Origin: Syncephalis fuscata S228
Taxonomy: Eukaryota > Fungi > Zoopagomycota
Direction of reading: 5' to 3'
NCBI GenBank assembly: GCA_025786725.1
Contig: JAHLTZ010000009.1
Coordinates: forward strand, 372,001-436,000
Length of the DNA: 64,000 nt
A program made the translations under genes and the position numbers. Under the pieces are notes generated by a model. It did not search any database, had not been told where the DNA came from, and saw only the letters and a program-made list of their open reading frames with translations. Below are positions 1-64,000 of this stretch, piece after piece; within the stretch, counting starts at the first letter, position 1, and each line of letters opens with the position of its first letter.

Positions 1-848
1 ATCGACAACAGTTGTCTGCACCTTTCTGGTTTTAGGATCAACATGAACAACAATATCTAAACCAACTAATTAATGTACTGTTCTCAAACGCACTAATACC
101 TACTTTTGGCAGCCATATCGGTATGTATAATACCCGCATGACGTAAATACAGCATACCTATATTCAATTACAATAGTTAATAATTTGTAATTCAAATATA
201 ATAAATACTTGCCCTGCATTGCTTGATAAAATACTTGTGGTAAATATGCTGCCTTGTATTGCCAGTCTTTACCAACGATAAGCTTATCCAATGCTTCACC
301 AGGTGCACTTGTGTAAATAAAGCAGTTATTTTTTATATTTTTAGGGAATTTAGTATCTGGAATATCAAATCGCTTTAGCGGCTGCATAACGTTATTTTTT
401 CCTGGTATATTATATCGTGGAAGATCCTTGAGCTTAATCAATATCTAATTGTTAAGTAAGTAATATACCATATCCGTACCAACTAAATGCTTACATCAAA
501 AGTTTTGGTTTCAGTCGTAGTTCTAATGGCACTGTGTACACATTTGATAAATGCATTAATTCCATTCCATTGTGTATAACCAAAGCTTATTTGTAAAGTT
601 GCAGTGCTCCAGTCGACTGCTCTCGTCAATCCATGTGCTTTCAGCATTATTGGGTCATTTAAATATTGTCTACCAGCTCCGTTAGGCATAATTTTACCTA
701 TCAAATTTGTATTTGTGTTAGTTCTAATAATGCCTGTAATGTGCGACTTACCATTAAGTTGACCCTCTATGGCATTACTTGTTGGTATGCTAGATAGTAT
801 CATGGTCGCACAAGCAGCAGCAATAGCAAGAATACCAGTTTTAAGCAT
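1..848 (-). CDS. Signal-peptide-bearing protein kinase-like protein (3' end runs off window)
   Basis: N-terminus MLKTGILAIAAACATMILSSIPTSNA is signal-peptide-like. Removing introns 445-494 (GT-AG), 158-212 (GC-AG) and 57-103 (GT-AG) gives AFIKC (VAIK-like Lys) and ...QAMQGMLYLRHAGIIHTDMAAKNIVV...TTVVD (HxDxxxxN catalytic loop and the Asp of the DFG position). Confidence 0.8.
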
Positions 849-2214
849 ATTGAAGCAGGGGTTTGTTGTCTATGTGTGTCGTTCAAAGTGAAAGTAGAGG
901 CATGTAATCGAGTGGTATCAGGTAAAAGAAACGAACGTGTTGAATTTTGTGGCATTCTGAAAACAGCCATTGAATACAAGTATTTATAGCCAGCTGAGTA
1001 GCGATTACTTGCAGCTCAGCTAACACTGGCTCAAAATAGAATGTTTGCTGGTGTAGAATACCAAAATAATACGCTGGGGATACAAGTATTGCTTATTTTG
1101 AATGTAGACAGTTACTAAATATGACATGGCATGTAGATTTTAATAAATTGTATACATTTGAAACGTCGGTGTTACTTGTTTCAAATTTAAACTGCTATTA
1201 AATACGGCAAAACATGATATGGCAACTAAAATAGCATAATAACATTGAGAAGAATATTCTGTTTATATTTCAACTAGCGGTAAATTTCACGCGTATAGCT
1301 ATAATAGTTGCAAACTAATTTGTAGCATTTTTGTATTTATACTGAAAATAAGTTTCATTCGCTGACATTTGATTGTATGTCAGATAATCAATGTAGCCTT
1401 TTGCATCGTGCATATAAAACGTACCACAATTATACTTGTTGCATAGTTAGGTATGTCTGATACAAGACAACAAATTGAAATGCAAAATAAACATTGGCCA
1501 AATTTGATTAAATTGTTATAACTGGATAATGATAATATATGAGCTGCATTAAGTCGATAGTATGTAATGCACCAATAGTGGCATTGGCTGCGCATTTGGC
1601 ATCTTCTATGTGTAGTTTAACCAAGTGAGTATACGATATACTCAATCAAACAATAATGCATACTACACCAATGTATAGCTACAAAAGATCAGAGTTACGT
1701 ACATGTTAAAATGATTATACGATGATGACTGAGTGTTAATATCAAAATAATATATCGCCCTTACTATTTACCATCATGTTTTTAATTTTTTAAAAAGTAT
1801 ATAGACCCTGTGTTATTTATTCGTTCTAGTGAACATGCAACTAAATAATGAATAACACCAGGAATCAAAGCACTTATATGACTTAGACAAGTGGTATTTG
1901 CTTTATTCATTTATGCTAAATATATAATTGTATACTTAATATATATATTACTGTAGTATATTAAAGTTAAAACATAATAATAGACGTTGATTGCAATTAA
2001 AGATTGCTAATTTATTTATTCACGTATACAAACAATAACACATTGTTTTACTTATTGAGTATTCTTCCCGATATCTCTCCTTATAGGCCATGATTTTTAC
2101 TATTCAACATCTGGTGGCATTAAGGGAAGCGTCACATCACATTATCAATTATTATGAGTGAATGTAAAATTACTCTGTGTCCCATTTCATTCTTATTTAC
2201 CTGTTGTTATTACG

Positions 2215-2823
2215 ATGAATTCCACCGCTGGTCTGACCCGTCGTGCTGGCCGTTCCAGCACACAAACAAATGGAGATATAACCGATCGTGTTCGTGAAAC
2301 GGCACAATCCTATGCCGAGGAGCAACTCGAACGCCGACAACTGGATCGCACGTTAAAACGAGTGATCTCGGTCGGTTGGGTTATTGTAGGTTTTATTGTA
2401 GCGCGACAAGCTAGTCTACTCGATGTACTTTCAAATTCTGAGCTTTACACGTAAGTTACTACTTGCTAATAGACCTAGCAGTGGAATAGTATCAAGATTC
2501 TAATAGCTAATTACACGTTGATTGCACCACTATTTAGTCGTTGGGCCTTTCAATTGGGCGCACTAGCTACAGTCGCCGTCATTGGCATCTACATCGAGAT
2601 ACGTTGGTTGCGTGGCTGGCGCACTGGCGATTCACGCCCCATGAACTTTGCTCGCTGGCAAGAACGCTACCCAACGGCGATACCGCTAGCCACTGGTGCT
2701 GGCTGTGTCGCGGCAACCGCATGGATTATCGCATTCTGGCCCGATTGGAGCGGTTGGACCATTCCCGTACTAAGCATGCTTACGGTCGGTCTAGGCGCTG
2801 CAGCCGATCTTTTAATCGTATAA
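2215..2823 (+). CDS. TMEM128-like small multi-pass membrane protein
   Basis: Two exons joined in frame by intron 2451-2537. C-terminal YPTAIPLATG...AFWPDWSGWTIP resembles the TMEM128 family (YPALIPITTA...ALWHVWSFFTP). Confidence 0.65.
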
Positions 2824-2900
2824 ACTGAGTTTTCTGTCTCTTCGTGCACTTTCATTTTATTAATAAACAAATGGGTGATTTTTAGTTTGTTTTATCGCGT

Positions 2901-3659
2901 TTAAAAGCCGGCTGGTCTCGCAGTCGCCGCCGATACACCTGGTGCTTGTAGTGGATTAACACCGGCCATACTTAGTGGCATCACATCAGGTGCCAAAGGC
3001 TGACCAGGTATTTGCTATAATAACAACAACACCGTTAATATTAATACAGTAATAAAGAATATAAATATATAATAATAATAATAATATACTGTTTTGTAAC
3101 ATACCGGTTGCAATCCTTGCTGTTGCAATTGCATTTCTTTCTCATATTGCACGTATTGCTGCTCACGCTCAAGCTCAAGCACTAGAGGCACGCCAATCAT
3201 TAAGGCGCTTGTCGTAATGATCCATGATAGCGTGCCTACAAACGACTTGACTTGCCAGCAAGCAGATACGGCAAGATCCGTTTGACGAGAGACAAAATTA
3301 CGTGTCGATAGTGGAATAATCTCCTTAAGTGCAGCTACGCGCTCTATGAACGTTTCATCCAAATAATCGTCTTCATCGTCTTCGTCTTCAATATCGCTTA
3401 TATCGCGTGTTTTTTTACCGTTATTATCCTCTTCTTCCTCGTCGTCTTCTTCCTCGTCGTCTTCCTCTTCTTCTTCTTCACTATCTTCTTCCTCGTCCGA
3501 CCATTCCCCATCGTCGTCACCTTCGTCATCGTTGTTGATCCCTTCTTCGAGGTAGAGACTAGCTCTCTGGACCTCTTCTCCTTCGCTCATGTCAGAGTAT
3601 TCTTCTTCTGAGGCATAACGGGCTGCCTCGCTGTTTGAAACGTCTGTCAATTTAGCCAT
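2901..3659 (-). CDS. TOM22: Mitochondrial import receptor subunit Tom22
   Basis: Acidic N-terminus, ETFIERVAALKEIIP and WIITTSALMIGVPLVLELEREQQ motifs; intron 3015-3104; exon 2 ends ...RPAGF*. Confidence 0.9.
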
Positions 3660-3937
3660 GGCTAATAAATAGAACAAACAGTTAGATACCGTCTAATGTT
3701 GGCTATAGACTTTATTCTCTACCTTATATATAGAAGGATATGCAATGTGCTATCACGGTTGGGATCCAACAATCACTCGTACAAACAATAAAAAAATAAA
3801 ACCGTAAAAAATGGTGTGGGTGTTTTCGGAATGATTTTCATATAAACGTAATGTGTCACTTTTGGTTTAAATCATTTAACACTTTTAACATAATAATAAT
3901 AACAATAGTCTTAATGTAACACTTTTCATTTACTCTC

Positions 3938-4604
3938 ATGACAACGTTAAATGAACACGATCAACATGCGGTACTGGCTGAATTGACCCAGCAACTGGAA
4001 TCTATTTCATTCCCGGCACCGACAGTTGATACGCCTGAACTGAGCACAGTTGAAAGGAAAGAAGTGCTGGCTACAGTGCTGCAACGGGATCCCGCTTTGT
4101 TTTTACAACGATATGGACAACACTTATCGGCAGAGGCACTTGATCGATTTCAAACTATCCAAGGTAGGCTAATAATAAAGCATTGTTAATGTTCTAATAA
4201 ACTATAATAGATGCTAGCCAAGAAATAAACTACACTATAGATAAGCTAGGCTTAAATACCGCTCAAGAGACATCGTCTTTTAATGAAGCAACAATACATA
4301 ATCGACGATATACGTATTTAAATCGGCACCTGTTGAATACTGATTATTTTAGTGAAGAACAAATACGATTACGGGCCCCCACTTTATGGACCGATTATAT
4401 AGGACAAGCACGTATAGCTATTGGTCAATCGGCAGTTCTGCCATTTGATAAGCGAGTAACTTTAATTGAACGAGTTTTATACGATGTAGATCTTGCTGAA
4501 GCAACAGAAAAGGAGAACATAACAAATAGTACTTTTGATTTAACTATGGATATGACAATACAAATGACAAACAATTTACCAAGTTCAAAAGCAGTGGAAC
4601 AAAT

Positions 4605-4637
<33 letters not shown>

Positions 4638-5176
4638 AGAAGAGTTTATTGAGGAATTTGATACTGACGACGAAGAAGGCAGAACAGAAGCACAATTGGC
4701 GCATCAACGTCGGCAATTAGCACGTAAACAGTCTAGAAAGACAGAAACAACAGCTAATTCAACCAATACATTATCAAATATATCTAATTCAATGCCATCC
4801 ACTAGCACCGTTGATTTATCAAATAAACAATATGGTAGTAATGCAGCAGAAGAGGAAGATGAAGGCACAGCACTAATAGAGGAACGATACGATGAATTAG
4901 TGTCTATTATGAAGCATCGATTCTTGGCAGGTTTAGATGTAAGTATCAATCAATCAATCAATGACTATTAATGAGCTATTAAATAATAGAATGATTTTGA
5001 TTATACGTCAATTGACAATGACGAGGTAAGAGAGTTTAATAGTAGATTTAAATAACTTAGTTGTATAGTCATTAGATACCCGTGAAGTTGAAGATGATAT
5101 TGAAGAAAAGTATTTTGATATCAATGAAGATGACGATCCATTGCCTGAACAAAATGAGCTGCCATATGATTATTAA
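3938..5176 (+). CDS. CCDC97-like (DUF2052) protein
   Basis: RDPALFLQRYG, YFSEEQIRLRAPTLWTDYIG and RFLAGLD|NDFDYTSIDND motifs; poly-Glu tract; several short GT-AG introns. Confidence 0.8.
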
Positions 5177-5241
5177 TTCTACTATGACATAGCAGTTTTA
5201 ATGTGTAATTAATAAAGTTAATATATGTTTATTCTAATTTA

Positions 5242-5703
5242 TTAGCGTAATAGTCCACGAGAGCGTAACTGCTTCTCTTCTTCTTCTGACAGTGACCAGA
5301 ATGCGATTCGTTTCTCGTCTGCCCAACGGCGTAACTAATTTACATAGTATCAATTAGCCGTTGTTAGTACATGTCTATCTACACTACTTACTGCAGAAAA
5401 ACAGTGTTCTTCTGTACCAAAATCTTGGTAAAATAGTGCATAGACACCATAGCCTATCCAGCAATAGTCGTATTATATTGGTATGAATGGCAATACAAAT
5501 ATAATGAATTCTATTTATTATCAAATACTGTAACACTTACCAGCACACATAGCAAGACTAGCCATATGTACAGCACGCGACCAAAGTGGCGGTTTAACCC
5601 GTTGAGCTGCATGCATACTCATCGCCATACGTTTTTTAGTTGATTCGGTAGCATATTGACCGAATTTATTGGGCAAATCCTCTGCAGTAAGACGATCAGG
5701 CAT
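5242..5703 (-). CDS. Small single-TM hypothetical protein (possibly mitochondrial)
   Basis: Three exons give ...ASLAMCAG|YGVYALFYQDFGTEEHCFSA|LRRWADEKRIAFWSLSEEEEKQLRSRGLLR*; divergently transcribed from SAD1. Confidence 0.6.
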
Positions 5704-5856
5704 AGTGTTGAGAAAAAAGAGTTGGCCGTCTTAATAAAATAAAGAAGTACTAATTTCCATCTCTCTTTCTATAGTGTGAGGCTGACTTTTAGTAAAACGC
5801 TCACTTTGCCACTTTCAATTCCTATATTGCTACTACATTCGTTTTATTACTTTGAA

Positions 5857-7920
5857 ATGTCGGATGTTAAGCGTCGGAAAATAGTTGATGGCAGTGTAGA
5901 ACGTGTAGCGGAGAAGGAAGAGAGTGCAGCGAACGATCTTTACCTTGACACTATTAATCGACATATGTTGGATTTCGACTTTGAAAAGGTGTGCTCCGTT
6001 TCTCTTTCCAATCTTAATGTCTATGCCTGTCTAGTTTGTGGAAAGTATTATCAAGGTAGGTAGATGGTAGCGTATTATAGAACAGGGAAAGTTAAAGCAA
6101 TAAACGCGTTGCAGGACGTGGCAAGAATACACATGCCTACTTTCATAGTATCAACGAAGACCATCATGTTTACATTAATTTACATACACTAAAGGTATAG
6201 TGTAAATAGTAATTGATGTAATAAAGAGTGACGTATTATATCAATAGGTTTATGTTTTACCTGAAGGCTATGAAGTAACCGATTCATCATTAGATGACAT
6301 TAAGGTATATTAACTGTAGATAAAAGTAAATTAACTAACGCTGTGTACATTATGGTAATAGTATGTGATTCGACCCACTTATACAAAGCATCAAGTGTCA
6401 CAATTGGACAAAGATACCATTAGTCGATATGATCTAAACAACAAAAAGTATTTACCTGGTAATTATACTAATTAATATTTAGATTACCAGTATATTGAAT
6501 AAGACTATATAGGATTTATTGGTTTGAATAATATCAAAGCCAACGATTATGTCAATGTTATTATTCAAGCATTGGCTCATATTACACCACTTCGTAATTA
6601 TTTATTGTTAGAGCCATTGGATCATCGATCACCTCTTGGTAATGAGAAGTGTTTAATAATAATGTACAAGACTAATACTAATGATGTGTAATAATAATAA
6701 TAATTATTATTATTATACAGTATTTCAATTGGCTATGCTTGTACGTAAAATGTGGAGCTCTCGTGCTTTTAAAGGACAAGTGAGTCCGCATGAGTTACTT
6801 CAGGTGAGTGACACAGCATTAGAATAATAGAAATATAGTAATTAATATAAAATATGCTTAATATCAACTAGGCAATATCAAATGCTAGTGAAAAGCGTTA
6901 TCGTCTTAATAAACAAGCAGATCCTATTGAATTATTTTCATGGTTAATGAATCGACTTCATTTGGATTTGGGTGGTAGTCGTAAAAAGCCATGTAAGTTA
7001 TTAAGTATTAATTAATATAAATAAATACATTAATAATGTTTTATAATAATTAGCCATTATTAGTAAAACATTCCAGGGTCAATTACAAATGACTACGCGA
7101 CGTACAACGGCTCCTAAAGTAGAGGTTGACGATGATCGAGTGGTTGAAGATCCAAATGCAGGCAAGTAAATCGATTTAATGGTTATAGCTACAGTAATAA
7201 CAGGTGACTTATAGATACCACAACAAAACAGCTACCTTTCTTTTTTCTCTCGTTAGACTTGCCACCTCCACCATTGTTCTTGGATGAAATTGAAAAGAAC
7301 ATTATTCCACAAGTATCACTTAAATCTCTTTTACACAAATATGATGGTCAGTCTGAACAAGAGGATAAAGGTTATGCAAAACAGTATATTATTACTCGTT
7401 TGCCTCAATACATTGTGTTGCATGTACGTCGATTTACACGTAATAATTGGGCTGCCGAGAAGAATCGTACTATTGTTAATTTTCCGATTAATAATGTCGA
7501 CTTTAGTCCGTGTAAGTAACTTTATTATATATATATACATATAGATTAAATGATTAATTGTAAATTAGTTGTTAATGAGTCATTGGAGAAATCAAATAAT
7601 GACGAACAAGTATTACAAGCTGATAAACCACCTACACTTGGTGCACACTACAATCTACTAGCGAATATAAGCCATGATGGTATGCCAAACGATGGTCATT
7701 ACCATGTACATGTACATCGATCAGCCACCGATCAATGGTATCAAATTGAAGATTTAAATGTCGAAGAAGTTCAAACACAAATGATATTCCTTAATGAAAG
7801 TTATATTCAGGTAAATAGATGGATTAATTAATTAATAAATATTAATACACTTTTATTTGTTAATTTTATTCTTATTTTTATTATTATTAGATTTGGGAAC
7901 GTCAATCAAATAAAGTTTAG
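5857..7920 (+). CDS. SAD1: U4/U6.U5 tri-snRNP protein Sad1/USP39
   Basis: ZnF-UBP region DFDFEKVCSVSLSNLNVYACLVCGKYYQGRG, GLNNIKANDY, FLSLDLPPPPLF, ESYIQ|IWER; about 11 short introns, one GC-AG (7162-7214). Confidence 0.95.
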
Positions 7921-8144
7921 ATTTACACCGTTTCACTATAAATATAATTGTTAATTCTATTGCCATAACTATGTTTTATTTAAAAGCAAAGATTTTCATT
8001 GGCAAGATAAATACAATACAGACGAGAAATCATACACAACAGAGATTAAAGACGAATAATGATGTGTACGTGTGCGTGCTTAAATAAACTACCTTGATGA
8101 ATAGTGTTTAAACATTTACACCTACACTCAGATAGGCACACCGT

Positions 8145-9392
8145 CTAAAAGTCGGCGTCCAAAGTGAACATGTTGTCATTTTCATTTTCGTTGCGGTTGC
8201 CAGTCTTTGAATTAGACATAACACCCGACTTTTGATAGTCAGAGACACGCTTCTCAAAGAAGTTGGTCTTGCCTTGAAGTGAAATCATATCCATAAAGTC
8301 GAATGGATTCTCAGCGTGGTAGATCTTGGGACAGCCAAGAGCAACGAGCAAGCGATCGGCAACAAATTCGATATAGCGAGCCATCAAATCGGCATTCATA
8401 CCAATAAGACGTACAGGCAATGCATCAGTAAGGAATTCAATCTCAATACCGACAGCCTCGGTAATAATGGAGGTAACTGTCTCGACAGATGGCTTGTTCT
8501 GCAACAATGAGAAGAGCAAGCAGGCAAAATCACAGTGAAGACCTTCGTCACGTGAAATCAGCTCATTACTGAAGGTGAGGCCAGGCATAAGACCACGCTT
8601 CTTTAGCCAGAAGATACTGGCAAATGAGCCAGAGAAGAAAATGCCTTCAACAGCGGCAAATGCCACCAAACGTTCGGCAAAAGTGGATTGTTTATCGCTG
8701 ATCCAGCGTAGAGCCCAATCGGCCTTCTTGCGTACACATGGAATGGTGTCGATGGCATCGAATAGATAGCTACGCTGAGCCGGGTCACGAATATACGTGT
8801 CAATAAGCAGACTGTACATCTCGGAGTGGATGTTTTCAATCATAATTTGGAAGCCGTAGAAGCAACGCGCCTCAGGGATTTGTACCTCATTGCTGAATCG
8901 CTCGACCAGGTTCTCGTTGACAATACCGTCAGAGGCGGCAAAGAAGGCAAGTACGTGAGAGATGAAATGACGTTCGTCATCATTAAGACGGCCCTCCCAA
9001 TCGTTCATATCCTTGGAAAGATCGGCCTCTTCAACGGTCCAGAAGGAAGCTTCAGCTTTCTTGTACATCTGCCATACTTCGTGGTACTTGATGGGGAAGA
9101 GAACGAAGCGCTGTGGATTCGGACGAAGTAGCGGCTCATTCAGCTCAAGTTCTTTAATAGGTGATAGCGACATGATTTCATTATCAGAGGCATGGCCACT
9201 AGAGGTGGCAACGCTGCTAGCAACACTCTTGCGACGACGATGGGAGCGACGCTTCTTCTTGCCAGACTTGGATGGTTTGTTGTTGTTGTTATTGCTAAGC
9301 AGCTCGGCCGGTGTTGTGTTGTTTTGATCAAGGCCAAGTTTGTTTAGACCCTGAATGATACTATCAGCGGTAGTAGGGGCGGCTGGAGACAT
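8145..9392 (-). CDS. RNR2: Ribonucleoside-diphosphate reductase small subunit
   Basis: [42 protein letters not shown] di-iron motifs and C-terminal FTLDADF; intronless. Confidence 0.98.
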
Positions 9393-9664
9393 GGTTACTT
9401 AGTAAATAAGGTATGTGTGTGTGATGAATGAACAAGTAGCTAGTAGCTTAGTTAAGATTGCTTGGTGTGAGCAAGTCAAAAGCTATCTTATAGCCAATAG
9501 AAATGGAAGTGAATTCGCGTGAGAGCTAGTTAGCCATGAAAAAGGGCGGAGAAGTGAGCGCCTTTATATACAAAATACGAATAATAAAACAGCTCGTGTC
9601 TCTTTTTTTTTCGTAAAACCGCGCCGTTCATCACGTGTTTTACAATATATTTTATTTACTTTCA

Positions 9665-9670
9665 ACGCGT
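9665..9670. promoter_or_regulatory. MCB-like element (ACGCGT) upstream of RNR2
   Basis: Exact ACGCGT ~275 bp upstream of the RNR2 ATG, with further CGCG cores at ~9516 and ~9620; MCB control of RNR genes is typical in fungi. Confidence 0.5.
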
Positions 9671-9871
9671 ATTCATCCAATAAGACTCATCTGTGACTAT
9701 GGAATGGTTAAGATGATGCTATTCGCCTAGTCTACCCATGCACCTCATTAAAAACACTCAACCCATGTATTTCTATAATAAATAAACCGTGCTACCACTA
9801 CTATAAATACGTCATAAATAACAATGGGCGCTAGTAATAGCAATAACAATAGTAGTCTACATAGCTAGTTA

Positions 9872-10599
9872 ATCAACTAAAGGTATTTATTTGTGATAAA
9901 AGTATAGTAGTTATCTGTTCAGTGGTGCAATCTATCATACGACCAGTACATCCATGCAGATTAATGGTAATTTTTATGCATTTAAAGCATGATCTATTCC
10001 CACTGTATAGTGTGATGGCCGATTTGTTAACCTGTAATAACTACACGGTTAATATACAAGATGTGTCAATACAATTATGATATATGATGATTATAAATGA
10101 TGCACTCTATACCTTGGACATATACCGAATCAGTTCTATATTTGCTTTATTATCACGAGCAGGTGCAGCAATCTACTAGTAATTAATTATTATTAATTTC
10201 ATGTTATTATATTGATACCTGAACATTTAACCGATGGTCAGCGGTTATTCCACAGACGGCTGATTGTTTTGCATTTGGCTTAACAAGCAGCAGAATGCGG
10301 AATCCATTAGATTCTGCAATTACAGGCCCATTCTTTTTTATTTCGACTATATTTGTAGCTTTAGCTTGTTTTTTAGTATGAATCATGCGCTGACGTGTAT
10401 TTATAGGAATGGTAAAGGAAGAGTGGTTAATTGGCAAATAAAGTGAATTGTATATAATGTTTAGTTTATAAGGTCCAATATAACAAACTGGCTTGTTTTT
10501 ATATACGCTACATTGTGTTGACGCTATTCTATTAAATAATAGAACTAGTTTGACTCGTTGTTGCACTAGTTTTAGCATATGAGTATAATAGCCGAGATT
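9872..10599 (-). CDS. UPF0235/DUF167 (YggU/C15orf40-like) protein; start uncertain
   Basis: ILLLVKPNAKQSAVCGI...NVQ, IAAPARDNKANIELIRYMSK and VNKSAITLYSGNRSCFK across two short introns. Confidence 0.75.
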
Positions 10600-10665
10600 C
10601 ATAGTAGAAATAGGAACTTTCACAGTTGGTTTTACATTGCGTCATTGTTTTGTTATTTTTTCATT

Positions 10666-11841
10666 ATGCCTGAAACTACAAGTACAGAACGACCTTCTTT
10701 GCCGGAAGGCTCATTATTAGCTGCTGTTCGCACTAGCTGCACAGCTGTTATAGAGCGTAATCTTTCTAATGAGGTAGGTATATAGACCTTATTGTTATTA
10801 TTAAGAATGTAGCTTATGGTAGTATAATGGCATGATAGCACGAACACGCAAGCGTAGACATAAGCGTAACTAACGCAACAAACGATAAAGAGCTGTCAAC
10901 GAATGAATCACCAACGACGGAAGAAGTAAAGGCACCAGCACTGTTGCCACTGCGTTTTGATAAACTAGAAGACGAGTTAACGGTGTATACCTTGTTAGAG
11001 TTGGTGCAAGAGGAGCTGACAAGTTACATTTCAATATTGCAATCATCCATTGAACGGGCAAGTAATTAGTATACTATATGATGAATATGAATATTAATAT
11101 TTATATGATGGATGTGATGGATAGTCGGCAGAGGATACGGCACTTTTTGGTGTCATGTCATTGTATATTGGTGATCAACAGTTGACTGCCCAACGTATGG
11201 CGAGTATATCACTATCAGATATTTCATCGTATTTTGGACTACCATTGCAGCATGAAGTGCAGCATCCAACAATGTCATTTGTCACAGTTGGTGAACGGGC
11301 ACCGACTTGGATCTGTGCCGAAAGTGTACGTAATCTGATCAATGCGACTAGCTCGACTGTTCTGGCCGCTGGGTTCTCTTCGATTGGTGCTGCGGTAAAA
11401 GCTGCTGCTGAACGGGCACATGCTCAAGATGCACCGACCGATGATACGAGTGCTACTGATAGATTTATTCGAGAGGTAAGTGTAGTCATTGTGCTATAAA
11501 TAATAGTTATACTAAGTCGGTCTAGTTAATTTCATTGATACCCGAGTTTAATGATGCAACCATTGTTCGTGGAGAAGGTATGTTTAAATATTAACAACCA
11601 CCAGTTATTATTGTTAACTTTTGTATGATTAGTGGTCTATTATTATGCGGCTGCTCAGCGACTTGCTCTAAGGTTGCGCCATCTTTTTGACGACCCTACC
11701 GAACATAATGGCATGTTTTACTTTGATAAGAATGCTTTGCATACCACATTACACTCTATACAGCTAGCTCAGCGCATTATCCAGATTCAACGCTCTAGTT
11801 CTGATGTTACTGTGAATGAGTCTGAAGTGCCTCTTTCATGA
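10666..11841 (+). CDS. Divergent queuosine-salvage (DUF2419/QNG1)-like protein, apparently lacking catalytic motifs
   Basis: Spliced product has LPLRFDKLEDE, FGVMSLYIG, EVQHPTM, LIPEFNDA...VYYYAAAQRL, reminiscent of the DUF2419 family; GC-AG intron 11058-11124 restores the frame. Confidence 0.5.
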
Positions 11842-13457
11842 TTAATTAAAATAAATTAATCATTTGACATTATGGTTTGATGGATTTAGTTTAATAGAAA
11901 TTATAGCATAATCTATATATATATAGTCGGTAGTATTTTTATTTATCTATTAACCAATAGTGTTTTTATTGTATTTATTATTGTGTCGTGGTCTATTCAA
12001 TAGTAGTGTATCCATATTTTATAACTATAGTCTTTATCGTAAAAAATAAATAGGCAAAAATGCTCAATGTAACAAAGGTAAAAACAAGAAGAGCCGAGGT
12101 TAAGGTAAACGAGCAAACAAATATTGAAATAAAAATAATAGATACTTGGTTATATTTGTAATCATATGCAATACGTATTAATTCTATTATTCATAACTAT
12201 AATAAATAATAGATTAATTAATTTTAATAATATTATTAATATATAATAGCAACTATAATAATCATTATTAAATACCTACTATTTTATATAACAATAAATA
12301 TTTACTAATAATTCTACTATTGAGTAATATTCATATACAAATACGTCATATGGTTAATTAACCAATTCAGCCTTGCACGTGGTATACATTTGCGCCATAT
12401 CTAAAACTAAGAGGCCATTATCGGTCATGGGATAGTGCCATTTAGATGACCGTCAACCATTCATCACATGACCAGTCTAATCACAGCGAGACACAGTAGA
12501 AATCGGTATCGCCATTGGTGGTGGTTAGGTGTACTTTTGATCCGACGAACCCACAGAATATTTTCACTGCTCGCGACTCTTTCTGCTTCATTGCTGTGCA
12601 CGTGCTTCGTTTCTTTTTCATTGTCGTTTGCGTTTAGTGTGTCTGGCTCTTTGCAGTGCTTACGTCTATCTACTATTGCTTTACTGAAGACACTTTGGCT
12701 CTTGCTCTTGCTCTCTCGCACACACTCACTCACATATCTCTAAGGCTCCTGCTTTGAGTTTGCTCTATTGTTGCTTCATCGCCTTTATACTCCACTTGGC
12801 TAGTCCGCATTTCCGCACTTTTCGCATCTATTCGTTAGGCACTTGGTACGCTTGCGCTTCCATTATCCTGGTAGGTTAACTTGCCGTGTGGGCTGTTGTT
12901 AATTGATTGCTGTAGTGGGGTAATAGTAGCAGCAGTAGTAGTAGTGGTAGTCCACTATTACAATATGTGAGGGGTGTGGTTTAAATGGCTCTAGAACAGT
13001 TGTCCCAGATGAAGTGATTTGACTGATACCAAAAAAGCCCGCTAACCAACCAGCACCAACGAATACGATTCTATTTCTTGGTACTTTCTTTCTTCTTGCA
13101 TAGTCTGTCGGATCCATCTACTTTTTTTACTTTAGTATTCGGCCCACGCACGGCATCTTTGAGAGAAACCGAATAACCACCCAGGCAAACGCTTCTATTG
13201 TACTAATCGGCCTAGCACACGCTACAGGGACGCTCGAGGATTAAGGTAGGCAGGGGCATGCAGATGAATATTACTGTTGTAACTACGACAACGGTGACCA
13301 CTACATATGAACCGTTTACGGCTATTCTTTGAATGTGCCTTCGTTCTACAGAGAAATCATTGCGATCAAACCAGTTTTTTTTCTTTTCCAATTTTATAAA
13401 GTGCATTAGTGGCTTGCCTTATTATTGCCTAATACCGATACCATGGCGATCACTATA

Positions 13458-13458
13458 C

Positions 13459-13496
<38 letters not shown>

Positions 13497-13552
13497 CTGG
13501 TATTCACTATATCTATATATCTATATACATATACATATACATATACATATAT
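13458..13552. repeat. (GAT)n and (TATACA)n microsatellites
   Basis: Directly visible tandem repeats; a further (GAC)n tract lies at ~13731-13753. Confidence 0.95.
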
Positions 13553-13999
13553 GATTGGTGAAAGCAATAGTGCTGATCATAGATACAATGATAAAAATCG
13601 ATATATATAAATTGAATAATAAATACTAATATAAATATATATGTATTACATTTGTTATTATATAGATTTTACTCCATTCTCGGTTAAAGCGACGATCACT
13701 ACACTTATTACCGCCATAGCAACAATAACAGCGACGACGACGACGACGACGACGATAACCATATACAAACGTGTAAGACTTGGTGAATAACTATTTTGCT
13801 TGGCATTTGGGTAAGTTTGTTGTAGAATTGTTGAAATGTAGTGTATTGATATTAATACGTTATAATGGACCATCTACCTAGTGATTTACTTGGTTACAGT
13901 TCGAGTTACCGATTTAAACATACATTAGTTCAGCCGCGTACTTGTATAGTAACGGCTTTTATCGTAGTATAGTCTAGTTCTTTACACATACATACTATC

Positions 14000-14584
14000 A
14001 TGTCCACATCTGCTCGTGATATTCCAGTGGCCATCCGCCGTGCTGATCCTGGCGCTCCTTTGCCATCGGACTATAGCACAACACCACACGGTACCATCTT
14101 CTCAACTACACCTGGTGGTAAGTAATAGTGATTGTGATTGTGATAACCATAGGGGCAAAAGTGATAAAATATGATAAAAGCGATAAATAATAGCTACGAT
14201 CGCTTAATGGTGTAACTAAATGGATCAATAATACTAATATAAACGATATTAGGTACACGTATCATCTACGACCGCAGCAAGCTGCTTTCCCTGCGTAACT
14301 CGCCTCTTTCGCGCACACCACCCGCGAATATGGCCAATGTACCCGGCATAACACGTGGCTCTTATTCTGGACCTGGCAGCTCACTTCCCGTTCATCCTAG
14401 TTCATTGTCTCGATCGGTATCGGCATCCGATGTCATTGACTCGGAATTGCCTGGTAATCGGACACAAGCACTTCCTGCTACGCGCGAGGAAGATGATGAT
14501 CTAAATGGACATATCAACAACCTATCGGGCGATGGATCTGCCAAGAACAAGGGCGATGATCTGTTTGATATGGAAATGGAATAG
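14000..14584 (+). CDS. EIF4EBP: eIF4E-binding protein (animal-type 4E-BP)
   Basis: Exons 14000-14117 and 14253-14584 give [40 protein letters not shown] (TP sites, YxxxxLL) and a C-terminal TOS-like motif FDMEME. Confidence 0.92.
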
Positions 14585-15730
14585 TTTTGACGTTTATTTG
14601 AATGCACACACACACACACACATACACACGTACACAGGCACGCATACACTACTACACACACGTTACTACAGAATGATACCCTTTGCTATAACATCTTGAT
14701 AGTGTTGTAGTTGATAATCTTTTAAATAATGTGATGGATAAATTGATATATGTGTGAATGTGTTTAAATGTATACGATAATTAATAGTTGATTTAATGTC
14801 ATGTTTTGCCTTTTACCATGTAAATAAGACCATCTAGTTGACTAGTCATTAACAGTTAATAGCAACTATTAAGAAATGTAAATAATACAAAAAATACTAA
14901 TAATAGACCGATAAGCTAATAAGTAGTTAAATAATGATAATAGGTAAATAAATACTAATAGACTATTAGTTAAAACCATCCATTAAGAGTGGTCTAATAA
15001 TTACTAATGGGTGTTTATAAATAAATGTAAGAAATGAAATGTTTATGGGTGGGACAAAGGTGAGATGATTGAAATGTTCATTTTGTTCACCTAGTGTTTT
15101 TGGAATATTAAAGAACGTTAATCATGTCCCACTTGTCCCCTCTCCTCCGACACTTCATTTCTTTCCTTTTCTCACTCTGCTTTTTACTTAACTCTTTACT
15201 TACCTTTCTTACTGTTGTTGTTAACACACACCACCCAGGTACACAACACATACACACTTACCGCCCTTTGTTATATTCAACACGGGTAAGCAAGATTGAA
15301 CCACCCTGTCCACTGTCCATAGCACCATCTTATACACTACACGTACACATATACTTTCAGATCGTGCTATTCCAATACTCTTTTATCCGTTTGTTTTCAT
15401 TTACTTTTTCGTCAAGTGGCAAGCTTGCTTTTACTCTCTGTGTGTGTGGTAAACCTATACACGCGTTTATTACGTTTTCTCTTTAACTTGTTATTGTTTT
15501 TGTTATTATCCACACACACACACTTTCTCTATTTCTATCTCTATATCGTTCGCTCACTTTATTATGGTCTAACCAACCAAACAAAGATGGAGAAAAGACG
15601 ATATGATACAATATATATATTTATAGATTTATTTGTTTATTTATTTACATATTGATTTTAATTGGTAAACACCTCTTATTTGTTATTAATTTTGACCTTT
15701 TTTACAGATATATATATTTGATTTCCAATC

Positions 15731-16788
15731 ATGTCTCCCAAGAAGATTGAACTGCCCGCTGAAATTTCGGCTGATACTCCAGTTACATTTACGGCCCAGC
15801 AAGTACTTGAGGTAGTTAATTAGACATATATTACATATATATATATTCATTAACATGTTTTAATTGTAATTTGTTTACTATTGATGACTATCCATTATAT
15901 TTAGCTTACTCAAAGCTATGTTTCCATTGCCGAGAATTCGACACGAATTGCCAACATCCTAAGCCAAACAGCTGGTATTCCTGAAAAGCTGATCAGTGCA
16001 GCTATTGCTGGAAGTGAGGCTGCCGCTAGCGGTGAAACCGATGCCAAGAAGCGTAAGCGTGAACGTGACCCAGATGCTCCTAAGCGCCCACCAAGCTCTT
16101 TCTTGCTCTTTATGGCCGACCGTCGACCATTGATCAAGCAGGAGAATCCAGATATGACCTATACCGACTTGATGAAGGAAATCGGTACTTTGTGGAAGGC
16201 TTTGCCATCGGCTCAGCGTGAGGTAAATAAAATTGACCTAATTAACAATGATTATTACTAACAATGATTTAGGCTTACGAGACTCAATACAACAGCAGCA
16301 AAGAGGCTTTCATGAAGCTGCAAGAGGATTACTTGGCCAAGAAGGGTATTAGCCCCATGGATATCACAGTAGCAACACCCGCTGCCACGGGTAAAAAAGC
16401 AAAAGCCGATAGCAAGTCTGCTGCTTCAGGTGAAGGTGCACAGAAGGCTGAAGTAGCGGCCAGCAAGGCAAAGGCATCAAAGCAAAAGGCTGCACCAGCA
16501 CCAGCACCTGTGGCATCCGATAGCGACGATGCGTCTGAAAGCGATACCAACAACACCCCAGACAGTGCCAGCGGCTCAGACTCGTCCGAGACGGAAACAG
16601 AGGTCAGCAAGTCAAAGAAGGCAGCACTTTTCACTCCTCCACCAGTAGCCGCGAAGAAAGCCAAAAAGCCAGCGAAGCCATCGGGCGAGAAGAAAGAAGG
16701 AAAAGAAAGCAAGAAGGCCTCCAAACCTAGCGGTGATGCAGCTGCCGTAAAGAAGCCGAAAAAGCAAAAGAAAGTAGTTAAGGCTTAA
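15731..16788 (+). CDS. HMG-box chromatin protein with Lys-rich tail (Hmo1-like)
   Basis: RDPDAPKRPPSSFLLFMADRRPLIKQENPDMTYTDLMKEIGTLWKALP HMG box; two short introns; Lys/Ala-rich C-terminus. Confidence 0.88.
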
Positions 16789-17467
16789 TTATTGCGCTTT
16801 GGCTGCCATCTTGCTTTATAGTATCATTACCTTTATTGCTCACTCACACTTTGTGTCGTTCAATCTACTTTTCGCCGTTTCTCGTGCAATCGTTTCTTCA
16901 CTTGTGGATATTCTCTTGTTAGCGGTTGTTGATTTTTTAACGTCATGCTTTGTGTGCAACTTTGACGGCAACATGGATGCCAGTCTATTTTTACAGAAAA
17001 CATGCTTATGAAACCATCCATTTCTTTGAATTAAACAATTTGTGTTTTAGATTTGGCCAACATTATTACATGCAACAGTGTCGTTTTTATTAATTTAAAA
17101 ATATTTAATAAATCATTTTTGATCATCGTATTGTTATTACTAAGTAATGGCAATAATAGCAATGATAATAATAAAAGTTTACAAACTGTCAAATAAACAA
17201 ATTTATAACAAGTTCAAAATAAATACAAAATAATATTTTTATATAAACATTTGTGATCTAATAATTACATCTAGGTGTTTTTAATATAATTTTAATTATT
17301 CTTTGCTTTCATTAGCGAGTAATACGTTAAATAAAGGACATATATATATTTATAATAAACCAAGTTTATAAACAAAACTATTTGAATTTAAAATTTTGAA
17401 ATAAATACAATTATCTAAAAAAATTGCCAATAAGTTGTTGAAGTCATGCTAATTCTATAATTAGCTA

Positions 17468-18507
17468 CTAATGCGTTAATGTGTAGCTGTTTCTGCATGC
17501 AAATGAGATATGTCGCGTAGTCATGCTTTCTTTGAAATCAAATTGAGTAATTTGGAACTTGGTAGGCCTAGGCTTTGATTCAGTTATTGAGTTGGATCTT
17601 TTACAGGCACGGGCACATTGATTGCTCAAAACAATTGAAGTCATTAGCCTAATAATAACAATTAGTAAAAGTAGTAAAAACAAAACGATTGCACCTACCA
17701 ATCAGCGAGGAAAAACAGTATAGATGAATCGCCGCCGACTTTTAAAAGAATGCATGTGCCACAAATGATATTGCACAAGACCACAAGGCACATCACTTGT
17801 ATTCCTTCACGCGCCAATCGCCGCCACGCATCAGAGCCATATATTTTATATTGTTTATAGGTGACGTAGCTAAAGATGCCAGAAAAGAACGAGTTGATAG
17901 GAACAGTTAAACTGAACCAATACCATGGTATATAGGCAGGATAAGTAATAACACAGCCACTGTAAGCTTCTAGTGTGATTTGCGAGTGTTGAATTGCGAG
18001 GATTATAAAGCCAAATTGCGGCAAAATTAAACTGATTCCAATGACTGGTACCCAGTACTGGCGTCGCAGTGCTAGATATGCTTTTTGAAGAACAATTGCA
18101 CTATTGAATATCGTTGCAATAGTGAGGGCACAAATGACAAACCATAACATTTTTCGGCAACTAACATAGCCAACCGCAAAGCTGAAGCTAGACACCATGC
18201 CATGCGCCATTCCCAGTGCGGCAGGTACCAGGCAGCACCAGTTCTGAAAGCTATTGGGTCGGGCATAGAGTAGTTTGATAACAAGAAATACGTTGCTTGC
18301 AAAGATAAGTGAAGCCATAAAGTTGGCGGCAAGTTGGTATTGAATACCCGTAAGACGAGCCTGTAAAAGCTCTCTGTTGTTGCTTGGTGTGTTAATTACA
18401 AAGTCAATGATATTTATTTCACCAGACGGATCTAATTGCACGCCTAGAGACTGGATAGTCGATTCTATCCAGTCTGTAGCTAATGCACCAGTTTGTTCTT
18501 GAGCCAT
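17468..18507 (-). CDS. 7TM GPCR-like family member 1
   Basis: Family motifs WCCL, CR, LQKAY, GC, YGSDAWRRLAREGIQ, DW; intron 17649-17698. Confidence 0.85.
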
Positions 18508-19520
18508 ATATGGTGAATATCGAGTAAAAAAATACAGTGGTGATTGATAGAAATGCAAGAAAATCTGACAGCACCTTGATGTCTGTACAAAAATGATTAT
18601 TTGGAAAGTCGTCGATAGGAAACCTGTTAGTATATCACATGGACGTATAGTGATAGCGCGCCAATATGCATATTGGAAAATGGTTGATCATTGGCGACAC
18701 AAGGCGAAATTTTGGACTGAAATAGTTGTATACGTGTACAAGCCTTCGCTGTTTTATTTAGCAGTTTAAGTGCTGTGAATAAAATATGCATACTCAGCAG
18801 TATGTGTCTGCATAGCAGATTTAATGGTTTATTTCAAATGAAAAATGAAAGCACGCTGAACTGCCAAGTCTTTAGTAATGTTGGCCATATTAGCCATGCT
18901 GTTTAGTATTTGAACAATATGCTAGTGCTACACGTGTCAATAAAACGTCACACGAAATCATCATGCTAGATGTATGATCGGTCAAGGAATAAACAAGAAT
19001 TTTGGAGAGCACAATTGGTCATAAAAAGCGTACAGAAATACCATTAAAGCACTAGTTTTTTTCCATCTTCCAAAATGGCATTTCTAACCAAAAGTATCAG
19101 TACTATATTAGATTGAAATACCGTAATGATATAATGAGATGGTTGATTAACAGTAATTCATCACTTATTACAGCCGTTACTTTACAGCGTTATTAATTTA
19201 TACAGCTAATATTTTTTAAGTTTGTGTATATTAAAACATTCAGTTAATAATAAAGACAGCTTTTAATATTTACATGCTATTCAGTTAAATACGCGATAGT
19301 TTATAACAGAGAAAGTGACACTGACTCAATGTTTTGCTAATATGTGAGGCTGACACCGTTCCGCAAATAACCGGTTATTGCATGCAACTCCATGCTGTTC
19401 ACCTTTGGTCTTGCGTTGATGCTCACACATCATTCTAACCTGCCTATTTTGACCAGCCTCTTTATTATATATATATAAACTCTATAATCTTTGTATAGTC
19501 ATACCACCTAATACCATAGT

Positions 19521-20546
19521 ATGCCGCTGAAAGATAATTTGCAAGACAATGCCACAACTTGGTTCGGTATTCCATTAAATCCACTTGGCGGGATACCTGT
19601 ATATGATTTTGTCGCTGGGAAAGACGAAGACTACGAGCTGCCTAGATCAATGGTCCAGGCCCGACTAACAGGGCTTCAGCGTCAAATTGCCTGTTACATG
19701 ATTATGTCACTTATCTTTGTGCGTAATACGGTTGTAGCCATTAATGTACTTAAATGTCAGCCCAAAAGCTTTTCGGGATGGTGCTGCCTTATGGCGTCAT
19801 TATTTGGCATTTGTATGGGCATGATGGATTTAGTGGCTGTAATAATGACCAGCTTAAATTGCAGACAAATAGTTTGGTTTATTATTTTAGTTTATAATTG
19901 CTCGATTATGTTCAACACTATTATTTTGTTGCACAAAGCTTATCTGGCGCTACTCCGCCGCCGTTGGGTACTGTTTGTTGGCGCATTCTTCATAATATTA
20001 CAACTTTTATTCGCTTTTATTTCAGTGCAAAAGTCTCCGATAACTATAGAGGCATATAACGGCTGTGTAATAAACTACACAGTGCCTACGATAACCACAT
20101 GGATTGTTTCAGTATTGCCTGTTAATATGCTTTTATCAGGAATATTCAGTTACATTGCTTATAGGCAATACAGGCTATTTGGCTCAACAGCATGGAAGAA
20201 GCTAGCTGAGGATGGCATTCAAACCATGTGCGTAGTGATACTCTGTAACATACTATGTGGCATTGTCATTGTGTTTAAGCTATTTGGCAACTTTTCAGAG
20301 CTTTTCTTCATGATTGACTGGTAAGATAACTACATGTTGCAAAATCGTAACTAATCTGTTTTCAGGGTGGTCACATCAACAATATTGGCCAATCACTGCG
20401 ATTTTGTATGTAGAACAGTAAAGTCGCTTTCTACGGCATCTGGCGAATCTAAAAGCGTTGCTACTACGAATATGGATATAAAAGAGAACACGACAATATA
20501 TCCTAGTCATGCTTTTGACACTACCAACTACACATTGTCTTATTAG
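19521..20546 (+). CDS. 7TM GPCR-like family member 2
   Basis: Same motifs; single intron in the DW Trp codon; ends TNYTLSY*. Confidence 0.85.
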
Positions 20547-20858
20547 CAACAGCTTTTGTTTAATAAAGGCCTGAATGTTTGTGTGCACGGTTGTCACAGC
20601 CAATCAATTGAGTTGAGCTGCAATGTTCAACGCTTTGCTATCCGTGCCTCCTACTCTGCTTTTGCAAAGAATTAAATAGCGGTTTATAGCAACATGCATG
20701 CAACAGGTTTTTCCTGCATGTTTTTTGCCTTGTAAGGACTAGAAGGGTTGTTAAACCATATTGCTGTTTCATTTCGCTTACCACACTTGTTGCCACATAT
20801 ATACATACACAAATATATGTTTTATAACATTTAATCTAGTACTTTCTAACACGTCAAT

Positions 20859-21884
20859 ATGCTAGCCGATAAAACTTGGATGGAAAATACTACTAGTTTG
20901 TTGGGTATTCCATTGCATCCACTTGGTGAAATTTGTATATACGACTTTGCCAGTGGACAACAAGAGAACTACGAGCTATCCAGAGCAGAGGTCCAAGCTC
21001 GAGTAACAGGTCTTCATCGCCAAATTGTATCCTACTTGATTGTGTCGTTTATGTTTGTACCCAATATAACGAAAGCTATCAAAGTGCTCATGTGCCAACC
21101 GAAAAACCTTTCAGGATGGTGCTGTTTTATAACATCATTAATGGGTGCCAGTATTGGTGTAGTAACTGCATTAACTATGCTATTAAATCACATAAACTGC
21201 AGACATGCATGCTGGTGTCTTATCTTGTCTATTTGCATAGCTATGATGTTCAATAGTATTATTCTATTGCATAAGGCATATTTAGCATTGCTCCAACAGT
21301 ACTGGGTGCTGTTTATTGGTTCATTTTGCACGCTCTTGCAACTGTTGTTTATGCTTGCCGCTTTAAGGTTTATCCCAATTACAATAGAAGCGTATGGTGG
21401 TTGTATTGCCAACTATAGTCCAATTCTTGTATACACTTGGATTGCCGCTGCACTTCCTGTTAACGCATTTTTTTCATTTATATTCTGCTACGTGGCTTAC
21501 AATCAGTACAAGTCTTACGGCTCTAGTTCGTGGAAAAAGTTAACAGAAGAAGGAATTCAAGCCATTTGCTTGGTGACGCTATGCAATATAGTTTGTGGCA
21601 TTTTTATTGCATTTGAACTATTTGGAAAATTTTCAGAAATGTTTTTTGTTATTGACTGGTAAGTCAGTGGATATTGCTAAATTACAAGCTAACTATTAGC
21701 CAGGCTATTTACATCAACAGTGCTAGCCAACGACTGCGAAAGTAGATACAAAACAGCAAAAAAGCTTAAAGAAGCAAGTGATCGGTGTAAGGAGTGCAAT
21801 AATACGCAGATGGATATCAAAGAAACCATAACAACTTACCATGACCGTTTCCGTGGCACTACCAATTTTACATCATTTTATTAA
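20859..21884 (+). CDS. 7TM GPCR-like family member 3
   Basis: Same motifs and intron; ends TNFTSFY*. Confidence 0.85.
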
Positions 21885-22208
21885 TACTAAACATTCTTTA
21901 AACCAATTTAAATGCTAATCAACTTCAATAATCATAATAAACCATTTGAATTATTATGCAGTAATACCACAATTATAATGTCTGCATCAATAGCGTGTAT
22001 AGTACCACAAAATGATTGTAAACACTATCATGCGACAATACCAATAACCGGTTATAGCGTAAACCAAGATTTCGGCTTGTTTTGTCTTTGAGAATGTTAG
22101 TTGACCGGTTGGCCTCTAACATGTGTTTTCGCTATTTCTACTACTTGCTTTGTTGCGCTATAGACGATATTTCTATTAGTTATTTGCTTGTATTAGTACA
22201 ATAGCCAA

Positions 22209-23228
22209 ATGAATGAGCTGTCGAATGAGAATGTAACCAATTGGCTTGGTACTACGCGCGTTCCACTTGGTGAGATATCTATCTATGACTTTGTCAGTGG
22301 AAAGTATGAAGAACATGAGCTATCCAGGGCAGAGGTTCAAATTCGATTTACGGCTATACAGCGCCAAATTGCAGTGTACATAAGTTTATCAGCTATATTT
22401 ATGCACAATTTTTATGTAATAGTTAACATATTGCGATCCCAGCCTAAAAACATATCGGTATGGTGCTGTCTTTTTGTTGCTTTACTAGGCTCCGGTTATG
22501 TTATACCAATCTCGATGCTCGCGCTAGTAAATAGCATGAGCTGTCGACAAATATGCTGGTATGGCATAATAACTGTTTGCTTGTCCGCAATTTTCAATGG
22601 CATTATTTTACTACACAAGGCATATCTGGCGTCACTCCGACGACTTTGGGTGGCAGTTATTGGCATGATATTTGTGCTGTTGCAAGTAGGATTTATGGTT
22701 GTTGCGATTGTAATCACACCGGTTACTATAGATCCGCAGTATGCTTGCGCTGTCGAGTATAGCTCACTGATGATGTACGCCTGGATTGGAACAGTGCTAC
22801 CTGTTAATGTATTTTTTTCGGCCATTTTCAGCTACGTTACCTATACTCAATACAAAACGTTTGGTTCGGATGCATGGAGACGATTAGCCGAAGATGGCAT
22901 TCAAACCATGTGTTTGGTGCTGCTATGCAATGTCATATGCGGATGTTTTATTGCTTTCAGAGCCTTTGGAAGTGGCTCAGATATATTTTTTATTATCGAC
23001 TGGTAAGTCAGTAGTCATTGTTAAGCTGCAAACTAACTATTAAACAGGGTATTTACATCGACCATCTTGGTCAACCATTGCTCTAGCATATCTAAAGCAG
23101 TAAAGGCGTTTACTGAAGCAAGGAGCCGATCTAGAGAATACAGTAGTACGCAGCGCGATATAAATGAAACCATAACAACCTATCACGGTCACATTCCAGG
23201 TGTTACCAACTTTACATCATTTTACTAA
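22209..23228 (+). CDS. 7TM GPCR-like family member 4
   Basis: Same motifs and intron; ends TNFTSFY*. Confidence 0.85.
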
Positions 23229-23799
23229 TTATTGATCAATACAAAATAGCATAAGCAAGGATGTTTTTATAAACTAATAAAATGTTTAAATTACATTGCA
23301 CTTTATGACATACTATTGTAAACACGTGGTTTATCGTCATTATAAGTATGGATGTGCATGTAGTGTTTATTTAATGGGTCCTTCGCCTTTACTCGTCACG
23401 AGAAAACAACATCGTTTATTCAATATGGCTGTGTGTGTGGTACATGTGTGTATCCGATGCATTATACTATCGTCACAAACTGCTAACAAGTCAGCAGAAT
23501 ATTATAGCTAATTACCATCTATAGCTAAGCTTGCTCACTTGCCAGCAATTCCCTGTTTGTTCTGCGGCAGAAACGTAATACGCTTTAGTGTTGCCAGTAT
23601 GGCCGTTATCTAAAATTTCGTGCATCCTGAAATACCAGTATGGAATCACGCGACTAACCAGCCATGCAGCATCCACCTTTCTACCTTTTTGGCAACCTTG
23701 AACTTTTAGCTCATAATTTTACTTTGATATTTGTGTTTAATTGCTTATTGATTGTTTATTATATGGATATATCCACCAGCCACCTTATTAATATAACAA

Positions 23800-24817
23800 A
23801 TGCAAGAACTGGGAACAAATGCAACCACTTGGCTTGGTATCCGATTGGATCCACTTGGCGAGCTGTATATCTATGACTTTGTCAGTGGAAAGTTGGAAAA
23901 CTATGAGCTATCTAGAGAAACCGTTCAAGCTCGACTACTGGGTGTGCAGCAGCAAATTGCATACCATTTAATTGTATCTATTTTTTTTACACGCAATCTG
24001 TTTGTAGCGATCAAAGCGCTTCGATTTAGATTAAGCAATCTATCAGGATGGTGCTGTCTAACGGTATCTTCACTAGGCTTCGGGTTTCTCGTCTACACTG
24101 TATTGCTAGGAACGGTCTATGAAATGGCATGTAGGCCGTTAAGCTGGTACATTCTTTGTGCCATGAATCTTTCTAACGTTTTCAACACCATAATTTTATT
24201 GCACAAGGCATATCTGGCTCTGCTTCGTCCGTACTGGGTACTCATCAGTGGTTTTCTTTTTATAGCATTACAGCTCGGCTATCTGATTAGCACTATAATC
24301 ATCAGCCCATTCACTATAAAGGAATATATCGGTTGCGTATTTAATTATACAAAGGCCCAATCATATGTCTGGCTTGCAACAGTATTTCCTGTCAATACTT
24401 TCTTTTCGGCTATATTCAGCTACGTTGCTTATAAACAATACAGGAATTTTGGCTCAGATGCATGGAAACGACTGGCTAAAGATGGGATTCAGACAATGTG
24501 CTTGGTTATACTATGTAATCTAGTATGTGGCACGCTGATTATTTCTGAAGTTCTGAAGAAGTTTGCGGAAAATCTTTTTGTTTTTGATTGGTAAGTTGAA
24601 TGTTTGTCATCGTAATACAAGCTAATGTTCGTAAAGGGTTTTTACATCCACAATCTTGGTCAATCATTGTGAAAATGTGTCCAGGACAATCGAGTCATTC
24701 ACTGCAACAAATAATAGGTCCAAAGAACTCAATACAACGCAAATGGACATGAAAGAAACCATAACAACTTATCATGGCCGTATTCGTGGTGCTACGCATT
24801 TTACATCATTTTATTAA
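23800..24817 (+). CDS. 7TM GPCR-like family member 5
   Basis: Same motifs and intron; ends THFTSFY*. Confidence 0.85.
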
Positions 24818-25162
24818 TAACGACTTTCGTTTAATAAAAATTTAAGCAAATATGTTTTTACAGCATTAATAAACCATTTGATTAACTTGCTGTATTACTA
24901 TTATAAAGCTAGGCTAATTATTGCGTAGATCAGTTTGCTAAAAATTATCTGCATGCTCATGCTTGCAGTGCATATTAACAACCAGTTTTACTAGATATAT
25001 CTCTTCGCCTTGAATCATTACTAATCGTGCTACTGCCATTTTATCCATTTTTATCCACATTCGTACTTCCATGTTTACATTAATATCAATTAATTTATTA
25101 TATATATATATATAAATAGTATTTTTTCATTAGCTAATAATTTACCAATAGTACATCAAACA

Positions 25163-26178
25163 ATGTCCGATATAAAAGGAAACATGACCGTTTGGCTCGG
25201 TATTCCGCTAAATCCACTTGGCGAGATGCATATATACGACTTCATTAGCGGAAATCAAGAAGACCATGAGTTATCCAGAATGGAGGCTCAAGCTCGACTA
25301 ACAAGTATGCAGCGTCAGATTGCGGCATATATTATTATCTCATTGATATTTATGCGCAATTTTTCCGTAGCTATCAATACGCTTAAGTTTCAGCCTAAGA
25401 GTCTTTCAGTGTGGTGCAGTATATTTGTATCCTTACTAGGCGTTGGACTTTTTATATGTTCCTCATTATCGGGACTAGTAATTAACATAAACTGCAGACA
25501 GGCAAGTTGGTACGCCATGTCAGCTCTTTGCTTGTCAACAATTGCCAATGGCATTATTTTGTTGCACAAAGCATATCTAGCATTGCTTCGAAAGCGTTGG
25601 GTGGCAATTACTGGCATGATATTTGTGTTATTGCAAATAGGATTCATGGTTGTTGCTTTCAAGGCTGCGCCAGTTACCATAGAAGCCGAATTGGCTGTGT
25701 TGTCGAATATGGCAATTTATTGTCATATGCCTGGATCGGAACAGTGCTACCTGTCAACATATTTTTTTCAGCTGTATTTAGCCATGTTGCCTATAAACAA
25801 TACAAAACGTTTGGTTCGGATGCATGGAGACGATTAACTGAAGATGGCATTCAAACTATGTGTTTGGTAGTATTATGCAATGTCATATGCGGATGTTTTA
25901 TTGCTTTTAAACTTATTGGCAAAAACTCGGAAATATTTTTTATAATCGACTGGTAAGTTAATATTAACCGTTAAACTACAAACTAACTATTATACAGGGT
26001 GTTTACATCGACAATTTTAGTCAATCATTGCTTTGTTATATCTAAAACAGCAAAAGCATTCACTGAAGCAAAGAGCCAGTCTAAAGGAGGCAACAGTACG
26101 CGGCGCGATATAAATGAAACCATAACAACTTATCATGGTCACATTCCCGGTACTACAAACTTTACGTCATTTTATTAA
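25163..26178 (+). CDS. 7TM GPCR-like family member 6 (1-bp deletion at ~25689; assembly error or young pseudogene)
   Basis: GCCGAATTGG versus GCCGACATTGG in the otherwise identical tract of member 7; ORFs 25163-25837 and 25507-25956 join if one C is restored. Confidence 0.75.
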
Positions 26179-26489
26179 TCATGGGTTTACGTAAAAATAA
26201 CATAAACAAATGTGTTTTCATAAAACAAATATAATGTTTTGCCTATCTTACTATACACCATTGTAGATTAATGCATTGAAGGTCATTTGCATGCGTATGC
26301 TTGCAGTCCATGTCAATAACCAGTTTTACTGAGTATACATTTTCGCCTTGAATCATCGTTGATCTTACTACTGCCATATTATTGTTTTATCTGCCGTTTG
26401 CATATTCATATTTACATTTATATCTATTAGCTTGTTATATGTATATATAGAGCTTTTATTAGTTAATTACACAAATAATATAGCAAACA

Positions 26490-27508
26490 ATGTTCAATGC
26501 AGAAAAGAACACAACCACCTGGCTCGGTATTCCGCTAGATCCACTTGGTGAAATACCAATATATGATTTTATTAGCGGAAACAAGAAGGCCATGAAATAT
26601 CCAGAAGAGACACTCAATTTCGATTAGTAGGCTTTCATAGTCAAGTTGTAGCATATATTGTCATATCAACACTATTTATGCGCAATCTTTCTGTAGCTAT
26701 CAATACGCTTAAGTCTCAGCCTAAAAATTTATCAATATGGTGTAGTACACTTGTATCATTGCTAGGCATTGGACTTTTTATAATTACCGTATTACTGGGA
26801 TTTATAATTACCATAAACTGTAGGCATATGTGCTGGTTTGCCATTACAATTCTTTGTTTGTCAACAATTGCCAATGGCATTATTTTGTTGCACAAAGCAT
26901 ATCTAGCATTGCTTCGAAAGCGTTGGGTGGCAATTACTGGCATGATATTTGTGTTATTGCAAATAGGATTCATGGTTGTTGCTTTCAAGGCTGCGCCAGT
27001 TACCATAGAAGCCGACATTGGCTGTGTTGTCGAATATGGCAATTTATTGTCATATGCCTGGATCGGAACAGTGCTACCTGTCAACATATTTTTTTCAGCT
27101 GTATTTAGCCATGTTGCCTATAAACAATACAAAACGTTTGGTTCGGATGCCTGGAAAAAACTGGCCGAAGGTGGCATCCAGGCTATGTGTTTGGTGGTAT
27201 TATGCAATGTCATATGTGGAACTTTTATTTTTTTTAAATTTCCTAGTAAACGATCGGAAATGTTTTTTATTATTGACTGGTAAGTCGGTATTTATTATCA
27301 AGCTATAAACTAACCAGCAACTAGGGCGTTTACATCAACAATTCTGGTCAACCATTGTGCCGACATATCTAAAGTAGCCAAAGCACTCACTGAAGCAAAA
27401 AGTCGGCCTGAAAAGCATAATGGTACTCGGGTGGACATAAGAACATCTATGACAACATACCGCGACTATATTCATGGCGACACCACCAACTTTACATCTT
27501 TGTTTTAA
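26490..27508 (+). CDS. 7TM GPCR-like family member 7 (1-bp deletion in A-run at ~26580)
   Basis: MFNAEKNTTTWLGIPLDPLGEIPIYDFISG joins ORF 26678-27283 if one A is added; ends TNFTSLF*. Confidence 0.75.
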
Positions 27509-27803
27509 TAAAAACTGGTCAATAACAATTAAATCTAATATGGCATATTTTAATCGAATCAATAAACCATTTGAATTATTGTTTGCACCAATGATATGTC
27601 GCGATAACACTGCACAAGACCCCAAAAAGCAATGATTTGATCATGCGTATAACCGGTTTATCACGCGTGGTCTCTTTGTCTTGCTTTGCCTTTGGCTACT
27701 ACCTAATCAGCTTCGCAATTAACTACCTAGCCTTTGTTAGACATGCCTAGGCTGCGTATATTATTAATTCACAATAGTATTTTTTGCACTTTTTAACTAA
27801 ACA

Positions 27804-28830
27804 ATGGATGTTAAATGGGTAGCATTTGCTACTAGATTAATAAATACTTCTTTATATACCTTGGCAAAGTATACATATATAGTGTTGTTGGTGGACAAAA
27901 GAGGTGCAATAACTATCTAGAGAAGCTCCTCAAGCCTGATTAACGGACTTTCAGCGTCGAATTGCATGCCATGTATTATTATTGTTGATTTTACCCGTAA
28001 TTTATCTGTAGCTATTAAAACTCTTAGATCACAGTTTAAACGTTTATCGAAATGGTGCTGTTTATTTACAGCGGTGCTAGGTGTTGCAATTGCTGTAAAT
28101 ATTGTATTGGTAGCATTTGTTAGAAAGGTTAATTGCAGACAAGCAGCCGGGATCGACCTTATAAAACCTTGTCTATCCATTATTGTTAATAGTTTTACAT
28201 TGTTGCATAAAGTATATCTAACGCTAATTCGACGATACTGGGCAATGATCTGTGGAATTTTATTTACAATATTGGAAGTTGCGGCTATGTTAAACTCTTT
28301 ATGGATAGTGAAAATTGCTACAGAAGCGTACAGTGGTTGCGTTGTTTGTTACAGTCCTTTATCATATACACATGGATTGCTGCTATTGCACCAATTATTG
28401 CATTTTTCAGCGATATTTACGTATATGTCCTACCAATAATATAAGATATTTGGCTCAAGAACATGAAAAAATCTAGTTGAAAATGGAATGCAAGTCATGT
28501 GCATAGTAATACGATGCAGCACAGTATGTGGCGTTGCTATTGTATCCAAGCTATTTGGCAACTTTTCGCAGTTTTTCGCAGTTTTTCTTCATGGCTGACT
28601 GGCAAGATAACTACATGTTGCAAAATTAAAACTAATTTAATTTTTAGGGTGGTTACATCAACCGTACTGATCAACCATTGTGCTACAGAATCTAAAACCG
28701 CACGGCTGTTCATCAACCCAAGTGAATTTACTAGTGAGTTTAACAGTGTATACAGATAAATGTAAAAGAAACAATAGCAGCTTATCGTGAGCACATTCTT
28801 AATATTACTAATTTTACAATATGCCGCTAA
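27804..28830 (+). pseudogene. 7TM GPCR-like family member 8, decayed
   Basis: Recognisable WCCL/NCR/LHKVY/GC motifs, but several frameshifts, TAA at 28437, TGA in place of the conserved Trp, a short tandem duplication at ~28563-28584 and a GC in place of the GT donor. Confidence 0.85.
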
Positions 28831-29104
28831 ATGATAATATCTATTTTATAGTTTAATAAATTAGTAATGTCAGATGATATACCAAAAATAGCTCCTAGCA
28901 GTATTTTGCCTGTCCTAAATTGCCATGCGTTTTTTCAGCGATAAAGAAGCGCAACCGGACCAACAACCGGTTTTATTCCATGTGCAGTTCTCGGTCTCGC
29001 CTCGCTTTCCATCCTTTTATTCAACTCCATACTATATTCTTACCTTCAGTATTATTCGCAGTTAGACGTGTAAATTTTTTTACCTTTATTAAACAACAAA
29101 CACC

Positions 29105-30163
29105 ATGGTATATGATTCGGCTAAATTCGATGATGATTCATGGAAGGTCAATGCTACTAAATGGCATGGTGTTCCGTTATATCCGGCCGGCGAAATACCA
29201 TTAGTCGATTTTTTTAATGGAAAACAAGAAAACTATTCGTTATCCCACAGCGCCATTCAAGCGCGGATGGCAGTCGTATATCCACAGATGACGCTTGCTT
29301 TGTCTGTATCTCTTATTTTTATGCGCAACTTAAGACGCTCTGTAAAGTTGCTAATAGCACAACCACATAATCTATCGGGATGGTGCTGCCTCGTTCCATC
29401 CATTTGTGGCGCAAGTCTTTTTATCTGCATCTCTATGCTAATGCTGTCCAATGAAATGAACTGCAGGAAAGCTGTTTGGTATATTGCGTTTATGATCAGC
29501 ATTTCGCTTGTATTCAACACTGCAGTTGTGCTCCAGCGCGCTTACCTAGCATTATGCCAAAAATTTTGGATAGCAGTAGTTGGTGTGCTATTTTCATTGC
29601 CCCAACTAGCCTTTATATATATTGTAGTGTGGTATTCTCCGGTCTCTATAGAGCCAAACGATGGCTGTGTCATCCATTATCCCGATTTTCTGGCATGGTT
29701 CTGGGCCGGCGCATCCATCCCCATCAATGCTTTTTTAACAGCAGTATTCAGTTACATCACATATAATCAATACAATCTCTACGGCTCTGATGCCTGGAAA
29801 CGACTGGCACGCGATGGCATTCAGGCCATGGTTTTAGTTATATCTTGCAACGTGGTTTGTACGCTGATTCTTTTATCCAAAGTAGCCGGATCTTTTACGG
29901 AAATGTTTTTTGTAATTGATTGGTACGTATAGTTTTTTTATAGCACAAATATAATAACTAACATACTGTTCAGGCTGATTACGTCTATCGTTCTAGTCAA
30001 TCATAGTAGCAGTATACGTAAAGCGGCCAAGTCAGTTGCAGCACCTAGAAGTCAAAAAGATAAACCAGCAAGCGCCGACATTGATTTGGGAGCGACAATA
30101 ACCACCGCCTATAGACCTTTTACCACCGTTAACAGTGCTAGCAAATATTCACGTCTTCATTAA
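29105..30163 (+). CDS. 7TM GPCR-like family member 9
   Basis: Same motifs (LQRAY, YGSDAWKRLARDGIQ) and intron; divergent C-tail ending YSRLH*. Confidence 0.85.
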
Positions 30164-30283
30164 CATTTTTCTAATACCAATACAATTAATAACATCTTGC
30201 GCAAATAAATAAATAAAAATACATTCTATTTTTATACAATAGTTCTATTTTATTTTTCTACAGCTCTATTTGTCACCGTCGCT

Positions 30284-32578
<2,295 letters not shown>

Positions 32579-33249
32579 TCGATTGTGAATAAATTTATAT
32601 TCTTAATTAGTTAAAATCATTGTTGCCATTAAAGTGGCTATTTTTTTACTTATGATACTGCATTTACACACTAAATATTTTTAAATTCGATAAAATATAT
32701 AGCATTAAACGTAATATAATGTTTATTTAGTTTAGTTGTTGTGACCAAAAACAGTCAAGCAAAGATGTTGTTGACAAAGCAGAGAAAGGTACACAGTGAG
32801 ATCAGAGTGATGTTGTAGGCGCCGCTACTTTTTACTAACCTATGCGATACAAAGAGGTAATAATGCATCGTAAAAGTATTTCATTTAGTAGTATGTAATT
32901 AGCTCCGTTAATTAAGAAAGAAAAAGAGATTGTTTAGAGCGAAAGCCGCGGAGGACTACAGGTGATCTTGTATGTACTATCAATTCGTTAATTTTTTAAG
33001 TGTTGCTGAATTCAATAATTTCAAAACATTATCCAAAATGAGCAGCTTATAAAAGTGTGCTTATATAGTTTATTATGATCTCTGCAAGAGGTAGTGGTGA
33101 TACTACAGGTATTTTATCATTGCCGACAGGATATCGCGATATTCTGTTCTTTTCATCCATACAAAAATTTCTATACTTAATTGGCTTGTTGTCTAATCTT
33201 GACTTCAAGTTGTAGTATGGTGCGTCAGGCGGTGTTTTATTTGTATATG

Positions 33250-33790
33250 TGGAATCATTATCAAAAGATACCCCCTAGTAATTAGTGTCTGTATTAATAT
33301 CAACAACAATATTTCAATTAACCAATTAGTGTTTTATTTTTAAACATCTTATAATTTACTTTTAGAAGCTACATCGTAATGCATAATACCGGCACGACAC
33401 AAATATAACATATCTATATTTAATTATACAATTAACGATCTGCTATTCAAACATAAGAAATATTTGTTCTGCGTTACTTGCTAAATATCTTTAGTAAATA
33501 TCTTGCCTTGTATTGCTAGTCTTTACCAATAGTAAGCGCATCCAATGCTTAAGCAGGTGCATTTGTGTAAATAAAGCAGCTATTTTTTATATGTTTGAAT
33601 TTTCTTGAATATTAAGTCGATTTAATGGATGTATGGCGTTATCTTTCTTGCTATAATAAATTGCAAAGGATTTTTGAGTTCAAGCAATATCTAATCATTA
33701 TATGAGTAAAATTCTATGTCTATACCAATTTCGCTCTTACACCAAAAGCATTAATTTCAATTGTAATAACTTGTAATATACATTTAGTAT
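33250..33790 (-). pseudogene. Decayed paralog of the kinase-like gene at 1-848
   Basis: Nucleotide similarity to 40-520 including intron positions; in-frame stops TGG>TAG (33516-33518) and GAA>TAA (33549-33551) plus deletions. Confidence 0.8.
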
Positions 33791-34244
33791 AAGCGTACGA
33801 TAGCTATGAGTATATGATTTATATTCAAGTTTCACTTTAGATTTCAATATTATACTAAAGTTCAGCAATTAGAGCTAAAAGCAAAAGCTTACTACATAGC
33901 AGTTTCAGTCATGCAAAAAACAACAATTTGATGTTAGTTTTCAGCAATAGTACCAAGTCATTGAATAAGAAAATATAATGTATTGATTGTCCACACAATC
34001 GATGCGTGTAATTAAGTTACTACGTTTGGATATAGCATTGTATTTGAATAATGTTGTATTTCTGATTGGACAAAATGCAATACTTCTTTGTTTATTTGGT
34101 AGTAAACTAATAAGATACTGATCAATTAGCATTGGTTAGTTGGATTTATAATGGGATATTAGTCAAGCAAAAATTAAATGCTCAGTTTTTACCATTAATT
34201 AACAATTAAATAACTATGGTCATTGTGATTGGTAGACCGGAGGT

Positions 34245-34254
34245 ATCGGATGAC
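34245..34254 (-). promoter_or_regulatory. Possible sterol regulatory element (GTCATCCGAT) with adjacent CCAAT box upstream of MVD1
   Basis: Fits an RTCANNCGAY SRE-like pattern; inverted CCAAT at 34228-34232; upstream of a mevalonate pathway gene. Confidence 0.3.
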
Positions 34255-34389
34255 GCGCGCTTTAAAACAATGGCCAAGCAGCACACAAATACGCCATTAA
34301 ACCATTATCACGACCTTTGTCTTTCACTTTTACTATTGTTACTAAATCATAGCTTATTATTAAAGGCCGTATAAATAACCGAATCTATT

Positions 34390-35610
34390 ATGGCGACTCC
34401 TGTAACTGTGACATGTACGGCACCAGTTAATATTGCTGTGGTCAAATACTGGGGAAAACGAGACACAGCACTGAATTTGCCTACCAATAGCTCATTGTCG
34501 GTCACGCTTTCACAAGACCGTATGTTTAGTAAAACGACAGCACAAGCCTCGCCCGACCTGACCGACGACCGGTTCTGGCTTAATGGTGTTGAGACAGATA
34601 TTGCAAGTAACGCGCGGATGGTCCGTTGTCTTGCCGAATGTCGTCGTTTACGTCAAATCCAAGAAGAACATAGCACGGATGAAGACGAGAAAACAAAAGA
34701 GATGTGGCGCTGGGGCGTACGCATTGCATCGCGTAATAGCTTTCCAACGGCTGCTGGCCTTGCATCATCAGCCTCAGGCTATGCTTGTTTAGTAAAAACA
34801 CTCGCCGAATTATACGCATTACGGGTCAGCGCGGATACACTATCAGGCATTGCCCGTCAAGGATCCGGATCGGCATGTCGGTCGTTGCAAGGCGGATTTG
34901 TTGCTTGGGATCACGGTGTGCGCGCTGACGGTACTGACTCACTGGCCCGTCAAGTTGCATCGCGCGATCACTGGCCCGAACTTGAAGCAATTATTTGCGT
35001 GGTGAATGCTGGTCGTAAAGCGACACCAAGTACAGCTGGTATGCAGCGTACTGTCGCTACGTCTGAGCTATTCACGCATCGTATTTCTTGTGTACCTGAG
35101 CGTATGCGCGCTATGGAAGCGGCAATTGCTGCGCGTGATTTCACCGCTTTTGCCAATCTAACGATGAAGGATTCAAATCAATTCCACGCCTGTTGTCTTG
35201 ATACATTCCCGCCTGTTGTTTATTTGTCTGACGTATCGCATGCGATTATTCGACTTGTTGAGGCTTTCAATCATCGTGGTGTACGTGCAGCCTACACCTT
35301 TGATGCCGGACCAAATGCTGTTATCTATACGTTGAAGCAGCATGCAGCTGATTTAGTAGCGGCAATTGTCCATCATTTCCCTACTAATAATCTAGCAGAT
35401 TATTTCGAAGATCCATATAAAATTATATCAAACCAACCTGGTGAAACTTCAATACATAGTCCTATATCACATGAATCAGCTGAATTGCCTATCTATCCCA
35501 TTGGTTCAGTAAAGCAATTAATTCATGTGCGTGTAGGCGATGGCCCACAAGTATTGGACGATACACAACATTTATTGAATCAGCAAGGCCAATTAATAGC
35601 AGATAATTAA
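34390..35610 (+). CDS. MVD1: Diphosphomevalonate decarboxylase
   Basis: APVNIAVVKYWGKRD, NSFPTAAGLASSASG, RQGSGSACRS, YTFDAGPNAV; intronless. Confidence 0.98.
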   Translation: MATPVTVTCTAPVNIAVVKYWGKRDTALNLPTNSSLSVTLSQDRMFSKTTAQASPDLTDDRFWLNGVETDIASNARMVRCLAECRRLRQIQEEHSTDEDEKTKEMWRWGVRIASRNSFPTAAGLASSASGYACLVKTLAELYALRVSADTLSGIARQGSGSACRSLQGGFVAWDHGVRADGTDSLARQVASRDHWPELEAIICVVNAGRKATPSTAGMQRTVATSELFTHRISCVPERMRAMEAAIAARDFTAFANLTMKDSNQFHACCLDTFPPVVYLSDVSHAIIRLVEAFNHRGVRAAYTFDAGPNAVIYTLKQHAADLVAAIVHHFPTNNLADYFEDPYKIISNQPGETSIHSPISHESAELPIYPIGSVKQLIHVRVGDGPQVLDDTQHLLNQQGQLIADN

Positions 35611-35722
35611 TAACTAATAACTAATAAAAGTATATGTCTATTTGATTCTTGGTTGCTTTTCTTATTGTCTTACCACTACTGATATTTCATACCATAATCA
35701 ACAAATTCAACGCAGTTTGTAG

Positions 35723-36520
35723 ATCAAATGGCCAAGTTTAAGCATATTTGCACAATTGAACTACACATTCTCTCTATTGAACATAATGATGGATGGTGAG
35801 TGACATGAAGCATTAAATACTCGTCATTCTATATCTTCTATTTGCCACATCATTTCCATTTTATATCTATACTATAGTATGTCATTCTATTATATGATAA
35901 ATACATTTTATTTGCTACAGTTTTCAAGTACATATAGATTGATGATTGTGATAAACAAATTAAATTGAAATTTATTAATAACAAACTAGCAATAAAAACA
36001 TCAGTTTGACTAGCAGGTGGTCATTATGCAATAAATTGATACATAGAATACCAAATATGTAATAAAAAATGACGATAAGCCATGTTACAGCTATAGTGCA
36101 TATATATATATATATATGATTAATGAGCGGAATCAGTCGACATTTACAAATAATAAAGCTAGAACAGAAATAATAACAGCTTTGAGTAGACGAGAATTAA
36201 AAGGGTATAAAATGATATATAAAATGACATATGAAATGATGTCAAAGCTATAGTGTGTATAATGTAGTGAGTGGAATGAGTGAAGATATTGGAACATATA
36301 ATGAACAGAATGTATTAGTATATTATAGAATGATATATAATAGTGTAGATAAAATAGAAATGATATAAATAAATAGAGGATATATGTGTATTAAATGAAT
36401 AATCTACGATGAAAAGTATTTTAAACTTTAATGTCACTCATCACTCAGTTCCATCTTTAATAAAACAATTTTGGCTTAGTTACGCGAATATTGGCAACTA
36501 TAGCCATTTGACACCCAAAT
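35723..36520 (-). mobile_element. ~790-bp non-coding repeat, MITE-like, copy A
   Basis: Near-identical reverse complement of 55283-56069; imperfect terminal inverted repeat TCAAATGGC...GCCATTTGA; no ORF. Confidence 0.7.
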
Positions 36521-36630
36521 GACATTAAATAATTAGCAAACAATATAAAAAAGCAATAGCTATTGTTAATTTTTTAGTTCTACACGTCACTTCAATACTA
36601 CATTATAACAGTATCATTGTAGCCATACAG

Positions 36631-37609
36631 TTACGGTATAATTGGTGCTGGTTCTGTTGGTATTTCACCTTCTTCTAATAATGATGTATCATTATTGTTA
36701 TTATTATCGCGAGCCTGTTCTAGTTGTAAAAGGCGATTGCTTAATGTGCACATTTGAGCAAATACATCACTCGTAATACATTGATCGACTGCCTCTAATC
36801 CTCCTTCCAATTCTCCTGGCGATAAGTAGCGTACAGTAAGGCCTAATAGACTATCGCGTCGTTCGACATCATTCCATTGTGGTATCGATAGCAGTGTTAT
36901 CCAATCACGAATAAAACTATCGCACGCTTTATAAGCATGATCAGGCAGTAGATGTGTACGAACAAGCACCAATAGTGCAGAAAGCGTTTGTTCGTATGTA
37001 TCTGGATCATCAATAGGTAGTCTACTTGTAGATTCGGCGGAGAGTGTTGATAATGAGCCATGGCGATGAGCAGGTGGTTTTGGGTAATCATAGAGCAAAG
37101 ATTCTGCTGTATCAATGCTTGATAATGGCTGTTCCATATGTGTTGTCATATTAGCTGGATGATTAAATGGTACTGGATGTGCACCAACACGATGAAGACC
37201 AAACTTAACTTGGGATTGATGTGTCGATACAGGCGAGTTATTTTGTTCTTTACTTATATCTACATCATTAGACGATAGATGAGGATGTTGTTGATGGGTA
37301 GTAGTCTGTTGTGGCATATCCACCGTACTATCTGGTGTAGTCGCTTCTGTATCGCTTGAATCTACACTAGAATTCACTGATAATGGTAGTGCATTTGCTG
37401 TTACCGCAGAGGGTGGCGCTTCATGTATAGCTCGACTGCCCATTTCCCTGCTAATCTTTTAATACAGTTTATTAAATAATATCAAACACATACTTTGGAT
37501 CAATGTATCCATTTAATGTAGGAAGCGAACCTTTCTCACCAGGTGCACAAGGCAGTTCGCCATTATGCATTGAAAAATCACGACTATAATTCATATTGCT
37601 AAACACCAT
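36631..37609 (-). CDS. Hypothetical protein (disordered N-half, helical C-terminal domain)
   Basis: 270-aa ORF 36631-37443 plus a probable short upstream exon from ATG 37609; no family recognised. Confidence 0.55.
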
Positions 37610-37809
37610 GAAAGAATACGAAAAAGCAAAGCTGAATACCACTGAAACTCATCGTTGACGCCTATCTTTGTTTGCTAAACATGACTGAAACCTTAATGTC
37701 TGACTTTATTTGGTAAAAAATAGTCATTCCATTTAGTATGCATTTACGCATATACATACTGGAATAGTATAATCTATTTAAAGATGCTCACAAGCTAGCA
37801 TCAATGCAT

Positions 37810-38917
37810 TTACGGGCTGGTCTTATCCATATGGACCACCACCGTGTCGGAACGTGTCTCTGCTTCAATCTCTTCGGCCGTCTCTTCCTCTACTGTCTTT
37901 CGTGCTCCTTTGGTTTTTTGTTTACTTGCTTCAGTGTCATGATCGTCGTCATCGTCTTCTTCATCGGCAATGTCAAATATTGGTTCACCAACAGGTAAAT
38001 TGCCGCCTAATCCCGTTTCTCGTTGACGACCACCACCACCACCTACTTGACCTAGTTGAATGTGATCACCACGACCACTGGCACCGCCACCTACTACACG
38101 GAAGCCATGACCTTCTTCATCTTCGTCATCATCAAGAGCAAAGGCATCTTCAGCGTCCTGTTCGTTGCTAGGCAGCTCTTGTAATCCGTATCGTTGATTC
38201 TCCGAGGTTGGTCGCCAGAAGAAGGCAATGAGCGTGAATACAACAAAGTACTCGGTATTCAGCCACCCATCCAGTATAAACCATTGGTAGTGCCAACGAC
38301 GAGCCACCCAGTCTGGATCATTTTGATGCGTTACTGATGCCGTGTTGACTACAAAGAATAGACCCAGTAGAATAACTGAAAAAATTAATATACGCCACAA
38401 ACGAGTGTACATTGCCAGTTTAACATGCTGTTTACGCGTTTCTAATAGCTGGGTGGTGGCGGTAAGCCCATTGAGAATGTACTGTACAGAGTTAAGAATT
38501 TTTTTAAATAATATACGCTAGTTTCATCATCTCTTAAAAAGGATATCCAAAAGTAGAATATGGTCATAGTAATTGATAGTGGTAGAACAAATACAATAAC
38601 CAATAGACCGGCTGTCTCCGGGGTAGTTAGCATAGTACCAGATGCATATAATGCGCCGCATACGAAATGAACATAGGTTAGTAGTTTACACCGGAACATA
38701 GCACCGCCCAATGAAGGCCTGTAATATCAATTGTAGACGATAATAGTTGGTTTAACCATAAATATATCAGTTAAATAAACAAATAATACTAAATACTTAC
38801 CGAACTACACCATAACCAAGAGAAACGATCAATAGTAGGAAGAATGACAGACTGTTACGCCAGCATTAAGTATAGCCAGTATAATCATTAGAGCAAGCGC
38901 TAATAGCCATATCGATC

Positions 38918-38957
<40 letters not shown>

Positions 38958-40049
38958 GCAGTAATTGATCAATGGTAACTTACAAGGCTCGCCTCGACTA
39001 TTATAATCCTCCCAAAATCCGTAATGCATTGCCATTTCTACTGTCAAGAAAAACATAACACCACCAATATAGTTCTATAATAAAGTGTGATTAAACAATA
39101 ATTATATTATATTGATTATTGATAACGCCATTTACCTGTACCGGTAAAATATCTGACCAGTTATAATATGATTTTGTTGCCCAAGCAATAAACATAATAA
39201 GATATGTAAGGGAAAATACACCGTAAAACTAGATATTATACATATTAACATTACAATATTAATAGACTATGTATGCTGGTCACTTACAATCAACTTTGGG
39301 TACTCGGATGGAGGTGCTTTACCAAATGGACTCTCCCAAAATACATGAGCATCAAAGTTTTCGAGTGAGACGGTATTAACACAATACCATCCAGTACGTG
39401 TGATATTGTACCGAATGTCATATGGCTCAGACTGGTTTGTACGAACATGTACAGATTCCGTATATATCATAGGCATTTCTCCGGCGATAGGTGTACTGAG
39501 AAATTGGCCACGTTGTGTCTCGTTACAAATCTTGAAATCAATTGCTTCATCGTCGCAAATATACGTTTTGGGGCGCTATGGATGGCCAGTCATTATGTCG
39601 TCAACATACAATTATTAAATGCTTACTTTGGTGTCATTTTTTGGAAAAACGCCCAAGGCTGCCTCATCTCTCCAATCGTAGATAACGATCGAAATATCGG
39701 CGTTGTTGGCTGGCTTTTCCGGAAATTGGACTAATGACGTTGATTAATAGATGAACAGATTAATCAACTCTGACCAGCTAGCACTACCATTAATACTTAC
39801 CATGAACATAGGAGTCACGCGATCCAGCAACGTCACCCTTTGCGTACATGCCTTGACAGAGCATAGTGGTGCCGGTACTGCCGCCCTAAATAACGATCAC
39901 AAAGCTAGTTAGCTGGCCGATTAAGCGCGTAGTTGTCCAGCTCATCCTACCAGATGCTGATGGAACGCCATAACATTGCTGTTGGCCAGTGTCAATAGGC
40001 CCAGCCAGCAGCCGAATGACCACGTCTTTTGTCGCCAACTTGGCCACAT
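37810..40049 (-). CDS. PTM1: Ptm1/TMEM87 (Lung_7-TM_R, GOST family) membrane protein
   Basis: Signal peptide, TGWYCV, LNAGRNSLSFFLLLIVSLGYGVVRP, KQHVKLAMYTRLW, FWRPTSENQRY; many introns including U12-type 38479-38546. Confidence 0.9.
38479..38546 (-). other. U12-type (minor spliceosome) AT-AC intron
   Basis: 5' site ATATCCTTT, branch TTCTTAAC (38498-38491), 3' TAC; removal gives in-frame FYFW|ILNGLTATTQLLETRKQHVKLAMY. Confidence 0.9.
38921..38958. repeat. (AAT)n microsatellite in a PTM1 intron
   Basis: Directly visible. Confidence 0.9.
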
Positions 40050-40922
40050 TGCTGTTTATAAACTATATTGCTTGCTGAATGCCAAGAACAATAGAGAGGA
40101 AAATGCTTTGATAATAAAACTTCTTTTCCAGCTAGTAGCGCTACTACTATATATACGTCTTAGTTAGACTGGCTTGACAAAAAAGTAAAAAGTTAATGAA
40201 CACGTAGGTGCATTGAAGGAAAGCAGCAACCAGTGGCGATAGTTGTATGTTCAAAGTAACGAGGCGACGGGAGAACTTACGTTGGTCACGATGATTGGAT
40301 GGCAGATCTATATTATGTTACATTGTGATATAGCCGTTGCCGGAGACAAACCCAATGCGACCATTGCATAGTTAATTCTACGTTCTTTTATTTTATTTAT
40401 GATTTACATTGAAGATTTAAATGTAAATTATGATTCTAAAAGTATTTATTTATTTATTATGTTCTATATACTTATTAATATAAGATAAAAAACCATTGAC
40501 CAAATGATATGCTATCTATGAATAGTGAGTATTGTTGTACTGCTCGTCCCCCTTTTAAACACAGGCCAATATATGGCACAGTCATTGTAAAGTTTGATAG
40601 GAAATAACAATGTTTTGTTTTTATGCACAATCTAGTATAATAAAAATACATCAATCTAATGCCAACAAATAAAGTAATAAGATTTGTTTTATATTACTCA
40701 ATAATGGATGTTTATTGAGTGATGTGGCACATATTGAAAGAGAAATTAGAAGGAATAAAGTTTGGTCCAAAATACAAGAATCAGCGGCATCACTACTGAG
40801 CAATAATGGTGGGGATGGTAGTAACGAGTAGATGAAGAGGAGGAAAAAGGACGTGCGTGCTGCTCGACGCCATGGTCGGTCGTCGTGTTACTACTCAATT
40901 GAGTGCTACGCACGTCTCTTTC

Positions 40923-41785
40923 CTAGCAGTCAGGCGTGAATTTGATCCAGTCAAAGTAGGCATACTGAGGAAAGTTGGCTGAACTACTCTTGCCGGCCCA
41001 GTCGCTATAGTCGCTGCCGTCCCAGAGTGTGACTTTGAAGCGCATCGGCTGGTTAGGAAATAGTTCGGCCTCCGATTTCCTTAGTGTGCGAATCACTTGA
41101 CCATCAAATAGCCATCTGAAAAGGGGTAGACATTCGTCGAAAGTTAAATAGTGTCTCTATAGCTAAATAGATTACTTACGAGACTTCATCCTTTTGATAG
41201 TCAATACCATAGACGTGATACTGTTGTGATGTGTCGCTTCCCGTATCGTGGTATACCGGCACTACTTGACCGCGCTGTCCATTGACCCAGTAGAACGACT
41301 GGAACCGGTCTGGATCTTTGCCGACAAATTCAATATCAACCTCGTCTTGGCTACCATCAGGGCCTACGCCACTGCGAAGCTATTCAAAGTAAGTAACACT
41401 GATTTGCAAGCAGCCAAGTAAATCGATGGCTTACATAAAGCGACGTTACAATACCGCTAGTTCGGCCAGTCTTTATTCTTGCCTCAACCTTGCCGGTCCT
41501 GTACTCGAACGTCGGTCCGATGGACGGGCCACATGTCGATGTCACTTTAAGAACTAGATTGCCATTGTCAAGGAATGCATTTTCCTGACAGAAGTTGTTG
41601 TCGAATGATTCTTTGGTAAGCTCGGCGAGGTCTTTTTCTTGGTCAAAATTATACGTAATGGGATTGCAATCCGACTGGGATAACACCGGCTTTCCGAGTG
41701 GTGCCGGCGACAGATTCAATGCCGCATTGGCCAGCATGATTGCTGGCAATAACACCATCATAATGATGGGCACCATGCATAACAT
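40923..41785 (-). CDS. Secreted GH16 glycoside hydrolase/transglycosylase (Crh1/Utr2-like catalytic domain)
   Basis: Signal peptide; GKVEARIKT, GIVTSL, catalytic QDEVDIEFVGKD (ExDxE), YFDWIKF; two introns; no Ser/Thr stalk or GPI tail. Confidence 0.88.
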
Positions 41786-43176
41786 TGACTATTTGTGCAG
41801 ATTAGTAATCGTTTTCTCTTTCCATCCAATGCACACTGACCATTTTAACAATAAAACACTACAAATGACGATACACTAATGTGAAATAGTAATCATTAAT
41901 GCATGTTTTAACATTATTTATATTGTTACAGACTAACGATTTGTAGTTGCCATCTTAAACTTATAAATAAGACTAATATAATCTATAAAACACAAATACA
42001 GCATCTTATGAAATAACATTTAAAATTGGAAGTGTGACTTTCTTGAAACAGGTATGTGTCAGTATGGTGGTGTGTTGCGTATACGTACGTTACCGCAAAG
42101 TATTTGGGGCTATATTGCAGATGGGCATTTACCAATAATTGATACGTTTTACGACACTTTGGATTGTTTGGTTGTTAGGCCAAATTTTGTACGGTTAATC
42201 ACATACATAATCAATACCATCCCTAGTTAATTGATTTCACACAAAATACATTAAATATATGATTGCAATTAATAGCCAGTAGAACATATTGTACCTGTTT
42301 AATTATAAAGCAACCGGTTGGGTATCAGCAATAGTGGTTCTAATGCTGTTTAGCAGAAATTTGGCATCAATACCCATGTGAAGAGCAGCGTGTAGTCTGC
42401 ATTTTCCAGATTTCATCCATATGGTCTCAATGGCAATTTGTACAAATCCAAGCCTGTTTTGCCAAGACGTTGGTGTATTAGCTAGGTTCTAGCTGGTTAA
42501 ACAGTTATTTTTAGTTTTAAATAAATTAAATGTTACTATGTGCACAAAGTAAAATGTGATAGAGCGGTTAGTTTCCTTTTTCCTCACATGATTCAATGAT
42601 GGTGGCGGAATTTAAAAAAACATGCGCTGCTGCAGTTAAGAATGCTTCTAAATAATAGCGCTACTATTGCTTGCCTTTGGCGTGAATTCATCGTGCTGGT
42701 GGGTCTAGCCCCTTTTCCAACGCTGACTGGCCTATCGTTAATAGTAATTACAGCAATAGCTGTGTAGCGTTCACTGTACTTTGTTATACTAATTAAACAG
42801 CTGTATAGGTTTTTATTACAATATTGGCGTATCTTTAATTCCGCCGTATACCTAGTATAAATAAAAATCACTAGACAGTCTTATAAATTGCAGTTTATCG
42901 CAAAGAAAGGCAACCAGCTCCTTTGCTGGTGATACGCCATTTATGCAAAAAACATGTTTACCATCATATGATGCAAAGGACCAGTTTTCACTTATAAAAA
43001 CGCCGTGATTTATCCGGCTACATCTTCAACTCGAGTCTCTTCAATTCGTCCTGCCTATTCAATTTAGTTTAGAAAGCTTTTCTCTTACACTTGCTCCACA
43101 TTAATTTATTTGTAATTATTCTCAATTTAATATCTACATTATACATACATTCATAATACTCAAAACACTTACTAAA

Positions 43177-44198
43177 ATGATTAATAATTGGAGACAGAAT
43201 GCCACGACAATTATGGGCATTAAGCTGCATCCGCTCGGTGAAGTGCCAATATTCAGTTATATATCTGGGATGACGGAGGATTACATGCCAGAACAAAGTG
43301 TGATCCGTGGTCGACTGTTTGGCTTTTATCTTCAAATCGTTTCCAATGTAATATTAAGCGTGATTTTTACTCGCAATCTACATCTTGCTATCAAAACAAT
43401 TGCAACTCGATCGCGTAACTTTGCCCTATGGTGCTGCGTTATATCATCTGCTTTGGGCATAGTGCCAGGCGTGATGATTATGAAGGCCTCTTTAGGTGAT
43501 GGCGTGAATTGCAGAACAGTGGGATGGTATGATATATACACCATATGTATTTCGACCATTTTTTGCCATTTAATTGTGCTGCAGCGTGCCTATTTTGCAT
43601 TACGCCAGCAGTATTGGATTCTAGTTATTGGAATTGCGATATTATTGCCACAAATTGGCTTTGGTGTTGTTGGAGTAGGCTATTCTTACATAATAATAAG
43701 CGAGGATAGTGGCTGCACCATTCACTATCCCAATTCGCTGCCGTGGCTCTGGTTTGGTGGGTCCATACCAATCAATTTGTTTTTTTCAGGAATTTTCAGC
43801 CATGTCGCATATAAGCAATATCGCACCTTTGGTTCGGATGCATGGCGACGACTAGCACGCGACGGCATCCAGGCCATGTGCTCGGTCACACTCTGCAATA
43901 TAGTGTGTGGGCTAGGCATTTTCTTCAAGATTGGAGGCGATTTTTCGCAAACATTTTTTGTAGTTGACTGGTAAGCAGGCTAGCAGTGCTAACTATTACA
44001 GCTAATTCATTATTTAGGGTGATTGCGTCGACAATTCTCGTGAATCATTGCAGCAGCATACGCCAATCTAACACCAGTGCTATTGCCTCAAAAAGCAAGT
44101 CCAAACGCTTGCAAACCTCCCGTATTGATATAAGAGAAACTATAACAACCTATCAAGGGCGGTATATAGCCAATACAGAATTTACGTCAATTTACTAA
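43177..44198 (+). CDS. 7TM GPCR-like family member 10
   Basis: Same motifs and intron; ends TEFTSIY*. Confidence 0.85.
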
Positions 44199-44749
44199 GT
44201 ACTAATTTTTGTGTACACATTTGGAAACGGAAATAAAACAATTTCATCTTCTGCAACGTTTTTTTAGAGTCCTACGCAACGTGACAGTACATTTGAAGTT
44301 CGATACTGCTTATATTAAGTAATCGTTGTTGACAATTTTATTCTAAATAGGAATAAAGATACCAAATTTAGTGTTTTTATTTGCAAGTAGTTGCAAACAT
44401 TGGCAAATTAGTATTAGCTGATTCTGGTATTTTAGTTTAGATTTTTGCCTACCATTTACGGTAATGCGTGAAAAAGTGCATATAAACAATGTCTCACCGG
44501 CCTTGTCACAAATCATGATTTAAGAAAGGATTTGCGCGCGCTGTACAGTGTAACTGTAGCGTGCATTGACTTATTGTAATGCGATTAACCGGTTATATTG
44601 CATGACATGCGTTTCATGCGTCCAATCCAACATGAGAATTTACGAAATATATTCTTCTAAGCTACCAAAGTTCTTCGCCGCACGCAAAAAAAAATCTTTC
44701 TCAACTAATTTATGACTTTGTTTAAAATCAACTAAACACAATAGTAAAT

Positions 44750-45757
44750 ATGAACGATGAGTGGAAAAAGAATGCTACTACTTGGATCGGTATTCCATTG
44801 CATCCGTCAGGCGAAATAAGTCTGTTTGACTATGTCAACGGCAAGCAAGATAATTATGAGCTATCTAAAGCTACGATTCGAGCTCGCCTAATGGGAATTC
44901 AGTTTCAGTTCATGTTCAGCATCATATCGGGACCTTTATTCATCTACAACTTAATAAGCGTTATTAAAACAAGAAAAACACGGCCCTATAGCGTATCCAG
45001 CTACTGTTGCCTCATCTCGTCACTCTTAGGTATAACCTATAGTATAGTAAGCGTGATTGGAGTGGTGGCCGACAAACTAAACTGTAGGCAAATGGTTTGG
45101 TATCTTGCGTTTGTTGTAAGCTTTTCTATGTTTTTCAACAGCATCACCATACTTCACAGGACGCATCGGGCACTGCTTTGCCAAAAATGGGTGGCAGTTT
45201 GGGGCACCATTTTTACACTACCGCAATTTGGATTTCTAGTCATTATATGTCTGTTCTCTTATATTACGATAGAGCAATACATGGGCTGTACCGTTCATTA
45301 CCCTTTTTTTCTTTCCTGGTATTGGCTTGGAACCATGCTTCCCATTAACATGTTTTTCTCTGCTATATTCAGTGCAGTGGCCTATAGGCAGTACAAGACC
45401 TACGGTTCCGACGCTTGGAAACGCTTGGCCCGCAATGGCATCCAGACTATGTGCCTAGTAGTATTGTGCAATTTAATATGTGGTTTCATCGTTATTTTTG
45501 AACTAGGAAGATATGTTTCACAAATGTTTTTTATTGCCAATTGGTAAGCGGTCCATTTAAATTTGAAATAGCTCTGACTTTTCTTTAGGTGTCTCACTAC
45601 AACTATACTTGTAAATGATCTTACAAAAAAGTATGCAAATAATGGCTCGACTACAGAAGAGAAAAACGCACCGAATGTATATAGCGTTGATGTTGATATT
45701 AATGAAATTACGGCAGGCTATTCCAGTCGATTTGTAGCCATTACCAATTACATCTAA
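44750..45757 (+). CDS. 7TM GPCR-like family member 11
   Basis: Same motifs (YCCL, LHRTH, ANW variants) and intron. Confidence 0.85.
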
Positions 45758-46096
45758 TGCTAAGATGGTAACACGAATACTAATAAACTATTACACATGC
45801 GTGCAATATTATAATTTCTAGTAACCAGTGTATTAATACTTAGTTTTAAATAGCACATCTGGATCGGGAGTCATGATTCAGCAGTTCTATTATTAATATC
45901 AAAAGACTCAGCCAGACCGTTAACGCTGATAAAACCGGTTATGTCTTATCACATGCTGCTACACGACAGTTCGCCTTGGGCCCTTTGGTTTCCAATTCTT
46001 ATACTTAATTATTTTGTTGATAGCTTTTTCATATACAATACTTATACGCATTACTTCGTGTTTTATATACTATTTGACAAAGCATAACGATAAAAA

Positions 46097-47117
46097 ATGA
46101 ACAACAACATAAGAAACAGCTCTATAGTCAATCTTGGAAATGCGCTACATATGCTTAAAGATGTATACATATACGACTTTATTAGCGGAAAGCAAGAGAA
46201 TTATGAGCTATCTAGAAAAGAAGCGCAAGATCGACTAATGGGACTACAAAAGCAAATGGCAATTCACTTTATCTTATCTATTTTATTCATCCGTAATTCA
46301 TTTGTAATTACTAAAACACTTCGAATTCATCCTAACAATATTTCAGGATGGTGTTGTTTAGTAGTATCGCTTTTAGGAATTGCATTCAACTTATATACCG
46401 TATGCATAGTATTAGTTGATAATATGAGTTGTAGACCATTAATTTGGTATATTACATGTGCCATTAATATTTCCAATATTTCCAATACAATTATTCTATT
46501 GCACAAGGCATATCTGGCCCTACTTCGTCAGTATTGGGTGATCATCATTGGTTTACTATTTATAGCACTACAATTCGCCTTTATGCTTAATGCTGTACTA
46601 ACTACAAAAGTTACTATGGAAATATATTACGGTTGTGTTTTTAACTATACGAAAGGTCTATCTTACATCTATCTCGCGTCAATAGTGCCTGTCAACGCAG
46701 TTTTCTCAGCTATATTCAGCTATGTCGTCTATAAGCAATACAAGAAGTTCGGCTCGGATGCATGGAAACGATTAGCCAAGGATGGGATTCAAACAATGTG
46801 CTTAGTAGTGCTATGTAATATAGCATGTTGCGCACTGATTGTTTCTAAGGTTCTAAACCACGATTCTGAGCTTTTCTTTGTTGTTGATTGGTAGGTTGGA
46901 TAGTTGTCATAATGATCCCAACTAATGTTTTTAAAGGGTTTTTACATCCACGATTTTGGTTAATCATTATGCAAAAACAACCAAGGCAGTTGATTCAATG
47001 GTCAACACGAGTAATAGGCCCAGAGATCCTAATAGTATGCAGATGGATATAAAAGCGACCATAACAACTTATCAAGGCCGTATGCATGGCACTACCAATT
47101 TTACATCACTGTTTTAA
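46097..47117 (+). CDS. 7TM GPCR-like family member 12
   Basis: Same motifs and intron; ends TNFTSLF*. Confidence 0.85.
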
Positions 47118-47743
47118 TAACATGCAATAATAATTTAAGCAAATGTTTATTTTCATAACATCAATAAACCATTTCAATTGATTTGTTAAGTTACTATTAT
47201 AAATTCAGCCTAGTTATTATGTGGATGCTCTGTTAAAACTATCTACATGTTCATTCTTGTAGCCAATACCAATAACCAGTTTTACTAAATATATATTTTT
47301 GTCTTGAATCATTACTAATTATGCCTCTGTCATTTTATCTGTTTTATCCACATTCGTACTTCCATGTTCATATTAATTGAGTCGATTTTACTTAGTAAAG
47401 TATTGCCAGATAGCCTTGTCAATGAAAGTTAAGAAAACATTACATATAAGCGTAATGTTATAATTTTTAGTAAATATTATATTAAGACTTGATTTTTAAA
47501 TAAAACATTTGAATTGATGACTATGACTCAGTTGTCTTTTTGTTAACATCAATGCTTTGATCAAATTGTCAACGCCAAAAACCGGTTATATTCCATCACA
47601 TGCTAAATGGCAGCAATTCGCCTTGGGCCTTTTGTTTCCACTTCTCATGTTTAATTACTGTGCTGATATTTCTTGTATATACAATAGTTCTACATATCTA
47701 GGTTGCATTTTTATATACTATTTGACAAAGCATAACGATAAAA

Positions 47744-48764
47744 ATGGACAATAACGCAGGGAATAACTCTATAGTCAATCTTGGCATGCTGCTAGATATG
47801 CGCAAAGATGTATATGTATACGACTTTATTAGCGGAAAGCAAGAGAACTATGAACTATCTAAAAAAGAGGTGCAAGCTCGATTAACGGGAATGCAAAGAC
47901 AGATTGGGTCTCACATTGTCCTATCTAGCCTATTTATACGTAATCTATATATGATTATTAAAACACTCCGAATCCATCCCAACAGTCTTTCAGGATGGTG
48001 CTGTTTGTTGGTATCACTGCTGGGGATTGTACTCAACCTGTATACCGTATGCTTGGGATTAGCTGATGATATTAGCTGCAGGCCATTAGTTTTGTATATT
48101 ACCTGCGCCATTAGTCTTTCCAACATTTTCAACACCATAATCTTATTGCACAAAGCATATTTGGCTCTACTTCGTCCGTATTGGATAGCCATCAGTGGTT
48201 TACTATTTATAGCACTACAGTTTGCCGCTATGATTGATGTTGTACTAACTACAAAAGTTACTATGGAGGAGTATTATGGCTGCGTCTTCAATTATGATAA
48301 CCTTGTGCCTTACATCTATCTCGCGTCAATAGTGCCTGTCAACGCATTTTTCTCAGCTATATTCAGCTATGTCGTCTATAAGCAATACAAGACGTTTGGC
48401 TCAGATGCGTGGAAACGATTAGCCAAGGATGGAATTCAGGCAATGTGCTTAGTAGTACTATGCAATATAGTATGTACCGTGTTGATTATTTTTAGAGTTC
48501 TAAAAACATTTTCAGATCTTTTCTTTATTATTGATTGGTAGGTTGAGTAGTTGTCATAATGATACAAACTAATGTTTGTACAGGGTTTTTACATCCACGA
48601 TTTTGGTTAATCATTGTGCAAAAATGACCAAAACAGTTGATTTAATGGTCAACACGAGCAATAAATCCAGAGATCCTAATAGTATGCAGATGGATATAAA
48701 AGCGACCATAACAACTTATCAAGGCCGCATCCGCGGCACTACTAATCTTACATCACTGTTTTGA
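47744..48764 (+). CDS. 7TM GPCR-like family member 13
   Basis: Close paralog of member 12; ends TNLTSLF*. Confidence 0.85.
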
Positions 48765-49094
48765 TGATCAGTGTTCTTTAAAAAGTATCGCTAACTATTT
48801 TAGTACACTGTACGTTACATTAATAAACTAATTTAATTGGTTTGTTTTGATATCGCTATTACAAATTATATCACTATAGCTTAAAAAACGGATTTATAAG
48901 CTATTTATCGATAGCAGCGCTTGATCACATATTAACCGGTTTTAATGGATATAAGTAGCCTGCCTTTGCCCGCCTTGGAGACTGCAGCGTCTAACGCTTA
49001 ATTTAGTATCTATATTCTCAGTATTTTGACGTTACTTTTTATACGTGTATACTTATTTAATACTCATTATCTTAACCTTTTTACTATTCTAAAA

Positions 49095-50112
49095 ATGAGT
49101 AGCTTAACGGCAAATACAACCACTTGGCCCGGTATCCGACTGGATCCATTTGGCGAAATGTATATCTATGACTTTGTCAGTGGAAAGCCAGAAAACTATA
49201 AGCTATCTAGAGAAACCGTCCAAGCTCGACTGACGGGTATACAACTGCAAGTTGCATGTCATGCCGCTATATCTGTTTTGTTTATTCGCAATTTATTTGT
49301 GGTAATCAAAACGCTTAGAGTTCGATTCAATGACCTGCCAGGATGGTGTTGTTTACTTGTAACATTATCAGGAATCGTATTGCTCGTGTTCAATATTCTT
49401 CTAGCTACAGTTTATTCAGTAAGCTGCAGACCACTGGTCTGGTCTATAATCTGCGCTATTGGTTTTTCAAATGTTCTCAATACGATAATTCTATTGCATA
49501 AGGCATATCTGGCCATGCTTCGTCCGTATTGGGTGATCGTCAGCGGTGTTATTTTCATAATGTTACAGTTCGGTTTTGTAATTATTGCTATAGGTTTTAG
49601 TCCAATGACTATAAAAGAATATGGTGGTTGTGTATTTAACTATACAGATGCTCAATCATATTCCTGGCTTGCAACGGTATTGCCTGTTAATGCATTTTTT
49701 TCGGCTATATTCAGCTATGTTGTTTACAAGCAATACAAGACTTTCGGCTTAGATGCGTGGAGGCGCCTAGCTGGGGATGGGATCCAAACAATGTGTCTAG
49801 TGATATTATGTAATATAGTGTGTGGTGTGTTGCTTATATGTCGAGCTTTTGGAGAATTTTCAGATCTTTTCTTTATCATTGACTGGTAAGTTAAATGTTT
49901 GTCGTAATAATATAAACTAATATTTATACAGGATTACTACATCCACGATCTTGACCAATCATTGTGAAAATATGTCAAAAGCAATTGGCTCGCTTGTCAA
50001 AACAAACGATATGTCCAGAAATTGCAACACAACACGAGCGGATATGAAGGAAACTATAACAACTTATCATGGTCATATTCGTGGTGCTAACAATCTGACA
50101 TCATTGTTTTAA
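49095..50112 (+). CDS. 7TM GPCR-like family member 14
   Basis: Close to member 5; ends NNLTSLF*. Confidence 0.85.
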
Positions 50113-50908
50113 GCAATTAAATTGGGTTTGATATTTTATTATGCATTTATTCATATAAATGGCGTTATTTGACTATTCTAATGTATTTAAGATATTATTC
50201 TGTAGTAAAATTATTAGATGGCTGTAAAATAAAGCCATCAATGTTTTTGATACACGCTTGAATACAATATGGTTGAGTAAACTTGGATATTTATTGAATT
50301 ATAATTGTTAGTTTATTTAATAGTGTATTACATTAATTTGTATATCTACTGAAAATTGTTATAATATACTATTGAGTATTAACAGTATAGCTTACATCGT
50401 GATATATAGTGAATTAACTATAAAATATCATCATAATGAGATGTGTAACTCCATTTAAGCATAACTGAATACACGATATTACTAGTTGAATTCTATTGAA
50501 ACATATTTTTATTAATTTCTACAATGTTTATACTAATTAAATGTATTTATTAATCATTAGATGAATGTAATATCTGCCTATGCGCCAATACATGTTATAT
50601 ACAATGCTTCTTTCTATTGTCTATATTTAACTAACGATATCTGCATTTTAACTAATTATAGCTATATTGCTAGCATCACTGGTAAGTATTTAAAAAAAAC
50701 AACTGCTCATGCATATGCTTTGTTGCAAATATTACTACTAGCATATTGATATAACATGTTGATAATATGTTGTGTAGTAATGAATTATTAACAGTGCGAT
50801 GATGGATAATTGGGGGGGGGGATGAGAAACACAACAATTCAGTGAATATATTTGATGACAGTTTATAGTCAGACTTGGAGATTGGCTGCCGGCTGGAAGC
50901 TGGCTGGC

Positions 50909-50922
50909 CTCCTCCTCTTTCC
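50909..50922 (+). promoter_or_regulatory. 5'-TOP/TCT-like oligopyrimidine tract upstream of RPS17
   Basis: CCTCCTCCTCTTTCC ~55 bp before the ATG of a ribosomal protein gene. Confidence 0.45.
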
Positions 50923-50972
50923 ACACAGGCTGATCAGACACTGAACGTCGCCAGCAGCATATACTGTTAATC

Positions 50973-52068
50973 ATGGTGAGTAGCTGTTGTCTAGAAGTAC
51001 CTATAGATGATAGGCACCAGTATAGCTATGCTGGATAAATATATCGATGGATGGATGGATGGATGGCTGTATGAATATAGGAATAACAGTAAGAATGCGA
51101 GAGCACCTTCAACATATCATATACATACATCGACACAAAATAGCTTTGCTATTCGCGTAGACTTGGATACTAAAGTTATTACAGATAAAAAGTTACATAG
51201 CTAGATTGTAGAATGGATGGATGGATGGATGGATGCGTGAATAGATGGATAGCTTAAAGAACAGATTTATACTAGAGGTGGTATAGCCAGTTCTGGAATA
51301 TACACTGCTGTGTATTGATAGAGCGGGCTATCTACAGCTATAATTAATAAGCGGATACGTGTCTTTGTAGCTTGTTGTTTTTATCGAATAGCGTAGCTGC
51401 AATGAATCTAAATAATGACATGAATTCATATTACTTGGCGCGACTTTTGGGAATTGCAAGGAATTTGCAATGCTTGTTCAATTTATTAATAGTAGCTGAC
51501 GTGCAACGTTGTTGAATAGGGTCGCGTGCGCACTAAGACCGTAAAGAAGGCCTCCAAGGTCGTTATTGAGAAATACTACCCACGTTTGACCTTGGATTTC
51601 CAGGTCAACAAGCGTATCTGCGATGAGGTAGCTGTCATCTCCACCAAGCGTCTTCGCAACAAGATTGCCGGTTTCACCACTCATTTGATGCGCCGTATCC
51701 AGCGTGGTCCAGTGCGCGGTATCTCCTTCAAGCTTCAGGAAGAGGAGCGTGAACGCAAGGACAACTACGTGCCAGACGTGTCGGCTCTCGACACCACTGT
51801 CATTGAGATTGATCCAGATACCAAGGTAGGTAGCGGATTAAATGGCATTACTATGCATTATAGTGGCCAAATAATATAAAATACGTATTTTGCATCAACC
51901 AACTAATCGCACACACATTTGTGATAAAAATAGGATCTTCTCAAATCCCTCAACTTTGACAAATTGCCCAACATCCACGTTACGGCTCCAATTGTCCACC
52001 CCAACTCTGGCAAGGGCCCACGCGCTGCATTCCGTGCTGACCGCCCCGCTCGCGCTCCCCGTGCGTAA
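50973..52068 (+). CDS. RPS17: 40S ribosomal protein S17 (eS17)
   Basis: ATG-only first coding exon, intron 50976-51519, [20 protein letters not shown]...[23 protein letters not shown], second intron ~51826-51933. Confidence 0.97.
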
Positions 52069-52586
52069 TTCTACGTATTTGAAAAGCGTGTACTACGCGG
52101 CAAAGCGGCGTGCCACTTATTTTGTAAGCTCGGCCGTTGCTTTTGTTGTTGTTCCTCTTTTGCATGCTTGGCTGCATTTCCGTGCGCGTGTCTGTGCATC
52201 TTGAACAAGTTGCTGCCGTGACGGAATAAAGCTAACTGCGACCTTTCTGCACGAATACGATATACATTTATATATTGTTATTATTATTATTATTATTGAA
52301 AATGCATAGTAACATGAATAATGGATACTGAACAGCAAATATTAATACTACGGGTGGTTAAATCTTGGATATCTATTACTAACAAACTACTAAAAGCTAT
52401 AAGCATAACTAACAAATCACATTACTATTTATAACAACTATGTCCAAAAAACGATACTTTATTAGATTAATTAGAATTTAATATGGCAATTATGAAATGA
52501 TTATTGAATAATTATTTATTCAACTATTATTAGTCCATAAAGTAAACGTCATCACTAACATACTTTGAGTTGTATCTACGCCAGAA

Positions 52587-54317
52587 CTATGCGGTTGCAG
52601 TCTTCATCATGTTAAACCATTGATGAACCTTAAAAGCAATATTTTTTGCTGAAATAGTTTCTGTCTCCATTGTGGAAACAAATGGCTCCATTGCATTAAC
52701 GTACCATGCTGCCGCAGCAATGGCCGTTTGTCCACGTTCGTTCCAGTCGTAGCTGGCGGGTATCATTAATGGATAGGATAGCCATTGTTGGCGATGAACA
52801 GTTCTGGAATCAAATTCAACGAATAAACGAGCAAGCTCGCTATCTGAAAGTTGCTCATCCGAAAAGTGCTTAGTAAGCGTTCGTCCATTTGCTGGTGAAT
52901 CAACATAAGTGATTGCACTTTGCGATAGAAGCAATGGCGACGAGCTGACCCAAAGCGTTGTTGGCATCTTTGCCGGTGATGGTTTAAGGTAGCGTGGGTT
53001 CAGTTTGCCTGTCGTCAATGTGACGCTCAAACTTTTATATCCAATGTCTGGCAAATCTGCAAATGTGTTTGCTTTGGTCGCAACATCCATTTGGAAGAAT
53101 GGTGCGGCCAAGATGATAGCATCGTATTCTCTATAGGCTCCACCTTGCGTGGTCACTCCCCAGATCGGACGACAAGACTTAAGTGACTGTGCAAGACGTG
53201 ATGGATCGGCTTCAGGCCTCATTGAATAGCTCATAGCATTGCTATACTCAGAATTGTTGCAGCGGCCAAAACGGCGTCGTTCGATTTGATTGACCGGCGT
53301 GCTAAGGAAAATACGAGCCTTTGACGCGTCAACTAAAGTTTTAACAAGCTTTTGGTTTCCGCCTTTAATGTCGTAAACTTTGTCGATAATTGGAATGCAG
53401 GAAATAAATCCAGCCACGGCGTGAATACTACGTGCATCCAGACCATAATTATTACGGGTTAGTGCCGAGATTAACTCATCGACGAAAAGGGAAGGCATGC
53501 CAAGCTGACCGGTAAGATGATCGTAGAAAGTTGTCAAAGCAAGGTCTTTCATACCAAGTTTTTCGACAACATCTGCTACATTCGACCATTGGCCATGGTG
53601 ATTGTAAATAGTGTTGAACTGCTTAAGGAATGCAGCGACAGCAGGGTAGAAACGCTCGGTCAACGTTGCAATGCCGCCGTAGCGTGTAGCAATTTCTGGG
53701 TGCTTCATCCATGTTTTTGGATCCCATATAGATCCATCATCAATAGCGTATGCCAATGTCTGTCCATTCCAAAGTCCATCGACAGACGACATGCGAAGAT
53801 CGACGAGCGGATGAGAATTTCTTTCAAGGCCGAGTGCTGTTGATAGACTCATTAAGTTGTAGTTGGCTCCAACAAAAAGCGATGCGCCCAAATCAACACC
53901 AGTTTGATTAGGTATACTGTCACCATCGTTATCCTCGGGATCGCCATTGTAGAATAGACGTGAAGTGACACGACCACCTGGCTCGTTGTTCTTTTCGTAG
54001 ATGTCGACGGCAATCGGTCCGGCCGAGGTACCATTTTGTAAACTTAATAACTGGGGATTGTTTAGGTAATAGGCGGCCGATGATCCAGCAATGCCAGCAC
54101 CGATAATAGCGACACGAATAGGTCCCGATTTTCCAGCAGCAGCGGCAGCATCGGTGTCTTTAGCATCAGCATCGATACTCCAAGATGGTCGGGACAACTT
54201 ATCACACCGGTAAAGGTTATTTGATGCGGCCAAAATGCCATCGGTGTTTAGAATCGATGCAATGAATAGCGCCGAAGCAAATAAAAGCACCGAAGAGGTG
54301 CGTGTCGTAGCGTGCAT
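52587..54317 (-). CDS. Prenylcysteine oxidase/lyase family FAD oxidoreductase with signal peptide
   Basis: VAIIGAGIAGSSAAY, DLGASLFV, GGNQKL, YVNAMEPFVSTMETETISAKNIA; intronless. Confidence 0.88.
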   Translation of the reverse strand: MHATTRTSSVLLFASALFIASILNTDGILAASNNLYRCDKLSRPSWSIDADAKDTDAAAAAGKSGPIRVAIIGAGIAGSSAAYYLNNPQLLSLQNGTSAGPIAVDIYEKNNEPGGRVTSRLFYNGDPEDNDGDSIPNQTGVDLGASLFVGANYNLMSLSTALGLERNSHPLVDLRMSSVDGLWNGQTLAYAIDDGSIWDPKTWMKHPEIATRYGGIATLTERFYPAVAAFLKQFNTIYNHHGQWSNVADVVEKLGMKDLALTTFYDHLTGQLGMPSLFVDELISALTRNNYGLDARSIHAVAGFISCIPIIDKVYDIKGGNQKLVKTLVDASKARIFLSTPVNQIERRRFGRCNNSEYSNAMSYSMRPEADPSRLAQSLKSCRPIWGVTTQGGAYREYDAIILAAPFFQMDVATKANTFADLPDIGYKSLSVTLTTGKLNPRYLKPSPAKMPTTLWVSSSPLLLSQSAITYVDSPANGRTLTKHFSDEQLSDSELARLFVEFDSRTVHRQQWLSYPLMIPASYDWNERGQTAIAAAAWYVNAMEPFVSTMETETISAKNIAFKVHQWFNMMKTATA

Positions 54318-55282
54318 AATGGATATCGTTAAATTAAATGATTCGAATTGCTGTAAAGCGTATTACTATAGTTATGATGAATAAGATAATGGTGTTTGCG
54401 TTTTAATTTGGGGACTACAACAGAAGGTAAAGAAGGGAGACGTCAAGGACTATTGTATACGTCGCCTGTCATTTATTGCTCTATTCATTGGCCAACTAGC
54501 CTTTTCTGCTTCAATAAAAAAATAGGCGACAAACAAGTTTAACAAGAAAGCATTTAGATTTTGATTATGCTGTACAACAAATGGCGTTTCATCTTAATAA
54601 GCAATAGAATATCTCACTTGTGTTTTTTAGTCGATTTTTTTAGGCCTGGCTATTCTTTTTGGTAATTAATTATTTTGAATAGATCTTGAAACAATTAATT
54701 ATTTTGTACACACAAAAACAGATTAATTCTGTGCTTTTGCCTTTAGTGGATGCTAATACAACAGTCCTCGGAAAAGACAATAGGCGGTAGAACAAAGAGT
54801 AAAAGGGACCCACGTGTGTCTATAAATGCGATATATTTACAAATAGAATAGCAATTGTCAACAATGCATTTCTCAGCATAGGCAATCTAAATAGTCCATG
54901 TAGCGGAGTATTAATAGCTATACCGGCATAGTTAGTTATAATTATATTTAATGTTTTCCTCGATTTATTAAACAAATCTAACAATAAAAGCTAAATAAAC
55001 ATAAATAAAACTAAATTGTTTCTCCAGCTGTGGTTTATATTAAAATGATCGTTAGAGCATCAACAGAACAAGGGGCAGAAAGGTTCAGACAATAAAGAGA
55101 GAGAGAGATAGCTAATCGCGCGGTAGTTTTAGTTACACAAAATAATAGTATGGCCTTAGTAGTAGAGCAATCTAAGGACTACGCTGAATAACATTTGCGC
55201 AAATAAGCTAGCTATTTATTATATTAAACATGGAACTAAGTAGTATGAAATACTGATGGTCAGACCATCAATTTATATTGTG

Positions 55283-56069
55283 ATTTGGGTGTCAAATGGC
55301 TATAGTTGCCAATATTCGCGCAATTAAACCAAAATTGTTCAATTAAAAATGGAACTGAGTGGTGAGTGACATTAAAGTTTAAAATACTTTTCATCGTAGA
55401 TTATTCATTTAATACACATATATCCTCTATTTATTTATATCATTTCTATTTTATTCTACACTATTATATATCATTCTATAATATACTAAATACATTCTGT
55501 TCATTATATGTTCCAATATCTTCACTCATTCCACTCACTACACTATACACACTATAGCTTTGACATCATTTTATATATCATTTTATACCCTTTTAATTCT
55601 CGTCTACTCAAAGCTGTTATTATTTCTGTTCTAGCTTTATTATTTGTAAATGTCGACTGATTCCGCTCATTAATCATATATATATATATATGCACTATAG
55701 CTATAGCATAGCTTATCGTCATTCTTTTATTACATATTTGGTATTCTATGTATCAATTTATTGCATAATGACCACCTGCTAGTCAAACTGATGTTTTTAT
55801 TGCTAGTTTGTTATTAATAAATTTCAATTTAATTTGTTTATCACAATCATCAATCTATATGTACTTGAAAACTGTAGCAAATAAAATGTATTTATCATAT
55901 AATAGAATGACATACTATAGTATAGATATAAAATGGAAATGATGTGGCAAATAGAAGATATAGAATGACGAGTATTTAATGCTTCATGTCACTCACCATC
56001 CATCATTATGTTCAATAGAGAAAATGTGTAGTTCAATTGTGCAAATATGCTTAAACTTGACCATTTGAT
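55283..56069 (+). mobile_element. ~790-bp non-coding repeat, MITE-like, copy B
   Basis: Inverted near-identical copy of 35723-36520. Confidence 0.7.
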
Positions 56070-56342
56070 TCCAAGTAATAATAATCATTAATAAATTGTT
56101 TAATACTAAAGTGATATCTTTAAAATCAATCAACAAATAAGTTATTTACTAAAATAAACTGTCGATACTGCCTCTATATCGGCGCCGATATAATAAGGAG
56201 TGGCATTATCCGTAATACATTAAAAATAAAACATTGTTTTGGTTTAATAAAATAGAATAATCATAATTATAGTCGTAATCATGCTAATACTAATACTAAA
56301 TAATACTAATACTAATAATAACAATAATAATGTCATATTTTG

Positions 56343-58731
56343 TTATTTTTCTAAACGGGAAAGCAAGCGATCGAGTTTATCCTCAAGTTGTTGGCAGTGT
56401 GCTTGAAGTGCATGCATTTGGCCAGTAAGTTGAGTGAGCTGTTCGCACGCATTATCTGCCTCTTCTACATCCTGCAGTGCAGTTTCAGCTACAGTGTCAA
56501 CAAATCGACTAGATGGCAATCGACCGGCTGTCTCATCTGTAGCAACGATCCAATCGTCGTATCCGGAACCCCCAACACCGCCGCCATACACTGAGCCACC
56601 AAATGCCGTCCAACGACGACGCCATACCCGCTCATACATGTAGATGGTCAAAAGAATGGGACAGAATAAAACACGTAGCAAAAATCGATTGGTACGTGCA
56701 TAGTAACGTGGTGATAATATAAACTCCACAGCAATAGCGGCATATGTAATAGATTAAACGGTGGAATAAATGGAAAGAGTGCTTCAGATTTGACGTGTTC
56801 TAGAACACGCACGGTATATCGAAATCGATATTCAATATCTGACCATGGTGAAGACTCGGCGTAGGCATGTACAGATACGGCGAAAAGTATGGATAGACAA
56901 GAGCCAACACAAATGAATAAATAACAAAGCATAAGCCAGCTGCCAAACTGAGGATGATAAATGGCGGCATTGGCAAATCCAAGTTCTGGTGAACCGGTAG
57001 CTGCTCGTAAAAGTGTCCATATAATATCCTGCGGCAAAGCATTGCCATTCGATAGTGCGTAAAAAGCGTGGGTAAATCCAATTAAAATAAATGGCACTGG
57101 CGTTGCTGCAACTAAAACACGTCTAAATAGACGGCGTAAAATGGCAACGCGCCGCCCAGCCCAGCGATATCGATCCAGAACCGCCAGTAATCTGGGCCAA
57201 AGTAGGACGGCATTGCATGCTAAAAGCGTATAGCTGATTGCCGACCATTGTGTTTGTGAATAGAGTAAAACACGAGCACGTATTCCAGCAAATACAAGTA
57301 GATTCAGATGAGTAAGCGTATCAATAGGATTCCATAGATGCTGCACGTAAAAGCGCGGCCCACTCTTGTAGACTTGAATCAATTCATCGAAAATAAAACC
57401 AGCTGCTAATACACCCATGATTGCTTCGTAGACCGTAAAGGTGGGGCTATTCTCGAATAGTACACGTGCATAGATATATATAAATATAAGATATATACAT
57501 ATATGCATTAAATGTTGGTAGCGCGGTACACGTAAGCGAGACACCCGAAATACTTCACGTAGTCCTTGAGGACGACTACGACGCACATTAACGGCTGTTC
57601 GTGCACGGGCAATCGATGCGTAGTTGCCTGTGCCAGGAATTGCATTATCATCGTCAATAAGATTGGCATAAAAGACGACATCACCGCGCCAAATACGATC
57701 CACAATGCGTTGAACAGCTGGACTAGCACAGAATCGTCGTGCATCGCATTTAATTGCTATTTCAAGAGCTGAGGCGTGATTCTCGTCGTCATGTCTTTCG
57801 ATATCACATGAGGTACTACTATGATCAAGCGATTCATTCATATGACCGTAGTCATAGAGACGTTCTTCGTTAAGTTCCGACCGTTTATAGGCTGACGTAT
57901 CATTCGCACGTGAATAATCTGGCGTATTTGGTACAGATCTTGATACAGTTGTCGATTCCGAACTTGATATTGGCCGTTTTTCGCTTGATACTTGGATATT
58001 CGGCGTTCCAGATTGATAAATTATCTGAAATGAATTATCAGTATTACCGGGTGTCACTTCACTCCAATTAGCAGCTGGATTTACTGTCACAGTCGGATAT
58101 CGTTGTTCCACCGCTCCATAAAAACTACTATGACGACGTAGCTGTGGTGGTGGTGATACCGCTGCATTGGTCGATAAAGAACCTGGATTGTTAAGCAGCG
58201 GTGCGTGTATACCAAGGCCATTGCCGACATTACTGCCACCATTAGCACCACTTACTGGTCTTGATAACGATCTGTTATGCCGAATACCTGTATTCTGTCG
58301 ACGAGTTCCCTGACGTGGCGAAAAATCAAAGGTTAAAACGTCACGAGATCAGTTAGACTGCGTCGATGTGCATCGACTGCTACTTTGGCTAGCCATTCAC
58401 ACAGATCAGCACGCATACTTAATACACCGGCCGAGGCAGGGTCACGCGCCGCTTCACGCTGATAGTTAAGACGGTTAATGAGACAAGCGTAGGCAAGCGC
58501 TTTGTTGCGCAGATCGCTGCGTAATGCACGTAGTGCTGGACGTAGTAGCGTCCGTTGGCCATCAGGACCATATAAAGTTTGGTCACTATCCGCGCCCGCT
58601 GCCGTCGTTGCTGACGCCGTTGTTATCCGTTCCGTGTGGACGACATGCGAGACTATAGAGCGCACTCGCTGTATAAGTGGAGGAATCGGGATGGCAGCCA
58701 GATCAGCATCAAGTAGCCAGCCAGTTGCCAT
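56343..58731 (-). CDS. YVC1: Yvc1/TRPY1-like TRP cation channel (two apparent 1-bp deletions, ~58343 and ~56730)
   Basis: SALEIAI, SPAVQRIVDRIWRG, RLRVPRYQ, LLWPRL, FPFIPPFNLL; the three ORF pieces join if a single base is restored at each break. Confidence 0.8.
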
Positions 58732-59433
58732 AATTTACAAATACTCTATATATCCAAATACAAAATAGATCGTCTAAACACACAAAAATACCAACTTTTA
58801 ATATCAACACTGAAAGTATAAGTAGCTAGACTGATGAAGAATAAGCGTAATTGTTTTACTCAATTTAAAGATGACTAGAAACAAAATACAAAGGATAATG
58901 GAAGACGTCACATTGGTGAATGTAAGAGTTTTTTCTTTTATCGTCAGTTGTATTCAAATTCCGTGCACGCAAATATGTGATCACATTATCGCTAGTTGAG
59001 ATGAATAGATAATGTAGCCAAACATTATTTAAATAAAGCAATATTGGTTGAATTAAATACAATTTATTTGCATATCTAAACTATTTATTTAAGAAAAGAA
59101 GGCTAAAGCCGCGTCTTTAACGGTGATTAAATTGGTCTGAGATGGCCTAACAAACTCAGTTGACCGGCCATTTCCACTCCAGATTGATTAGGCAATAACA
59201 AAAGGATTTTTGTAAATAAAATATTCCTATAGATATGATAAAGTAGCATATGGCTTATAATACACAAAAGCCATAATCAATATTTAATTATTATGTATTT
59301 ATTTATTTATTACGTCTACTTTTACGTACAGATATTGGATACATTACATTAATTAATCTATATAATCACGTGTAAAATCTAGTGTAAACAGTTTTTATTT
59401 GTGTTATTGGCCATTTAATAAACTAATTTGTAA

Positions 59434-60635
59434 CTAATAAAAAATCATTAGTGCCAATAGTCCGGCTAAATAAGCAATAACGCGAGCGGTAGACGAGGAA
59501 AGTGCTGAACTATCATTGCTTTCCACGCTAGAAATGATAGCTTGACCATTTTCATCCATACTGTAAATGTTGGCACAAGTCATCATAGTCCGATTTGGCC
59601 AGTGTAAAGCAACGGATCGTCCTAAAACACCGGGTGCACCGATAATCGTTAATGTTGGATCATACCAACGTACAGGCAATGCGGCGCCTTCTAGACTAGC
59701 AGGATCAGCACGTATTAAACCCCATTTACCTAAATACAGTAATGAGTATATTAATAAATAATTTACCATTTCTACCTACCACTAAGATTACCCGATTCAC
59801 ATTTCCGTATGGGTGCATTTAAGCGGCACTGGCAATTATCTTCGTGTTTATCGTCAAACATTGGCGCTGAACTTGCATAACAGCCGGTTGCATCGACTTT
59901 TTCGTAATTAAGATGGGCACCTGTACTACCGCAATCACCGTCATCAGCAATAGGATTTTCATGCACATGAATTGCATAGCCATCGTCGGCTTTTTGTTCA
60001 CGAAGTCCCGAGTTAATGTCGACATCAATCATAAGCCCAAATAGAAAATTATCAGCAGAGCTGATTTGCGTTGTGTTTAGTGCATTTGATGAATTGCGGG
60101 CATTGGATGGTATTTCATTAGATATGGGTGAAAATTTGTTCTGCACGCGAATCTTATCGGGATGTAAAACAATACCAGCCATATTTATCATTCGAAATGT
60201 TACTACCGCTTCAATACCATCTTTTCTAATAACAGCAATAGCTGCTGTAGGTATTGAGTTGTCTGGATTGCTTGATTTACTAGGCATTGGTGTTGTAGCT
60301 GTTGGTGTTGGTGTTTTTGAGCTTTTTGGTAGGCTGGGGCTCGTTGTTGGCATAGACGGCCTAGAAACAGTGACATCATCTGGCTGAACCAATTGCCGAG
60401 GTAACAAGTAATTATGCTGTTGCTGTTGGCCACTAAAACGACTACTAATAATCATAGGTGGTGCGGCGGCATGGCTATAAGGCAATAATGCAAGCAAGCT
60501 CAATAGGCCCAATAGTATGTACAAGGAAGTAACGCCAAATAAACATCGAATATAACGGGAAAAGCAATGATAGTAAGAAAGGGAACCGTGTCCAGCACAG
60601 CTCATAGTGGTAGGCCGACAATATAGAAGTAACAT
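59434..60635 (-). CDS. Extracellular Cu-only superoxide dismutase (Sod5-like), probable GPI anchor
   Basis: HVHENP, CGSTGAHLN, CESGNLSG|KWG, GRSVALH, TCANI; intron 59730-59779; hydrophobic N-terminal segment; Ser-rich then hydrophobic C-terminus. Confidence 0.85.
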
Positions 60636-61671
60636 GTCGACTAGCGACGAGTAAAGGCGAAAGTAAAGAAGAAAGGTTACGTTTCAAGAGAGCCGCGTGT
60701 ATGTCTCAGTTAAGATGTTTCGTATTGCCTGCATCCGCACGCATGCACACACACACACACACACACACAATTGGAGAATAGAATTGTGGATATGCAAACG
60801 GCTGCAGTTTATGATACTTTTTGTTAAACAAATGCTTGTTAGTTCAAAAATGCTGAAATGTCAAAATGCTAACTTGACTAATATCAAGATTGAAGTTACT
60901 ACAATTTTAGGTAGCAATATTTACAATGCTGTTTTATACACTAGAATGCTCAAACCAATATGCTTAAAGCTACAATAAAGAAAGGCTTGCGAGTTGGTTA
61001 AGATGTAGAAACGCAAAGGCTATAGTTTATTTATTAAATATTGATAAAGTTGAATAGAATAAATTGATCATTCATGTGACTGTGTTGATAGAAATGTCCA
61101 AAGGCGTTAATTTTTAGTCCGCATGGCAGGCACAACTTGCAATAATGAAAGCAGGTTTGACCATGCTATACATTCTTGCGTTTCTATTTTTTTGCGCCTG
61201 TCTCCGCCATTATTCTTTCATGCAAGTTTGTTCTTTATTCTTTTTATTGCATAGTTAGTTGAAACATCCAACTAACGATTTATTTGTTTGCATACTGTTT
61301 TATACATACTGTTTTACACCAGTTTCTATTAGCCGACAAGACAGAAAGCGAGAAAATAGTTTTATTTTCTTATTATCAGCACCAGTCATAGTGCGATATC
61401 TATCCATACACTGGGTTGTCTATAGCCATTGACCTTGTGTAAATATATGTGTATGTGTATATTACTAGTGACAGGCCAATTGTGACTATCCAACATAGCA
61501 TCCAATAGGCAAATTTATATTAATGGTGATACGTTGTTTGTCTCTATAGCAGCTATTCAACACCATAGCATTATTTGATTATTGTTTTATCCACACCAAT
61601 TCAATTTCAATTGTATATTTGCTGCACTTTGCTGGTCAAAGTCTTTATTTCACCTACCAACGTTGACTGCC

Positions 61672-63610
61672 ATGATGGCGCACAATTTGCTATTATATGC
61701 CTGTACCATTATGGGTATGGCAAGTAAAATTACATTTGTATCAGCCGAAGCAACGGCTCACCGTAAACCATTTGTTGTTGGCGATGGATATCGGTCTATT
61801 CTCGACCCGCGAGACCCAACTACTGTGGATCTACCGGAATTTCTACCAGGTGCAACGACAGTAGGCATTAGCGGAGAATGGGCTATTATTTGCAATCTAT
61901 CAATTCTTATCTATACCATACTATTTTACGTCTTTTGCTGCAATTTATGGCAAGCAGTGGGCGCCGCAGGTGATGCCTGGGGTGCACGTGTTTGGCAACG
62001 ACGTGCTATGGCCACACTATCTATGTTGCAGGCCGTGCTTGGTTTTGGCGTAATGCTATGGATTGTAGCCGGATTTTTCCGTTTAACACGAAATCGCATT
62101 GCGGATGGATTTATTGTTATACTTGGACAACAAATCTCGACGTCTATTATCAGCACTATGCTTCTTATCAAAGCATATCATGTTAATAACCAAAGTCGGC
62201 TTATTGTCGGTATTGGCACTGTTTTAATTATTATCAATTTTGTCTTGACCTGTGTAAAGTGCTCAACTATCCCTTTGCCCACCATGCGATGGGGCTATTA
62301 CGCGGTCGAGTTGGCTAAATATCTCAGTAGCGGCCTTGCTATTATTAATGAGCTGGTGCTCAATTTATTTGTTAGCATGTGCTTCCTAGTGGTTGTTTAT
62401 CGTCATCGACGCAAAGTTAAACTTCCATTATATACAATACTATTGCGCGATGGCATCATATTCGCGCTTGTTTGTACCATCACCAATGTTTTGGTCGCGA
62501 CTCTTTTTCTGACCCACGCTATACATAGTAACATTCTATGCATATTATACCAAATTAGTTGTAAGTAATTCTAAATTGATAATATTAATTTATAAGCTTT
62601 GTATAACTCAACTATGGCATTTTAATAGGGGCATTTCAGTCATGGCTTGTGATACAGCAGCTAGAATCGGCACGTCGTAATAAAAGCACGGCAACATCAA
62701 TCCATCCAGTTACAGGAGCTTCACGCTCGACAGCTTCTTCCCACTATACTGGCGCTACTGTTATTCAGTATCCACGAAAAAAGACCAACCGCTATTCGCG
62801 AAATGCAATAAATAAAGAGTTCCCTGGTGTGCTCGCGCCAGCCAATGGCATTATTAGCAGAGATACACGTACGCGACAAACATCTGCGACAAATACCAAT
62901 AGTAATAGTACTTATACAGCCGTTAGTCAAAACTCGCAACTAGATAGCAATTATAATCAAACGTGTCAAAGTCCTATCGGTACTTATTTGCCTCCTGGCG
63001 TGCATGGAATGGCAACGCCCCAACATCATGCGAAAGCACCCGCTCGACCATCTCTTCGTTCGCCATTATTTGCAAACGAGGGGGCACGTCGAGATCGAAC
63101 AGTCTCGTTTGCCGGCGACGATGATCCCGCTAATGCATCGCTGCGTTACTCGCATGGCACGGCAGAAAGCATAATTCAAACAGAACCATCGGCCATAGTT
63201 TTGGACACTGATGAGATGCAACCAAATATTTATGACAGAAAATCTCAATGGATGTCGATCGTACACAAACGAACGAATCCATAGAGTCTATACAAGTGAA
63301 TACGTCGGAAAAAAATCGCTCGCTTACTCCTTCACTAATTATTTGTGACATGTCCGAAATGGACAACGCAAAGCATACCACAGACGGCATGGTGATAAGA
63401 CAGCCATTAGGCTTTAGTGGGCAGACAATTAGCGGCAGTAGCACGACAGTGGTTAGCTCTAATCCAAATTACCATAGCAATAATAATACTATGGACTCGA
63501 CCGTTAGTCAACAGTCATCAAATACATCGCACCTGACAAGCATGATTGTCGATGAGATTGCCGATTGCTATCAAACGATACCATCTACCTCAAAATCCCA
63601 CTTATTTTAG
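61672..63610 (+). CDS. Divergent 7TM GPCR-like protein with signal peptide and long Ser/Thr-rich cytoplasmic tail (1-bp deletion at ~63240)
   Basis: LLIKAY, NLFVSMCF and LLRDGI match the array motifs; intron 62561-62628 lies in the TM7 Trp codon; tail ORFs 62649-63284 and 63248-63610 join with +1 A. Confidence 0.7.
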
Positions 63611-64000
63611 CATAGCATTCCATAAATAAGCAGCAAATACTATGCGGCCGGACCGTAATTCAGTTGATACCAGCATTCTCTTTAGTTTCAGTAAAATAAA
63701 ACGCTAGCATTTATTCTTTTATTATATTCATTACTTTACTAACTGCATGTTCTATTCTTGTATTATTTATTTTTGTAAATGACTCATGTCAGTAAGCATT
63801 GTTTTGGCACATAATTACAACAATCAAAAGCTAATATATTTATCTATAAAAGTTTTGTACACAATCAAATTGATGATTTAAAAGTGTAATTATGACATGG
63901 ATGATAATACATATTCATCAATAATTTAAAGAAAAAAATTATATATTCCAGAAACGCCTTTCTTAGCTATCAAGGTTCACTATAGTATGTTTGGATCAAT

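Follow-up and report, generated by a model that had tools for sequence, protein, structure and literature searches.

The stretch of DNA analysed here (the window) comprises 64,000 nt of the 29.4 Mb assembly of Syncephalis fuscata S228. Between positions 17468 and 50112 it holds exactly 14 paralogous genes by tblastn and gene models, in agreement with the initial annotation, which had counted 14 paralogs of about 320 aa in two sub-clusters. The first sub-cluster (17468-30163) has nine genes, of which g01 lies on the minus strand (17468-18507, 329 aa; exon 1 18507-17699, exon 2 17648-17468) and the others on the plus strand: g02 (19521-20546, 326 aa; NCBI model P0004), g03 (20859-21884, 326 aa; NCBI model P0008), g04 (22209-23228, 324 aa), g05 (23800-24817, 323 aa), g06 (25163-26178), g07 (26490-27508), g08 (27807-28759) and g09 (29105-30163, 335 aa). 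The second (43177-50112) has five genes, all on the plus strand, namely g10 (43177-44198, 324 aa), g11 (44750-45757, 320 aa), g12 (46097-47117, 324 aa), g13 (47744-48764, 324 aa) and g14 (49095-50112, 323 aa). All 14 share one layout, with an exon of about 790-820 nt, an intron of 45-51 nt that interrupts the TM7 Trp codon following 'D/N', and a second exon of about 180 nt; the products are of 320-335 aa and exon-1 identity among paralogs is 38-77 %. Outside the array, g15 (61672-63284, plus strand) is a distant member with a hydrophobic N-terminus and a long C-tail, joined to the family by hhalign (97.7 %); it lacks the cysteine pair described below, and its intron, of phase 1, interrupts the same Trp codon. 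As a query in homolog searches g15 returned one metagenomic ortholog only, with no bridge to other phyla.

The initial annotation had invoked tandem arrays with pseudogenes, and three copies (g06, g07 and g08) are broken in the assembly; the remaining 11 are intact. The introns of g05 (24591-24636) and g06 are absent, with GT-AG ends, from contigs of one public run, which is therefore RNA. These contigs carry, at depth 30, the base that the assembly lacks after position 25689, so g06, which is spliced and expressed, is intact. For g07, the base missing after 26581 is present in a single RNA contig of depth 5, a weaker case in which the gene is probably intact. In g08, by contrast, low-depth contigs agree with the assembly at the site, and the gene is degraded, with its reading frame shifted near 27972-27990, two stop codons (28437 and 28464) and a short exon 2; it is the sole clear pseudogene of the array, and the other two look like assembly errors. 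RNA contigs fall on g05, g06, g08 and g09, at depths that give no basis for ranking expression, and several array copies are transcribed and spliced.

The predicted structure of the g05 protein (P0001) contains seven helices, corresponding to the seven hydrophobic segments first noted in the sequence, in a bundle with GPCR topology, together with an ordered N-terminal cap, an ECL2 hairpin and a TM7 that forms a single long helix with no helix-8 kink. All top Foldseek rows are rhodopsin-class (class A) GPCRs. An N-out, C-in orientation is indicated computationally by a positive-inside bias and by N-terminal sequons, carried by 10 of 11 models with an intact frame (g01 is the exception) and, by sequence reading, by g06 and g07. 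The prediction that the array proteins adopt a GPCR-type, N-out 7TM fold is thus supported. The two cysteines singled out in the initial annotation, C111 (in CR) at the start of TM3 and C179 (in GC) in the ECL2 hairpin, are invariant across 65 genes, and among 120 scorable homologs 118 have both and the other two have neither; the predicted structure has a beta-bridge at residue 110. The cytoplasmic motifs quoted there (LHKAY and YKxFGSDAWKRLAxDGIQ) are present, and the contrast it drew between a conserved inner and a variable outer face is borne out by column entropy (1.57 against 2.55 bits, p=2e-11). Twenty-five residues after the TM3 cysteine, Lys is found in 80 and Arg in 36 of 127 members; at the start of TM6 (D228-G229), D/E/N occupies the first position in 112/127 and G the second in 113/127. 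TM7 holds a conserved Asp, D263. The only motif at the end of TM3 is [QEH][KR]AY, and NPxxY or CWxP is found in 0/127.

No Pfam GPCR family matched any of the 127 members at E<0.01, and PDB sequence searches gave no match for the family. The class-defining domains of Pth11-like, Gpr1/Git3, cAMP-receptor-like and the other catalogued fungal classes were all absent from these members, as were PF02116 (Ste2) and PF02076 (Ste3), so that the family does lie outside the classes from which it had been set apart at the outset; its resemblance to Ste2 (class D) is structural only (VIA-align). With class A, including the animal odorant receptors, the family shares the Foldseek rows, N1.50-, C3.25-, K/R3.50-, ECL2 Cys- and P5.50-like residues by spacing, and clustered birth-and-death evolution; it differs in its conserved TM7 intron and in lacking a 7tm_1 match, the DRY, D2.50, CWxP and NPxxY motifs and any robust positive selection. 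Pth11-like receptors (class XIV, PF20684/CFEM) likewise represent a lineage-specific GPCR expansion in parasitic fungi, one linked to host perception (PMC13308352), but they are confined to Pezizomycotina (PMC12842992) and form a separate family, and no CFEM or PF20684 match was obtained. DUF6534 (PF20152), DUF7703 (PF24802) and chytrid 'TOM1-like' clusters are fungal 7TM expansions and Atlas feature neighbours of the family (0.80-0.93, scores below 0.9 being leads only), but none has an HMM match in it and their function is undemonstrated, DUF6534 having been proposed as GPCRs in Agaricomycotina (PMC12842992).

The early class list overlooked one characterized fungal analogue. Gpe1 (Pit1) of Ustilago maydis is a peptide-activated GPCR and a structural relative of basidiomycete DUF6533 proteins, which depends on C178 (the partner of C108), on R133 and on two TM6 residues that are DG in its relatives (PMC13652807, 2026). 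The array family resembles it in its 7TM fold (a DUF6533 cluster, with an Atlas TM of 0.63, is among the best Atlas shape rows), in a cap formed by a short structured N-terminus and ECL2, in a TM3-ECL2 cysteine spacing of 68 residues against 70 in Gpe1, and in motif 3, that is, a basic residue 25 positions after the TM3 cysteine and a 'DG' starting TM6, the equivalence being by spacing and not by structural alignment. However, motif 1 (TM1 Glu, TM2 Lys-Tyr) is replaced in the family by hydrophobic residues or by N66 and W84-C85-C86, Lys is more frequent than Arg at the Cys+25 position, the reported Gpe1 homologs are all basidiomycete and no Pit2-like precursor was found adjacent at the array. 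PF20151 (DUF6533) matched no family member, and the DUF6533 HMM gave sub-threshold matches only in the S. fuscata genome, none at listed family loci. Since motif 1 and the Pfam domain are missing, we do not file the family under Gpe1/DUF6533, although, judging by these spacings, it plausibly works like Gpe1.

The array is a small part of the whole. In the S. fuscata genome the g05 query recovered at least 145 loci, a divergent member at least 44 more, and a motif pattern at least 20 more (133 matches against 0 for a control pattern), giving by hand count a lower bound of about 180-210 loci once identical-score pairs had been discounted as redundant contigs. Eight apparently subtelomeric copies proved to be identical truncated contig ends with no telomere repeats and were also discounted. 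The array therefore represents about 7 % of the genome-wide family, and the lineage-restricted receptor expansion first proposed stands, but not as a self-contained system. A family profile matched 307 clusters at 50 % identity in a large library; among the matches listed, every named one that was looked up came from Thamnocephalis or from one of three Syncephalis species, and the corresponding Atlas cluster belongs to Zoopagomycota, which supports a restriction of the family to Zoopagales among the matches listed (the weaker 157 of the 307 lie outside these). A few members carry automatic UniRef names that call them GPCR-like. A survey of 1,357 fungi gave six GPCRs for S. fuscata (PMC12842992 supplement), and the array family was therefore uncounted there; with about 200 loci that number shifts about thirty-fold, and the family alone exceeds the 105 GPCRs cited in all for Fusarium graminearum. 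No description of the family was found in the literature searched, most subscription journals lying outside it.

Codon models (our own implementation, with branch lengths scaled from the M0 fit) gave an omega of 0.25 overall for 60 deeply diverged genes, with 0.13-0.21 in inner segments and 0.28-0.52 at the outer helix ends; the inner face is under strong purifying selection and the outer face is relaxed. The diversifying pocket suggested at first was not recovered, since site models gave no robust class above 1: M8 against M8a was not significant for 21 genes, 60 genes or two other clades, and the local nine-gene clade gave only a weak signal (2dL 3.4; M8-M7 7.6), which comes from one out of five tests and which gene conversion inflates. 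The pattern is one of functional constraint with a relaxed pocket and does not demonstrate an arms race, deep divergence limiting the power of these tests. The comparison with animal odorant receptors holds for clustered birth-and-death and for the inner/outer contrast, but is weakened because two of the three pseudogenes look like assembly errors and robust positive selection is lacking. Genes g06 and g07 share an identical tract of 290 nt (both copies within 25532-27150, plus strand; codons about 125-221, TM3 to TM5/ICL3) between flanks about 20-30 % divergent, a probable gene conversion. A quick tree places g02-g07, g12-g14 and three S. plumigaleata genes in a single clade (99) and joins g05 to g14, a pair that spans the sub-clusters; in it g01 and g09 have 1:1 S. 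plumigaleata orthologs, that of g09 adjoining Lys-tRNA synthetase. This quick tree rejects monophyly of either sub-cluster. In the matching region of S. plumigaleata there are seven copies, of which two are broken, and the same neighbours in a different order; the counterpart of g10 is in two pieces. Because the breakpoints fall at receptor clusters, both sub-clusters probably derive from a single array. A lineage-restricted expansion with local birth-and-death is supported.

A further shared feature lies upstream of the genes. The palindrome AACCGGTT occurs at 19369-19376, 152 nt upstream of g02, with other exact copies at 22046, 27651, 28965, 44587, 45933, 47580 and 48934; copies with one mismatch are found upstream of g01 and at 20702, 24980 and 26318. 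The window holds nine exact copies, where the 310 in the genome would predict 0.7, and eight of the nine precede a family gene by about 140-165 nt. When one mismatch is allowed, a site is found within 400 nt upstream of 40 of 66 family genes, compared with 4.7 in shuffles; most of these sites are at -140 to -200, and 4/5 S. plumigaleata genes are included, as against 0/39 non-family control genes. Such sites occur in 2/7 Thamnocephalis genes, one at the right distance, and none in the single S. pseudoplumigaleata gene examined, so that conservation is supported for S. fuscata and S. plumigaleata alone. The site is kept although paralog flanks have diverged, with common ancestry of the paralogs as a caveat. 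It corresponds to the Grainyhead consensus (PMC3348937), and the S. fuscata genome has one CP2 gene (PF04516). We infer that the CP2 factor binds these sites; a single CP2/Grainyhead-type factor would then co-regulate much of the receptor repertoire.

At least two G-alpha genes are present in the S. fuscata genome, both on C306, one of which ends in CGLL and which we take to be Gi-like, together with at least one G-gamma and about 20 RGS loci (also a lower bound). Among these G-alphas (at least two) no Gpa2/GNA-3-like C-terminus was seen, and a PDB search to class them gave no match at a strict cut-off. Our working hypothesis, which we consider probable as a whole, treats the array as one local bloom within a very large family of surface receptors that have the GPCR fold and are restricted to Zoopagales. 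Each paralog would bind a different extracellular cue, most likely a peptide if Ste2 and Gpe1 are a guide, and its pocket would lie between the N-terminal cap, the outer ends of the helices and an ECL2 tethered by a disulphide; binding would open a contact between TM3 (K/R136) and TM6 (D228-G229), and the signals of all paralogs would meet at one of the two G-alpha subunits or at both, and this may be why the cytoplasmic face is invariant. A Ser/Thr-rich tail would serve desensitization. That the family acts as G-protein-coupled receptors seems to us quite likely. Syncephalis species are obligate mycoparasites (PMC6784888). The most likely use would be sensing of host hyphae or of the soil environment, but even granted receptor function we regard such sensing as an evenly balanced matter.

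The receptors may instead respond to the fungus's own signals, such as secreted or host-processed self peptides or mating, fusion or developmental cues, and not to host or environmental chemicals. The nearest characterized matches, Ste2 and Gpe1, respond to fungal peptides (PMC13652807), the table of Liu et al. (PMC12842992 supplement) has no entry of the Ste2 or Ste3 class under S. fuscata, the absence of strong diversifying selection suits stable ligands, and a Grainyhead-type site suggests a developmental regulon. About 200 loci, however, far exceed the needs of a pheromone system, and the array spacers hold no convincing peptide-precursor ORF (exon-split precursors would escape notice); on balance we think this unlikely. 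We judge it unlikely, too, that the GPCR fold serves without heterotrimeric G proteins, as a GOST/TMEM87- or TOM1-like trafficking or scaffold protein or with another cytoplasmic partner, although TMEM87A is a strong structural match, the second Atlas feature match is a chytrid cluster auto-named THH1/TOM1/TOM3 (0.93), only two G-alpha genes face about 200 receptors, and the predicted TM7 is unlike one with a helix 8. Trafficking GOST proteins are low-copy, variable outer and conserved inner faces suit receptors, and neither a GOLD domain nor GOST_TM (PF06814) was matched in the family, while a real GOST gene in the window (37813-38517), our positive control, was readily detected by PF06814.

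A largely neutral bloom, in which recombination amplified a few functional receptors and many redundant or dying copies, would accommodate the gene conversion and the rearrangement breakpoints at the arrays, as well as the 26 of 91 fetched S. fuscata family loci that appear broken in the assembly, an upper bound given assembly errors of the g06/g07 type. It is already largely disfavoured, and we consider it very unlikely: the low omega spans 60 deeply diverged genes, the promoter site is kept amid diverged flanks, some of the breaks are assembly errors and orthologs are kept between species. VIA-align places microbial rhodopsins at ranks two to five, and the TM7 Asp is conserved, which would suit a rhodopsin-like pump or photoreceptor; but Lys four residues after D263 is found in 1/85 scorable rows (Thr is commonest), so that retinal binding is ruled out by absence of the Schiff-base Lys (DxxxK, helix 7), and no Bac_rhodopsin or transporter Pfam matched. 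Such proteins, or transporters or enzymes, are extremely improbable.

The family, then, is real and very large; it has the GPCR fold, is expressed and under constraint, and has no description in the literature searched. What is new is the family and its scale, lineage-specific fungal GPCR blooms (Pth11, DUF6533/6534) being already known, and it occurs among early-diverging fungi, which are thought poor in classical fungal GPCRs. It is tempting to speculate, though we hold the full picture doubtful, that Syncephalis independently evolved a chemoreceptor repertoire of animal scale, in which about 200 receptors, belonging to a GPCR class not yet described, act through two G-alphas under one Grainyhead-like co-regulator and determine host recognition, and that the class may be a Zoopagomycota branch of an ancient Gpe1/DUF6533-type lineage. 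For the way in which obligate mycoparasites find and recognize their hosts, the family offers a testable candidate sensor of surroundings or hosts. A route to the ligands is provided by the short, nearly intronless genes, the one presumably Gi-like G-alpha and a yeast reporter as used for Gpe1.

Core-clade members of the receptor family carry the TM7 intron in phase 2, within a shared Trp codon, whereas in divergent and several Thamnocephalis members it interrupts the same codon in phase 1; a few members of the family lack it. The difference in phase possibly reflects one-base intron sliding. In g15, a distant 15th member of the family on the plus strand (window 61672-63284), the intron again lies in this Trp codon, in phase 1. 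The g15 product has a predicted 7TM fold, a hydrophobic N-terminus and a tail of ~220 aa, lacks the TM3-ECL2 Cys pair, and has a single, metagenomic ortholog. Among the array genes, the disordered tail encoded by exon 2 of g02-g07, g10 and g12-g14 closes with a conserved motif, DIKETITTY...TNFTSF/L-Y/F, a possible signal for trafficking or partner binding.

An exact copy of the Grainyhead/CP2-type palindrome, AACCGGTT, lies at window 42312, upstream of both g10, at a distance of 865 nt, and the divergent GH16 gene (40904-41785), at about 530 nt, and could be a site for either gene. The Syncephalis plumigaleata counterpart of g10 (L009:4397-9192) is in two halves, which suggests an insertion: a gap of about 4 kb separates the halves and holds a DUF8286-like gene. 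A truncated receptor copy holds the common end base of eight S. fuscata contigs (C188, C189, C191, C192, C10, C13, C98 and C101). The segment bearing it, about 12 kb and repeated when the ends alone are compared, also opens contig C331, and is either a multi-copy element or assembly redundancy.

Just two G-alpha genes were found in S. fuscata, both on contig C306 and separated by 15 kb (C306:469482-470473 and C306:484604-485961). The 27 RGS-domain matches in the assembly represent about 20 distinct loci, a high number given that two G-alpha genes were detected in this fungus, and 7TM-RGS fusions may be among them.

Between the two sub-clusters of the array lies a minus-strand 7TM gene of the PTM1/GOST type (PF06814; about 37810-40050), unrelated by sequence to the receptor family. 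GH16 and eight other neighbours in the window are ordinary genes: Tom22 (3015-3677), CCDC97-like (4201-4971), RNR small chain (8145-9392), Lys-tRNA synthetase (30284-32580), mevalonate diphosphate decarboxylase (34390-35610), ribosomal S17 (51520-52114), prenylcysteine lyase (52587-54317) and a YVC1-like channel (56648-58731).

Follow-up and report, generated by a model that had tools for sequence, protein, structure and literature searches.

Grainyhead-like (GRH-like) factors act in the epithelial barriers of animals and in cell-wall remodelling in Neurospora. The Grainyhead/GRHL response element is the palindrome AACCGGTT, which is bound by homodimers, while the LSF/CP2-type site is CNRG-N5/6-CNRG and is bound by tetramers. 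Sharing of promoter elements across a large chemoreceptor family is known from vertebrates, in which O/E and homeodomain sites are common to odorant-receptor promoters. Syncephalis is an obligate mycoparasite that is not genetically manipulable, and to our knowledge gene regulation in Zoopagomycota is almost unexplored. Within the searchable literature library, no paper was found on Syncephalis receptors or on the motif described here.

In the Grhl element, conservation is strongest at the first C and at the second G, the bases that Arg427 and Gly387 read, and changes to the central dinucleotide carry only a 3-6-fold Kd cost (PMC5829564). The structure of the human GRHL1 DNA-binding domain on DNA has been solved (PDB 5mpf; PMC5829564). 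Neurospora crassa GRHL (csp-2) recognizes the GRH consensus but does not bind the LSF site, and Neurospora gel1 carries AACCGGTT ~130 bp upstream of its transcription start site (PMC3348937).

The element that we describe here, upstream of a receptor gene family of Syncephalis fuscata, is the same palindrome, with the same dominant bases and the same tolerance at its center, and like the Neurospora GRHL/csp-2 site it is a single promoter-proximal dyad. S. fuscata likewise has one GRH-type CP2-superfamily gene, whose predicted product has a dimerisation domain and keeps Arg427 and Gly387. The two situations differ in that known GRH targets are cell-wall and epidermal-barrier genes, whereas the candidate targets in Syncephalis are >140 lineage-specific, GPCR-like receptor genes. 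The Syncephalis system also differs from known GRH systems in the organism, a zoopagomycete mycoparasite, in having Lys at the Arg430 position, in the TGCA that accompanies the palindrome, and in that binding is predicted.

The receptor genes and the sites upstream of them

S. fuscata has at least 144 copies of these receptors, a two-exon, lineage-specific, seven-transmembrane (7TM) family, from which we sampled 77 intact copies on many contigs (median pairwise protein identity, 37%). Copy m1 (19521..20546, plus strand) consists of exon 1 (19521-20320), a 45-nt intron, and exon 2 to the stop, and its 326-aa product has the same sequence as database protein P0001 (S. fuscata BDF19DRAFT_437017). 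The full-length database protein was used for folding, and exon 1 was used for searches; exon joins were computed locally, solely for intron placement. The AlphaFold model of P0001 (pLDDT 78, pTM 0.75) has seven long helices with a beta-hairpin between helices 4 and 5, and its top Foldseek matches in the PDB are all GPCRs (E from 1.5e-4, TM 0.4-0.53). A Pfam search of exon 1 and P0001 gave no family at or above the cut-off, and look-alikes in the ESM Atlas are only unnamed zoopagomycete or chytrid 7TM clusters; the UniProt name given to one S. pseudoplumigaleata member refers to the family-1 GPCR profile. Based on the model and the structural matches, the family has a predicted GPCR-like 7TM fold, with ligand binding and G-protein coupling as putative functions.

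Among the 14 receptor copies (m0 to m13) in the window, which is the whole 64,000-nucleotide stretch of S. fuscata S228 DNA analyzed, 13 have AACCGGTT or a central-base variant of it 121 to 200 bp before the ATG. Copy m0 (exon 1, 17698..18507, minus strand) is divergent from m1 and has AACAGGTT at 18621..18628 on the minus strand, -121 from its ATG (18507), with a score of 12.2 bits. AACCGGTT, for which no strand is assigned, lies at 19369..19376 (-152 from the m1 ATG) and at 22046..22053 (-163 from the m3 ATG at 22209), where a weaker second site, GACCGGTT, is found at 22103. Between these, AACAGGTT occupies 20702..20709 on the plus strand, -157 from the m2 ATG (20859). The sole window copy without a good motif is m4 (23800..24817, plus strand), whose best match is TACTGGTA at -167 from its ATG (23800), in agreement with an earlier note on this DNA that credited its member 5 with only a weak match.

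Three damaged copies also retain the motif. AACCAGTT is found on the plus strand at 24980..24987, -183 from the ATG (25163) of the frameshifted m5, and at 26318..26325, upstream of m6 (tblastn match 26579-27280, with one in-frame TAG); AACCGGTT is found at 27651..27658, upstream of the pseudogene m7 (27990-28577, two stops). The next copy, m8, has AACCGGTT at 28965..28972, -140 from its ATG (29105).

The remaining copies follow a GH16 gene on the minus strand (ATG 41785). The divergent spacer between this gene and m9 contains AACCGGTT at 42312..42319, the ninth exact site in the window and one absent from the earlier note's list, with further PWM matches at 42047 and 42451; closer to m9, a region at 42951..42986 contains two plus-strand sites, AACATGTT at 42951 and GACCAGTT at 42979, which are at -226 and -198 from the m9 ATG (43177). 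AACCGGTT then recurs at 44587..44594 (-163 from the ATG of m10, 44750..45757, plus strand), at 45933..45940 (-164 from the m11 ATG at 46097), at 47580..47587 (-164 from the m12 ATG at 47744), and at 48934..48941 (-161 from the ATG of m13, 49095..50112, plus strand). The long m11-m12 spacer has an extra plus-strand site, AACCAGTT, at 47274..47281.

The eight AACCGGTT positions given in the earlier note (19369, 22046, 27651, 28965, 44587, 45933, 47580, and 48934) are all exact, and its variants at 20702 (AACAGGTT), 24980 and 26318 (AACCAGTT), and 42979 (GACCAGTT) are confirmed. Its statement that the sites lie 140 to 200 bp upstream of a receptor ATG holds for AACCGGTT and the listed variants at intact ATGs (-140 to -198) but not for the listed open reading frame starts of the damaged m6 and m7, from which the motif is at -360 and -315; homologous starts inferred from tblastn offsets, which place it at about -168 and -144, do fit.

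The sequencing run that we compared with these spacers is RNA, because the introns of receptor genes are spliced out of it, including the 45-nt GT..AG intron of m10 and the 46-nt intron of m13, both of which are absent from the RNA contigs. Of the four spacers examined, three (those upstream of m10, m11, and m12) have no RNA cover over the motif, and in those spacers cover sets in within the ~200-bp depth bin containing the ATG, no more than ~100 bp ahead of the ATG. In the m12-m13 spacer, one RNA contig runs across, motif included. In the other three, the motif is therefore shown to lie upstream of the transcripts and outside them. TATA-like runs are found 80 to 180 bp downstream of the motif.

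Enrichment and conservation of the palindrome

The nine occurrences of AACCGGTT in the window compare with 0.55 ± 0.74 in dinucleotide shuffles, and 0 of 100 shuffles reach 9. Across the sampled family, 37 of 77 copies have the untrained core pattern AACYKGTT/AACMRGTT at -320..-100, while shuffles give 2.56 ± 1.6 (maximum, 9). The density of the core in this interval is 2.24 per kb versus 0.018 per kb in coding sequence, and 22 of 51 core matches fall in the -200..-150 bin. With a symmetric PWM at ≥10 bits, 53 of 77 copies score (2.4 in shuffles) and 24 of 77 are without a 10-bit site; this PWM took the palindrome as its seed and the same sequences as its training set, so that the safer figures are those from the untrained pattern and the shuffles. 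De novo k-mer enrichment ranks AACCGG, ACCGGT, and AAACCGGT first. The family-wide consensus is AAACCGGTTT, and the palindrome consensus is A-A-A-C-[C/T]-[G/T]-G-T-T-T, with a median distance of 180 bp to the ATG downstream.

Genome-wide, there are 310 AACCGGTT sites in 29.4 Mb, compared with ~350 expected from base composition. The palindrome is not overrepresented in the genome as a whole, and the excess is therefore specific to receptor promoters. Only about 5 of the first 75 perfect AAACCGGTTW sites listed genome-wide are near scored family members; since most of the perfect sites listed are not beside such genes, the motif alone does not define the family. Promoters of unrelated open reading frames gave a match in 1 of 12 cases, a sample too small to stand alone, and in place of this control we use the shuffles, the density in coding sequence, and the genome-wide count.

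The spacers around the motif have decayed. For the window sites, ungapped pairwise identity is 0.91 in the motif versus 0.30 in the ±40-bp flanks, and mean information per column is 1.61 bits versus 0.27 bits, which bears out the earlier claim that most of the flanking spacer cannot be aligned between distant copies. Family-wide, the core columns have 0.7 to 2.3 bits and the flanking columns ≤0.25 bit. The motif is carried by 28 of 40 clusters formed at 60% identity, and paralogues on other contigs keep it at an unchanged distance although they share <40% protein identity (972 such pairs).

We also compared syntenic and other loci from outside S. fuscata (67 kb in total). Of the 12 receptor genes from S. 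plumigaleata, S. pseudoplumigaleata, and a metagenome contig, 10 show a ≥10-bit match at -126..-270, and 10 of the 14 matches in the 67 kb are in receptor promoter sequence, which makes up 3.9% of it (binomial P = 8e-12). S. pseudoplumigaleata keeps the motif despite a shift in GC content from 37% to 56%. Three Thamnocephalis sphaerospora loci of the same receptor family have no proximal motif, and one of them (L091) has only CACCGGTT, at about -203; we do not claim conservation of the element beyond Syncephalis. Within Syncephalis, we conclude that the palindrome is a real cis-element of receptor promoters that is selectively maintained across paralogues and species. The proposal that the array is one regulon is upheld as to a shared promoter element but not as to its extent, because the element occurs throughout the family (at least 53 of 77 copies, on many contigs) and across the genus (three Syncephalis species) rather than being limited to the array.

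Base profile and the candidate factor

Information in the element peaks at the first C (C3, 2.04 bits) and the second G (G6, 2.34 bits). The central bases are variable (position 4, C.63, T.24, and A.11; position 5, G.63 and T.36), and CT, TG, AG, and CA are common centers beside CG. At the level of sequence, this profile, in which C3 and G6 dominate, the center is tolerant, and an A precedes AAC, matches the published Grainyhead profile, and the match to the Grainyhead consensus that the earlier note proposed is borne out position by position as well as in the sequence itself. Its broader label, Grainyhead/CP2-type, is apt for the GRH-type single palindrome and not for the LSF/CP2-type CNRG-N6-CNRG. 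The CCGG core does amount to one CNRG, and the factor comes from the same superfamily, but a second CNRG at ±10-11 of the core is found in only 1 to 2 of 53 sites, and we rejected an LSF/CP2-type site. A Myb-type YAACNG site is disfavored since the base before AAC is A in 81 to 89% of cases (C or T in <15%) and conservation extends over both dyad arms. A Zn2Cys6 reading was rejected because the common variants AACAGGTT and AACCTGTT lack CGG triplets.

The palindrome has a companion. TGCA occurs within 14 nt of it at 34 of 53 sites versus a background of 6.9%, and it is also found in the other species. We know of no GRH site of which TGCA is a part, and its enrichment may mean that a cofactor or a different factor is involved.

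The search for a CP2-domain gene that the earlier note had called for found exactly one such locus in the genome (L001, G000:C350:279945-280619; E = 2e-40). Its product has the PF04516 DNA-binding domain (141.6-141.9 bits) and the PF25416 GRHL1_C dimerisation domain (53.9 bits; cut-off, 27), and its PDB matches are to GRHL2 (1.9e-19), GRHL1 (8.6e-16), and then CP2 (3.2e-12). Based on domain content and these matches, we assign the predicted factor to the GRH type and not the LSF type, since it is closer to GRHL1/2 and carries GRHL1_C. In the alignment, 'KGVKG' (Lys386, Gly387, and Lys389) and 'DKGAERK' (Arg427 and Lys428) are kept, while the equivalent of Arg430, which contacts the flanking A, is Lys. 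The region upstream of L001 has no strong site, and because the best one scores only 8.7 bits, we rejected autoregulation of the GRH-like gene.

Competing explanations and significance

It is scarcely credible that the motif is a nonfunctional leftover of tandem duplication or gene conversion, retained through shared spacer ancestry without selection. The receptor genes are indeed tandem duplicates, and the motif is still present at the damaged copies m5 to m7, but flanks at the random level beside a motif at 0.91 identity, the constant distance in diverged paralogues on other contigs, and the presence of the motif in two other species, one of them with shifted GC content, are contrary to this explanation, which we rejected on flank decay and cross-species retention. 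An improbable explanation, although a somewhat better one, is that the palindrome needs no sequence-specific activator or repressor and acts as a core-promoter or nucleosome-positioning signal or, through CCGG, as a target of CpG methylation. The fixed distance to the ATG, the short spacers, and the CpG within the consensus CCGG are consistent with it. However, the element is least conserved at its central CG, which is often replaced, so that CpG methylation is rejected as the selected feature, and the motif lies ~100 bp or more upstream of the onset of RNA cover and upstream of the TATA-like runs, a distance too great for an initiator or core element.

The alternative to which we give most weight, while still considering it unlikely, is that the element is functional and is read by one or more other factors, such as a lineage-specific dimer or a reader of TGCA, so that the GRH match is coincidental. 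Unrelated factors can share an 8-10-bp palindrome, TGCA is no described GRH feature, the candidate factor has the Arg430-to-Lys change, and the GRH-like gene itself is without a strong upstream site. Against this, conservation at each position reproduces the published GRH profile, Myb, Zn2Cys6, and LSF-type sites are disfavored by base profile or spacing, and the genome encodes a GRH-like factor that has the right contacts as well as a dimerisation domain.

We infer that the palindrome is probably the response element of a GRH-like regulon. It would function as an upstream promoter element of the Syncephalis-specific GPCR-like 7TM family, and its most likely reader would be a homodimer of the genome's single Grainyhead-like CP2-superfamily factor (L001). 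Each DNA-binding domain would take one half-site, contacting it via the arginine conserved in the 'DKGAERK' helix, and the dimer would be held together by the GRHL1-type C-terminal domain. The outcome would be one transcriptional input common to the whole receptor repertoire. Vertebrate odorant-receptor promoters offer a parallel, in that a short element is likewise kept at a fixed distance in most members of a fast-diverging 7TM family with spacers that cannot be aligned. The two cases differ in the factor family, and one bulk RNA sample contains transcripts of all the neighboring Syncephalis copies, with no sign of singular choice.

More tentatively, and with slightly less than even confidence, we suggest that a Grainyhead-like factor may have been recruited in Syncephalis as the common switch of the whole expanded receptor repertoire of >140 genes, so that host sensing would form one GRH regulon, which the site in the GH16 spacer would tie to the ancestral GRH cell-wall program. 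The element, which most genes of the largest receptor-like family of this fungus have in common, together with a named candidate factor, provides a testable hypothesis for how the parasite switches on its sensory repertoire. If true, this would be the second GRH regulon in fungi, after that of Neurospora csp-2, and the first from an early-diverging fungal lineage, and it would add to the evidence that the DNA specificity of GRH has stayed fixed from the opisthokont ancestor onward, with a rewired target set.

The receptor array and its upstream palindrome

The window carries 14 copies (m0 to m13) of a single gene family between 17.7 and 50.1 kb, arranged as two tandem blocks (17698-30163 and 43177-50112) with mevalonate-diphosphate decarboxylase and other genes between them. 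An intact copy consists of an exon 1 of ~265 aa, a phase-2 intron of 45 to 51 nt, and an exon 2 of ~60 aa, and m1, the first gene of the array, encodes a protein that matches S. fuscata BDF19DRAFT_437017 (P0001) with 100% identity. No Pfam family was found for this protein. Its structure model (pLDDT 78) has seven helices and its best structural matches are all GPCRs, at modest TM-scores of 0.4 to 0.53, which makes "GPCR-like 7TM receptor" a fair label for these putative receptors. Three damaged copies, m5 (frameshifted), m6 (in-frame TAG), and m7 (two stops), at 24980-28577, could be pseudogenes of recent origin or result from errors in the assembly. All three keep the palindrome at the usual distance.

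The eight copies of the Grainyhead (GRH)-type word AACCGGTT listed by the earlier note are all present, as are its central-base variants, each where that note had placed it; with an unlisted copy at 42312, the window contains 9, versus 0.55 expected. The palindrome or a central-base variant precedes 13 of the 14 receptor copies, at a distance of 121 to 200 bp from the homologous ATG, and the one member described as a weak match, at 23800, indeed has only TACTGGTA. The flanks are as unalignable as had been claimed: when the 12 plus-strand array sites are lined up by their motif, identity over the ±40-bp flanks is 30%, no better than random, versus 91% within the motif itself. Genome-wide, AACCGGTT occurs at about chance frequency (310 sites versus roughly 350 expected from composition), and the excess is therefore specific to receptor promoters.

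Several other features of these spacers were observed. The m11-m12 spacer (47118-47743) is roughly double the normal length and contains the motif twice, as AACCAGTT at 47274 and as AACCGGTT at 47580, which fits an orphan promoter left after loss of a receptor copy. A second conserved short word, (C)GCCTTG, lies about +45 to +60 after the palindrome in m2, m5, m6, m7, m11, m12, and m13 (e.g., 45985-45992 and 47632-47640), ahead of the TATA-like run; over the whole family its enrichment is only mild, with the word at +20 to +80 from 12 of 53 sites.

Distribution across the family and in other species

The 29.4-Mb S. fuscata genome (371 contigs) contains at least 144 exon-1 matches of the receptor family, from 363 candidates. 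Of these, 77 intact copies spread over many contigs were taken for promoter analysis; their proteins are 37% identical in pairwise comparison (median). In an unseeded k-mer comparison of positions -300 to -80 with -500 to -280, AACCGG, ACCGGT, AACCGGT, and AAACCGGT rank first. The untrained pattern AACYKGTT/AACMRGTT is present at -320 to -100 in 37 of the 77 copies, versus 2.56 ± 1.6 (maximum, 9) in shuffles; it peaks sharply at -200 to -150, and its density at -320 to -100 is 2.24 per kb, versus 0.018 per kb in coding sequence. A symmetric position weight matrix (PWM), seeded with the palindrome and trained on family promoters, gives matches of ≥10 bits in 53 of 77 copies; the corresponding counts are 2.4 for shuffles, 2 for coding DNA, and 12 for the zone farther upstream. 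Thus, the array is not "one regulon" in the sense of the earlier note: the common promoter element stands, but it belongs to the whole family rather than to the array. Motif carriers occur in 28 of 40 receptor clusters (60% protein identity), 972 carrier pairs have <40% protein identity to each other, and no column flanking the motif exceeds 0.25 bit in the family-wide alignment. About one-third of the sampled copies have no good site, most of the perfect 10-mers listed from the rest of the genome do not adjoin scored family members, and the control set of unrelated promoters numbered only 12. We consider it highly probable that the element is a selected cis-regulatory site.

The syntenic locus of S. 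plumigaleata (L084) runs from GH16 through three receptors to MVD and PTM1, and that of S. pseudoplumigaleata (L085) has 4E-BP, GH16, and receptors at a GC content of 56%, versus 37% in the S. fuscata window. Together with further loci of both species (L086, L087, and L089) and a metagenome contig (L088), these make up 67 kb with 12 receptor ATGs. Of 14 PWM matches of ≥10 bits, 10 fall within -320 to -100 of receptor ATGs, which is 3.9% of the sequence (P = 8e-12), and 10 of the 12 receptor genes have such a match there. A broken receptor copy in L084 also has the motif, at about -225. One S. plumigaleata receptor that stands alone is preceded by a cluster of AACCGGTT, TACCGGAT, and AACCTGTT, all three GRH-like (L086:5470-5510), ~500 to 530 bp from its annotated ATG, farther than usual; this annotated start may be wrong. 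The 7TM family is also present, as longer proteins of 352 to 437 aa, in Thamnocephalis sphaerospora, of another mycoparasitic genus of Zoopagales. The proximal motif was not found at three loci of that species (L090, L091, and L092), and we therefore claim conservation for Syncephalis only.

The divergent spacer separating GH16 (Crh-like) from the receptor that opens the second block (41785-43177) has four PWM matches, including AACCGGTT at 42312, and the motif is also in the syntenic GH16 spacers (L084:1612-2751 and L085:7063-7928), 650 to 740 bp from the ATG of GH16. In Neurospora, the genes that depend on GRHL include GH16 genes (PMC3348937).

Position relative to the transcript

The GT..AG introns of m10 (45 nt) and m13 (46 nt) are missing from the contigs of the single public run with window DNA, which identifies that run as RNA. 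Of four spacers, three have no RNA contig over the motif; cover there starts again in the ~200-bp depth bin containing the ATG, no more than ~100 bp ahead of the ATG. The m12-m13 spacer differs, with one contig unbroken from the m12 3' end through the motif into m13 (48698-49884); this may reflect read-through, an upstream start, or a join made during assembly. TATA-like runs lie 80 to 180 bp downstream of the motif (e.g., 19468-19490). Based on these runs and the contig cover, which is indicative only because contigs cannot fix a start, we place the element ~100 to 150 bp upstream of the start, a position typical of an upstream activating or repressing site.

Candidate factor and alternative readers

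Of 53 family sites, 34 have TGCA or ATGCA(T) no more than 14 nt from the palindrome, compared with 6.9% per 14-nt window in the remainder of these spacers; the offset varies, and the word occurs on either side (24 distal, 13 proximal). Examples are at 19377-19400 and 44560-44615, L084:12655-12700, and L085:9225-9250, so that the association extends to other Syncephalis species. To our knowledge, TGCA is not part of the GRH site, and it may be a cofactor site.

The alternative readers fit the palindrome worse. Myb (YAACNG) needs a pyrimidine where the receptor-promoter sites have A, Zn2Cys6 factors need a CGG that common variants lack, and the spacing of an LSF-type reader is absent from family sites. 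Across the family, the sites give the profile A A A C [C/T] [G/T] G T T T; its center is variable, and information is greatest on the first C, with 2.04 bits, and on the second G, with 2.34 bits. The same two bases show the strongest conservation in the Grhl element AACCGGTT of Ming et al. (PMC5829564); there, Arg427 and the carbonyl of Gly387 read the G, exchange of the two bases abolishes binding, and changes in the central dinucleotide weaken binding by only 3- to 6-fold in Kd. Paré et al. (PMC3348937) found that the sole CP2-superfamily protein of Neurospora binds the GRH consensus but does not bind the LSF site; among the words they record upstream of genes dependent on GRHL are AACCGGTT and AACAGGTT.

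A search for a CP2-domain gene, as the earlier note had suggested, identified one locus in S. fuscata. The reading frames of this locus specify a CP2 domain (141.6 bits) and, C-terminal to it, a dimerization domain of GRHL1 type (53.9 bits); among solved structures, GRHL2 and GRHL1 are closer to the encoded protein than CP2 is. By alignment, its KGVKG and DKGAERK keep Lys386, Gly387, Lys389, Arg427, and Lys428, and the Arg430 equivalent is Lys. The palindrome and its factor family are already known; we found no description in the searchable literature of such an element with this receptor target set, in the zoopagomycete lineage, or on this scale. Judging from sequence, we lean toward this GRH-like protein as the candidate factor that would read the receptor-promoter element.
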